Of a DNA stretch of 64,000 nucleotides, positions 1-64,000 are shown piece after piece. The notes beneath the pieces are model-generated. The model saw nothing but the letters and a program-made list of their open reading frames with translations, was not told the DNA's origin and ran no database searches. Within the stretch, counting starts at the first letter, position 1. Each line of letters opens with the position of its first letter. The translations under genes and the position numbers were made by a program. This DNA is from Girardia tigrina. Lineage: Eukaryota. The DNA is taken from assembly GCA_001938485.1 (NCBI GenBank), contig MQRK01247738.1, forward strand, positions 30,174-94,173. The letters are read 5' to 3'.

Positions 1-391
1 TGGAATAATTGAAAACTGAGGGTACACTAAAATTGTCTTTTCTGACCCAGAAAAGTTATTTTGTCCTTTTGAGTGCATTATGAAAAGTGCTTAGTATTTT
101 TTATAAAATTCTGTTATTTAAGAGTAAAACTTCGTCTTTTCTAAAATAGAATAAGATACTTCAAGCCATTAATTAGTATTTGCATTGTTTCAATGTAAAG
201 CCAACTCAATTAGATAAACCAATTATTAAATAAAATTTACCATTTGGAAGTTAAATTGAAATTATTGATTGACCAAACATTTGTAAGCCGAGCAACTCCC
301 GAACAAGTTTATCAAATCAGTTGAAAAGTGTTTCAGCGATGATAAAAATTCCTAATTTAACAATAAACAATTTTTAAATATGAATTAAATA

Positions 392-864
392 TGTTATTAA
401 CAACATCAGTATGGTTTTTCGAACATTTATTAAGATCACAAGTCGAATTGTCATTACAACAATTATTCAAACTACTTTCGCTATTCGACATTCTTTCTTG
501 ATTAATATATTTCTAAGTTTCTTCTTAATTTTTGATAATAAATGAAAAATATTCATTAATATTAATTAATTATCAAATTTTTAATTGGTTAAAATTAAAT
601 CTTAACATTTAAAAAAGTACAATTTAATTGACATATTAAAATTTTATATTTTAATCTTAAAAATTTAATATTACATTCGAAAACTTAAATATTACATTTG
701 AAAAATATTTTAAATATTTTTACTTTAAAATTAAATTAAATTATTTTCAATTAGTAGGAATCAAAGAAAATATCAATCATCCATCTGGGTAGGAGAGACA
801 CAATCCGAATCAACATATAACATGCAAAATATAAAACAACAAACAATTCAGAACATTCCTCACA
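392..864 (-). mobile_element. Gypsy-type LTR copy (family 1), TG...CA
   Basis: Minus strand begins TGTGAGGAATG and ends GTTGTTAATAACA. It aligns with copies at 11193-11603, 22843-23010 and 61962-62410. The same TGTGAGG start follows a polypurine tract (PPT) at 32054 and 54295. No target-site duplication (TSD) seen. Confidence 0.7.
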
Positions 865-982
865 GATGTAAAGATTGTTAAATGTAGATATCAGCAAAAA
901 AGAACAATTCAGATCTTTCTAAATATGAAGAGTAAGCAAAGGAGAATGAGGATCATTTAGAAATGTACAAATGTATAAAATG

Positions 983-1032
<50 letters not shown>

Positions 1033-1764
1033 GTACAAATGCTAGGTAAACAGAGCAAATTCACGCATTGAGACAGTTCTTTTGCTATAGTACCTTCACA
1101 GCCGATGAATTAGACATAAAACCGTGCTGGTTGACAGACTGTTAAATCAACACCGACTTCTAATAATGCCGATTTAGATGATTCCTACAAGGAAAATCGG
1201 GAGAATTTTTTGATAATACTAATAATATATTGATTCAATTGATAAATGACGATTTTATCACTTCTTTACTAATTATATTTCTAAAAATCAATTTAGTATA
1301 AATTTGCAAAATTTCGTTATCATTTGAATTACGGTTTGTCGGTCAACCTCAAATTTTACTATGATCATATATATACTTATAAAATGCGAAATGGAACAGG
1401 GAGTGAATCCGAGTGAAGTTGCAGTCAATCTACATAGGCTGAATCGAGACGGTTCTGTCAGTGCAGCACCTTCGCCGAAAGGTGTCGCGAGCCGATTTAG
1501 TTGGCTGTCGTTAAATTAATCCAGAATTCGAAACTAAATATATTTATTCGAGTAAATAATAAATTATAATAATTTAGATTGAAAAATTAAAGCAGAAACT
1601 TTCAAAGAATAAAATTCAGCTCACCCATATATGACGGATTTTTTTAGTTTTGTAATACCTGTATTGTTTTTGTGTCGCATTGCTGAGTGTGTGCTTGTAA
1701 TGTGTGTGTTTGTAAATAAGGAAAGATTGAATTGATTATTCTTGGAAAAAAGAATTGTTTAAAT

Positions 1765-2372
1765 CAGTGGTTCCCAACCTTTTTTGGCTCATCGCCCCTT
1801 TCTGAAGGTTGACTCTTATCTATCCCCCCAATTTCATTTTTATTATACGCCATTATTTTAATTTATAATTCGGAAATTGTATACTTTGAGGTGATGTTAT
1901 AAAAACTGAATTTTGATACTCTGTAGACTATTGACGACATTTCTTTTTTGAATTCATATCTGAAATATTAATTAAAACTGATTAAAGAAAATAAAATGGA
2001 GAAATCAAAAGAAAAAGAAAATTTAATTGCTGAATTTAACCAATATGTATAATTATTTTATATTATTAAATCAAAAACGTATCCAATTACATAAGAATAT
2101 TCATAATAATATTTTAAAAATTATACTTTTGAAACATAATAATGATTTTTTTAAATTTCTAACTGAATAAAAATATATAATGTTATTAGTTGTTAAGTTT
2201 AAATAATTTTTAAAATATATTAAAGTATATATAATTTTTTAAATTGTAGTTTTTTTTTGAAAATAAAAGATTTATTATAATGTCATTAAAATACCTATAT
2301 TTTATATTGAATTTTATTTGAATATCCATCGCCCCCAAATAACCAAAATCGTCCCCAGGTTGGGAACAACAG
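1765..2372. mobile_element. hAT (Charlie-like) non-autonomous element remnant
   Basis: Imperfect terminal inverted repeats (TIRs) CAGTGGTTCCCAACCT / AGGTTGGGAACAACAG. No 8-bp TSD seen. Confidence 0.5.
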
Positions 2373-2859
2373 ATGTATCGTTCTTTCAAATAACCGAATT
2401 CGCTCAGTTGGGGGTGATAGCCCCGCCCCAATGGGAACCAGAGTTAAGTACTTCCAAATAATTAGTTTACGCAAGTGACTTTTCGGTCATAATTGAAAAA
2501 AAATTAAGTTTCAATTTTCGGATCGATTTCAAATTAAAATTTTAAACAAATCTCAAAAAGCGATTTTAAAATTTAAGGTGATTTCTAAATGTTTAAATGA
2601 AACGAGGTCACTACATTACAATTACAAAGGTACAACGATATTTCAGAAATAAATATAAAATAATAATAAAAATTCACAGAATATTAAATTATCCAAGTGT
2701 ATATTTTATATTATCATGGAATATAAAAAAGTTTAAATTGGCATTCTTTTCTAAAATGTATTACCATATAAATGTTTAATAAATTATTTTGTTTTTCGTT
2801 TTTTATATAATTTATCTATTACTTTAGTAAAAAAATGAGTCTTACTCTTAACATTTCAG

Positions 2860-2987
2860 CTGACCTGACATCTCTTTTGACTATAAACAGTGGCCAATCC
2901 TTGCCAGACACGTTGGAAGGGGTCGCAGATTCCAGTGATATCATCCTTCATCTATCAATTGGATATGCTGTGGCATCGAATTTAAAA
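2860..2987 (+). CDS. Divergent ionotropic receptor (IR/iGluR family), internal exon (end of M3 to start of S2)
   Basis: Acceptor catttcag|. Encodes (A)DLTSLLTINSGQSLPDTLEGVADSSDIILHLSIGYAVASNLK, matching the IR 'ANLTSxLT...P.TLE.L' motif. Donor GTATTT, phase 0. Upstream exons not found. Confidence 0.75.
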
Positions 2988-3032
2988 GTATTTCTAAAAG
3001 AATTTAATTTGAACAATTCACTTTTTATTTAG

Positions 3033-3101
3033 ACCTCACAAGATGCCATTTTACAGAAATTATATTCGAAAAGCAAATTCGTACCGGATTGCTATGCATT
3101 G
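3033..3101 (+). CDS. Ionotropic receptor exon (S2)
   Basis: Follows a 45-nt GT-AG intron (2988-3032). Encodes TSQDAILQKLYSKSKFVPDCYAL. Donor GTAGTT, phase 0. Confidence 0.7.
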
Positions 3102-4066
3102 GTAGTTGTTGATTTATATGAATAAATATGTAATATTTATGTTATATTAATTATTTGTGATCATTCATAAATTAAAATTTATTAGAATATTAGAAATAAA
3201 ATCACAAAAGAGAGAAAATCCGTTTGAGCGAGCTTAGCCAATCTCTAAAGTTAAGCAAATAAAAGGTATTTTTTGGGTTGAGGGAAAGCAATTGAACATT
3301 CCAAATGTAAATTAAATCCGATGAAATATTAACATCTGATTTATTAGATATATTAAAAAATACAAATATCGTAACATAAACGAATGACTCTTCAACTGAA
3401 AATTGAAGGTTATTTTAAAAACTTCGAAAAAATTCGAACATTCTTTTAATAAAATTCATGATTAGTTAAAAAAATGTGCTAAAAAATTGAATTTGAATTA
3501 GTATTTTTTATTTTGATTTACGTACTGTTAATAAAAAAAGAGTCCAAAAGACTCTTCTATCCGGTTAAAGGTTAATTTTTTACATTTTCTTTATAGAAAT
3601 TTAAATATTATTGAATATAGAAATTTAAATTCTGCTAAAAAAACGTTGTGATCAGTCTCTGCATTCTGTGGAGGGAAATTCTATACGCAAATGTGGGCAC
3701 TAAAACCCTCAGAACCTTTATTAGGAGTTACCTTTTCGCTTTCCTTGCAAACCTGAAAGAAAAAAATCAAGAATATATTATGTCGAATGTCTTCGAACGT
3801 CTTTGAAAATGAATTTAATTGCGTCATACAAGGCTCACAGGTTACGAAATGATTACATATTTCTTTGTAATTCCGAAATAAAAATTCCATAATGTTGCCA
3901 GTTTCTTTTCTTATCGAGACTGAAAAATTATTGACCTAACCCAGTCTTTTCGTCAAACGTATCCCAGAATAAAAAAGGAAAAATAATATTTGAAATTTTT
4001 ATAATATAATTTTATTTTGAAATTTCTTTAGTATGTAATTTTTTTACGGTTTCTCTTGGCTTTTAG

Positions 4067-4239
4067 TTAAGCAGCCCTACAACCGAAAACATAGCTTGCA
4101 TTAGCGATTACAGTCAAATGAAATACGTGGAACTTTCGAAATGCTTCAGATATACGATTGTGTCAGAGGTTGTTGAATCTACCTTCACCGGCTTTCTCGT
4201 ACCAAAGTATTCTGAATACAAGGAAGCTTTTGATAAAGA
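4067..4239 (+). CDS. Ionotropic receptor exon (S2 ligand-binding lobe)
   Basis: Acceptor cttttag|. Encodes LSSPTTENIACISDYSQMKYVELSKCFRYTIVSEVVESTFTGFLVPKYSEYKEAFDK. 'GF..PK.S.Y...FD' is the iGluR/IR S2 motif. Phase-2 donor GA|GTAAAA. Confidence 0.8.
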
Positions 4240-4621
4240 GTAAAAGTTTTTAATAATTATTTGTAATCTATCAATTATTTTCTTGGGAATGGGTCAAAAT
4301 TTCGACTAAACTATATAATAATATCCATATTCTGTTATGTTTAATCACGAATAACTGTATAAAGTGGTATTTATAAACAGAAAAATATTTCATATTACTT
4401 AATTTGTAAACTAACCATTAACTTGCTTAATAAAAATTGTTTTCTATGTTAGAAATTTTGAGTTTAATTATTTTTATTTTGTTATTTTCAAACGTTCTTT
4501 TTGCCTGTACTTCCGATATATTAGGTTATCTCAAACGTTTAGTCGTAAAGAAAAAAGGAATATTTAACAATAGTATTTTTCACAATCAATATAACAATCA
4601 TGAAAGAAAATTACTTTATTA

Positions 4622-4858
4622 TTAGGTTGAGGAATAAGTTCCAGCCGTTTTTTGAAAAATTAAAATTTGGTTGGCTGAATTCTTCGAGTCAAGACTGGGC
4701 GATTTCTACCAAAGAGGCATTAAAAAACTTGTTGAACGTGGGAAGAAGTCGTGAACAATGGCGGAGATTATATTTCTGATTAATTTCTAGTAACTTTTTG
4801 TTAAAAAATAAAATTTTAATTTTTCAAAAAACGGCGGGAACTTATTCCTATATTCCAA
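4622..4858 (+). mobile_element. mariner internal-deletion derivative (MITE) in IR intron
   Basis: TA-flanked TIRs TTAGGTTGAGGAATAAGTTCC..., same family as 52175-53340. The interior is the 3' end of that transposase. Confidence 0.85.
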
Positions 4859-6479
4859 TACAATGTAATTTAACTTTTCAATCTGTTCTTGAAGTAGTAA
4901 AGTATCAAGATTATCACTGCATTAACCATACCCTTTTCATATGAAATTTGAATACTTTTTAAGTGGTGCTTTATGTTCCTAAGAAGAAATCTGTCACATA
5001 AATTTAGGTCAGGCGATCAATGTAACTTGATGCGAGTGCGTGCTCAGCGTGGCTGAGGCACCGTTATGCGAGTGGGAGATCTTCAGATCGTGAGGGGGGG
5101 AGGTAAATTTAATACATACACATTATACATCACTTTTTTCTTTCGATAGTAGGAATCATCGCTGTATCGATTCGAAGACGGTCGTTTTTCATTGGAATCA
5201 TCACGCCCTTTTTGGTAATCGTTGCGATCACAACTGTTCGTTCGAATCAACTGTTCCGATTAGCACTGAATTCGTTTGATTTGCCTCTATTGTCGTTATC
5301 ATAACCAGTTCAATAGCCTTTGTCTTTGTCATCACTAAATTTTTCATCGCGATTATTATATCTTTATCATTTTTTTAGACTGAAAGCGGCTTCCTCCTCC
5401 ACCGACGTTATATTTATTACTACTAAATCTGCTCGTTTGTTCACTGCTCGTGTTGATATTGTCATCAAATTAATTATAGTCCCACTCGGTCAAAGAAAAT
5501 GCGCACAACAAAGAAAATCGATTACAAAATATTTACCGTCGGTCGACGAAAAAAAACGCACACAAGTAGCAAAAAAGTCGATAATTCTATAGATAAATAC
5601 GGACAAAAAAATTCGATTCATAATTGATATTTACTGTTTATTCAAATTCAAAAAAAACCGTAATCCATCATCACACAAAAAAAACTAATAATTGATTCCC
5701 ATAAACAAAAATTAAATGGTTTTATTAATTAAATAATTAATAAAACTTTAATAAAACTTTAATCAAAGTTTTCAAATTCCACTAACTGATAATATTCAGA
5801 CAAAAATTGAATCAAATATTGATTCGGAAATTATTCGTTTTAATTCATTTTGGAAATTGAATAAATGATTTTTCTTCAAATTTCTTTCAGATAAAATTAG
5901 ATAGAAAAAATCAGAATTACAATTTCAACCATTTTGACGGTTGAAGATCATGAAAATTACGAAAAATTAGTTGTCCGAATTCCAAAGATTTTTTTACACA
6001 GTTTGATCCAGTAACAATTTGTGAAATGAATTTCAAAAACTCAGTTTCAGTAGAAAATCTGTTTTCACTTACATTAGAACATAAAAACAGCAACATTGAT
6101 TGACCAAATTCAAATGGAAAATCTTATTATTGCACAATTTTCTTCGATTTCTTATTAATAAATTCAAATTACAATCAGAATTTATATGGATGAACAAGAT
6201 ATGAAAACAATGTAATTATAATTATCAAGTCCAATGTTTCACCGAATGACGTTATTAATCCGCATTTATCGACCGATAATTGATCTCCACTTTTGTAATT
6301 TTCCTTTTAAATTTGAAGATAAATCAACGAAATTCTTGATTGAATTTTCAATTTTGATAACATTATTTTGATTCATTTTTAAACATTCGAACATAGATTC
6401 CATGTTACCAAACTCCTTTCCCTCTCCAAAGTGATTTAGTAATTAAAATTTATCGTAAAACATAACTGGTTGACCATTT

Positions 6480-7800
6480 CAAAGCCACTACTTTCAAGAA
6501 ACTGCTAGGTAATACAAGCAATGTGTGAAAGCAGATTAGAGAATTCTGTTGCATTTTTTTTCGTTTCCTCCATAACTCTCTCACACGTTTTAAGAAATTT
6601 ACAAAAGACTCGATGTTTATCGATGATCCTTAAGTTTTTCTTTCCAGTAAGTATCTTCCGTTGGGAAAGACACTAATTGACAGCATTCTTTTGTTCTTTG
6701 CATTTTAGGACGATCGTCATCTTTTTAGATCCATGCTCGACGCTTTGAGAGAGACAAATTATCAAAATAAATTCATGAATCATCTTGTACTGCATAGTTT
6801 TAGAGTTTAAAAGCTATTAAGGAGCAATATATTAAGGAGTTTTGTTATCAATACAAAATGCCCCATCAGTGTCTCAATCAATTGTCAGAGAATGATTTGC
6901 TTTGAGCGAAACTACAACCGGTTTGAAAACTATGACTAAATGGGCTTGGTTCTAGTTTCATGGCCACATTAAAATGTCAATTGAAAACTTTATAGACAGT
7001 CGCACAATTTGGTTTCTCTTCGATTAATATTCAAAACATTATTTCCAGTATGACGACTTTTACACGATCATTTCCTGCTTTACAACTTCCAAAATAGAAT
7101 TATCAGCTCAAAATATTTGTCTGAAATCAGTGGTTCTGAACCAGAGATGTCCATATCAATAGTGGGGCGAAATAGCATTTTTTTGGGTTGAGGGAAAGCA
7201 ATTGAACATTCCAAATGTTCTGGTTGAAAACTATTGTTTAACTTTACTATGAATGAATAAAAATAATTTATATGCACAATATTGAATATGGAAAAATAAA
7301 CTTTATTCAAACAAACTAAGCTCTTTTCCTAACTATTATAGACACTGAAAACAAATGCTCTTGGTTCACATAGGACAAGTCCCTAATAAATGTCCCGATA
7401 ATATTCATCACAAATGCTTAGATAGAGAATACGTGCATATATGAAATTGCTTCTCTTCATTACTACAAATATTTGATCGACAAGTATAAAATTTGTAGAA
7501 CTTAAGTCAAAGTTTATTGATAATTTACCAATACAAATAGTTATGTCATTCATCAAAATCTGCACCCATATTATTGACACTTCTTTGTTATTTGAGTGGC
7601 AATATGTTGAGGTTATTTACATAAAAATAAGGTAAGCGAGAATCTATAAATTTGTGGAAAGCCATTTACACAGCATCTTTGAATTGAAAGAATCATCAAG
7701 CAAGCACCCAAATGCTTTTGTCTCTACTTTTCATTCAATATTTTACTTTTCACGAATTTTCTGAACCAATTTGAGACTTGCTGCTGTAAATACATTATTG
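6480..7800 (-). mobile_element. Highly degenerate hAT transposase remnants
   Basis: Minus-strand TDGA-like (about 6860) and 'SICDEYYRDI' (DES.D-like, about 7400) motifs. CAGTGGTT TIR-like end at 7128. Confidence 0.35.
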
Positions 7801-8154
7801 ATGTTTTGCATAGTAATGTTTTTGCATAAATAATTTCATTTTCTTTTAATAAAATTCCGAAATTTTATCATAATTAACATAAACTTTATTTTACTTCTTG
7901 ATTATTTTAAATTTAAAATTCTGTATTTAATTCAACTATTATTTCAAAAATTTTTAAAATATTTTCTAAAAATTTATAACAGAAATAAGCATAAATTTTA
8001 TTTAGAAGTACGTTCCACATCAACAGAAAAACTAAAACTATTTCCATTATTTTCATTGCTTTCTTTTTAAAAATTGTTAAAATCGAAAGGAAAATTTTGT
8101 TTCTAGTATTCCATTAACATTCATTCCCATAACAGTTTAAAAAAAAATTTCCTT

Positions 8155-8815
8155 TATAAAAAAAGCTTTAATCAAATTATATTTTCGAAATATTAAATTG
8201 TTTAATTAATACGATATAAAAAAGTATATATTAACTTTAAATGGAATATTTAAAAATGAATATTATAATTTATTAAAGTATTATTGAGTAATAATGGCAA
8301 AAATATCTTAATTAAAAATTTTAAGTATTGAAATAACTTTATTTTGCCCTTTCTGAATGTTAATTGATGGGTTGTAGTGTCTTATTAGTAGAGATTCACA
8401 AAACTGTCGTTCGTAATGTGAATCAAAACCCTTTTGTAAAACAGAAAACTCATCTTTTGAAATCGAATAGGTTCTATCCTTACAACATAACCAATGATCA
8501 AGAACCTTACTCGATCGACTCATTTACGAGTGCTCACTAATCCATGTTTTGAGATGATGTACATTGTAGAGACAAATCGTCATCTCAAAACCTGGATTAA
8601 GGAACACTCACAGTCAAGTATATCGAGTAAGGTTCTTGATCACTGCAGATGTTGCAAAGAAAGATCTTCATCTATTTCTAAAGATAAACTTACTATTCTT
8701 CAGAAGAATTTTGATTTTTATTATGAGAGGTTGTATTGTGAATCATTGCTAATAAGACACTATAACCCATTGATCAATATCCAAAATGGGAAAAGTAAAG
8801 CAACCTCAATATTAG
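8155..8815. mobile_element. Penelope-like GIY-YIG 3' fragments, head-to-head
   Basis: ORF 8494-8844 (+) carries 'YIVETNRHLKTWIKEH'; it and ORF 8308-8523 (-) both carry 'CESLLIRHYNP.INIQ'. Confidence 0.8.
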
Positions 8816-8884
8816 ATATATATATATATATATATATATATTGAGTATTCTTTTTACGACTCATTTATCAAATTATTATTCCAG

Positions 8885-9098
8885 AATTCAAATGCTCTCC
8901 GACAGTGGAATCATTCTAAAATGGTTCTTTGAAGACCTTTATAAGAATATTGAAATATGCGACAAGAGTGCCTACGAATCGGTCCCGATCAGCTTTAACA
9001 ATTCCACCGGAATATTTATTGTAACCATAGTAATTTACATTTTTGGAATGATTTTACTCACAATTGAATTAATACTGAAGAAAATGTTTAAAAAATGA
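8885..9098 (+). CDS. Ionotropic receptor last exon (end of S2, M4, C-tail)
   Basis: Acceptor ttattccag| is phase-compatible (GA+A = Glu). Encodes EIQMLSDSGIILKW...ISFNNSTGIFIVTIVIYIFGMILLTIELILKKMFKK*. AATAAA at 9103-9108. Confidence 0.8.
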
Positions 9099-9589
9099 GC
9101 ACAATAAAACTTCAACAACATTCTTTTACACATTTTAGTAGTAGATTTGCTTAATAAATCGGTTTTATTCATTTTATTTTTTATAACAAAATTAACTTTT
9201 AAAAAAGTATTTGATTATAACGTGTTCAATTTCAATGAAGCGGTTTCTGCGAAGGAAATATTCCACTGATCATAACAGATGATAATCTGCTGAGAACACA
9301 ACTCGGCTATATGATCGGGAACATCTCAACAAATTCTTCGCGTTTTGGCGCATTTGGATTTAAACACAATATCTAGCATTGTCTTCTTGAAAACATGAGC
9401 CGTATTCATACCACGAACTTGCAAAGCGGTCTAATTTGGTGCAATAAACTTTAGAGATAATTATTTAACCGCGCGGAAGGAGTTCTCAGTGATAATATTT
9501 AAATGTCATCCATTAAACTTGCAAAATTCCCTTTATTTGATGCTGGTCACTTTGAGCCGTCCGTTTTAAAAGTTGGCACAGACTCGAGC

Positions 9590-10097
9590 ATAGTTTGCAT
9601 TTTAAATTACAGCATATTACAGGATATTAAAAACTTTTAAAATATTAAATCGTTTCAAATTTTAATAGGAAAAATTTAAATAAAGTAAATAACTTTTAAA
9701 TAATTTTTAAATATTAAATTAATCTTTTTTTCTTTAAATAAAATCATTTTTAAAGTTAAATTAATATTTAGATAAAATTATTACAAAATTATAAAATTAG
9801 AACTTTTAAAATAAAATCTGAAAATCATTTAAAATGAATATTTGTTAGAATAATTGTTTATTGACAGGACATTAACAACAATTTATCAATTTAGTGAGAT
9901 GTCAAATTATAAAATTTAGCTTAGAATTGTCCAAAAGACAATGAAAATAAATGTATGAAAACCCATATGTTCCTAATAATTCTGATATACTCACAAAAAT
10001 ATCAATCTCCCTTCTGAATAGGAGAAACACATTACCAAAACAACATACGACAGCACACGAAATGCAGTTTTCTGAATGTTTTAAAATATTCCTCACA
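9590..10097. mobile_element. Two partial Gypsy LTR remnants
   Basis: 9590-9880 aligns with LTR 32054-32455 (+). The 9900-10097 part ends ATATTCCTCACA with the shared LTR motif (-). Confidence 0.55.
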
Positions 10098-11192
10098 TCT
10101 TACTTGGTTTTAATGGCTTAAGCAAATCTCTATTTTAAATCACATTTGTTCCAATATCTCTTTCCAACTCAAAATAATCTTCGTGTATTAAACTTTTTAC
10201 TACAATTTCACTCATATATTGATCTGTATTTAGTTAAATTGTCGTTCTTTAATAATACTCTATCCTCAATTTATATGTTCTTTTTGTCTTCACTTGGTTA
10301 TCAATCTCGTTAAAATACTAAAATACAATAATAAGTGTTTATTAATTTTAATATTGGCATAAAATATTTATATAATACAAAAGTATAATAGTAAAAAAAA
10401 TAAAAAAATATTGGTGAATTCGAGGTTAAAATGGAAGTTTCAAACAGTGACCAATTATTCTTTTGATCAATTCATATGGAAGCAAATTATCAGCGCAGAG
10501 GCGCTTCTTTTTGGTGCACTTATTTTCGGAAAATCCCTGTACAATTCATCTACAAATGACTTTAGATTCTTCAAAAAGGTATAAATGAAGATCAAATAAT
10601 TATAAGTTATTTAATTAAAACTGATAAAACTTCATGATCAAATTAATCTCAGAGACATCATTGAATTCTCAGAGAATTATTGAGATTCGTCCTTATGTAA
10701 AAAATAGTATTGTGACATCGAAAAAAGATTTCAACATTAACGTTTACTCAATCATTTATCTACCGCAAATATCGATAATATCGAATGAGTATGTTCATGA
10801 ATATGTTCATTTATTTCATTATTAAAAAAATATTTTAATTAATTTAAAATTTTGTTCAATTATTATTATTATGGAAACAACAATTAATTATAATAATATT
10901 AAAAAATCATTCTGAAATAATTTTTTTCTCTTAAAAGTAATTTTTTTTAAATTTGGTTTGCAGGCTCATTGTACAATATTGGTGCTTGTAATGACCACTT
11001 TTCATTTCTGTATCAAATACTAAATTTTTTTATGTACTTTTATTTATATAAAATTATTATATCCTAGTATCTATGTTCAATTATTGTATAGCATTATTTG
11101 TATTAAATTATTATTTTTAATTATGTATGTGTATATATATTGTATTATTTTTATTAGTATTATTATTATTACCTAATTGAAAATGATAATAG

Positions 11193-11603
11193 CGATATTA
11201 ACAACATCAATATTAGTTTATAAACATTTATTAACATCATAAGCGCCTTCACTATTTAACATTTTTCTTGATTAATATATTTCTAAATTCATAGTAGTTT
11301 TTTCAATAAATAAAAAATATTTATTATTAATTATAAAGATTCTAATTGGTTAAAATTAAATCTAAACATTTTAAAAAAGTACATATTAAATAAATATATT
11401 AAAATTTTAAATTACATTAAAAATTAAATATTACATTTGAAAATTATTTGAAATCATTTTACTATAAAATTAAATTAAATTATTTTCAATTAGTACCAAC
11501 CAATGAAAGAAAATATCAATCATCCATCTGTGTAGGAGAGGCACAATCCGAATCAACATACAACATGCACAATATCAACACACAATTCAAAACATTCCTC
11601 ACA
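11193..11603 (-). mobile_element. Gypsy-type LTR copy (family 1)
   Basis: Aligns with 392-864; ends CATTCCTCACA. Confidence 0.7.
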
Positions 11604-11800
11604 AGTGATATAATATCGCTATAATAATTTAACGAATTTCATAAATTAAAAATTTTAAAGTAATTGTTAATTATATTTACATGAAATAAAAATTATTATA
11701 TATTACTTGTGGAAATTTCTGATACCATGACTGAGATAACTATTTATGACAACTTTATTGAAGAAAATTATTTTGTTAAACTAAAATTATTCTAATTTAA

Positions 11801-11987
11801 CACATTGAATGCTGAGTACGAGATATCTCGTACTTTGGCTTACATTACTAAGACGCTAAGTACAAGATATCTCGTACTCAGCATTCAATGTGTTAAATGC
11901 TAAAAAGGCAACAATGTTCGATCATATTTTTCAAAAGAGTCTCTATGATACTAAGTTCGGTGCATGATGTCAACAGCAGTCAATGTG
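11801..11987. mobile_element. piggyBac-like MITE
   Basis: TTAA-flanked TIR CACATTGAATGCTGAGTACGAGATATCT forms a hairpin at 11801-11892. A second right end GCAGTCAATGTG|TTAA lies at 11987. The element is absent from the paralogous site at about 25560. Confidence 0.75.
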
Positions 11988-12310
11988 TTAAATAAAATTT
12001 TATGATAATCGTAAAGAAAACATCCGTATCCGTCTACCAGAAAATTACGAACATAACTGCTGCTAACAATATAAATATTGACCTTATTTTCTAAACTTTT
12101 CAAGGAGATTCCAATATCTAAGGTAACATTCATCATTGTTGTTAATTGTCTCCAGCATCATTAATACTCTTATTGTGATCCTAAATTTGATTCATACTAA
12201 ATTTTGGTTTAGTTTATATTGTTGATTAATTACAATTGTAATTTTATTCATAGTAAACATTTTTATATTATTCATATAAGAACATAACTTAACTGATCAT
12301 CCATATTTAT

Positions 12311-12830
12311 ATCAAGAAATAGTTTAAAATTACTTTAGTTGGGAATAAAATGGGTCAAAGTTCGGGCCCATAGAAACGCACCCCCAAATAAGATCTTCAA
12401 AAATTTGAAAGATATGATCACCGACATTTATTGTCACAATGTCCAGAGGAATATTTGCCGAAGGAATTATAATATCAACGAAAAAATCAAGAGTAATTTG
12501 AGTTCCTTCTTAAGAGAATTTGACGATTGTTCCGACAATCGTTTCATTGAGAAGCGGTTTAGAAACAACGAATCTGTATTCGACTGTCGCATGATAAGCT
12601 CCATCGCCCGGATGGATTTCACAATCGCCGATTTTTAAAGTATCCCATAAAAAAATTCCTAGTCCGATTTTCAAGATGACTATTTGACAGTTTTTTATTG
12701 ATATTTTGTTCAATATCATCGACGATATAATCTTGAAAATTTCTCGGTTCGATACGTATAATTTCTTTAGTTTTTATCACTTGAAAGATAATTAATTCAC
12801 ACATAATTAAAATATATTAATATTATAATT
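12311..12830 (+). mobile_element. Degenerate RNase H-containing retroelement fragment
   Basis: 'IKWVKVRAHRNAPPNK' resembles the RNase H 'W.KVKAH.G..GN' motif. The segment is absent from the paralogous block at about 27150. Confidence 0.4.
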
Positions 12831-14369
12831 AAAAATCAATATTTATTATTATCTATTTTATTAGATATCAAAATTTTTAATTATAACTAGAACAGTAAAA
12901 CAAATGACATTAAAAGTTTATCAGGTTTTTTCCTTTCTTTTTTTTACATTTTTCTTTTCTTAATATAACAAAAGTAATTTTAAGTAATAATTTATAATAA
13001 TCTTTAAATAAATATAAATATATATAATTTATTGAAATTGGAATTAAAAATTCCAATTCCAAATTTTACCTTCAATTTCCATCTNNNNNNNNNNNNNNNN
13101 NNNNNNNNNNNNNNNNNNNNNNNNNNNNNNNNNNAGTAATTTTAAGTAATAATTTATAATAATCTTTAAATAAATATAAATATATATAATTTATTGAAAT
13201 TGGAATTAAAAATTCCAATTCCAAATTTTACCTTCAATTTCCATCTTGAACAATATTGATCCTTTAAATTGTTTCTTTTTAATATGTAAAAGAAAGGATC
13301 TCACCGAATAATTCAATTAGTTCTGTATTTGGTTTCTAATACTAATAACCTATTTCCATTTTATAACTAAAAATCAAAACGTAATTTAATTTTATATTTA
13401 ATAAAACATCTAATAAAATAAAATAACAATAACTTAAATAAAATTTATTTTAGCATTTGTTGCGATTTTTACTAATTTTTTATATTGTTATTGCACCATG
13501 ATTTCGATGTCTTCATTATCATAAAACTTCGTTTATCCGAACGTATATAATCGTTTATCTGAAAGAACTTCTTCAAAAAGTATGTGGACATTCGAGAGTC
13601 AACTTTGTATTTTTATTCCATCAATAAGCATGTATGATGTGCCAAAGGAAGTACAATATTTTATATTTTGTCATCAGGAAAAGGATTATTGTACAAAAAT
13701 TTTGTCCTTAAAATGTACCTTCAAACATCCTTAAGGGTCGATATTCCTGTTTGTCGTGATTTAGAAATATAATAATCATTCTTCGTTTTACTCTTATTCG
13801 TTTATTATGGAATTTTAATACAAATCTTTTATTATTATTATTATTATTTTAAACCAATTAATATTGCACGCTTATTCTTGTAACCTCATTTCGTATTTTG
13901 ATTTAACTCAAACTCTAATTTAATATCTAAATTAATAATAATTTATTAAAAATAACACAAATGATATTTTTGTGTAGATACACCATACAAAAATTATGAA
14001 AAGAATTTGTTAAGAACAATGTCGATTTTGCAAAACAAATTGTTTTTAATAAAAAATAATAAAAAGAAAAAAAATAATAATTTAAAAATTAATTTTGATC
14101 AACTTTTTTGGATCTAATTTAAATAAATATTAAAAAATTTTCTTTGACAATTTCTTTTATATTTTCTTTTTTATAGGTTGAATCAAAAAATATTTTTATG
14201 CAACTTTTAATGAGTAAATTGATTCATTTAATATCGAATTTTTGACTTGTTTTATTCATTTTTAAACTATAAATATATCAAAACAACAAATAGACAACAA
14301 CGGAATTTATTTTTCTGATATTTGATACTCATAACATAATAAATAAATAAATAAATAAATTATTTGATC

Positions 14370-14597
14370 TCAATATTTGCTGTAACTGTCATAACCGTAC
14401 GAATCATATTTGTCGTATTTTTCATATTTGTCGTATTTGTCGTACTTTCCGTATTTGTCGTGTTTTCCGTATTTGTCGTATTTTTCGTATTTGTCGTACT
14501 TTCCGTATTTGTCGTGTTTACCGTACTTGTCGTATTTGTCGTAGTAATCGTCTGCTACAACGAACGCGATGAGAACTGCAAGAATGAGTAACTTCAT
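14370..14597 (-). CDS. Secreted Tyr/Lys/Asp tripeptide-repeat peptide, copy 1 (75 aa)
   Basis: Signal-like MKLLILAVLIAFVVA, then 15 x [Y/H][D/E/G]K. Has a TATA box, CAAACATG start and AATAAA. The ORF is intact in all three paralogues, with synonymous differences. Confidence 0.9.
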   Translation of the reverse strand: MKLLILAVLIAFVVADDYYDKYDKYGKHDKYGKYDKYEKYDKYGKHDKYGKYDKYDKYEKYDKYDSYGYDSYSKY

Positions 14598-14950
14598 GTT
14601 TGAATGAAAGTATCAAATATGTAGTAATAAAATGTTGTGAAGAAACAGTGAAACAGACGGATATTTATACAATTCTGTCTACAGCGATGTTACAAAGTTT
14701 GAAAGATAAAACTTACCGCAGACCTTCATTATTCACCTTTAAGCCATGATAATTTGCAGTTTTTATCGTACGATTTGCTAAAGGTGAATTTCGAAAACAA
14801 AATCTTTACGTACAGATAGTAGAAATGTCGTCGTGTCATTTTCGATATGTTAAATGTACAAAATATTCTTGTTCGAATAATTTTAGACGTTTTTCTCTCT
14901 TTTTATTCTTTTGTAATTCGATACGCAAAAATTAAATTTCAATAGAAAAT
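14598..14950 (-). promoter_or_regulatory. Core promoter/upstream region of repeat-peptide gene
   Basis: TATAAATA at 14669-14662, about 70 nt before the ATG. Near-identical in all three copies. Confidence 0.7.
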
Positions 14951-15559
14951 CTAAAAGTACTGAAAATTTTCTAAACTAAATAATAATTTAATTTTAATGC
15001 ATTGATATTATTTTTATATTATTTAATTAGTTTTAAAGGATTTTATTTTAATTGATTTATGTTGCATTAAAATATATTTTTTTAATGGTAAAAAAGAAAC
15101 CTGTTTTTAATTTAACTGACAAAAAATGATTTTTCAAAAAAGATTAAAAGAAAATATAAACGATTATTAAATGAGGAAAATATATTTTTTTGTTGATTTA
15201 TTTAAAATAAATTATTTAAAATTTTGTATCTTGTAAATATGTTAAATGAAATTTCGAACTTTGATTAAAATTGAAAATATAAATAAATATATAAATTCTG
15301 TGAAATTGGGAATTTATTTCCGGAATGTCGTTATGCAAGAATTTATATATATATTTATATATAGAAAGATTTGTGTCAAATGGAAATAAATTTGAATTTT
15401 ATTGAAAAAGGATTTTACATATTTATAAGCAAAACAAAATGTTTATTCCTATTGTTTTATTATTCTGTCTAATATTTCTACTAAACAAAAATATAGCTTT
15501 AAGTAAATTTTATTTATATTCTTTAAAATCTATAAACATCATAAAAAAATAGGAATTCA

Positions 15560-16268
15560 TGTCTTTTTATACATTAAGAGAAACAAGGCTTCATCGCACA
15601 GACCGTAACAAGAAAGAAATAAAAATTTGTTGACAATGTAATCTCGAATCGTACAGCTTGAAGATGGTTTAAAAAGACCACCAACGACAATACTGATCTT
15701 GGACACTATTTGCCCACTAGGTCGCCCTTCGACAGTGAAGGAATTATAAAAAATCTTAGAAACAAATCACTAAATAAGCACTCATTGATTGTATTCGATT
15801 TCCTTATTGCTCAAACATCAATTGTGTAGCATCGTCATGGTTTTTGCCAAAAGCTTCCTTTTAAATTGAATTATATTTGAACTCAAAAACGAGTTAACCT
15901 TCCAAAAATTTCTGCATTATAGTTTTATCCGTAAAAGTTTTACACGTAACGAAATGTAGTCATATTTTTACAGTCCTCAATTTCGTCTAACTTGATCATA
16001 TACACAGCGTTTGGTAGAATCACCTCACGTTGATCGATCGAAAGCATGGTCATCTGCAGCAAGACAACGCAAAAATACACATCACCAGGCTAACACTAGA
16101 AAAGATATAATATCCAGAAGCCATCGAACTTCGGTATCTAATGTATGGTTTATCATAATAAAGTAGAATAATAGTAATAATAATAAATATAAAAATTATA
16201 TCCACGAGACCATAAGGAAAACCCGATTTAAACCGTGTATATTTTGAAATATTGTTCCTATAATTCAA
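15560..16268 (-). pseudogene. Degenerate coding fragment with two hydrophobic segments, family unknown
   Basis: ORF 16050-16268 has two TM-like stretches; coding-like but broken sequence continues downstream. Confidence 0.25.
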
Positions 16269-16659
16269 TTAATTATTTGTTATAAGTAAATATTAAGCAG
16301 ATTATCTATCAGTTAATTGTTGTTATTGAAGTTCAAATTTTCTAAGAAATTTATTTGTTGAAACTAAATTATGATGAACAATTCGCATATTCGGCGCCTC
16401 GATCTAAAGGGCTACGAAATCTGTCCCTTTAAAATAATTCCGAGAACTGGGGTATTTATAGCACAAGAATGAAGCTGCCGTGAAAAAAATGAACTTTATA
16501 AACTGATCCTCTATTAAGGCAAAATTGATGGTAAATAATATTGTTGAGAGTGGGTAAGATTATAAAGGTAAACTAACTGAATAATAATAATTCAGTGAAA
16601 TAACTTTTTTCAATAAATAGAATAAGAATAAGTTTAATTGCAATTAAAATGTATTAATA

Positions 16660-17281
16660 GAGGGTTGCCTCATAAGTTTTGCCTCAAAAAGACCACCAAG
16701 AAAACACAAAAATGCAATAAAATATAAAATATTTTATCAATCGTCCACGTCATGCAAATGCGAAAAGTAGTCGTCATTGTGCTCAATACATCTCAGCCTA
16801 CGCACATGGAGGCTGCGTTTCCCATTTTGGAAAAAAATCACGCGATTTCTTGTCAAACCAATGTAGAAGATCTGTGTTTATATCGTTGACGACGGCATAT
16901 TATTTTCCTCTAAGTGCACATTTCATCGTTTTCACGAAAATTGGAAATCCACCTTTCACATGTTCTCTTTGAGACTGTTCCAACTGTGTCAATCATCTGT
17001 GAGGGTTTTAAATCCCTCTTCCAGCAATAGTAAATTAATTTACGAATGTATAGGATGATGAAAATATCCGAAATTTACGAAAACCCTTTTATTTTATTAA
17101 AACAAAAATTCATTTAGAACAGAAAATAAAAATTATTGGACATAAATAGATCGCAAATGCTAGTTTATCTAATTCACATTTTATTAGGAATTGCAAATAT
17201 ATAAGAATTATTTATATGATGCAAGCATATCTGCTGTTAACATAGGTATATGTGTGCGACAAAACTTATGAGGCAACCCTG
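16660..17281 (-). mobile_element. Tc1/mariner deletion derivative
   Basis: TA-flanked TIRs (G/C)AGGGTTGCCTCATAAGTTTTG. Transposase C-terminal remnant 'RCIEHNDDYF' on the minus strand. Confidence 0.8.
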
Positions 17282-17570
17282 TACTAAGAATAACTAGAAA
17301 TAGAAAGAATAAAAAAGAATATTGATATTGTCATCACTATACAAATAAAAAGAAAAAAGACGGAGAAGATATTTGAATAAATTAATTACTTTAAATTGTT
17401 CGTTAATCGTGTAATAAATCGGATTTGAAGAAGATACTGGTTAGGATGTATATGGAACAGTCTTAGGTTGGGTAAAATTGGTAAATTATTAACAGATATT
17501 ATTAATAAACTTGAAAAAAGATGGCAATTTTTTATTAAAAACAAATAAACGCCATTTAAAAATATATTTT

Positions 17571-17614
17571 AGGATAATATATTTCGACGGTTTAACCGTC
17601 ATCATCAGATCACT
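17571..17614 (-). ncRNA. Minimal type I hammerhead ribozyme (PLE pLTR)
   Basis: CTGATGA-T-GACGG/TTAAA/CCGTC-GAAA-TATA-TT; stem I GAT/ATC. Confidence 0.8.
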
Positions 17615-19330
17615 GATTATGTTCTTTTTTTATTGCTTTTATATAAGAAGTGAATGATTATGCAATCACTTACGTAAGTCTAATCGAAAACTCTTAACAA
17701 ATTAGTTGAGAGTGCTGTTTGAACATTGATTTTAGGATCACATGATCTTATCAACAATGCTTCACATGANNNNNNNNNNNNNNNNNNNNNNNNNNNNNNN
17801 NNNNNNNNNNNNNNNNNNNNNNNNNNNNNNNNNNNNNNNNNNNNNNNNNNNNNNNNNNNNNNNNNNNNNNNNNNNNNNNNNNNNNNNNNNNNNNNNNNNN
17901 NNNNNNNNNNNNNNNNNNNNNNNNNNNNNNNNNNNNNNNNNNNNNNNNNNNNNNNTGTATTGATAAACAATGTCCGAACACAATCCTAAAGGAGTATGTG
18001 ATTTATTGCAAAACATATTCTCAACTTTAAATGATTGAGAAATAATTTTTAAATTTAAAATATTATTTGTTGATATCAAGATCGAATTCTTGGGGTGTTT
18101 AAAACCGTCGGAGTAAGGTAAGCTTAGAGTATACCCAGGTGTAAAGCAGGTTTCAATGTTTAAACTATTATTTTTTTCATTTTTGATTTTTTCTTTTTCG
18201 ATTATTTTATGTACAGTCTCACGAGTCTATGATGGACTTAGAGTAACCGTTATTATTCAATAACTTGCTCAATGTATCAATACTGTTAATAGATTTTGAA
18301 AATGTGGAAGAAAGAGACCAAGAGCGGTATAACAAACCTTTGATCATATTTCTTTTATATTTAAACTCACAAAAACTGTTTATGGAGGTGTACAAACCAG
18401 TATCAGTTTTCTTTCGATATATTTCAGTTTCATAATGATCATTTTTCCTTTCAATGATTAAATAACAATTTGTTAATTGAAAGGAAAAATGATCATTATG
18501 AAACTGAAATATATCGAAAGAAAACTGATACTGGTTTGTACACCTCCATAAACAGTTTTTGTGAGTTTAAATATAAAAGGAATATGANNNNNNNNNNNNN
18601 NNNNNNNNNNNNNNNNNNNNNNNNNNNNNNNNNNNNNNNNNNNNNNNNNNNNNNNNNNNNNNNNNNNNNNNNNNNNNNNNNNNNNNNNNNNNNNNNNNNN
18701 NNNNNNNNNNNNNNNNNNNNNNNNNNNNNNNNNNNNNNNNNNNNNNNNNNNNNNNNNNNNNNNNNNNNNNNNNNNNNNNNNNNNNNNNNNNNNNNNNNNN
18801 NNNNNNNNNNTCTAAGCTTACCTTACTCCGATGGTTTTAAACACCTCAAGAATTCGATCTTGAAATCAACAAATAATATTTTAAATTTAAAAATTATTTC
18901 TCAATCATTTAAAGTTGAGAATATGTTTTGCAATAAATCACATACTCCTGTATGTTTGTGTTCGGACATTGTTTATCAATACACATGTAATGGGTGCAAT
19001 GCCACATACATCGGAGAGACTGCCCGTCATCTCTGCAAACGAGTCCAAGAACACAGTCAAAAAGGGGGAAAGNNNNNNNNNNNNNNNNNNNNNNNNNNNN
19101 NNNNNNNNNNNNNNNNNNNNNNNNNNNNNNNNNNNNNNNNNNNNNNNNNNNNNNNNNNNNNNNNNNNNNNNNNNNNNNNNNNNNNNNNNNNNNNNNNNNN
19201 NNNNNNNNNNNNNNNNNNNNNNNNNNNNNNNNNNNNNNNNNNNNNNNNNNNNNNNNNNNNNNNNNNNNNNNNNNNNNNNNNNNNNNNNNNTTCATTTCTT
19301 ATATAAAAGCAATAAAAAAAGAACATAATC

Positions 19331-19374
19331 AGTGATCTGATGATGACGGTTAAACCGTCGAAATATATTATCCT
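19331..19374 (+). ncRNA. Minimal type I hammerhead ribozyme (PLE pLTR)
   Basis: Same core as 17571-17614: CTGATGA at 19337, GAAA at 19360. Confidence 0.85.
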
Positions 19375-20369
19375 AAAATATATTTTTAAATGGCGTTTAT
19401 TTGTTTTTAGATATTATTAAACAAGAGAAATTTCAACGACAACATATGTCGAATTATTTTGTCGAGGAAAAGTTAGATATATATATCCTTAAATTGGTTA
19501 AATGGAATTGTAGAAATGTAGACTAGTTGAAATGTGAATGTCAATGATAATTAGTTGGATGATTTGAAATCGATAGTAAATGTCCAAAGAATAGATTAGA
19601 TTGTCCCAACAAATAACTTCATATTTCTTTTCATTTACTTCGTAGTAACATTAATCTAATCCACGATAATCTGAATAATTCTTTTAAAATGTTTTAATCG
19701 ATACTTTAATTAATATTAATATAAACATATAATACTTATAAATACATAAATATATAAATAAATAATATAAAAAGACAAGATGATTATGTTAATGTCGGAA
19801 GGAAAGTGGCTACAGAGGAAACTCATCGCGTGTAAAAAGTGCCTGCAGATGTCTACTTGCTTGAATACTTAGCAAAGGTTTGTACTTAGAAGAATTATAT
19901 GCTTTGAATGACATCTTTAAATTGTACAACATTGTCTTTCCAACAATGGACTTTTCAAAAGAAATGTTAATGGCTACTTTTATTTTAAATATTTAGAAAC
20001 ATACCTCAAATATAACAATGAAAGAAGTTTTCATGGCATTTTACTTTTTATAATCATTTTATATAGGGACATTTCCATTGTTTTTTCAACACATTAGCTT
20101 TTCGCAAACTTTATTAACGAGAATTGTTTTCCTGAAATGACCTTTTACTTAACAAATTTAACTTTTGCAGAATTTCATTAATTTTGCATTATGAAGAGAA
20201 TTCATTGAAACATTTTTGAATGATGTTTGAATAATGTTTGAGGTATTTGTAAAGGCCTTTTGCGATAGGTGTACCTTACTAATTTTGCACTCTGGAGAAA
20301 AATGAAAAACACATTCGAATAGCTGTAGTATATTAAAAATTTCTTAAAACATTTTTAAAAAAATCAACG

Positions 20370-20410
20370 TTGGACATGTTTCGTTCAAAGTCTTTCATCA
20401 TCTTCAGTAA
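20370..20410 (-). ncRNA. Degenerate hammerhead-like motif
   Basis: CTGAAGA...GAAA-CATG-TC core, but stems I and II are mismatched. Confidence 0.4.
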
Positions 20411-21419
20411 CTTTATTTATGCTGATTTTATTTTTATTTTTATTTTTATTATTTTTTTATTATAAGAATTTATTTAATTTTTATAATATAAAAAAGAAAC
20501 TATTTTGAAAAATAAATAGTACTAAAGTTCAACTTTATTGGTTAATATTTTATTTTTTTATTTAAACATATTATTATATTATAATATATTATTATTATAT
20601 ATATTATATATTTGATTAATGGCTACCATTTAAAAACTAAGCGTAGTAGTAGTAGAGTAGTAAGCGAAGGACAACATATTTTAAATTGGAAAATAGAAAA
20701 CGACCTTTTCATGGTCATTTTTATGATTGTCAGACGAGAAGATTATTTCAGGTTAAGAGTCGAAATACTCGGCGAGTGGATGAGCAGGGAATTGCTGGCT
20801 TCAATATTTTCCTCTCGATAGCAAAAAGAAATGCAGTTGCGCAAAAGAATTTTACAACACTAACTGAAAATATGTCAAAACTGGTACGGATATTTAGTTT
20901 CATATATATGATGGATAATTTTAAAATTTTACAAATTTACCTGAATGAAAATTTAAAAATTCAAAGAATTACGTTATAATCAGTGAGAATATCATATCAG
21001 AAGAGCGAAGAAAAACTCAAAGTATTTCTTTTCAACCACGGAAAACTTTACTTATTAACTGTTTTAAGTTAGATAACATTTAAGAACGCAGTTCACATGT
21101 GAAAAGAAGTATCCTTGAATCCAGTCCAACATATTTCGTAGCAGAACTAGGTTAAATATTAAACGTTGAAGCTTGATAAATGACTTCAAAAATTGATATC
21201 CCAAACTTCGGCATTTTTCTTTTTTGTAGTATTTATTATTTAAAACTTCACTTTTTCTTTCATAAAATGTATAAATAAATTAAATAAAAAAACAAGAAAA
21301 CCAATATTACGGAGGTGACGATTTGTCTTTGATGAGCTGTATGAAGTAAGATTGTTGTTGTTTCGATTAGTTGGTTTAGATTATTTTCGTTTCTGTATTT
21401 CTTATGTCCTAAAATACTT

Positions 21420-21731
21420 TAAGAAAATACCCATGCGACCGGTTTTGGCAATGATTGGTAGTGTAAAGTATAATGTAGCTACGACACGTGTTAAATTACC
21501 ATTGCTTAGTAATCCTCTTGAATGTAAAAAGAAGATTTCATATTTTTAATGTTTTTAAATATCTTATGCTGTACTTTAAAATATAAATTATACTCGAATA
21601 ATTATTTATCGTGAACATCTAAAATATCAATTTTCCATCTGGGTGGGAGAAACACATTTCCAAATACTAAACTCAACATACAAAATTCAACAAACCAATT
21701 TCAACATACCAAATTTAAAATATTCCTCACA
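21420..21731. mobile_element. Penelope RT fragment (+) abutting partial Gypsy LTR (-)
   Basis: 'IPMRPVLAMIGSVKYNVA...NPLECK', then LTR family 2 sequence ending TATTCCTCACA. Confidence 0.65.
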
Positions 21732-21767
21732 ATTATAATAATAATAATAGTAATGATAATAATAATA

Positions 21768-21798
<31 letters not shown>

Positions 21799-21959
21799 GG
21801 TGATGATGATTTAAACTTCTTAACAATTTAATTCTTATCAGATGAAGATTTATTTTTATTTTTTTATTTTAGAATATAATTATTTTAAAATAAAAATTAT
21901 TTAAAAATAAAATCATTGTTTCTTAATTTTGAATTACTTAAAGATAGGATTTAAAGAAT

Positions 21960-22800
21960 ATTTTTTAGAGAACTTCATAACAATTTGTTCGCCAATTAGC
22001 TACCTAATTTCCAACGCAGCTTTCTGAAAGTGTAAAGCGTCATGGTTGTTTGATTTCAAACTTAATTGATTATATTTTACATTGTAATTCAGTGTATGTT
22101 TATAAAACATTATGTTGAACATAAATCTGAAAATAATAGTTTTTTTTAAAAAAGGATTCTTTTTTCACTACTGTTCACAGTATTAGTTAACGCACGAATA
22201 TATTGATATTTCGAAATATATATGATCACATAATCGGCATATTTGCTTTGCAATGTAAAGGAGAAGCCTTTGGGTCTTGGGGAAATCCTAGAAATTCTAT
22301 TCTCCCCGTGCTTGGCATTTAAATTCAAATGAAACATCAACGACCACATAACGACTGCAAAACGAGATTCCGGTGTCATCATACGGAAATTTTTCAAATT
22401 ATAATAGGTGAGAGAAAACTCGATGTCTTGAACGGCATAAACTATTTGACAAACTTATAACAACTCATAATTGATGAGCTTATAACTATCGGGAATTAAA
22501 TCAGTAATTGATTGAAAATTCAAAGCACTCAGATTTATAATAACTCTTAATGGTTAAGAAAGATTTCTTTTAAGAATGGAACATTTTTCTGTTTTATTTC
22601 CATGATAAAAAACGTTTCTTCATTATAATCGACTAAATTTATAATTCAAAACAAATCGGTATTTTTATTGTTTCAATTCATCATCGACTCGTTTGGTAAA
22701 TTATAAGTAGACAATTTATTTTTGTATTTCTGTCCGAAACTCATTACAAATTAGAACTTTTCAACAAAGAAAATGTTATGCAATGACATAAATTTTATTC
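21960..22800 (-). mobile_element. Degenerate MULE transposase remnant
   Basis: Weak DFE / 'FH' / 'TN..E'-like motifs in MULE order on the minus strand. Confidence 0.3.
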
Positions 22801-22842
22801 AAACAAATTCTGGCAGATCACAATTCCAAAACTTTGTTTACT

Positions 22843-23010
22843 AATTTGAAGAATGTTCTGAATTGTTTGTTGTTTTATATTTTGCATGTTGTATGTTGAT
22901 TCGGATTGTGTCTCTGTTACCAAGATGGCTGATTAATATTTTCTTTGATTCCTACTAATTGAAAATAAGTAAATTTAATTTTAAAGTTAAAATATTTAAA
23001 ATATTTAAAA
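22843..23010 (+). mobile_element. Partial Gypsy LTR (family 1)
   Basis: Matches the reverse complement of about 700-864. Confidence 0.7.
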
Positions 23011-23337
23011 ATATAATTCATTTGAGATTTAAGCGCTAAGTATTTTAATTAAAATGATGTATTTTTTATTAAAAAGTTAAGTATTCTTAATAAAACGCTA
23101 AGTAAAATAAACGAATTCTATGTATTATAATTATTATATCAGTAAATTAATATTTACTAAGTAAAAAAATTAATCTCTAAGTAAAAAACAATAATTCGAA
23201 GTATAATAATTAATCACTCATTAAATAAAAAAATGTATGCTAAAAAAGTAAAAGCTATGTTAAAAAATCAAAACAATCGGTAAATAAAAAAATTTCGATG
23301 TTGCTTTTTATCTTTTTATCAGTATTATTATTTTAAA

Positions 23338-23680
23338 AAATAATATTATTAATAAAAAAAATTTTTTTATAAAAACAACCACGTTTTTCAAGCATTACCA
23401 ATGCACTAAAAAGAGGAAAATAATTTTTTTCTAGACATGTGAGAAATTTTATACCTAACCAAAAACAGCGGATTTCTGAATTACTGCTATTAGTAACTGC
23501 TATTTCCTCTTTACTGCTTTTTAGTAACAATCGATCATTTCTATGCCCCACGTTTTTGGTTAGGTATAAAATTTCTCACATGTCTAGAAAAAAATTATTT
23601 TCCTCTTTTTAGTGCATTAATAATGCTTGAAAAACGTGGTTGTTTTTATAAAAAAATTTTTTTTATTAATAATATTATTT
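23338..23680. repeat. Long inverted repeat (foldback/MITE-like)
   Basis: 129-bp arms at 23338-23466 and 23552-23680, 2 mismatches, 85-bp spacer. Confidence 0.9.
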
Positions 23681-23699
23681 AACTATTTTTAGTTATCAT

Positions 23700-23872
23700 T
23701 TAGGAATTTTTTTTCAAAATTTTTTTTATCAAATTGTATTGTCATCGGAAGCAAGCCTATATAAAAAATTCAGCTCAATTGGATGACTGAAAGTGGTCGA
23801 AAAATCAATCGCAAGATTTGTTCCAGACAGACAAACAGACAAGAAAGCAAGCTAATAAAAACGTGGTAAAAA
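23700..23872 (+). mobile_element. Helentron-associated (HINE/DINE-like) element end
   Basis: (CAGA)n-like microsatellite followed by AAGCAAGCTAATAAAAACGTGGTAAAAA. Confidence 0.4.
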
Positions 23873-24169
23873 CAACATTATTCGACTTTTTTGTATATAT
23901 TTAGTAATAATCAAACAATTCGAAGTGTCACTTAGAAAAGTTTGGTTTGATGAAATTTAATTCGAATTCTTTAAAATGAAATACAACTATTTTTCTTTAA
24001 AACTAAATTTTATCCTTTATCATTAAAATGAAATTTACTGTACTTTTTCAAAAATTGTCCATATTTTTTAAAATCTAAGTTATTATAATTTTTCCAATAA
24101 TTTTAATATTAATAATAGAAATTCCCAGATAAATCTTGCAAACTAATCAAATTACTAGCAACTTAACAT

Positions 24170-25010
24170 AAATACCTGAATATCAATCATAATCTGATTC
24201 AGAAATGACTATCCAAGATAATGTAGTGACTAAGAAAGGATGATTTAGAGGTGTCGCATATGGGAGGAAGATTTTCGTTTTAAGTCACGTGAAGAAGCAC
24301 TAAGTAAAATTAAGGGAGTAAAATATGGAGCTAGTCCTATATGGATAAAACGGATGAAGGAGTGAAAGTGTTCCATAGGTGAAATTTAGCTAATTTTAAG
24401 GGTAAGCAATGCGATGCCGGCTTTTATCTCTTATATGATTCTACAAGTGTTGAGGTAATCTTATTTCGAGCTAGAGCTGAACATAATCATGATGAAAATT
24501 CTCCCAAAAATCTTTTTTTTCTGAAGATGTCAAAAATATTATATATGAGCTGATGGAACTTAGAATTAAGCCTAAGAGAATTTGAGAAATTTTGCATGAA
24601 CGAGGAATTGAAAAGAAAAAAATTCCATCAATAATTCAATTAAGAAATTTAAAACGAAATTGAAAAAGGAAAAATACGGGTCAGCTAAAATAATTTTAGG
24701 AGAGTTATAAGGTATACTCAAAGAAAATAAAAACGTTCCTGAATCAGATGATGATGCTTTTATATTAGAATATTCTGTTCATGACGAGTACAGTGATAAT
24801 GGTAGTTATGAAGAAGTCGAACAAGAAAGCAACACTTTCAAGTTTTTCCTCACAATTAAAAGACTATTGTGTATCGCTAAATGCAGAAAAATTCTACATC
24901 CCGATACTACTTATAAATTGAATTGGCAAGGTTTTCCATACTTAATTTGTGGTACGACCGACTCAGATCGACATTTTCATCCATATGGACTTACTGTCTG
25001 TAAAAATAAA
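24170..25010 (+). mobile_element. MULE transposase pseudogene fragment
   Basis: 'LHPDTTYKLNWQGFPYLICGTTDSDRHFHPYG' corresponds to the first catalytic-D region of MULE transposases. Confidence 0.75.
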
Positions 25011-25027
25011 TCTTTACTTATGTAAAA

Positions 25028-25059
25028 ACCCAAAAGATGGTGAACTATGCTTGTGTAGG
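25028..25059 (+). other. Short LSU (28S) rRNA-derived fragment
   Basis: ACCCAAAAGATGGTGAACTATGCTTGTGTAGG versus conserved eukaryotic LSU ACCCGAAAGATGGTGAACTATGCCTG..YAGG. Confidence 0.55.
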
Positions 25060-25739
25060 TTTTTTTAAGGTCAAAAAAAGTCAAAATCTAGGAAAAATAA
25101 AGTCAAAATTTTAATTTTTTTGGTCAAAAAATTACCCGTCCAAGTAATTATATTGAAAATTTCTTTGGGTTTCGTATTGTTGATATTGATTTGTTTTTGT
25201 ATTTATGTTGATCCTTTTTATCGTTGATTCATCGACTTCCCCTCGTCGGATCGGCGGCGGAGGCACATCCTTAGAATCGCCCCGTTCTGTAGATTCCGGA
25301 TCAATCAGTTGTTTTGTCATTTTCAAAAATAATTAAATTTGTTTTACTGAACTCGTGGAAATTCACACAGACAGAAATCAAAATTCTATGATAGTATTAA
25401 TAATGAATTTCATAAATTAAAAATTTAAAAGTAATAATTAAATATATTTATATGAAATAAAAATATATATTACTGTTTTAAAATTTGATATTAAGACTGT
25501 TATAACTAGTTAGACAACTTTATTGAAGAAAATTATTTTGTTAAACAAAAATTATTCCAATTCAAAGAAAAGTTTATGATAATCGTAAAGAAAGCATCAT
25601 TATCCGTCTACCAAGAAAATTGCGAACATAACTACTCTCAAAGAATTTAAATATTGACCTATTTTCTGAACTTATCAAGGAGATTCCAATATCTAAAGTA
25701 ACATTCATCATTGTTATTAATTTTCTCTAGCATTATTAC

Positions 25740-26987
25740 TGTAGTTTAATGGATGAATTCTAATTTGTTTGAATAATATAGTTTTTGTAAATAAAAAAAT
25801 CATCTTATTTTACAAGCTATCGCGGCTATGAAAGCTATCAGTAATTTGATGGTGGGGAGGACGTCGAACGTTGGATCGACAGATTCGAGTTTGCCATCGA
25901 GGTAGACGGGTTAAGGGAAAAAGAAGTCTCATGCTTGGTAATGCTGTTGGACTGGCCGGTATACGACACGTTGAAGGGTTTATCGCTGAATCAACAGAGA
26001 AATACCAAGGAAATCAAAAGTGAGTTGCGCCGAGTGTTTGGTCTGGGGAGATTTGACGTATGGCTTCTGCTGGGTCAAAAGAAGATTCTCCCGGGTGACA
26101 GATTGGGCATGTCAATCAGCTGATACGGACCGTTGTTGGGGACCAGGTTTTGTGCAATGACATTTATTAACAGTTTACCGGATCAATTAAAAAGAGAGGT
26201 GCAATCAAGATTGGACGTCTAATTTACGTTCAAGAGTATTAGGAACTTGGCCAAAAAGATATCGCCTCATCAACATCATCAAGAGGTGATTGCGGTAACC
26301 ATCAATAAATTTCGATATGTTGGTTGTTATTGACTTAGACAGGCGCAGAAGATATGTAGAGTTAAATGCTTTAAATGCGGAGAAGTTGGACATATAAAAG
26401 CAAACTGTAACATGTCGGGAAACGACAGAAGGGAGGAGGTCGCGGGTCCAACCTCTCCCTAGTGAATAGTGTAGGACTAAATGTCATAGTAAAAGGTGGT
26501 GGTGGTGTAACTAGTGGCAATAGTTACGCCTATAAAAAGCCACAAGGTACCTAGGACAACTGTGTCAACAAGGTGGCCGTGAATTGCCTCAAAAATTCGC
26601 AATCACCATTAATTTATTCATGTTCAGCTGTTATTCCGAATTTATTGATTCGTCAAGCGCTAATCGACGGGGAAAGGATGAAGGTGATGATCGAGACGGG
26701 GAGTAGTGCCACTCTTATTAAAAGAGGTTACACAAAGTCAAGAATCGAAGGAGAACATGAACCTGGTAGCGGTCGACGGTAGTTGGGTAAATATCCTGGG
26801 TAAAGTGCAACTATATGAGATGATATTTGACGGTATGAACCTGGGGCCCGTTAGAGCAATTGCAGTTGAAAGTGGTTGATTATGTGATTTGAACTGGAGA
26901 TCATGGGAGAGTGTAATTTAATTGATGAATTCTAATTTGTTTGAATAATATAGTTTTTGTAAATCGAAAAAATCATCTTATTTTACA
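25740..26987 (+). mobile_element. Small non-autonomous LTR element (75/76-bp LTRs; gag-protease remnants only)
   Basis: LTRs 25740-25814 and 26912-26987 (TGTA...TACA), TSD ATTAC, PPT GGGAGAG. Zinc knuckle CFKCGEVGHIKANC; protease IETGSSATLI (catalytic D to E). Empty homologous site at about 12160. Confidence 0.9.
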
Positions 26988-28090
26988 ATTACTAATTTTA
27001 TTGTGATCCTTAAACTTGATTTGTTCTATATTTTGGTTCATATTGTTGAATAATTACAAATGTAATTTTATTCGTAGTAAACATTTTTATATTATTCTTA
27101 TAAGAACATAACTGAACTGATCAATGATCAGTGATCATTTACATTTATATTGATCCTTTAAATTGCTTCTTTTTAATATGTAAAAGAAAGGATCTCACCG
27201 AATAATTCAATTAGTTCTGTATTTGGTTTCTAATACAAATAAGCTATTTCCAATTTATAACTAAAACCCATCACGTAATTTAATCTTATATTTAATAAAA
27301 CATCTAATAAAATAAAATAACAATAACTTAAATAAAATTTATTTTAGCATTTGTTGAGATTTTTACTAATTTTTTATATTGTTATTGCACCATGATTTCG
27401 ATGTCTTCATTATCATAAAACTTCGTTTATCCGAACGTATATAATCGTTTATCTGAAAGAACTTCTTCAAAAAGTATGTGGACATTCGAGAGTCAACTTT
27501 GTATTTTTATTCCATCAATAAGCATGTATGATGTGCCAAAGGAAGTACAATATTTTATATTTTGTCATCAGGAAAAGGATTATTGTACAAAAAGTTTGTC
27601 CTTAAAATGTACCTTCAAACATGCTTAAGGGTCGATATTCCTGTTTGTCGTGATTTAGAAATATAATAATCAATCTTCGTTTTACTCTCATTCGTTTATT
27701 ATGGAATTTAAATCTTTTATTATTATTATTATTATTTTAAACCAATTAATATTGCACGCTTATTCTTGTAACCTCATTTCGTATTTTGATTTACATTATA
27801 AGTCAAAAATTAATTTTGATAAACTTTTTTTGAACTAATTTAAATAAATATTAAAAAATTTTCTTTGACAATTTCTTTTATATTTTCTTTTTTATAGGTT
27901 GAATCAAAAAATATTTTTATGCAATTTTTAATGAGTAAATTGATTCATTTAATATCGAATTTTTGACTTGTTTTATTCATTTTTAAACTATAAATATATC
28001 AAAACAACAAATAGACAACAACGGAATTTATTTTTCTGATATTTGATACTCATAACATAATAAATAAATAAATAAATAAATTATTTGATC

Positions 28091-28318
28091 TCAATATTTG
28101 CTGTAACTGTCGTAACCGTACGAATCATATTTGTCGTATTTTTCATATTTGTCGTATTTGTCGTACTTTCCGTATTTGTCGTGTTTTCCGTATTTGTCGT
28201 ATTTGTCGTATTTGTCGTACTTTCCGTATTTGTCGTGTTTGCCGTACTTGTCGTATTTGTCGTAGTAATCGTCTGCTACAACGAACGCGATGAGAACTGC
28301 AAGAATGAGTAACTTCAT
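28091..28318 (-). CDS. Secreted Tyr/Lys/Asp tripeptide-repeat peptide, copy 2 (75 aa)
   Basis: Identical to copy 1 except one E to D and two synonymous changes. Confidence 0.9.
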   Translation of the reverse strand: MKLLILAVLIAFVVADDYYDKYDKYGKHDKYGKYDKYDKYDKYGKHDKYGKYDKYDKYEKYDKYDSYGYDSYSKY

Positions 28319-28803
28319 GTTTGAATGAAAGTATCAAATATGTAGTAATAAAATGTTGTGAAGAAACAGTGAAACAGACGGATATTTATACAATTCTGTC
28401 TACAGCGATGTTACAAAGTTTGAAAGATAAAACTTACCGCAGACCTTCATTATTCACCTTTAAGCCATGATAATTTGCAGTTTTCATCGTACGATTTGCT
28501 AAAGGTGAATTTCGAAAACAAAATCTTTACGTACAGATAGTAGAAATGTCGTCGTGTCATTTTCGATATGTTAAATGTACAAAATATTCTTGTTCGAATA
28601 ATTTTAGACGTTTTTCTCTCTTTATTCTTTTGTGATTCGATACGCAAAAATTAAATTTCAATAGAAAATCTAAAAGTAATGAAAATTTTCTAAACTAAAT
28701 AATAATTTAATTTTAATGCATTGATATTATTTTTATATTATTTAATTAGTTTTAAAGTATTTTATTTTAATTAATTTATGTTGCATTAAAATATATTTTA
28801 TGG

Positions 28804-28845
28804 TCGCAATATATTTCGGTGGATGTTCCACCATCTTCAGGCTGA
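28804..28845 (-). ncRNA. Minimal hammerhead ribozyme (PLE family B)
   Basis: CTGAAGA-T-GGTGGA/ACA/TCCACC-GAAA-TATA-TT. Confidence 0.8.
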
Positions 28846-31491
28846 ATAAACAACAAATTCGCTGTCTTATATATAGCAAATTGATGATTATGCAAACATC
28901 TTGCGTAATAACTAATTAAATATTTTCAACAAATTGGAAGAGACTTGTTTGGACATTAATGGACGGATTGAGTGATTTAATCAATAATGCTTCACAAGTA
29001 ACTCTTTCCCAATAATTTTTAAAATTACTGCACAATATTTTAAAACTAGTTGTTTTCACCTCCGATTTACAACCCTTCATATGTCCAGCAATACTACTCC
29101 CATTACCCAATCGTCCATGCTCCTGAATCCGTTTACAGAAATGACGAGATATCTCTCCAATGTATGTAGCGTTGCACCCATTACACGAAAATTGATAAAC
29201 CAGATTGGAGCATAAACTCAAAGGAGTACGAGATTTATTGTTCAACATACTTTTTTTATTAATTAATTTATATATCGTCTCATAGTTAGTTTCTTTAAAA
29301 ATGATTTCGAATATCCATTTTTCTGCAATAGTTATGTTAGTTTATCTATGCTTGTATATGCATTTTCGTATGTTGATTATAGAGACCAACACCTAAATAA
29401 CAAACCTTTTATCATACTTCTATTATACTTAGGTTCACAGAAGCTTTTAGTAGTAGTATATTGCCCTGTATCTGTTTTCTTTCTATAAATCTCTGTCTCG
29501 TAACGACTCCCTTTTCTCTCAATTAACAAATCTAAAAATAGTAAAACACCATTCTTCTCAAGCTCAACCGTGAAAACAATATTAGAATGAATGGAATTCA
29601 TATAAGATAAAATCGGCAACCTTTTCGTATGTTGATGATAGAGACCAACACCTAAATAACAAACCTTTTATCATTTAATATTATACTTCTATTATACTTA
29701 GGTTCAATTTAAAAAGGTTCTATTTTAAAAAACCTGTCAAAAAAAATTAATGTTTGTAAATTTGATAAAGGTATTGGCTTAGGTTTTTTGGATAAATCTG
29801 ATTATCTTAATAAGCTTCATGAAGTGTTAGAAGGTCCACAATTCAAAAAATTAGATAATTTTCGAAAAAATAGGAAACTTCTACCATTGAAAGATGATGA
29901 ATTTCTACGTTCTCTTTTGACTAAACTTTGTAAAAACGGTCACATGGATAAGAAATTAGAAAAACTTTTATGTCCTACTGGTTCCCAACCTGCTACACTT
30001 TATGGTCTTCCTAAGGTACATAAGGATAGAATTCAAATGAGACCTGTTTTATCCATGAATAAAACATCTCAATACTATATTGCAAAATTTTTGGTTTCGA
30101 AATTAAAACGTTTGATTTCCTCTGAGTTCCAGTGTAAAGATAGCTTTCAATTTGTTGAATTTATTTCTAACTTTGATTTTGGTAATGAAAATGAATTCAT
30201 GGTTTCTTTTGACATTGCAAGTCTTTTTACCAATGTCCCATTGATGGAAACAATTGATCTATTTTGTGATCTCTGGAAATGTAATAGTGGTGAACATGAT
30301 AGTCTTGATGAGTTTGCTTTTCGTGAATTACTTACATTTGAAACATCAAATGTTCATTTTTTGTTTAATGATAATTGGTATAAATAGGTAGATGGTGTTG
30401 CAATGGGTTCCCCTTTAGCAACAACAGTTGCATCCAGTTTTCTATCTAACATTGAAAATAAAATTCATTTGTTCACGGGTGTTAGACCTTTAGCTTATAA
30501 ACGATATAATAATGATATTTTTCTCGTCTTTAAAGAGCGTGAAAATATGTTGCCGATTTTATCTTATATGAATATCATTCATTCTAATATTGTTTTCACG
30601 GTTGAGCTTGAGAAGAATGGTGTTTTACTATTTTTAGATTTGTTAATTGAGAGAAAAGGGAGTCGTTACGAGACAGAGATTTATAGAAAGAAAACAGATA
30701 CAGGGCCATATACTACTATTATAAGCTTCTGTGAACCTAAGTATAATAGAATTATGATAAAAAGTTTGTTATTTAGGTGTTGGTCTCTATCATAAACATA
30801 CGAAAATGCATATACAAGCATAGATAAACTAACAGAGCTATTGCAGAAAAATGGATATTCGAAATCATTTTTAAAGAAACTAACTAATGAGACGATAGAT
30901 AAATTAATGAATAAAGAACATGAGGATAAAGGTGAATTAAATCTAATGAAAATTCTAATATTGGATATACGCTAATCGTTCCTTATTCAGAAGGTTACAA
31001 AAATTGAAATCATCTATTTTAAAATCAATCGATAGTAAAAATTTGAATTTAAAAATCATTTCTAAATCTTACAAAATGCAAAGTATGTTCAGCAATAAAT
31101 CTTATACTCCTTTGAGTTTATGTTCCAATCTGGTTTATCAATTTTCGTGTAATGGGTGCAACGCTACATACATTGGAGTGACGTCTCGTCATTTCTGTAA
31201 ACGGATTCAGGAGCATGGACGATTGGGTAATGGGAGTAATATTGCTGGACATATGAAGGGTTGTAAATCGGAGGTGAAAACAACTAGTTTTAAAATATTG
31301 TGCAGTAATTTTAAAAATTATTGGGAAAGAGTTACTTGTGAAGCATTATTGATTAAATCACTTAATCCGTCTATTATTGTCCAAACAAGTCTCTCTTCCA
31401 ATTTGTTGAAAATATTTAATTAGTTATTACGCAAGATGTTTACATAATCATCAATTTGCTATATATATAAGACAGCGAATTTGTTGTTAAT

Positions 31492-31533
31492 TCAGCCTGA
31501 AGATGGTGGAAAATCCACCGAAATATATTGCGA
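31492..31533 (+). ncRNA. Minimal hammerhead ribozyme (PLE family B)
   Basis: CTGAAGA-T-GGTGGA/AAA/TCCACC-GAAA-TATA-TT; bulged stem I TC(A)GC/GCGA. Confidence 0.8.
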
Positions 31534-31914
31534 CAATAAAATTTGAGTTTAATGGCGTTCTGGATTGTAAAATTTTGCCATTATTTTTTAAATTTCTTAT
31601 TAAAATTTATTTATTAATATTAAAACAAAAACCTGTTTTTAATTTAACTGATAGAAAATGATTTTTCAAGAAAGATTAAAAGGAAAACATAAACGATTAT
31701 TAAATGAAGAAAATATATTTTTTCTGTTAATTTATTTGAAACAATTTATTTAAATTTTGTATCATGTAAATATGTTAAATGAAAGTTCGAACTTTGATTT
31801 AAAATTGAAAATATAAATAAATATATAAATTCCGTGAAATTTGGAATTTATTTCCGGAATGTCGTTATACAAGAATATATATATATATATATAAATTGTT
31901 TGTGAAAGATTACT

Positions 31915-32450
31915 TTTCAGGATGAGGATCGATATATGGGCTCAGCCACAATAAGGAACTGACGACATGAAAGAAGTTACGAGATACAATTAGATGATGG
32001 TAGAATATTGTTCAGAAATGTGGAATGGCTAAAGCCATTCAAATCGAGGGGGATGTGAGGATTATTTTAAATTTGGTATGTTGAAATTGGTTTGTTGAAT
32101 TTTGTATGTTGAGTTTAGTATTTGGAAATGTTTTTCTCCCACCCAGATGGAAAATTAATATTTTAGATGTTCACGATAAATAATTATTTGAGTATAATTT
32201 GCATTTCAAAGTACAGCATAAGATATTTAAAAAACTTTAAAAATATTAAATCGTTTCAAATTTTAATATTAAAAATTTAAATAAAGTAAATAACTTTTAA
32301 CTAAGTTTTAAATTAAATAAATGTTCTTTCTTTAAATAAAATTAATGTGTAGATAAAATTATTACTAAAATTAGAATATTTGAATTTTAAAAGTAAAATC
32401 TGAATATAATGAAAAATATGTTCGAATAATTGTTTATTAACAAACATTAA

Positions 32451-32455
<5 letters not shown>
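31915..32455 (+). mobile_element. Gypsy 3' end: integrase C-terminus, PPT, 3' LTR (family 2)
   Basis: 'RHERSYEIQLDDGRILFRNVEWLKPF', PPT GAGGGGGA, LTR starting TGTGAGG at 32054. Confidence 0.8.
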
Positions 32456-32485
<30 letters not shown>

Positions 32486-32525
32486 TTGAGTCTTATAAAC
32501 GTAAGTTTAATATTTTGAAAATATA

Positions 32526-33300
32526 AGTTATGATATTAAATTTAATTTGTTTTAATAATATATAATTTTATAACTGAACGTGTTTTTGATGGATAATAAA
32601 CCTATCGTAACTGGCGACCACGCCGAAAATATTAACGCTATAACGCGTAGCCAGCAGCTCAATTTATTGTTAGCAGCGCTTCCAAAGAAAGCTCAGGAAT
32701 TACTGAGTTTTAATGTGAGAAAGTTCGATGGAAGAGACTCACAAGAAGCTGAAAGATGGCTGAAGGATATAGAAGAATGGTTGTCCTTGAATGATTTGCC
32801 GTTGGTAAATGCTTTTGATTTATTACTTTCAGAAGAAGCCGGTGAATTATGGAAGGGCCATAAAACGGATGCTTTAACTCAGGACGAAGCGCGAGATTGG
32901 TTCCGTGAAACATTCACGGTGAAGAAGTCCATTCTGGATAGTTTTGTGGAGCTGGCAAATGTTAAACAAGATGAGAAAGAAAAATTCGCGACTTTTGAAA
33001 TTCGAGTAAGGAAATAGCTTAACAATGTTTTTGACTCGGAGCTGAGTCGTGATGAAATATTGAACGAATTTTTATCGAAACGGGTAAGAAGTACGGGACT
33101 CAGGAACTCGTTGGTGTTAAAGCCGGACATCAAAAGGGAATGTAACCATCCGATGGAAATGAGTCTCTGAAAAATATTGCTGCTATCAAGTGTAATTCAA
33201 AGTCTACTAAGACCGCTGTTGAACCAATCTAATTAAGTTTGTAGATGCTGAAGGTTAATGGAAAACCGAAGATCGATATCATGATTGGCGGAATTTTCAC
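32526..33300 (+). mobile_element. Gypsy-like 5' portion: 87-bp AGT...ACT LTR, primer-binding site (PBS), gag
   Basis: LTR 32526-32612 with terminal inverted repeat AGTTATGATA/TATCGTAACT. PBS TGGCGACCACG. Gag 'KFDG...AERWLKDIE'. Confidence 0.75.
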
Positions 33301-34403
33301 CTGCTCCCAATCCTATGCTTAGTAAAAAAATACTGTAATTTTGAGCACACGCGAAATTGAGCACACTACAAACACCAACATTTATTATTTTATTAATAAT
33401 AAATAAAAATATTTTAATTTTTCGGAAATAAATAATATCACCTTCTTGTCTCCTTTACAATATTTGTTACAAAAAAATGACAAACAAAACACTGAAAAAA
33501 AAGTTAAAGTTTTAACTAATATTTCCTAGAATCATCTCAAATCTTCTTAATCCAGAGCACATAGCTTTTCATGGTCGGTTGACTAAAGTAAAACTAATTT
33601 TGTATGAATTTTCAACTAAGAAAAAACGTTTTCAAAATAAACATCTAAAATGTTAAATTGGTCTTGATTTTAAAGAAGCATAACAAATTCACATAAATTG
33701 ATATATTTTGATCGTCAAGACTTAAAATAGAAAATATTTCCTTTCTTCAAATTCTAGGTCGCAAGACATTTTCTGTAAAAGTACTGTAGTTATACTATCA
33801 GACAACGATATTATATATTCATAATTGACGATGATATCAGAAGATTATAAGAGATTCAACAAAATAATATTGACATCTGAAACCATTGTGAAACCATTAA
33901 ACATTTTAGTGATAATCGAAATTGAACATCTTTTAATTTCGAAGAAAAATCAAAGACTTGATAAGAATTACAAATACCTTTTTCCCAGTAACAGATGTAA
34001 TTTTACTTTGCAGTCTGATATGGGTGTTTTTATCAGGCAACACATACTAGGGTGATTCAAAAGTTTGTTTCCAAGCCCTTCATTTTGACAGTTATTTTAT
34101 ATGAATATTCTATTTTGGCATTATTGATTTTATTTTATTTATAATTGTATGACGAATCTCCTTGTATAGTGTTAGTTTTTTAATTAAACGTTTGTTTGTT
34201 TATTCTTGTCCAATTATGTAGAGCGAAAAGGTCAGTGTTCGTTTTTTACAGCAGCGCTGGCCAACCAGTAGGTCATGAGCAGGCCGTGGCTCATTGCAAG
34301 ATAATTTGCTGCTCACAAAACAAAATATATAATATTTGTCTAAAACGTGTGTTTGTTTGTTTGTCGGTCACGTTTTTAAATGTAAAATTGTGGAGGAACC
34401 AAA

Positions 34404-35435
34404 GTGAATTCCTTTAAGAACGGGATCAATCTGGACAACCCACATCAATACAAGTCTGTCGGTACAAATTTTCTTAGTAGTCTGAACATGAGAATGGAAT
34501 ATCGGAAAGGAGGAAAACACTCAAATGCGGATGCAATGTTGAGAAATTCTTGTGAATTATGTAGTCAGTATCAAACAATGCACGAAGAAGCTAAGAAAGG
34601 AAAGTTTAAAACACGAATCTTGACATTAGAAAAGTATTTAACTCATTTGACATTATTTGACTTGCAGAAAATAATGACGAAATAAATCAGATCAGAGAAG
34701 ATATTAGAATGGGAAGAACAAATAAATGAATACTGAAAGACAATATTGTGACAACAATAGATAATAAATATTGGATTCCGAGAAACACAAGGACAGAATT
34801 CGTGGAAGATGCTCACAAGATGCTGTGCCATGCTGGTAGTAAAAAGGTTTATAACTATTTGAAGGATGATTTTGATATAGTTAATATGATAGAGCTAATT
34901 AAGGAATTTGTAAAATGTTGCATAAACTGTCAAAAGAGAAAGACTTTAACCACAAAAACGAAAGAAAGTTATTGTTAAGAGAACTCACACATTTAACAGA
35001 ACATTTATTACATTCACATTTCTTATCATCTTTATGATTATCAATTATATTGCTTTCACTAGAATCCATCAATCAATTTTCAATATCTCCCATTATAATC
35101 TGAACTAACTTGAGAAAGTTATTTTATTTAGAAATATTTAATTTAAATTTGATTTGATGAAATAAAATATTTTTATAGTTATTTTTTTAACATTAATTTG
35201 ATTTTAATTATTTAAAAATTTACAAAAATAAAATCATTAAAATTATTTAAAAGTTGCAATAATAAAAACTAAAAATTTGAATATTAAACCTAAATTTAAA
35301 TAAATTAGTTTCAGATTATAAGAATTGAAATATTGATCGTCCATCTGGTTAGGAGAGGCACAATCCCAAATCAACATACAACATTTAAACATGCAAAAAC
35401 TACACAAAACATCCACCCACCAAATATTTCTCACA
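34404..35435. mobile_element. Gypsy RNase H/integrase zinc-finger fragment (+) followed by an LTR copy (-)
   Basis: 'EYRKGGKHSNADAM', 'HKMLCHAG...CINCQ'. LTR with the shared motif ends ATTTCTCACA at 35435. Confidence 0.75.
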
Positions 35436-35467
35436 GTTATATTAAACAATTTGCTGATGAACTTTTT

Positions 35468-36271
35468 CATTTTTGATTTTTTCTTTTTCGATTATTTTAT
35501 CTACAGTCTCACGAGTGAGTCTGTCTATGATGGACTTAGAGTAACCGTTATTATTCAATAACTTGCTCAATGTATCAATAATAACGGTTACTCTAAGTCC
35601 ATCATAGAGAGACTCACTCGTGAGACTGTAGATAAAATAATCGAAAAAGAAAAAGTCAAAAATGAAAAAATTAATAGTTTAAACATTGAAAACTGCTTTA
35701 CACCCGGGTATACTCTAAGCTTACCTTACTCCGAGGGTTTTAAACACCTCAAGAATTCGATCTTGAAATCAACANNNNNNNNNNNNNNNNNNNNNNNNNN
35801 NNNNNNNNNNNNNNNNNNNNNNNNNNNNNNNNNNNNNNNNNNNNNNNNNCTCCTTTAGGATTGTGTTCGGACATTGTTTATCAATACACATGTAATGGGT
35901 GCAATGCCACGTACATCGGAGAGACTGCCCGTCATCTCTGCAAACGAGTCCAAGAACACAGTCAAAAAAGGGGGAAAGAGTAATATTGCTGAGCATAAAA
36001 AAACATGTAAATGTAATATGAGCATAAATGATTTTAAGATTTTGTGCAAGCATTTTAAAAATTATTGGGAGAGAGTGTCATGNNNNNNNNNNNNNNNNNN
36101 NNNNNNNNNNNNNNNNNNNNNNNNNNNNNNNNNNNNNNNNNNNNNNNNNNNNAATTTGTTAAGAGTTTTCGATTAGACTTACGTAAGTGATTGCATAATC
36201 ATTCATTTTCTTATATAAAAGCAATAAAAAAAGAACATAATCAGTGATCTGATGATGACGGTTAAACCGTC
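35468..36271 (+). mobile_element. Penelope family A 3' fragment with short inverted 5' segment; hammerhead truncated
   Basis: Near-identical to the family A arms at 17506-19408. Inverted arm 35468-35580. Ends at ...AACCGTC, before the GAAA box. Confidence 0.85.
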
Positions 36272-37950
36272 AGAATTTAGAATTATCAAAATCAGAAATT
36301 GATGTTTTAAAGTTTGGATTTAATCACGGTATTAAAACTAGAGTAAATGAATGGAAAATTAAATGTAAAGTTGAGAGTCTCTTTAATCATATTAGTAATG
36401 ACGATATTATTTATAATGAAAATTTAAAAACTGATTTAAGACGTGCAACAGATAAATATATTTCAAAAAATAAAAAATTAAAATTAAATGATGAAAAATT
36501 ACTTTTAAAATTAAAAAAGCATGAAATTTGCATTTCAAAATTCGATAAAGGAAATGGTGTATTTATTCAAAACAAGTCTGATTATTTGAATAAAATGTAT
36601 TCTATATTGAATACGAATAAATTTAGTGTTATTGATAAAACATATTAATTTAATGATAAACAATTTTATAAAAAGTAATGATTTAAATTCTACTCTTAAA
36701 AACAGTTTACTAGCTCAAGGGTCACAACCTTCTAAGTTATACGGTCTTCCAAAAGTACACAAAACAGACATCCCGATGACTCCTGTGTTGTCAATAATTG
36801 GAAGTGCACAATATAATGTTACTAAGACTCTTGTTAAATTATTAAAACCATTAATAAATAATCCTTTAGAATGTAAGGATAGTTTTGCATTCATTGAAAA
36901 GATTATAAAAAGAAGGAAGATGTGAATAGTATTTTAAACTTTATAAACAATTTACATCCAAACATTAATTTTCCTTGTGAAAGTGAAAGTAATAATAAAA
37001 TATCATTTTTGGATGTCTTGATTGAAAATAAGCAAAATAGATTCATGACAGGGGTCTACAGAAAACCAACGGACACTGGTCTTTACAGTACTCCGAGTAG
37101 TTTCTGTGACCCAAAATATAATAGAAATATGATTAAGGGTCTAGTACATAGAGTTTGGAGGATAACTTCTTCTTTTGAAATTTTTGATAAAGAATTTGAT
37201 ACTCTTCATAATAGACTTAGTATTAATGGTTATAATAAGAAATATTTAAATAACATCATTAAAAATACTGTGAAGTCAATTTATTTAAAATCAAAAGACA
37301 AAATTAATAAAAATTTGAATGCAACTGAGGAAGTGATTAATTCGAAAAAAATTTATTTAAAAATTCCGTATTCCGAAGGTGCTAGGGATTTTAAACGAAT
37401 TTTAGAAAAACAGGCCCCAGTAGGTGTTACAATTAAAGTATTGTTTCTAACTAATAAAATTTCTAATTATTTCTCAAATAAATCTAAAACACAATTGGGC
37501 ATGAAAGCAAATTTAGTTTACCAATATAAATGTCACAAGTGTGAATCCTTGTACATTGGAGAGACAAATCGTCACCTCCGTAATAGAATTGCAGAACATA
37601 CCCAATCAAGTAGAAAAAGCTCAATTTTGGACCACATAGTAAAATGTCATGGAACTCAAAGGAAGGTATTTGATAATTATTTTCGGGTTTTGATTAGTAA
37701 CTTTGATCACAATTATGAAAGGACAATTACTGAAGCACTCTTGATAAAGTTTTGTAAACCTAGTGTAAATGTGCAAAGGGATTCGTTCAATCATATTAGA
37801 GTATTTTGACGTAACACACTGTGACGTAATGGTCATCTTTCTATATAAACAATAAGTTTCTAATTAAATACAGAATTGAAGATGCCACAAGAGTGGCGAA
37901 ACATGTTTTCCAATAAAAATTTAAAATTAAAATGGTGTTATTTTTGTTTA
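36272..37950 (+). mobile_element. Penelope-like element family C, RT core deleted
   Basis: N-terminal 'NLELSKSEIDVLKFGFNH' and LYGLPKVHK, then a jump from 'KDSFAFIEKI' to the thumb. Intact thumb + GIY-YIG ORF 36922-37809 (LVYQYKCHKCESLYIGETNR). Confidence 0.9.
37873..37910 (+). ncRNA. Variant minimal hammerhead (U at core position 3)
   Basis: GAA-TTGAAGA-T-GCCAC/AAGA/GTGGC-GAAA-CATG-TT-TTC. Confidence 0.7.
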
Positions 37951-38020
37951 TATATATATATATATATATANNNNNNNNNNNNNNNNNNNNNNNNNNNNNN
38001 NNNNNNNNNNNNNNNNNNNN

Positions 38021-38081
<61 letters not shown>

Positions 38082-38279
38082 GTTTAGGTGAGTTAATAAA
38101 CTAATATATCCAGAGCGTTTACTACCTCGGTTTACAGTATTTACCCCCTCTTTTATTAGCTTTCATAAATTATGAATAATATTCCTACATTCATATAAAA
38201 AATAACTAAGTATAAATTTTTATTTCAAAATCAATGTACAAAGAAAAACGTTTTCATTTGTCTCATCATCCTCATCAAT

Positions 38280-39814
38280 GGCGAGACAATCAAATTCACT
38301 GATGTCTTCAGTAATTGATGTCATATATCAAGGAGTGATTATATCGAATGAAAATAATGTCATCCACAACTTCTTTCGACATGATCTCTCTCAAAGAGAA
38401 TTAATATTTTTGTGGACACTAAAACACCTCTCCACAGCTGCCTCGGAAACTGGCATCATTTTGAGTTTATGTTCTATAAATAGACGCAATCGTCCTGGAA
38501 TGATTGCAATTGAATGAAATTCCTGTTCACAAACGTATTGATGGAATTTAGGAACTCCTAGAGCGTCCAACCACTTGGGAAGCCTAACTTCAGAAGCTTC
38601 AGATAACTGCTTTTGCTCATTCACAAACATATCAAGGTGGACAACTGGATTCATTAGTCAATGTCTGCAATTTTCAACCACCATTGCCAAGTTGTCCGAC
38701 TGGATTCAGAAGTCTTTACAACTGCTTTGTAGAACTCTTTTGTAGAACTCTGTTGGATCTTTGAATCTTTGATATATTTTCCAAAACTGACTGCTTTTTA
38801 AAATAATTGCCAAATTAGATTATTTAAACAACTCTAATTTAATTTTATTAATTACATTTAATTAAATTTAACTTCTATTAAATTTAATTAAATTTCATCG
38901 AACTATTTAAAAGTTATATTATAAATTCGGCTATTACTTTTGGGAGAGACAACCTACTTTACAACATACGAAACATCATATCAAACATTCCTCTCAGAGA
39001 CAAAGCTGCTATTGTGTTCACCATGTGAACAAGCATATCAGAATTGGATGGTCCTTGTGTCTGGAGGTATTTCGCCAGATCCATAAAACGATCAAATATA
39101 CTGCTCCATGTGATCTCACAATAGCGATTTATAATACCATTCTGAATGTGGCTCGAGAGTATTTGAAAAGCAAATCTAATGAATTCAACATTTTTCAATG
39201 TATCTTTAATTATAAGGTTGATTATGTAAGCAGCACATCTTAGTAGCAATATGGTTGGGCGTTGTTGAAATACGAGCTTTATTGTGGCAACTATATATCT
39301 GGCATTTTCGGTAATAGCACTGATCAGATTGATATCAAAAGAATCCAAATTGTCCAGTAGATCAAATACACACATTGAAATAGATAGTGCACTATTGTTA
39401 GGTAACAAGAAACTCTGCAAAAATACTGCTTTCGAGGGTTCATTCGAGAATAATAATAAGATGGTTTAATTTTAGTGATTGGGTACATAATTTAGTCATT
39501 ATTTATTATTTTAGTCATAGTTATAAGAGAAATTAAAAAAAACTAAAACCATTAATTTATTAACTTAATTTAAACTGAATTTAAAATTAAATTAATATTT
39601 CATATTTTATATGGAAAGTTAATAATTATTTTAATTTTTTAAAATTAATTTTTTTTAATAACACGGTATTCATTTTTTTAGTATAAAAAATTATGTGTAT
39701 GACCAAACCATATTAGAAAAGGAAAGAGCTAATTTATATTTGAGAACCCGTAATGCGGGTCTGGAGGCAAAGTACGGGCTCCGGGCTTGGGCTAAGGGCC
39801 ATGCATCACCCCTA
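38280..39814 (-). mobile_element. hAT transposase pseudogene
   Basis: 'ITENARYI...RCAAYIINLIIKD' (TDNA / CxAH motifs) and dimerisation motif 'PVSEAAVERCFS'. TAGGGGTGATGCA end at 39814. Confidence 0.8.
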
Positions 39815-40512
39815 GATATCGATAATGTGGGAGATGTTTCAAACTAATTTAACATTTGTCCAATTGAAAATTATTGTTATTCTAAATATTAAAATTTTAA
39901 ATATTAAATAAAAAATATACTTTATGTGTAAAATTTCTGTTTCCTGATGCATTAAAAACATTTAGTAAAGCAGTTCACGCGTAAAAAGAAGTATGCTTGA
40001 ATCCAAACATATTTCCTTAGACGAAAAAAATTAAATAATAAACGTTGAAGCTTGATAACTGGCTTCAAAATTTGATATCCAAAACTTCGAAGTTCCCCTA
40101 TTTTGTTGCATTTATTATTAAAAAATTCACTTTTTTCATAAAATGTATAAATAAAATATTATTTATTATAATTTGCTGTTATATGTAATTATTAAATAAT
40201 TATATCCTTATTAATTACTTAAATCAATCTAAACTTATATCTAAAATATGTGGCTTGCTTTTACGGCTATTAAATTTGAGTTTGAATTTGTAGTAAATGA
40301 ACTGCAGCGTCCACCAAGGGCTTTCATGTTTTGTTTTCATAAGAACTTTAGGGAAAAGATGAATTGAAAGAAAGAATATACCAAAGTAAAATTGTTTCAT
40401 CCTCCATAGAGAAAACGTTCCCTTGGGAAAAGAGAAAATCTTTCAGTCTTTATCTGTCTAAAATATTCCTGAAAGAAAATTTACGTTTCAAAAATTTAAT
40501 TAAAATATTAAA

Positions 40513-40620
40513 ATGGAATATAGAAAAGGAGAACTAAACAACAACATTGATATGCTATCGAGACAGAATTGCGACACGAGCTTTCAGTGTCACATGGAAC
40601 ACGAAGAAGCTAAAAATGGT
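40513..40620 (+). mobile_element. Gypsy pol fragment
   Basis: 'EYRKGE...DMLSRQNCDTSFQCHMEH' is homologous to the pol at 49027-49701. Confidence 0.7.
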
Positions 40621-40926
40621 AACTCATTCTGTTCTTATTGGGATACATTACTTTCATCTAAATTTAAAGTATTTTTCATAATTTGTTTCATTAAGAAAAC
40701 CTGATTCAAAATAAATCAACAAAACTTTTTCTAATTTCCATAATCAAACTAAAAACAAGTAATTTTAATAAATTGATTCTTTATTTGCAATTGTATCAAA
40801 TATAAATTATTAAGTCTTAGGTCTTGCTTTTTAAATTTATAAGTTTTTATGTAAAGGTGCCTTCAATAAAGGATTTTTAAAATATTTTTATGTGTTTGCA
40901 AATTTTGATGAATATGAATTTCAATT

Positions 40927-41040
40927 AGGAATGTATCGGTTTTCGGCTCCGGCTCCGGAAAACCGGCTATCCGGTCATTTTTGAAACTCCGGTACCGGCT
41001 TCCGCTCCGACAAAATTCTACCGGTTTTGATGCCGGTTTT
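40927..41040 (+). mobile_element. hAT-like terminus with CCGG subterminal repeats
   Basis: TAGGAATGTA start followed by clustered CCGG motifs in AT-rich context. Confidence 0.4.
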
Positions 41041-41643
41041 TTTGCTCAATGTTGATAAGAATTAAAAACTCATAAATAAAGCGCTTATAAAAAACAAATG
41101 ATGTTAAATGATGATCTCGAAAACGATGCGTTTACAAATGCAGTTATACAGATTTTATTATGAAAGCAATATCTTACGGTAATTTTGATGCCATTTAGAA
41201 TTGATTTTCTGTTATTAAATGAATTATTTTCCATAAAAGTAAATCGTTTTATACAATTATTTCACAATTATATTAATCTCTTATTACATTAATTAAATTT
41301 TAAAAAAGTTTAAATTGTATAAATGTTATGCCAAATTCGGCAACAGTTTTGCTGAAATAGTGTAATTGCCGAATTCATAAACTGGTCAATTTTTGCCGTA
41401 TTCAATAACTATATGAAAAATTCTCAATTATAATATGAAAAAATCTCCAATTAGAATGAAAAATTATCTATTTCATATGAGGAAAATATGAAAAAAAATT
41501 AATATGAAAAATTATGAAATTAATTTTAAAAATATTTTTTTTCATATTAAATTGATAATATTTCATATTAAAATTGATATTTTTTCATATCAAATGCAGA
41601 ATGAAGTATTATATAGGAACAAAATAAATTTACTTTTTAGATT

Positions 41644-43292
41644 AGTGGGATAATTGAATGTTATTTTAATATTCAATTATTGTTGTTGTTTTAATATTTG
41701 ATTATTTGTGTTAGAATTTAAATATATTTATTCTTGATGGATTTCGATTGTGTTCTTACTGGCGACCACAGCCACTAAAATCTCGAAACCAAACCGGTAA
41801 TTTGCGCAGTGAGCAGAGCGGAAGAGATAAGAAAATTGTTTTCAAAATTACAACTTGCTGCTCAAGAAGCACTGGCACTGAAGGTATCATTTTTTGATGG
41901 TAAATCGGATAACACAGGGAAATGACTGGACGAAACAAATGAGTTTGTGTTATTCAACCAAATGGAAATGTCATTTGCCTTCGACATGCTTTTACGAGGG
42001 GACTGTCCTCTGTTATGGAACGAATTTAGTGCAAATCGGAAAGATTTGTCGAACGAAGAAGTGTCCAGATGGTTTCTATCAACATTTACCAAACTGAGGA
42101 GTGTCGTGGACAAAGTCAAGGAACTGAGCAACGTTTCTCAATGACACGAAGAACGATATCAATGTTTCGAGTTACGGGTAAGATCATTAGTTACCGAAAT
42201 TTTTAAGACGCCAGAAGCAATGGATGAAATTATACATACATAATGATAAGCTACGAGAAGCATTTATTTTAGAATCGGATATGCCGTCAGAAAAGCGTTT
42301 TACAATGGCAAGTATGCTGGAGCAATTGACTCCTAAATCAGTCGCAGCAGTTTTACCAAATAGGATGAGAAATTCTGATTCTGTTAGAAAACCAAACATG
42401 GATATTGCACATTTTTTTACCTTCTAAAACAGGAAAGAAATATGTACTTGTGAAGGTTGTTAGATTTAGCAAGGTCGTTGCATTGGTACCACTTCGTAAT
42501 CAAGATGAAAACACGTTGATTTCTGCTATTAAAAATAGATGGATTTATCGATTCGGGTAACCCAGATCCTTTTTATCAGACAAGAGAAAAACTTTTGATG
42601 GTAACAAGTTGCGGGAGATGTGTAAAACCTTCAATATATCTCAAGAATTTTCGTCTCCGTACCAACACCAATCCAATGGATTAGCAGAGCACACGATTCG
42701 TTCATTGTGTCATATGGTAGTTACTTCTAGTGCATCTCAAAATGATTCTCTAGATTGGGAAGAACTACTTCCAAAAATTGAATTTCTTCTGAATACAACA
42801 TGGCAAAGCTCTATCGCATGTACTCCATTTGAGGTTTTATTTAGACAGAAGCTGAATTTACATGGCACATTTAATAGATTATCCCATACACAATCAAATC
42901 CGATGACAGTTGAACAAAATTCTAAGTCTTCCTATCGATTACAGATGCAAGATGATGAAAAACGAGGACATCGGATCTTTCAGGTGGGAGAGGAAGTGTT
43001 AGTAAAGGTGGAACCTCACAAATTGAAGAAAAAAGGATTCAGATATGAAGGGCCATATAAAACTGTAAAATTCCTCACTCCTCATCAAGTGGTTCTGAAG
43101 TATCCCAGGTCCTTGAAACCGCACTGCATTGAATGGTTGAAAAGGTATACAAGACCTTCAAATTAAAGAGGAGGAAGTTGGATAATTGAATGTTATTTTG
43201 ATATTCAATTATTGTTGTTGTTTTAATATTTGATTATTGGTGTTAGAATTTAAATATATTTATTCTTTATGGATTTCGATTGTGTTCTTACT
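41644..43292 (+). mobile_element. Internally deleted Gypsy-like LTR retrotransposon with 117-bp AGT...ACT LTRs
   Basis: LTRs 41644-41760 and 43176-43292. PBS TGGCGACCAC overlaps the last LTR base; PPT AAAGAGGAGGA; imperfect TSD AGATT/ATATT. Gag remnant plus integrase core (SSPYQHQSNGLAE); no RT. Confidence 0.9.
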
Positions 43293-45011
43293 ATATTTAA
43301 TAATTTTGCATTGCTTAAATGCATAAATTTTTTAACTTTTGACGAACATTAAATTTTTTTCATAATGGAAACTCGACGAATTAGGACGTTTCTTTGTCAA
43401 CGGTAAGTCACTTCCTGCAAACAAAATTTAACAAACAAATTGAAATTTTCAATTAACATTCGTGTACATCCTTTTTATGAACGAGTCTTCAATTTGTGTT
43501 ACTTAAACTAAACTTTTCATAATGGAATTTTGGAATATTTTGGAAAAATATTTAAATTTTATGGATGTTTTCATTTTTTTAACATTATAATGTCTAACTA
43601 TCATACATAATATAATAAAAAAAACCAATATATATATATATATATATANNNNNNNNNNNNNNNNNNNNNNNNNNNNNNNNNNNNNNNNNNNNNNNNNNTA
43701 TATATTTATGAAAAATATTTTGAGAAAAAATAAAATGTTTTTAATATTTTTACTCAGTAAGTTTAGTAATAGTAAGTTGGAATTTCTAAATTAAGGATTA
43801 ATTAATATTTATATATTTTTCAATATTAATACTTAATTCTGATCTATTTAAATCCATTTTAATACATAATAAAAACATTATGTAAAATATATCTAAACTT
43901 GTATATGAGACCACTCCAAATAATTTAAAGTTCGTTCTAAGTATAAAATAACTAAAATAATTTTAGCAGTTATTTTACATTAAAGAGTAAAAGCATCAAA
44001 ACATTTAAGTTATTAAAAAATTAAAGATAAAATCACATTTAAAACGTTTAAATGTTTAAAAAATTTGTTGATATAATAATAAAATATTTTGGTAAAATTT
44101 TACTAAAATATTTTCTAGCACAATATAAAATAATAACAAAACATAAGTATTTTATACAAATAATATTAATTCAAATAAAGATTATGTAGGATTAATAGAA
44201 ATGGATGAAGTTCGCAACAATGTTTTACCTTTTATGTTTCCATTCTCTCAACAAAGATATTTTTGTATTTTTATATATTATTGGATGTATAATTAATAGA
44301 ATAATAATGTGTTCTTAGTATAAAATTATTTATATTATTTATTTTCTTTACAATAAGTGTGATAAACAAAAGTTGGTCACGCAGAAATCGACAAAATATG
44401 AGTTTTTTAACATATAATATTTTTATTATGGTAAGAAAAAGTTCATAAAAATTATAAAAAAAATATATACTCAAACAATTATTGAGTCTAAAGTTTACAA
44501 ATAAATTCATCTTAAATAACACATTTCATTTTCTATCATTTCAATAAAATCAAAAAAAATAATATAAATTGTTAGAACAAAATTGATGAAGTAAATCAAA
44601 TTATATTATATAAAATTGAATAAATTTAAAACGTTTATTCCAAATAAATCACATGTAGTTCAAAATGAGTTGGAAAATCATTCAAATTAGAATTATTTAT
44701 TTATATATTGTTATATATTTCTATATCAATAATTTTCTGAAGAACATTTTAAAAATAATATTAAAAATTTTTGCTGTGGTGATTTTAACAAATGCAAAAG
44801 ATTTTTCTAATACATTCTTTTTGTTTTTCTTCATATAAAAATAAATAAAACAACTTTTATTTTTTAAATTGTACATATAATAACGAATTATTTGGTTTGT
44901 TTTTATTATTCTTTAAACGATAAATATATCAAAAACAAAAAGACAAAAGTTGAAATTCATTTTTATATTTGATACTCATAACAAATAAATAAATAAATAC
45001 ATTATTTATTC

Positions 45012-45221
45012 TCAATATTTGCTGTAACTGTCGTATCCGTACGAATCATATTTGTCGTATTTGTCGTATTTGTCGTATTTCTCATGTTTTCCGTATTTGT
45101 CGTATTTTTCGTATTTGTCGTACTTTCCGTATTTGTCGTGTTTACCGTACTTGTCGTATTTGTCGTAGTAATCGTCTGCTACAACGAACGCGATGAGAAC
45201 TGCAAGAATGAGTAACTTCAT
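45012..45221 (-). CDS. Secreted Tyr/Lys/Asp tripeptide-repeat peptide, copy 3 (69 aa)
   Basis: Same signal peptide and C-tail as copies 1 and 2; 13 tripeptide units (in-frame 18-bp shorter). Confidence 0.9.
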   Translation of the reverse strand: MKLLILAVLIAFVVADDYYDKYDKYGKHDKYGKYDKYEKYDKYGKHEKYDKYDKYDKYDSYGYDSYSKY

Positions 45222-47799
45222 GTTTGAATGAAAGTATCAAATATGTAGTAATAAAATGTTGTGAAGAAACAGTGAAACAGACGGATATTTATACAATTCT
45301 GTCTACAGCGATGTTACAAAGTTTGAAAGATAAAACTTACCGCAGACCTTCATTATTCACCTTTAAGCCATGATAATTTGCAGTTTTTAGCGTACGATTT
45401 GCTAAAGGTGAATTTCGAAAACAAAATCTTTACGTACAGATAGTAGAAATGTCGATGTGTCATTTTCGATATGTTAAATGTACAAAATATTCTTGTTCGA
45501 ATAATTTTAGACGTTTTTCTCTTTTTTCATTCTTTTGTAATTCGATACGCAAAAATTAAATTTCAATAGAAAAGTAATGAAAATTTTCTAAACTAAATAA
45601 TAATTTAATTTTAATGTATTGATATTATTTTTATATTATTTAATTAATTTTAAAGTATTTTATTTGAATTGATTTATGTTGCATTAAAATATTTTTTAGT
45701 GGTAAAAAAGAAAACTGATTTTAATTTAACTGACAGAAAAGTATTTTTCAAAAAATATTAAAAGGAAAACATAAACGATTATTAAATGAAGAAAATATAT
45801 TTTTACTGTTAATTTATTCAAAATAATTAAAATTTTGTATCATTGTAATATTCTATTCAATTTTGAACTTAAAGATTAAAATTGAAATTATAAATAAATA
45901 TATAAATTCTGCAAAAATGCATAGCCGGGTGTAAAAGGGAAATCTGCCCCGCGAGTTTTTCGATTTGCACTTGGGGAATCGTTTGGATATTAAATAAAGA
46001 TAATTCAGCCAAGTTTTCAGATATTTATCTCCAATGGTTTTCGAGTATTAGTAAGAAAACCGTTTTTCGATTATTTTTTTAAATAGTAAAATTCGAAATT
46101 CATCAATAGCGATTTAGTTCTTTATTCTTTGGAGTGAAAGACATTTAAAAAAATATTACTATAAATCTCAGGTGGAAAGTCGATTTTTAAAAAAATAAAA
46201 TTAAATTAAAATCAGTTTTTAGACCGCGTTTTTGATAAGTGTCAACCGCTCTTTCTAATATATACCGGATCAGTCAATTCAATTAATTTTGGACATTTCA
46301 AAAACTGTATCTGGTATCCTATATAGTTTGTTAATGGTGTTAAACCCCATGTTAATGGGTTTATTTGTGAAGTCTTCTTTATTTGCATTGTCTTTCTTAG
46401 TGATTTATTTGTTTAAGCAGCATTTGTCTCTTCAGCAACTTGGTTAACCTTTTTAAATGTTTCATAATCAATTTTCCACTTTATTTCAGCAGGAGCAGTT
46501 TGATTTTGACATGACATCTTAAAATATTGACAGAAAAAATGGATTTATGCATAGAGCGAATAAAAAACTCACCATTTTCTTAACCAGATTTTGAAATAAT
46601 GACAGATGTCTGATTAGAAATTTAAAATATTGATTAAAATTCAAATTTGAATTGTAATCAATACGTTGACATTCATTTTTAAAAAAAGAAAATATAAAAA
46701 TGGCGACATGGCTCTCAAAGAAAACCCTAACAAAAAAACAAAGTTTTAATCATTAAAGAAACAGAAACGGTGTTAGATCCAGTTACCCCTATATCAAATC
46801 GAAAAATTATGAAGAGATCCTGTTTTCCAGTACAACCTCTCGGAAATGGTGTATGGAAAATATCCCCATCACCAATTATTACATCACAGGGATTGAGAAC
46901 AGTGACACTAAAAACGCTGAAGAAGAATGCCATATTAGTACATAAAATACGTACCAACAAATTTACTATGGACATTATTCATCCTCTGTCATATAATGAT
47001 TCAAACCTGAACATGGCGGAAATCCGGAAAAATCACGAATGACAGATCGGATAGGCCAACTACATCCATCTGCATTTCTACAGATCCGGTTGAAATATGA
47101 GAAGGAGCTCATGGTAGCAATAAAACTAATGATAAATATTAGGTTGGTGATTAAATTTCGAAGTCATAATTTTGTAAACTTTATTTCTATTACAATTTTC
47201 ATTATTGAAACAAATTTATGAGGAACAAAATTTTGATTACATAATCCAGATGTCAAAATTTTTAATATAAATAATAATATCGATAAATATACAAATATGT
47301 TATTTTATTCAATTTTGTATAAATCATATGTTGTTTTTTGCTTTATTAATTTTTTACAATGTTTATTAATTTAAATCTAAATTTAGATTTTTAAAAATAT
47401 TTTTTTTTAAAATTCAATTCTTAAATATTTTTTTTTGATTTTTAATCATTCGATGATAAATTATTTTTTAATTAAAATCTTTTATTTGTTTTTAATAAAA
47501 TGGCATTCTTTTTAAAATTTATTTTACTTGATATTGATTTTATACATTAAAAAGTGATTTTATTTTAAATAGTGTTACAAAATATATCAAAATCTTTTTT
47601 ACAATATTCTTTAACTTCGAAAATAATATTTAATTGTGAATTTTTTAAAACTTCATTTTTATAAAAATTTGTCCCAATTTAATTAAAATATTATCATTAC
47701 TCTAAATTTTTTTAAAAACTTATTTCATTTTAATTAGTAATATACTATCTGTGAACTATAATTTTTACAAAAATTATTTCGATTTAATTAACGGATAAC

Positions 47800-47900
47800 A
47801 TCAAATAGTAGGTGGACATGAAATAGTAGGTGTAATGAAGTTTTCAAAAAATTATCCACCTACTATTAAAATAGTAGGTGGAATCAAATAGTAGGTGTAT
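47800..47900. repeat. AAATAGTAGGTG direct/inverted repeats (transposon subterminal-like)
   Basis: Four direct copies and one inverted (CACCTACTATT) before an N block. Confidence 0.5.
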
Positions 47901-48231
47901 CGTTTTTNNNNNNNNNNNNNNNNNNNNNNNNNNNNNNNNNNNNNNNNNNNNNNNNNNNNNNNNNNNNNNNNNNNNNNNNNNNNNNNNNNNNNNNNNNNNN
48001 NNNNNNNNNNNNNNNNNNNNNNNNNNNNNNNNNNNNNNNNNNNNNNNNNNNNNNNNNNNNNNNNNNNNNNNNNNNNNNNNNNNNNNNNNNNNNNNNNNNN
48101 NNNNNNNNNNNNNNNNNNNNNNNNNNNNNNNNNNNNNNNNNNNNNNNNNNNNNNNNNNNNNNNNNNNNNNNNNNNNNNNNNNNNNNNNNNNNNNNNNNNN
48201 NNNNNNNNNNNNNNNNNNNNNNNNNNNNNNN

Positions 48232-50590
48232 TTTTAAAGAATTATTTCATTTTAATTAATCGACATTATTTTTACTTTATCTAAAATATAAATATGATTT
48301 TTTTAAAAATATCAAAAATTTAAAGTTCACCAAAAGTAACCCCAACATCCTCCTCGTTTTTAAAATTTTTGAATTTTTCAACATTTCGAATAAGTTGTCT
48401 ACCATTTTTGTCTTCCAACTTGTAGCTTCTGTCGTGAATTCTTTCTATAATTTCATAAGGGCCCTCGAATCTATCTTCTCCTTTCGTTCTATTTTCCTTT
48501 TGAATCCAGACCTTTTCGCCAACCTCATAAATTCTTCGAGTTACATTTTCCTCTGGCATGTTTTTTTCCTTTTAGTCTTATTCTAGTATCCTCCCGGTTT
48601 ATTTTGCTGTTATCATACCACTTTTGTCTATCTATTTTCTTCCCAAATACGACTTCTCCTGGACTGCACCCTATTGCCTTTTGTTTCGTTGCATTTATAG
48701 CAAATTCCACTTCCGGTAATATGTCTGTCCAACTTGTAGCATTTCTTTCTTTCAAACTTGCCTCAATGAATTCTCGTATTGTCCGAAACTGCCTTTCAAT
48801 TATCCCATTTGTGTTATGGTGATATGGGCTAGAGAACATCAATTCGATACCTTTTGCTTCCAACATTTCTTTTACTTTTTTCGCTTCGAAACATTTCCCG
48901 CAGTCTACGTGGATCTCTTTTGGTGCTCCAAATTTTAATATCCATTTCTGTAATATTATTTGTACTATTGTCTCTTCATCTTGTATTTTAATTGCTGTCA
49001 AGCTCACGTATTAATGAAATGGTCAATTATTCCCAAGATGTATCTTTTTTTCTTACTGTCTCATTCCATGGTCCGCAGATGTCTATATAAACTTTCTCAA
49101 ATATTTTTGACATTGTTATTTTTATATTTTCTTCCTTTGTCTTTGTAGTTATTGTCTTTGTTCGTTGACACTCCATGCATGATCTTACCACCTCTTTTAC
49201 CGTTTTCTTTTCTTCTTCCATGTCAAACTTGTCCCTCAGATCTTCGTATACTTTTTCGGCTCCCGCATGGCACAATAATCTATGTCTTTGTATGATAAGA
49301 TCGCTTCTTTTTTCTTTCGGTATCCATTCTTTCATACCCGCTCGGGCTTGACTCCTCGTAGTCACTGCCAATAATCTCGTCTTTCCTTTTTTCGCGTCTT
49401 CGTGTTCCATTTGGCATTGTGTACATGTGTCGCAATTCTGTCTTGATAACATATCAGCGTTGCCGTGCAGCACTCCCTTTCTATATTCTATTTCGATATC
49501 CAAACTACTTAAGTAATTCATCCACGTCTGGAATTGAGCCGTTAAGGGTTTCTTTGTATGAAACATGAAAGTTATAGCTTTATGATCCGTTCTCAATTTA
49601 AATCTCTTCCCGTACAGATAATGCTTGAAATGCTGGCAAAAATAAAAAATTGCCAAAAGTTCTTTCCTTGTTATGCAATAACCTTTTTCGTGTACTGACA
49701 TTGAATGTGATCTATATGCTATTACTTCCTCTTTCCCGAATCACTTATCTGTGACAGTACCACCTCTATGCTATCAAAACTGGCATCTGTATCTAGAATA
49801 AATTGTTTTTCGAAATCTGGAAAGCCCAGTATTGGTGCCGTTATCAGTGCTTCCTTCATGTCCTTAAACGCTATTTCGCATGCATCCGTCCAGTTTAACT
49901 TTTCTTTATTTAAACCACACATTCCTTCTAATACTTTGGCTTTCTTTGCATATCCTTTAATAAACCTTCTATAATAGTTGCAAATTCCTAAAAAAAAACT
50001 TCTCAAATTCTTAATACATTTCGGCCTTTGGAAATTCTCTATCGCTGCAATCTTTTCTGGATCTGTTTGTATCCCTTGGTCATTTATTATGTGTCACAGA
50101 AATTTTACTTCCGGTCGTAACATCCTATATTTCGCTGGTTTTATTCTTAGTCCTGTTTGTTGGATCCTCTAAAATACTTCTCTTATCACCTTGTAATGTT
50201 CTTCCTTTGAACTTGTCACTATTAGTATGTCATCCAAATAAACTGATGCCCCTTTCTTTATTGGTTGTATCATCTTTGCATTAGTTCTTGGAATGTTCCT
50301 GGGGCTACAGCTATGTCAAAAGGCATCCGTTTAAAACAAAACTGTCCTGTCTTGGTGGAGAACACTGTTTTTTCCTGTGATTCTTTATCCAATTCTACTT
50401 CATAGTATGCATTCCCTAAGTCTATCGTACTAAAATATTTGGTACCATGTAATATATCCATCATTTCAGCTATATTCGCCATGGGAAAAGCTTGGCGCTT
50501 AGTAATTCGATTTAACTGTCTAAAATCCAGACACAATCTGATTTCGTCCTTGTCCTTTTTCCACACACATACTATTGGTGTGTTCCATCC
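48232..50590 (-). mobile_element. Ty3/Gypsy pol pseudogene (RT-RNase H-integrase), PPT and start of 3' LTR
   Basis: RLCLDFRQLN, YLDD (about 50230), LDTDAS, KELLAI, HRLLCH...CMEC, SSPYHHNTNGIIER, with frameshifts. PPT GAGGAGGA, then LTR TGTTGGGG at 48347. Confidence 0.95.
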
Positions 50591-50829
50591 ATGTTTGGGA
50601 TTTTAATTAAAAAATGTTAATGAACATTTTGCATAAAAAAATACTATATAAAATATTCTTAAAATCGAAAAATTCATCGATTTTGCCCTATTTTGCACTA
50701 GTTTTTTTCAAAATTTAGAATATTTTAAATGATTCTTATGAGGAAAAATAGAATCTATGTATATTTCTAACAAATCTTCTCCACTTTCATAAAAAAAAAT
50801 TTTACAGACCATTTTATTTTAAAGAAAAA

Positions 50830-51246
50830 ATGACTAAAAAAAATTCACCTGATGTCGCGAACATGAAAAGAATGGAGGAATTCGATTTTGGATTAGCGAG
50901 AGAATATTCTCGTTTAAGAATAATTGATAATATAAATACAACAAACGAAAAAAAGATAGAGGAATATCAAAAGTATAAAGATTTAGGTTTCAATCATAAA
51001 GACGCTTGTAAGAAAATTGGAAGCAGTGAGTACAAATTCGCGAGAATGTTAAAAGATATGGGGATTCCATCCTTGAATCGCCATAGTGTTCCAGTTGCTG
51101 CTTCGAAAAAAGGAAAGAAAACAATAACAAAAGCAGATGAAATACTTCCAACGAAATCGAAGAAATCCAATAAGAAAATAAATATTGGAAAAGGAAAATT
51201 TGAAGAAACATTTAAATCTGTTGTAACTGAAAGTGAAAGTGAAAAA
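50830..51246 (+). CDS. Lys-rich putative HTH protein, possibly Polinton/Maverick-derived; truncated by N block
   Basis: Clean 139-codon ORF. HTH-like 'HKDACKKIGSSEYKFARMLKDMG' followed by a basic tail. Confidence 0.4.
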
Positions 51247-51685
51247 NNNNNNNNNNNNNNNNNNNNNNNNNNNNNNNNNNNNNNNNNNNNNNNNNNNNNN
51301 NNNNNNNNNNNNNNNNNNNNNNNNNNNNNNNNNNNNNNNNNNNNNNNNNNNNNNNNNNNNNNNNNNNNNNNNNNNNNNNNNNNNNNNNNNNNNNNNNNNN
51401 NNNNNNNNNNNNNNNNNNNNNNNNNNNNNNNNNNNNNNNNNNNNNNNNNNNNNNNNNNNNNNNNNNNNNNNNNNNNNNNNNNNNNNNNNNNNNNNNNNNN
51501 NNNNNNNNNNNNNNNNNNNNNNNNNNNNNNNNNNNNNNNNNNNNNNNNNNNNNNNNNNNNNNNNNNNNNNNNNNNNNNNNNNNNNNNNNNNNNNNNNNNN
51601 NNNNNNNNNNNNNNNNNNNNNNNNNNNNNNNNNNNNNNNNNNNNNNNNNNNNNNNNNNNNNNNNNNNNAAACAATTCAATAGAAA

Positions 51686-51727
51686 ATTGCTGATGATGAT
51701 GTATATAAACATCGAAACATGTCCAAT
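51686..51727 (+). ncRNA. Minimal type I hammerhead ribozyme, canonical GUC site
   Basis: ATTG-CTGATGA-T-GATGT/ATATAA/ACATC-GAAA-CATG-TC-CAAT; stems I and II are fully paired. Confidence 0.85.
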
Positions 51728-52174
51728 AGTTGTATAAAAAAAGCTTTAATCAAATTATATTTTCGAAATATATGTATATATATATATATATATATAAATT
51801 GAATATAATGAACTCTCACAAGGTAAGTAGATATCGAACCCCCCGGCGGGGATCTTGTGGTGTAGAAAGCCTATGAATGTTTCAGGTATTCCTAGGTTTT
51901 AATATATATTATTAAGGTTATGTTAAATGGTTACGTTAACCAAGGTGCATTGATAGTTGATGTCTAGGTTCAGCTACTTTAGCAGATCATGTACCAGTTA
52001 TGTATAATGTCTATGAACGTTTTAAGTATAATAGGAGTTTTATACATGTAGTTTTTATATATAATATTAAAAGGTTATGTATCTTGGTTACGGTAGCTAA
52101 GGTACTTGAGATTATTGATGGGGTACATTAGGAGATTCATGAGGTATTGTTTGATGGTAAATAACATACATATA

Positions 52175-53340
52175 TTGGGTTGAGGAATAAGTTCCCGCCG
52201 TTTTTTGAAAAATTAAAATTTTATTTTTTAACAAAAACGTTACCACACATTAATCACAAATATAATCTCCGCCATTGTTCACCACTTCTTCCCAACGTTC
52301 ACCGAGTTTTTCAATGCCTCTTTGGTAGAAATCACCCGGTCTTGACTCGAAGAATTCAGGCAACCACACTTGCAGTTCTCCATCATTGTTGAACGAAACA
52401 TCACGCAAAGTGTTAGAAAGCGAACGGAAAAGATGAAAATCAGATGGAGCCAAGTCAGGTGAATACGGAGGGTGCGGTAACACTTCCCAACCAAACGTTT
52501 GAATTGCTTCTTTTGTCATTCTGGCAATATGAGGACGTGCATTGTCGTGTTGCAAAATAACGCCATGTTGTCGATCCGGATGTTTTTGTCTTATAGCGGC
52601 GTTGAGTCTATGCAGCTGTTGAACATAAAGCTCTGCTTTCACTGTTTGGTTTCGAGGAAGCAATTCATAATGAATAACGCATAGCATTGTGTTTCATGGT
52701 TGAAGATCCTGTTTTGCTCGCGGTGTCGATTGTTATTTTCGGCTACGCCATTTTTTGCGCTGTTCAATGTTGACGTACAGGCACCATTTTTCATCACCCG
52801 TTACAATTCGATAAAGAAATTTTTCCTTATGACCGTGAGTAGAGCGATGACGGGAAAGCAAACTCGCCGAAATTGTGGATCTCTGGTTTTTGTTGTTTTC
52901 GGTCAAAAGATGTGGGACCCAAGCTCCCATTTTTTGAACTTTTCCCATTGATTTCAGGTAGTTCGCGACAGTTTTTTGATCACAATCCATTTGTTCCGCA
53001 AATTCTCGAGTGGTTTGACGCGCGTCTTCATGCAAAAGTTTGTTCAAACGCTCTTCATCGAATTCATTTGGTCGTCCTGAACGAGGAGCATCCTTGAGGT
53101 CAAAATTGCCAATTTTAAACTTTGCAAACCAATCACGAGCGGTTCTATCAGCTACAGTACCTTCTCCGTATACAGCACAAGCTCTCGGGCAGCGTCTGCG
53201 GCTTAGGCGCCTCGATTATACGCAAACAATAGCTGTCAAATAACATATAACATTACATCAAAAACTTTGATTTAAATATTAAATTGATTAAAAATTGATT
53301 AAAAATTCAAAAAACGGCGGGAACTTATTCCTCAACCTAA
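52175..53340 (-). mobile_element. mariner transposon (D,D34D), near full length, frameshifted
   Basis: TA TSDs and about 30-bp TIRs; motifs WVPHLL, IVTGDEKW, HDNARPH, YSPDLAPSD. Confidence 0.95.
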
Positions 53341-53859
53341 TATCATAGAGTTTCAGATATATACGAAAAAAATGATTTTTGACTGCTCTGAAGAAGCAAC
53401 AGTTGTCATACGAAGAGAAGTAGAAATATCGTCCGTCGAAAGAGCTAACTACAAAGTTACACTGGTTAATAGATCAGAAGCGACGGAAGCTCAGATGACA
53501 TATCCTCAGCTCTAAATATAAGTGGATAAAACTGGTTTATCGATTTCAAATAAATTAAAATTTTTAGATTCATGATTTTTTTGAGATACAAAATTAACAC
53601 AAAAGTAAAAATTTTCACACAAATTTGAAAAGACAATTAAGTGAAATAAATTCAAAAACAGTTATTTATATGTATACAATTGTTTATATGATATGAGTTC
53701 CGAAATTTAAATTAAATGTTTCCTCTAAAAAAATAAAAACTCAAAATTTTGTTTAAAAAATTTGTATTTTTGATATTAATTAATTTTTCTTGAAAGTAAC
53801 AATTCATTTTAATATAATTTTAAATTCTTAGCAAATAATTCCTCCATGTCAAATAATGC

Positions 53860-54450
53860 TTATTGACAGAATCACAATTTGAATGTAAACATTTATTGAC
53901 AACACAAACAGATTCTTCACAAAAATTCTTAGAGAGCATCTTTCTTTGATTGATATAGTTTTTGTTTATGTATTCAAATCGAAAAAAACAATGAATGGGA
54001 AATTTTTTAATATTAATATTATATTTTCATTTAATTTCATATAATTTTATTGGATAAAAATACATTACGTAATTTTTAAAATAAACATTATTTTTTAAAA
54101 TATATTAAATTTAATAAGTTAAAATCGTTTACTAAAATATTATTAAAAGTAGTACTTAAAATTAATATCATTAAATTAATTTCATCAGATTCAAACAATC
54201 AGTCAATAACATATCAATCCCATCTGAGTAGGAGAGTCACAAATCTAAACAGTTTACAAACAACAAACTTACAACATTCCAAATTATTCCTCACATCCCC
54301 CTCGATTTAAATGGCTTTAGCCATTCTGCATTTCTTATTAGTATTTTACCATTGTCGAGTTGCAATTCGTAACTTCTTTCATGTCTCCGTCTGATTAACA
54401 TTGCAGGGCCAATATATCGGTCGTCTTCTTTTGATGCATTTTCTCTCTAT
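53860..54450 (-). mobile_element. Gypsy 3' end: integrase tail, PPT and LTR
   Basis: Minus strand: 'RHERSYELQLDNGKILIRNAEWLKPF', PPT GAGGGGGA, LTR TGTGAGG at 54295. Confidence 0.75.
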
Positions 54451-54955
54451 CAATACCTAGTAGATTTGATGGCTGCCGAATTGCAGAAGCGATGTGGAAA
54501 TATATTAAAATATTTTTATCAATAAATATTTGTTTGAATATTCACTATAAATAAAATCATATTTGTATCTGAAATAAAATTAGATCATCTTAATGTATTC
54601 AGATATTACAGTTAATACTCAACCAAAACGAAACCCCTGAGTTAATTGACAACCTTTCACCCAGTATAAATGAGTTATGTTAAGAGTTACAATAAGAAAT
54701 AATAACCCTAATTTTGAAATAACAAAAGAATTTCTAATGAAAAAAGTAAATTACAAAACTATTTTAGAAAAATATTGGCACTTCATACTCAAATAACTCA
54801 ATTCCAAGAACAAATCCCTAAACTCATTTCCTTACGGGAAACATAAAAAATAATAAAACAAATAAATCAAAGAAGAATTATAAGAAAATGGAAAGATTGT
54901 TTCAGTGTTATCAATCATCAATCGGCCACAGTCGCTGTTGACACCGATACGAATA

Positions 54956-55202
54956 TTACTTGGCCACTTGACAAAATCTCAAATGGTTCAAAGGTTTTTC
55001 ATTAGACTTTGAAATCCGATATGTTTTTCCACACATAAAGTATCCAAATGCCGTTCCAAATACAATTGTAAAAAATATAACACCATTAAAATACATAACA
55101 CAAACCATTAAAACAAAATTTATAAATATTTGTAATAAGTAAATTAAAGATAATAGACTGTTTTTCAAATTGAACGTATTGTTGCATCCATTATTCTTAC
55201 TT
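54956..55202 (-). CDS. Ctr-family copper transporter, 3' exon (TM2-TM3)
   Basis: Exact Ctr signature M-x3-M-x12-G-x3-G (MVCVM-YFNGVIFFTIVF-GTAFG), preceded by 'YLLQ'. Probable acceptor ttaacag near 55203. Upstream exons not found. Confidence 0.75.
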
Positions 55203-56298
55203 CTGTTAATTAATAATTTTTTATTAAATAGTCCTTATGATATATAAAATCACTTATTAAAGGGTCGACTGTTCAGGCCGGCCTTCCTAGACAGAATGTT
55301 GTTAAAGTAATACTACCCACAAAAAATCTAACTTTTCCATGGATTTATAATTTCCAATTTGGAAGGGAGCCTTATCTGTCGAAGATGGTTTATGATCCTC
55401 GTCGAAGTACCATTTTTCGTTCAAGGCTTGGCTTATTCTCTGAATGAATTTGTAAAACAGTTACACTTAAGAAGTAAATATTACTTTAATCTCAAAATAT
55501 AATTATATTATTTATTTTAAAATGTTAGAAAATATTATTTCAAAATATAATTTTACAGATATCCTTCTTTTTCAAAGTCATTCTGAAATTTTCCCTTGTC
55601 TTTTTTAATACAGTCATTTAAGAAATAAAAAAATGGATTAGATTATAACCAGTGTTCACTCCAGAGCTCTCCGGGCGGGGAAACTTACCCCAAAAAACTT
55701 TATATTTCCCCCCAAAATTTTTTACAGATTGTTAAAAAATTACAAAAATTATTTTAAAATTAAAAATTAAAATGAAAAAGTACTTAAAATAATTTATTTT
55801 GTAGTAGAGTATATAGGTTAACTTCAAGTTAAGCTTTTTAAATTTCAAATTAAACTTTTATTTACCAATTAAATTTTTTGAAACCCAAATTAACACTTCT
55901 TAATTTCAAAATAAAATTTTTTAAATTCCAATTAACTTCTATTAAATATAAATGTCATTTAATTATGAAGTTCCAAAAATTTTTAATTAAGTTGAACACT
56001 TACTTAAATTTTAGTTAAATTTTTTTTGTTAAAAGTTTTGTTAAAATTGTTTTTTTCATTTTAATATTGTTAAAAAACCTAGTGTACTGATTGTAAAATT
56101 AATGTGCTAATATGTCCACGAAATTACCGCTGACTGCAGCATTAACGTTACTTTATCTTATTATTACAATTATTTTTTTAATTATTATTCGTGGATTTAT
56201 TAATTTTTATTCGTTATTTGTTAAATATTTTATAAAAGTTAATTTGAATTTAAAACACTTTATTTTGAAATTAAAAAAGTTTAACTTGAAGTTAAAAA

Positions 56299-56337
<39 letters not shown>

Positions 56338-56989
56338 CTTTAATTTTAATGTCCGTTGTTTAAATGCATTAGAGCAGTTTTTTGTTACTTTTAATTTTTC
56401 GAATTTTGTGCTTAATTTAGTAATTGAACGTGAATAGTTTTGTTGCTAGATTTATTTGGTGTAAATCTGGTGAATGTAAATTGGAGTTTGTTTTTTTATG
56501 ATTTTTAATCTTTCACTTTACTGTTTATCAATGGCTATGAAGAACAATTGTTCTATCACTGCTTATTTCGTTAAACTTAAGAAGCCTTCTACCATTCTTT
56601 TTTCTTTATGATAAATTACTATAATACCACTTTGCTTCATCATCACCATCCACTCCGAAACAGAATGGAAGAAAGTGCATGCATATCGCGGTTCCCCTGT
56701 AATGACCCAGTCAATTATTATATATAATAAATTTTATATATATATATATATATATATNNNNNNNNNNNNNNNNNNNNNNNNNNNNNNNNNNNNNNNNNNN
56801 NNNNNNNNNNNNNNNNNNNNNNNNNNNNNNNNNNNNNNNNNNNNNNNNNNNNNNNNNNNNNNNNNNNNNNNNNNNNNNNNNNNNNNNNNNNNNNNNNNNN
56901 NNNNNNNNNNNNNNNNNNNNNNNNNNNNNNNNNNNNNNNNNNNNNNNNNNNNNNNNNNNNNNNNNNNNNATTATTATTAATATAAATAT

Positions 56990-57083
56990 CTACTTACAAT
57001 TGTAAGTAGATAATATGAGCGTTAGTGAGGCAGGCAGGCAGGCAGGCAGGCAGTGAGTGACTTGGGCTTTTATAAGATAAGAT
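56990..57083 (-). mobile_element. Non-autonomous Helitron-like 5' end with (GGCA)n
   Basis: Minus strand reads ATCTTATCTTATAAAAGCCCAAGTCACTCACTGCCTGCC... Confidence 0.45.
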
Positions 57084-58499
57084 ATATAAATTTTCTAAAA
57101 AAATATATCGATTATAAAAATCGATGAATAAAAATTTGATAATTTAAAGTTATCTGTCCTGGACTGAATTTTGATCATATCATTAGTGGTGTTGTTTGCA
57201 CCGTTCTATTATTTATCAACTTAGCTGAGCGAAGTATTATCGAATCGAGATTCAGTCATCTAATCGTCGAATCGTATTGCTATTGCTATTCTTTATGCAG
57301 ACAGAACTCTACTTTGCCAACAAAGATTTTAAAATTTAAAAAATTTCAATTAAAAAAAAGATTAAAAATTAATATAAACTACTTATAATTAATAAATAAA
57401 TATCTTGCAATTAATATATTTCGATATCTCCGAATTTTCCGTTTTTTTCCCATTTTGGGATCTTAAAAAGATTTTTTAGATCAAATTTTTACATAATCAT
57501 TCATTGTCATCGAGAATGAGTAAATATGCAAGGTTTGAAGAAAACCGGTTTCTAAATTCCATGGATATATATATATATATATATATATAGAAAGTAAGTT
57601 AATAAAAAGAATGGAAGAACACTCAGTTTTACAATGAATTCAATATATTTATTTTCTTACAACTAAGAAGTTGTTTCTGATATTTAAATATTAATTTAGG
57701 TCTCAACTCTTTATTCTAATAAAACCAAACTCTTTTCCGATTTCTCTGTTTTGTTTCGCTATTGAGCATCCAGCAGTAATCAGATAACATACTGACATCC
57801 CATTTTCCTTGGGTAACGTCTTAAAATCATGAACATCCTGATGAAATCTTCCACTTGTTCTTTGCTGAAGGCTTCCAAGTTTTTAAGAAAATAGTATATA
57901 TGAGAATGTAAAAAATGATTTTTTAAGCTGATGTTGGATATTTGAGCTTCATATGTTGTCAGCATGCGTTTTACAATGGAATTATAATTCTTATATATTA
58001 TTAATTCTTCTGAATTCGTATATTTATTATTATTATTATATAATGAGAATTATAGTTCTTAAGGTCATTCTTAGACCAAATTTATTTTTCCAAATTCAGA
58101 AATTCAAGAAAAGCATTGTCAAATCGATTTGAAGTTTATTTTTAAGTTAAACAAATGAGTTTCTAAATGTCTTAAGAATTTGAAACGACAAAACAATACA
58201 TGTTTACTCTATGACCGATACTTATCGTCTCCTTCCTTTCCTTCAGCAGAAAAATCAATTTTAAATGCTTTTCCTTGTAAAAATCTTTAATGAATTAAAT
58301 ATTAATTGTTTAATAAAATATAATTTATATTTTTCTATTTTAAAGTAAAATTGTTTGGTCTGTAAAGAAAAAGGAAGAAAAAAACTAAAATGATAATAAC
58401 AAACACAAATTAAAAACTAATAAAAAAACTAAAAAGCACAAATTTATCATTCAGATACTGTTTTATGAAGGATTTACATCATTTAAATAATAATAGGTA

Positions 58500-59280
58500 G
58501 TACCAAAAGTGTTTTAATTTGATGCAAAGTGAAAAGTTTCCTCCAAAATAAATTGAAAAATATTTGTGGATTGCAAGTTAAAATGGTATTTAAGTTTAAT
58601 TTTCATAGGTGCCAAACTCGTTGATTGAAGAATTGTTTGTTGCAGATACGTTGATCGCCCAATAAGTACTTATACACAGCAAGAAATAATTACTTCATGA
58701 AACTGATATTATAGTTGATTACAACTGGATTCGTGATTTTAAAAGTGAGACCACATTTTCATTTGGAAAAGCCTGAAAGATTCATGGAAATTGGAAATGA
58801 TTAAAAAATGCTGCAGGAAATCAAAGGGGTTTTTGCTGAATCAGATGTAAAAATCAACTCCGATTATTATGTACAAATGATAAAGAAAGCGAAAGAAAAG
58901 AGGAAAGAATGAACTCTGGCAGTTCTATGACAATGCTTCAATCCACACAACTCACTTGACCACAACAACAATTGACTTATGTGAATTATAACTGGTGCCT
59001 CACACATCATTCGCACGAAATTTCGACTTAATGATTTTGACCTCTTCTGACTATTGAAAAAAGATTTTCGAAAAAAAATTCTATATATTGTGACAATGAT
59101 TTACAGTAGCATGTCAAGGATATGCTAACTTTTAAGGAAGAGATATTTTGAACGTAATGCCACAGAGCTTACAATGAGAAATAAATCTAGACTAATTGAT
59201 TGTTTACTGTTATAAATTTGAATAAAATTGGTTGATACTTTTTGATCGAGTCTAAATATTTATTGGGGGCACTACATACT
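58500..59280 (+). mobile_element. Highly degenerate mariner remnant
   Basis: 'FYDNASIHT' (HDNA..H) followed by an eroded YSPDLAP.DF-like stretch. Confidence 0.4.
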
Positions 59281-60263
59281 CAAATTAACACAACTTTATT
59301 AAGGGAAATAATTTATTTTAAAATTATAATATTACTGTTAATAATTTGCATTATGCAAATCCAAAATAATGTAATGGAAAAACGCAAAATTTAATTACTA
59401 ATTAATATAATTACTAATCCTACATAGTAAAAAAAGTGTCATGCCAAATTGTTCTAAACTAAACAAATCATAACATTAACGGAAATTGTTTTTCGTTTAA
59501 CATTTTAAAAGTGTATACATAAATTTTCCAGTTGACTTCACAAAATGTCAAGGATAGTTCATTCAATATACTATAAGAATATTAAAATACATAAATATTC
59601 TGGCACACAAGTATTTATAATGGACTTGTATAATGTTGATCCACGATCAACCATGATCCATTGGTAAATTAAACAATGTTGATGATTTCATATCCTTTAT
59701 TTCGTATTATTATTATTTTATAATATTATTTGAAGATAAATGAAAGAATAAAGTGAGTTTTATTGTTGATCATTAATTAGAATTTATTTTATTTCATTAA
59801 ATGATATATTAGAAATATACATATATAATATATTTGATATCTAATTTTACATTATTGTAAGTTTAAATTAAAATTAATTAATAATCGGACGATGACGATA
59901 ATATCGTCGAAATTAATAATCTTCAAAAGTAAAAAAATAGAAATGGAGTGTTTGTTTTTAAATAAGTAAATTTTATTTTTAAAATTTATAAAAGTTAATT
60001 TTATTTATTCAAATAATGCTATTTTATTTAACTCACATCTCTAAAAATTATTTATCAACTTTTAAACTTTTTACAAAACGTTTTTTGTTAATTTGATGAT
60101 AAAAATTAGTTGCTGATATTCTAAAATACGAAGTTAAGAATAAAAAACTACAGTTTTTCTATTTAACTATAATATTTATAACTATAAAATAAATCACATT
60201 AAATTATTTTTTGTTTGTTTAATTTTTAAAAATTTTGACAAGTATATAATGTACAATAAAATA

Positions 60264-61236
60264 CATAGTGGGTCAAAAATTAGGGTTCATACCATATTTT
60301 GGTTTCAGCATCTGTTAAATATTGTATTCAAGGTATTAAGAACACCAACATGGGTTTTCGAACTTTTATTGTCAATACAATTAGAATTGTCTTTTGGACA
60401 ACCCTCAGCCAAGCTTTCGTAATTCGACATCGTTCTAGATTGATAACTTTTAGTTAATGTTTAATAAACAATTATATCGAACAAATTTTTCATTATTTTC
60501 AGATTTTATTTTTAAAGTTCAAATTTTGTGATTTTAGTAATAATTTTATCTACATATTAATTTTATTTAAAAAATGATTTTATTTAAAGAAAGAACATTT
60601 ATTTAATTTAAAACTTCGTTAAAAGTTATTTACTTTATTTAATTTTTTAATATTAAAATTTGAAATGATTTGATATTTTTAAAGTGTTTTAAATATCTTA
60701 TGCTGTACTTTAAAATGCAAATTATACTCGAATAATTATTCATCGTGAACATCTAAAATACCAATGTTCCATCTGGGTGGGAGAAACACATTTCGAAATA
60801 CTAAACTCAACATAAAAAATTCAACATACCAATTTTAACATACCAAATTTAAAATATTCCTCATATAAGGTATTATACTTATGTACAACAATGAAATGGA
60901 TGAAAAGCGATCCTTTTATTTACAAATACTCAAATTGTCCAAATTTAATTTCGATGCACTTCAAAACTCTGTTCTTCATTGATGAACACACTTTAAGACA
61001 AAGCTCATTAGTAATTGGTCTTGGTCTTTGGCCAAAAGCGTTGGTCTTGTCATGAAAATATTTAATTTATCATTTCAAACTGCGTACGTGGATAAATGAA
61101 ACAAGTTTATTAACAATAGTTAACAATATATAAACAAGCTAGATATAAATATTATTAATCTCAGCACTTATAAGATGTGAAGGTGAGTGATTGAATAATT
61201 TATGTGTCATTGCCCTTAACTTCTGGCCCACCGTAT
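60264..61236. mobile_element. Tc1-like remnant with nested Gypsy LTR (60440-60865, -)
   Basis: Imperfect TIRs CATAGTGGGTCAAAAATTAGGG / CCCTTAACTTCTGGCCCACCGTA. The nested LTR aligns with 32054-32455. Confidence 0.55.
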
Positions 61237-61961
61237 ATATTAGAATCAATTTCGACAAACTAAGCGTCATTTTAAAACTTACTATGTATTTGAGCATTAT
61301 GTTTGGAAAACAAAATAATAAAATTACTTTCAATATAATTGAAGAAGATTTTATTTCTACATTGACTTATGGACAAAAAGATTTATCATTAATGTTTCAC
61401 ACAATAAACAATATAAATATCACTCTTTTGATTGTGTTTCAGAATTTATTTGCAAAGATAACGACAATATATGACATTACACACATTTAAACTTTTAAAC
61501 TAAATCTGGACATAATACAGTTGGAGTAATTGATCAAGTGCTGAACCAACTCCCTATGTCTATTGATCTAGATACAATTTTTGAATTTAACGGATTATTT
61601 TTGTCGCATTTCATGAAAATAGTTTTGTATTACATGATTTTATCCAAAGATACTATTTTTCCTCGCGCTCATAAAATGCTTTGCGTCATATAAGAGAATG
61701 TAAGCAGTTTTTTAGTGGTATTCAATGAAATTCTTAAGAAAAATGATTTTAATTATTTAAAAGTAAAGATTAAAATAATTTAACACACAAATATTAAAAT
61801 ATTTTAAAAAATGGAGCTTGCAGTTTTTACCAGTAAATGGCGTATGTGTGAAATATTCACAAATTTAATCATATTCGTTTTCAATCATGAAATAACTAAA
61901 AAGAATTTTTATTGGGAAAATATTCATATAACAAGAGTATAATATTGCATTTTTGCGTTAG

Positions 61962-62410
61962 TTATATGATGAATGTTCTGAATTGTTTGTTGTTTTATAT
62001 TTTGCATGTTGTATGTTGATTCGGATTGTGTCTCTCCAACCCAGATGGCTGATTGGTATTTTCTTTGATTCTTACTAATTGAAAATAATTTAATTTAATT
62101 TTAAAGTATAATTATTTAAAATATTTTTCAAATGTAATATTTAAATTTTCGAATTTAATATTTAATTTTTAAGGTAATTTAAAATTTAATATATTTATTT
62201 AATTGGTACTTTTTTAAATGTTTAGATTTGATTTCAACCAATTAGAAATTTGATAATTAATTAATATAATAAATATTTTCAATTATTTTCAAAAATTAGG
62301 ATGAGACTCCAAAATATATTAATCAAGAAAAAATGTCGAATAGCGAAAGTAGTTTAAATAATTATTGTAATGATAATTCGACTTGTGATATTAATAAATG
62401 TTGTTAATAA
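61962..62410 (+). mobile_element. Gypsy-type LTR copy (family 1)
   Basis: Aligns with the reverse complement of 392-864. Confidence 0.75.
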
Positions 62411-62808
62411 GTCAAAAAGTCATTACGATTTTTTTAAGTTAAATAAATAAGATTTAATAGACTTTAAATTTATATATACCTTCTGAAACCTTATTTTTCA
62501 GACTGTGTTTATATAAATTATCAACTGATTTTATTCCACTTTATTAATTTATCATCGATTCGAAAACAAGAATCAAAGTGAGCATATTCATCATGTTTTA
62601 TTGTATTTTTTCAAAAATATAGATCATATAATATAAGGTTTTATGATTTATTAAATAATTGTTATAATTAGTCCCATACTTTTTCAATCAAATATCAATT
62701 ATATTTACATTATATATTTTTTTTAGTTTATAAACATTACAAAATTGAGAATAAATTGAAATAAAATTGGCAAGTTATTAAAATCAAAACTTGAAAGCCA
62801 ATTAAAGA

Positions 62809-62849
62809 TATTTATTAATTTCCACGGTTTAACCGTCATCGTCAGAACA
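62809..62849 (-). ncRNA. Minimal hammerhead (family D; one stem II mismatch)
   Basis: CTGACGA-T-GACGG/TTAAA/CCGTG-GAAA-TTAA-TA. Confidence 0.65.
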
Positions 62850-63737
62850 AATGATTTTTCAAACGAAATTTACTTATATAGTGCAGTTAATGATTATGTA
62901 ATCAATACGTAATCAGTACATCATTTAAAAACTCTCCATAAAGTTGTAGAGAGTGCAGTTTGAACGTTAATTTTAGGATCCAAAGATCTTATATATAACG
63001 CTTCACATGTCACTCTCTCCCAATAATTTTTAAATTGAGTGCACAGAATTTTAAAGTGTTGTGAAGTTATATCTCCTTTACAATGTCCTCTATGACCTGC
63101 AATGTTACTTCCACCTTCATTGCGACTGTGTTCCTGGATTCTATTACAGAGAAATGTTCAAGATCAAGAGCAATCTTGCAACACTAATGATAAAAGTTTG
63201 GGAATCGGCTATGTGTTAACTGTGCCATATTCAGAGGGGTTTAAAATATTTAAAAATTCTATTTTGAAAGCGTTAGATAATGCAATAAGTTTAAAAGTAA
63301 TATCCCGGACCCAGAAAATTGAAAGNATGTTCGGCAATAAATCTCCAACGCCATTGGGATTGTGTTCGGATCTCATTTACCAATATACATGTAATGGGTG
63401 TAACGCCACATACATTGGAGAGACTTCACGTCATCTCTGTAAGAGAGTCCAGGAACACAGTCGCAATGAAGGTGGAAGTAACATTGCAAGTCATAGAAGA
63501 CATTGTAAAGGAGATATAACTTCACAACACTTTAAAATTCTGTGCACTCAATTTAAAAAAAAATATTGGGAGAGAGTGACATGTGAAGCGTTATATATTA
63601 GATCTTTGGATCCTAAAATTAACGTTCAAACTGCACTCTACAACTTTATTGAGAGTTTTTAAATGATGTACTGATTATGTATTGATTACATAATCATTAA
63701 CTGCACTATATAAGTAAATTTCGTTTGAAAAATCATT

Positions 63738-63778
63738 TGTTCTGACGATGACGGTTAAACCGTCGAAATTAATAAATA
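63738..63778 (+). ncRNA. Minimal hammerhead ribozyme (family D)
   Basis: TGTT-CTGACGA-T-GACGG/TTAAA/CCGTC-GAAA-TTAA-TA-AATA. Confidence 0.8.
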
Positions 63779-64000
63779 TCTTTAATTGGCTTTCAAGTTT
63801 TGATTACAAAATTGATATAAATAATTTTTTATCGATGTCTGTTTCAAGTTCAGGACATTCTACTCTTGAAATAATAAGCATTGCACAATTTCTTGTTTCA
63901 GGCACTAATGCCGCTTGTTTCATACTGTAGTGAAGAATCTAGTTTAGAACGATGATCTTCTATGACTTTAGCTGGAAAGATCTCCAGGTTATAAACTTTT

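Follow-up and report, generated by a model that had tools for sequence, protein, structure and literature searches.

The eggshell protein p48 of Schistosoma mansoni is about 400 aa long, is built on a five-residue GYDKY-type repeat and is rich in Lys, Asp and Gly. The mussel proteins mfp-3 and mfp-5 are small, secreted, unfolded and rich in Tyr and Lys, and serve as strongly basic interfacial glues. Tyr makes up 26% of p48 (PMC3499410), and trematode shells are formed through bonds from DOPA-quinone to Lys (PMC2758302). The egg capsule of planarians is quinone-tanned. Its DOPA-rich proteins are believed to be a product of the yolk cells, and knockdown of tyrosinase by RNAi stops tanning of the capsule; pigmentation of the capsule requires four reported genes, tyrosinase and three others, while the way in which other yolk products act was called unclear (PMC5544531). 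The major yolk proteins of Schmidtea mediterranea are ferritins (bioRxiv 10.1101/2022.12.19.520916). In a polyclad flatworm, the footprint yielded no DOPA (PMC9229212).

A further S. mediterranea gene, MX1, has been published as a probe (PMC9286257, S1 Table) under the name 'Monosiga brevicollis MX1 hypothetical protein', with ESTs DN298207.1 and DN300757.1 (PMC9286257, PMC5544531). It marks mature yolk cells and is absent from hatchlings; it is activated last in the yolk lineage, in large yolk-filled cells; ophis RNAi abolishes its expression and klf4l RNAi lowers it (PMC9286257). MX1 is among the yolk-gland genes that fall most after CPEB1 RNAi, and is absent from the four pigmentation genes of the same paper, whose main text does not state an MX1 knockdown (PMC5544531). 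The literature searched assigns no function to MX1 and uses it only as a cell marker.

An ORF scan of the 64-kb stretch of Girardia tigrina DNA analysed here (the window) yielded three intact single-exon ORFs on the minus strand, each running from ATG to TGA (Table 1). Along the window their start codons are 13,721 and 16,903 bases apart, as in the preliminary description (about 13.7 and 16.9 kb), the order and spacing of the copies depending on scaffolding over seven gaps, that at 43649-43698 included. No N occurs inside any of the three genes, the closest gaps being at 1,236, 7,457 and 1,314 bases, and the reading frames are therefore unaffected by assembly gaps. Long antisense frames over the genes lack an ATG start, and were rejected as a by-product of the repeat. 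The core observation of the preliminary description, three intact, co-oriented genes for secreted-type repeat peptides, is thus confirmed.

Table 1. Positions of the peptide genes and associated features in the window
Feature	Position	Strand	Remarks
Copy 1 CDS	14370..14597	-	75 aa: 15-aa signal-like peptide and 60-aa Tyr/Lys/Asp peptide, 15 strict three-residue units
Copy 1 signal-like peptide	14553-14597	-	15 aa, judged by hydropathy
Copy 2 CDS	28091..28318	-	75 aa; differs from copy 1 at 3 bases, of which one gives Glu38 -> Asp
Copy 3 CDS	45012..45221	-	69 aa; two units fewer than copies 1 and 2
TATA box (TATAAA)	14664..14669	-	72 nt upstream of copy 1 ATG
Copy 1 3' UTR	14291..14369	-	79 nt; AATAAA begins 59 nt past stop
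Duplicated unit around copy 1	13253..15362		About 2.1 kb; self-BLAST
Penelope-type (GIY-YIG) retroelement	28800..31598		Inserted about 480 bases upstream of copy 2 start codon
Ctr copper transporter, C-terminal coding stretch	54956..55234	-	PF04145, 35.8 bits (cut-off 25.3)

The mature peptides of the window copies are 54-60 residues long. That of copy 1 contains 19 Tyr, 16 Lys, 13 Asp and 2 Glu, 5 Gly, 3 Ser and 2 His, with 14 of the 19 Tyr directly after a Lys and a charge of +0.9 at pH 7; the composition, near-zero charge and predominance of Lys-Tyr steps that had been claimed are all borne out, as is the 15-aa signal-like peptide, for which the mean hydropathy of residues 3-14 is 3.6. The strict three-residue period, also claimed, extends over 13-15 [Y/H][D/E/G]K units and is broken in the first three and last twelve mature residues. 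TRF called the core of the three-residue units as a 9-base repeat, and runs of 13 units are expected at about 3e-35 genome-wide, which excludes a chance origin. In these peptides Tyr accounts for 30-35% and Lys for 22-27% of residues, and Cys is absent. The features expected of a quinone-tanned eggshell precursor, namely a signal-like peptide, high Tyr with Lys or His partners and no Cys, are all present.

Like p48, and p14 and p19 with it, the peptides are Tyr-rich, and the likeness would extend to vitelline origin and DOPA-quinone to Lys tanning. They differ from p48 in length (51-81 aa vs about 400 aa), in their three-residue rather than five-residue unit and in Gly content (7-10% vs 15%). 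GYDKY does not occur in the window peptides and occurs once in the long-class peptide described below; with 1 mismatch allowed, a scan of the whole genome for sequence coding GYDKY in tandem gave no pair. Nor was p48 recognisable among the database matches, from searches that covered similar lengths only or gave no names. The sole Pfam model that responded to the window peptides was the TES domain (PF08034; E 0.3-0.5), membership of which was rejected at 11.0 and 11.8 bits, the gathering threshold being 24. In the TES family, to which Fasciola vitelline protein B belongs, Tyr stands at about 6% and a Gly-spaced motif is conserved, unlike in these peptides, and a search of the genome, run with no positive control, gave no TES match. 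In comparison with mfp-3 and mfp-5, the charge is here balanced by Asp and the counterpart is made in yolk cells; homology is not implied.

Searches of protein databases returned composition-only matches, and those inspected were short similar runs in unrelated proteins without conserved ends. Nothing significant was found in the PDB and no usable match in the ESM Atlas, and AlphaFold2 gave no usable model (pLDDT 55, pTM 0.12). Full-text searches of the literature for the motif produced noise only, and the supplements of PMC6467871 and PMC5293490 contained no match.

The MX1 probe was translated and aligned with the window peptides by eye, and in this low-complexity sequence identity amounts to 6 of 7 residues at the signal-peptide end and 14 of 15 at the C-terminus, including 11 of 12 in the C-terminal block. 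Between these ends MX1 has 14 three-residue units (aromatic, acidic or Gly, Lys), one of them beginning with Gln. Its mature length of 57 aa, two Tyr close to the mature start and short 3' UTR are further likenesses. It differs in beginning with Thr-Glu where the window peptides begin with Asp-Asp, in its 4 His and one Gln unit, and in a Tyr content of about 26% vs 32% here. Judged from the matching non-repetitive ends, the window genes are counterparts of MX1. The Monosiga name is probably a spurious, composition-only database match, similar runs being seen in unrelated proteins. The genes had been presented as undescribed, which no longer holds, the counterpart being a published yolk-cell marker; what is new is a proposed function for a marker bearing a misleading name.

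The three genes had also been described as a cluster, and there are indeed three in the window; genome-wide the loci number nine, in three classes, the flanks of those outside the window being examined to 1.5 kb. The long class consists of three identical loci, which suggests assembly redundancy. Among the six short-class genes, every change at either end of the gene is silent, and there is a bias towards C-ending codons (P = 7e-16). Copies 2 and 3 carry the TATA box at the position that it has in copy 1, and the diverged paralogues retain it. RNA contigs span 14291-14599 of copy 1, and in run X1 a loose end of 23 T marks a non-templated poly(A) joined at 14291, where the genome has no T run. 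The copy 2-type base for Asp, at the position matching 14484, is present in runs X1 and X5. Three RNA runs that share their species label with a run holding the sequences contained next to none of the sequence words. The peptide genes are intact, selected and polyadenylated, and encode a signal-like peptide.

Because the site of MX1 expression is the mature yolk cell and the composition resembles that of tanning substrates, we infer that these MX1 counterparts probably encode a structural precursor of the capsule (cocoon) shell that is cross-linked by tyrosinase. Such an eggshell-type function would resemble that of schistosome p48. A peptide of 7-8 kDa would be produced in bulk, from several copies with biased codons, kept in shell globules and released into the genital atrium. 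Tyrosinase would convert Tyr to DOPA and then to quinone, which would bond to Lys or His of adjacent chains, and this cross-linking would harden and darken the shell. More speculatively, a predicted charge of about +4.5 at pH 5 that drops to about +1 at pH 7 may prevent the peptide from clumping in acidic granules and allow it to coalesce upon release. That MX1-family peptides are the main structural polymer of the triclad capsule, a minimal charge-balanced repeat that coalesces as pH rises and is then quinone-tanned, with an origin either shared with p48, as its miniature relative, or independent, is a tentative idea that we consider rather doubtful.

The preliminary description had named an eggshell among the uses of a Tyr/Lys tanning substrate, and that option agrees with the flatworm host and with MX1 in mature yolk cells; its glue, silk, cuticle and ice-binding readings find no support in this expression site.

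Several observations were counted against a shell role. MX1 lies outside the four reported pigmentation genes, and it comes on last in the yolk lineage (in triclad vitellocytes, shell globules form early). The expression site is known from another genus, and orthology is a by-eye match of low-complexity sequence, albeit one in which the non-repetitive ends agree.

The late appearance of MX1 in large yolk-filled cells, its absence from the reported tanning genes and the ferritin nature of the major S. mediterranea yolk proteins would also suit a yolk component that is not cross-linked, either a soluble reserve from which the embryo would draw Tyr, Lys and Asp or a metal-binding protein paired with the yolk ferritins. 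We consider this unlikely, since a four-residue alphabet makes a poor food store, both peptide ends are conserved position by position between paralogues and between genera, and the composition agrees with known tanning substrates. Tyr beside Lys is the mussel-adhesive pattern, and a small, secreted, charge-balanced peptide of yolk cells with this adjacency might instead be an accessory secretion of the capsule rather than its bulk polymer: a stalk or attachment adhesive, a droplet emulsifier or scaffold, or an antimicrobial coat. The stalk and cement of the planarian capsule come from separate glands, however, a near-zero net charge argues against a cationic antimicrobial, and the polyclad footprint lacked detectable DOPA (PMC9229212), making this reading more improbable still.

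Tissue placement comes from S. mediterranea rather than G. tigrina, where the product could be a mucus, rhabdite or adhesive gland secretion of the soma, which the glue reading of the preliminary description would require; the counterpart labels the vitellaria in S. mediterranea and is missing from hatchlings, and we regard a somatic source as very improbable, the three RNA runs nearly devoid of the words fitting conditional expression and proving nothing. A 9-base satellite or assembly duplication staying open by chance, as the TRF call, the 99% likeness of copies 1 and 2 and the identical long-class loci might suggest, is largely refuted and has a negligible chance of being correct, given the signal peptide, the TATA box, the polyadenylated transcript, the codon bias, divergence limited to silent changes, the counterpart in another genus, and the better fit of copies 1 and 2 to local duplication.

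If the genes do encode a capsule-shell precursor, they would offer a free-living counterpart for comparison with trematode eggshell proteins and a short, readily synthesised model of Tyr-Lys cross-linking. No Tyr-rich structural substrate of the planarian capsule is named in the literature searched, and the MX1 family is a direct candidate. Were the peptides the main polymer, they would be a tanning precursor far simpler than those known, in an animal amenable to RNAi.

Self-BLAST matched the duplicated unit of copy 1 to two segments around copy 2, 27147-28799 and 31599-31896, which the Penelope-type insertion separates, and its part 14201-15308 to 44851-45919 around copy 3. The 5' flank of copy 3 is 98% alike to those of copies 1 and 2, the 3' flank only 79.5%. 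As the likeness of copies 1 and 2 is confined to about 2 kb and is interrupted by the insertion, local duplication fits better than stacked haplotypes. Tyrosinase genes occur elsewhere in the G. tigrina genome and were found on none of the contigs bearing peptide genes; an enzyme-substrate cluster is thus absent. The Ctr stretch lies 9.7 kb upstream of copy 3 on the strand of the peptide genes, and any link between them is putative. The cox1 copies read ATA as Ile, AGA as Ser, AAA as Asn and TGA as Trp, the flatworm mitochondrial code 9.

The three open reading frames (ORFs) of the preliminary description are present in the window exactly as stated, intact and all in the same orientation. The residue counts given for the mature peptide of copy 1 are correct on recount, 14 of its 19 Tyr directly follow Lys, and its net charge, described as near zero, was computed as +0.9 at pH 7. 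The strict three-residue period applies to 13–15 units and does not extend to the initial three or the final twelve residues of the mature peptide. A run of 13 such units has a chance expectation of approximately 3e-35 genome-wide, and is not expected as a chance product. No N occurs inside any of the three genes, and the nearest gaps are more than 1.2 kb away; the order and spacing of the copies rest on scaffolding across seven gaps left as N. Gaps of 50 bases lie at 13085-13134 and 43649-43698, the second between copies 2 and 3. The 112 bases flanking the first are identical on both sides (12973-13084 and 13135-13246), as is typical of a scaffold join.

Location of the peptide genes, their longer paralogues and neighbouring elements
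Feature	Position	Strand	Basis
Copy 1 ORF	window 14370-14597	minus	ORF reading of window
Copy 2 ORF	window 28091-28318	minus	ORF reading of window
Copy 3 ORF	window 45012-45221	minus	ORF reading of window
Penelope-type element, inverted arms	window 28800-31598
Ctr copper transporter, last (C-terminal) coding stretch	window 54956-55234	minus	PF04145 above cut-off
96-aa class, L007/L008/L009	G000:C41904, C110923, C128268

These are real, working genes, expressed and under selection. Lack of transcription was one of the refuting conditions of the preliminary description, but a polyadenylated transcript was found: a contig from RNA run X1 spans 14291-14454 with no mismatches and ends in 23 non-templated poly(A) bases, 79 bases past the stop of copy 1 and 15 past AATAAA. 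Short repeat matches aside, RNA contig coverage is restricted to the transcript, and the contigs include one base characteristic of copy 2. TATAAA lies 72 bases upstream of the ATG in each of the three copies, and is kept at 43 and 54 bases upstream in paralogues with otherwise diverged upstream DNA. Compared with copy 1, paralogues L003, L006 and L004 show five, five and seven silent changes respectively within their first 19 codons, and each of the other five short-class genes shows 1–5 within the last 12; there are no replacements in either region. Of the Tyr and Asp codons, 87 have C and 23 have T in the third position, the reverse of the other ORFs of this AT-rich window (27 and 81 respectively; P = 7e-16), as expected for a highly expressed gene. 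Repeats 85-99% similar were found at great contig depth in run X6, from another organism; since contig depth cannot rank expression, these are taken only as presence in a relative. Run X5, a fish-gut metatranscriptome, contains coding sequence matching 14436-14596 (99-100% identity, high contig depth); the simplest source would be a fish that had eaten a sexually mature planarian, or contamination.

Protein database searches with the peptides, as proposed earlier, returned matches by composition only. The sole Pfam response was to TES (PF08034), at a score under the cut-off, and membership of that family was rejected. A counterpart was found in the published MX1 probe of Schmidtea mediterranea (DN298207.1, DN300757.1; S1 Table of PMC9286257), which was translated and compared by eye, with no computed alignment. 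Six of seven residues at the end of the signal peptide and 14 of 15 at the C-terminus are identical, the 57-residue mature peptide contains 14 units of the same three-residue pattern, and after the C-terminus come a stop codon and a short UTR with poly(A). Because the non-repetitive ends match, the window genes are judged from sequence to be homologous to MX1, beyond shared composition. By the same comparison they are new members of a family already in use as a yolk-cell marker (PMC9286257, PMC5544531), and at gene level they are not undescribed, contrary to the earlier suggestion. MX1 marks the last, mature yolk-cell stage in S. mediterranea, is absent from hatchlings, is reduced by klf4l RNAi and is lost with ophis RNAi (PMC9286257). 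The original report placed it with the yolk-gland transcripts that fell furthest on CPEB1 RNAi and described the protein as uncharacterised and conserved in Monosiga brevicollis (PMC5544531). Since runs similar to the peptide repeat occur in unrelated proteins, the Monosiga label is probably a low-complexity match. A second yolk-gland gene, Contig5529, was named after a Plasmodium match (PMC5544531, section 2.2), and may be another low-complexity shell protein.

The peptide is probably a structural precursor of the planarian egg-capsule shell. The value of the work lies in this proposal, which is cheap to test and bears on which proteins build the capsule. Quinone tanning hardens and darkens planarian capsules, DOPA-rich proteins are believed to be secreted by yolk cells, and tyrosinase RNAi gives pale, infertile capsules (PMC5544531). 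Oxidation of Tyr-rich precursors in trematodes yields DOPA-quinones, which bond to Lys of neighbouring chains (PMC2758302); an iron-catechol alternative to quinone bonding has been discussed (PMC11727788). A tanning substrate would be a fitting role because the counterpart is expressed in yolk cells (observed in S. mediterranea), the composition is rich in Tyr (30-35%) and Lys (22-27%) with some His and no Cys, and tyrosinase genes were found in the genome. The peptide would be stored in shell globules and secreted by yolk cells, its Tyr then being oxidised to DOPA and cross-linked into the shell. Its computed charge drops from roughly +4.5 at pH 5 to roughly +1 at pH 7, which prompts the speculation that it acts as a pH switch. 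The polyproline II geometry suggested earlier is likewise speculative, and an AlphaFold2 model was uninformative.

Two points count against a shell precursor. In triclad vitellocytes the shell globules arise early, and MX1 is switched on late. Four genes are reported to be necessary for capsule colour, and MX1 is not among them (PMC5544531). On account of these two points, some weight is left to a yolk storage or metal-binding component, which we consider unlikely, and to an accessory capsule component, which seems quite improbable. A somatic glue, to which the glue reading of the preliminary description would amount, is very improbable, fitting poorly with the yolk-cell expression of MX1 and with the absence of DOPA from a polyclad footprint (PMC9229212). 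As a shell precursor, the peptide would work like p48 of Schistosoma mansoni, which has 26% Tyr (PMC3499410). The window peptides are, however, far shorter, their repeat unit is three residues, and tandem GYDKY was found neither in them nor by a genome-wide pattern search. Common descent with p48 is possible, as is an independent origin.

Protein and pattern searches of the whole assembly (1.43 Gb, 255,254 contigs) were concordant and located nine peptide loci on seven contigs: five of window type (66-75 aa), L004 with diverged flanks, and three of a 96-aa class, in which a Tyr-Gly block stands at each end, with a His cluster and a pI of 5.9. The last three are identical to one another over 3.2 kb and may represent assembly redundancy, to which the tyrosinase matches, likewise in identical triplets, also point. 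The assembly yielded 31 cox1 matches, including many decayed nuclear copies of the mitochondrial gene; the nuclear copies decode with ATA=Ile, AGA=Ser, AAA=Asn and TGA=Trp, the flatworm mitochondrial code, and their sequence has a triclad appearance.

The window copies lie within a duplicated unit of approximately 2 kb. The Penelope-type element is inserted about 480 bases upstream of copy 2, and the DNA in between, TATA box included, is intact. The Ctr stretch is on the same strand as copy 3 and 9.7 kb upstream of it; its upstream exons were not found within the window. Tyrosinases need copper, and Ctr matches number only seven genome-wide. Among the nine peptide loci and these seven matches, no other locus shares a contig with Ctr, and the proximity, spotted post hoc, carries no weight as a link to the peptide genes. 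A Lys-rich frame of 139 codons (50830-51246, plus strand) runs into a gap and has no Pfam matches. Between the copies and on either side of them, the identifiable remnants of coding sequence derive from transposons (GIY-YIG, LTR reverse transcriptase and integrase, mariner-like, DUF659). Self-inverted, fold-back stretches occur at 8326-8811, 18344-18587, 23338-23680, 35457-35675 and 62782-63805, most of them adjoining GIY-YIG-like remnants.
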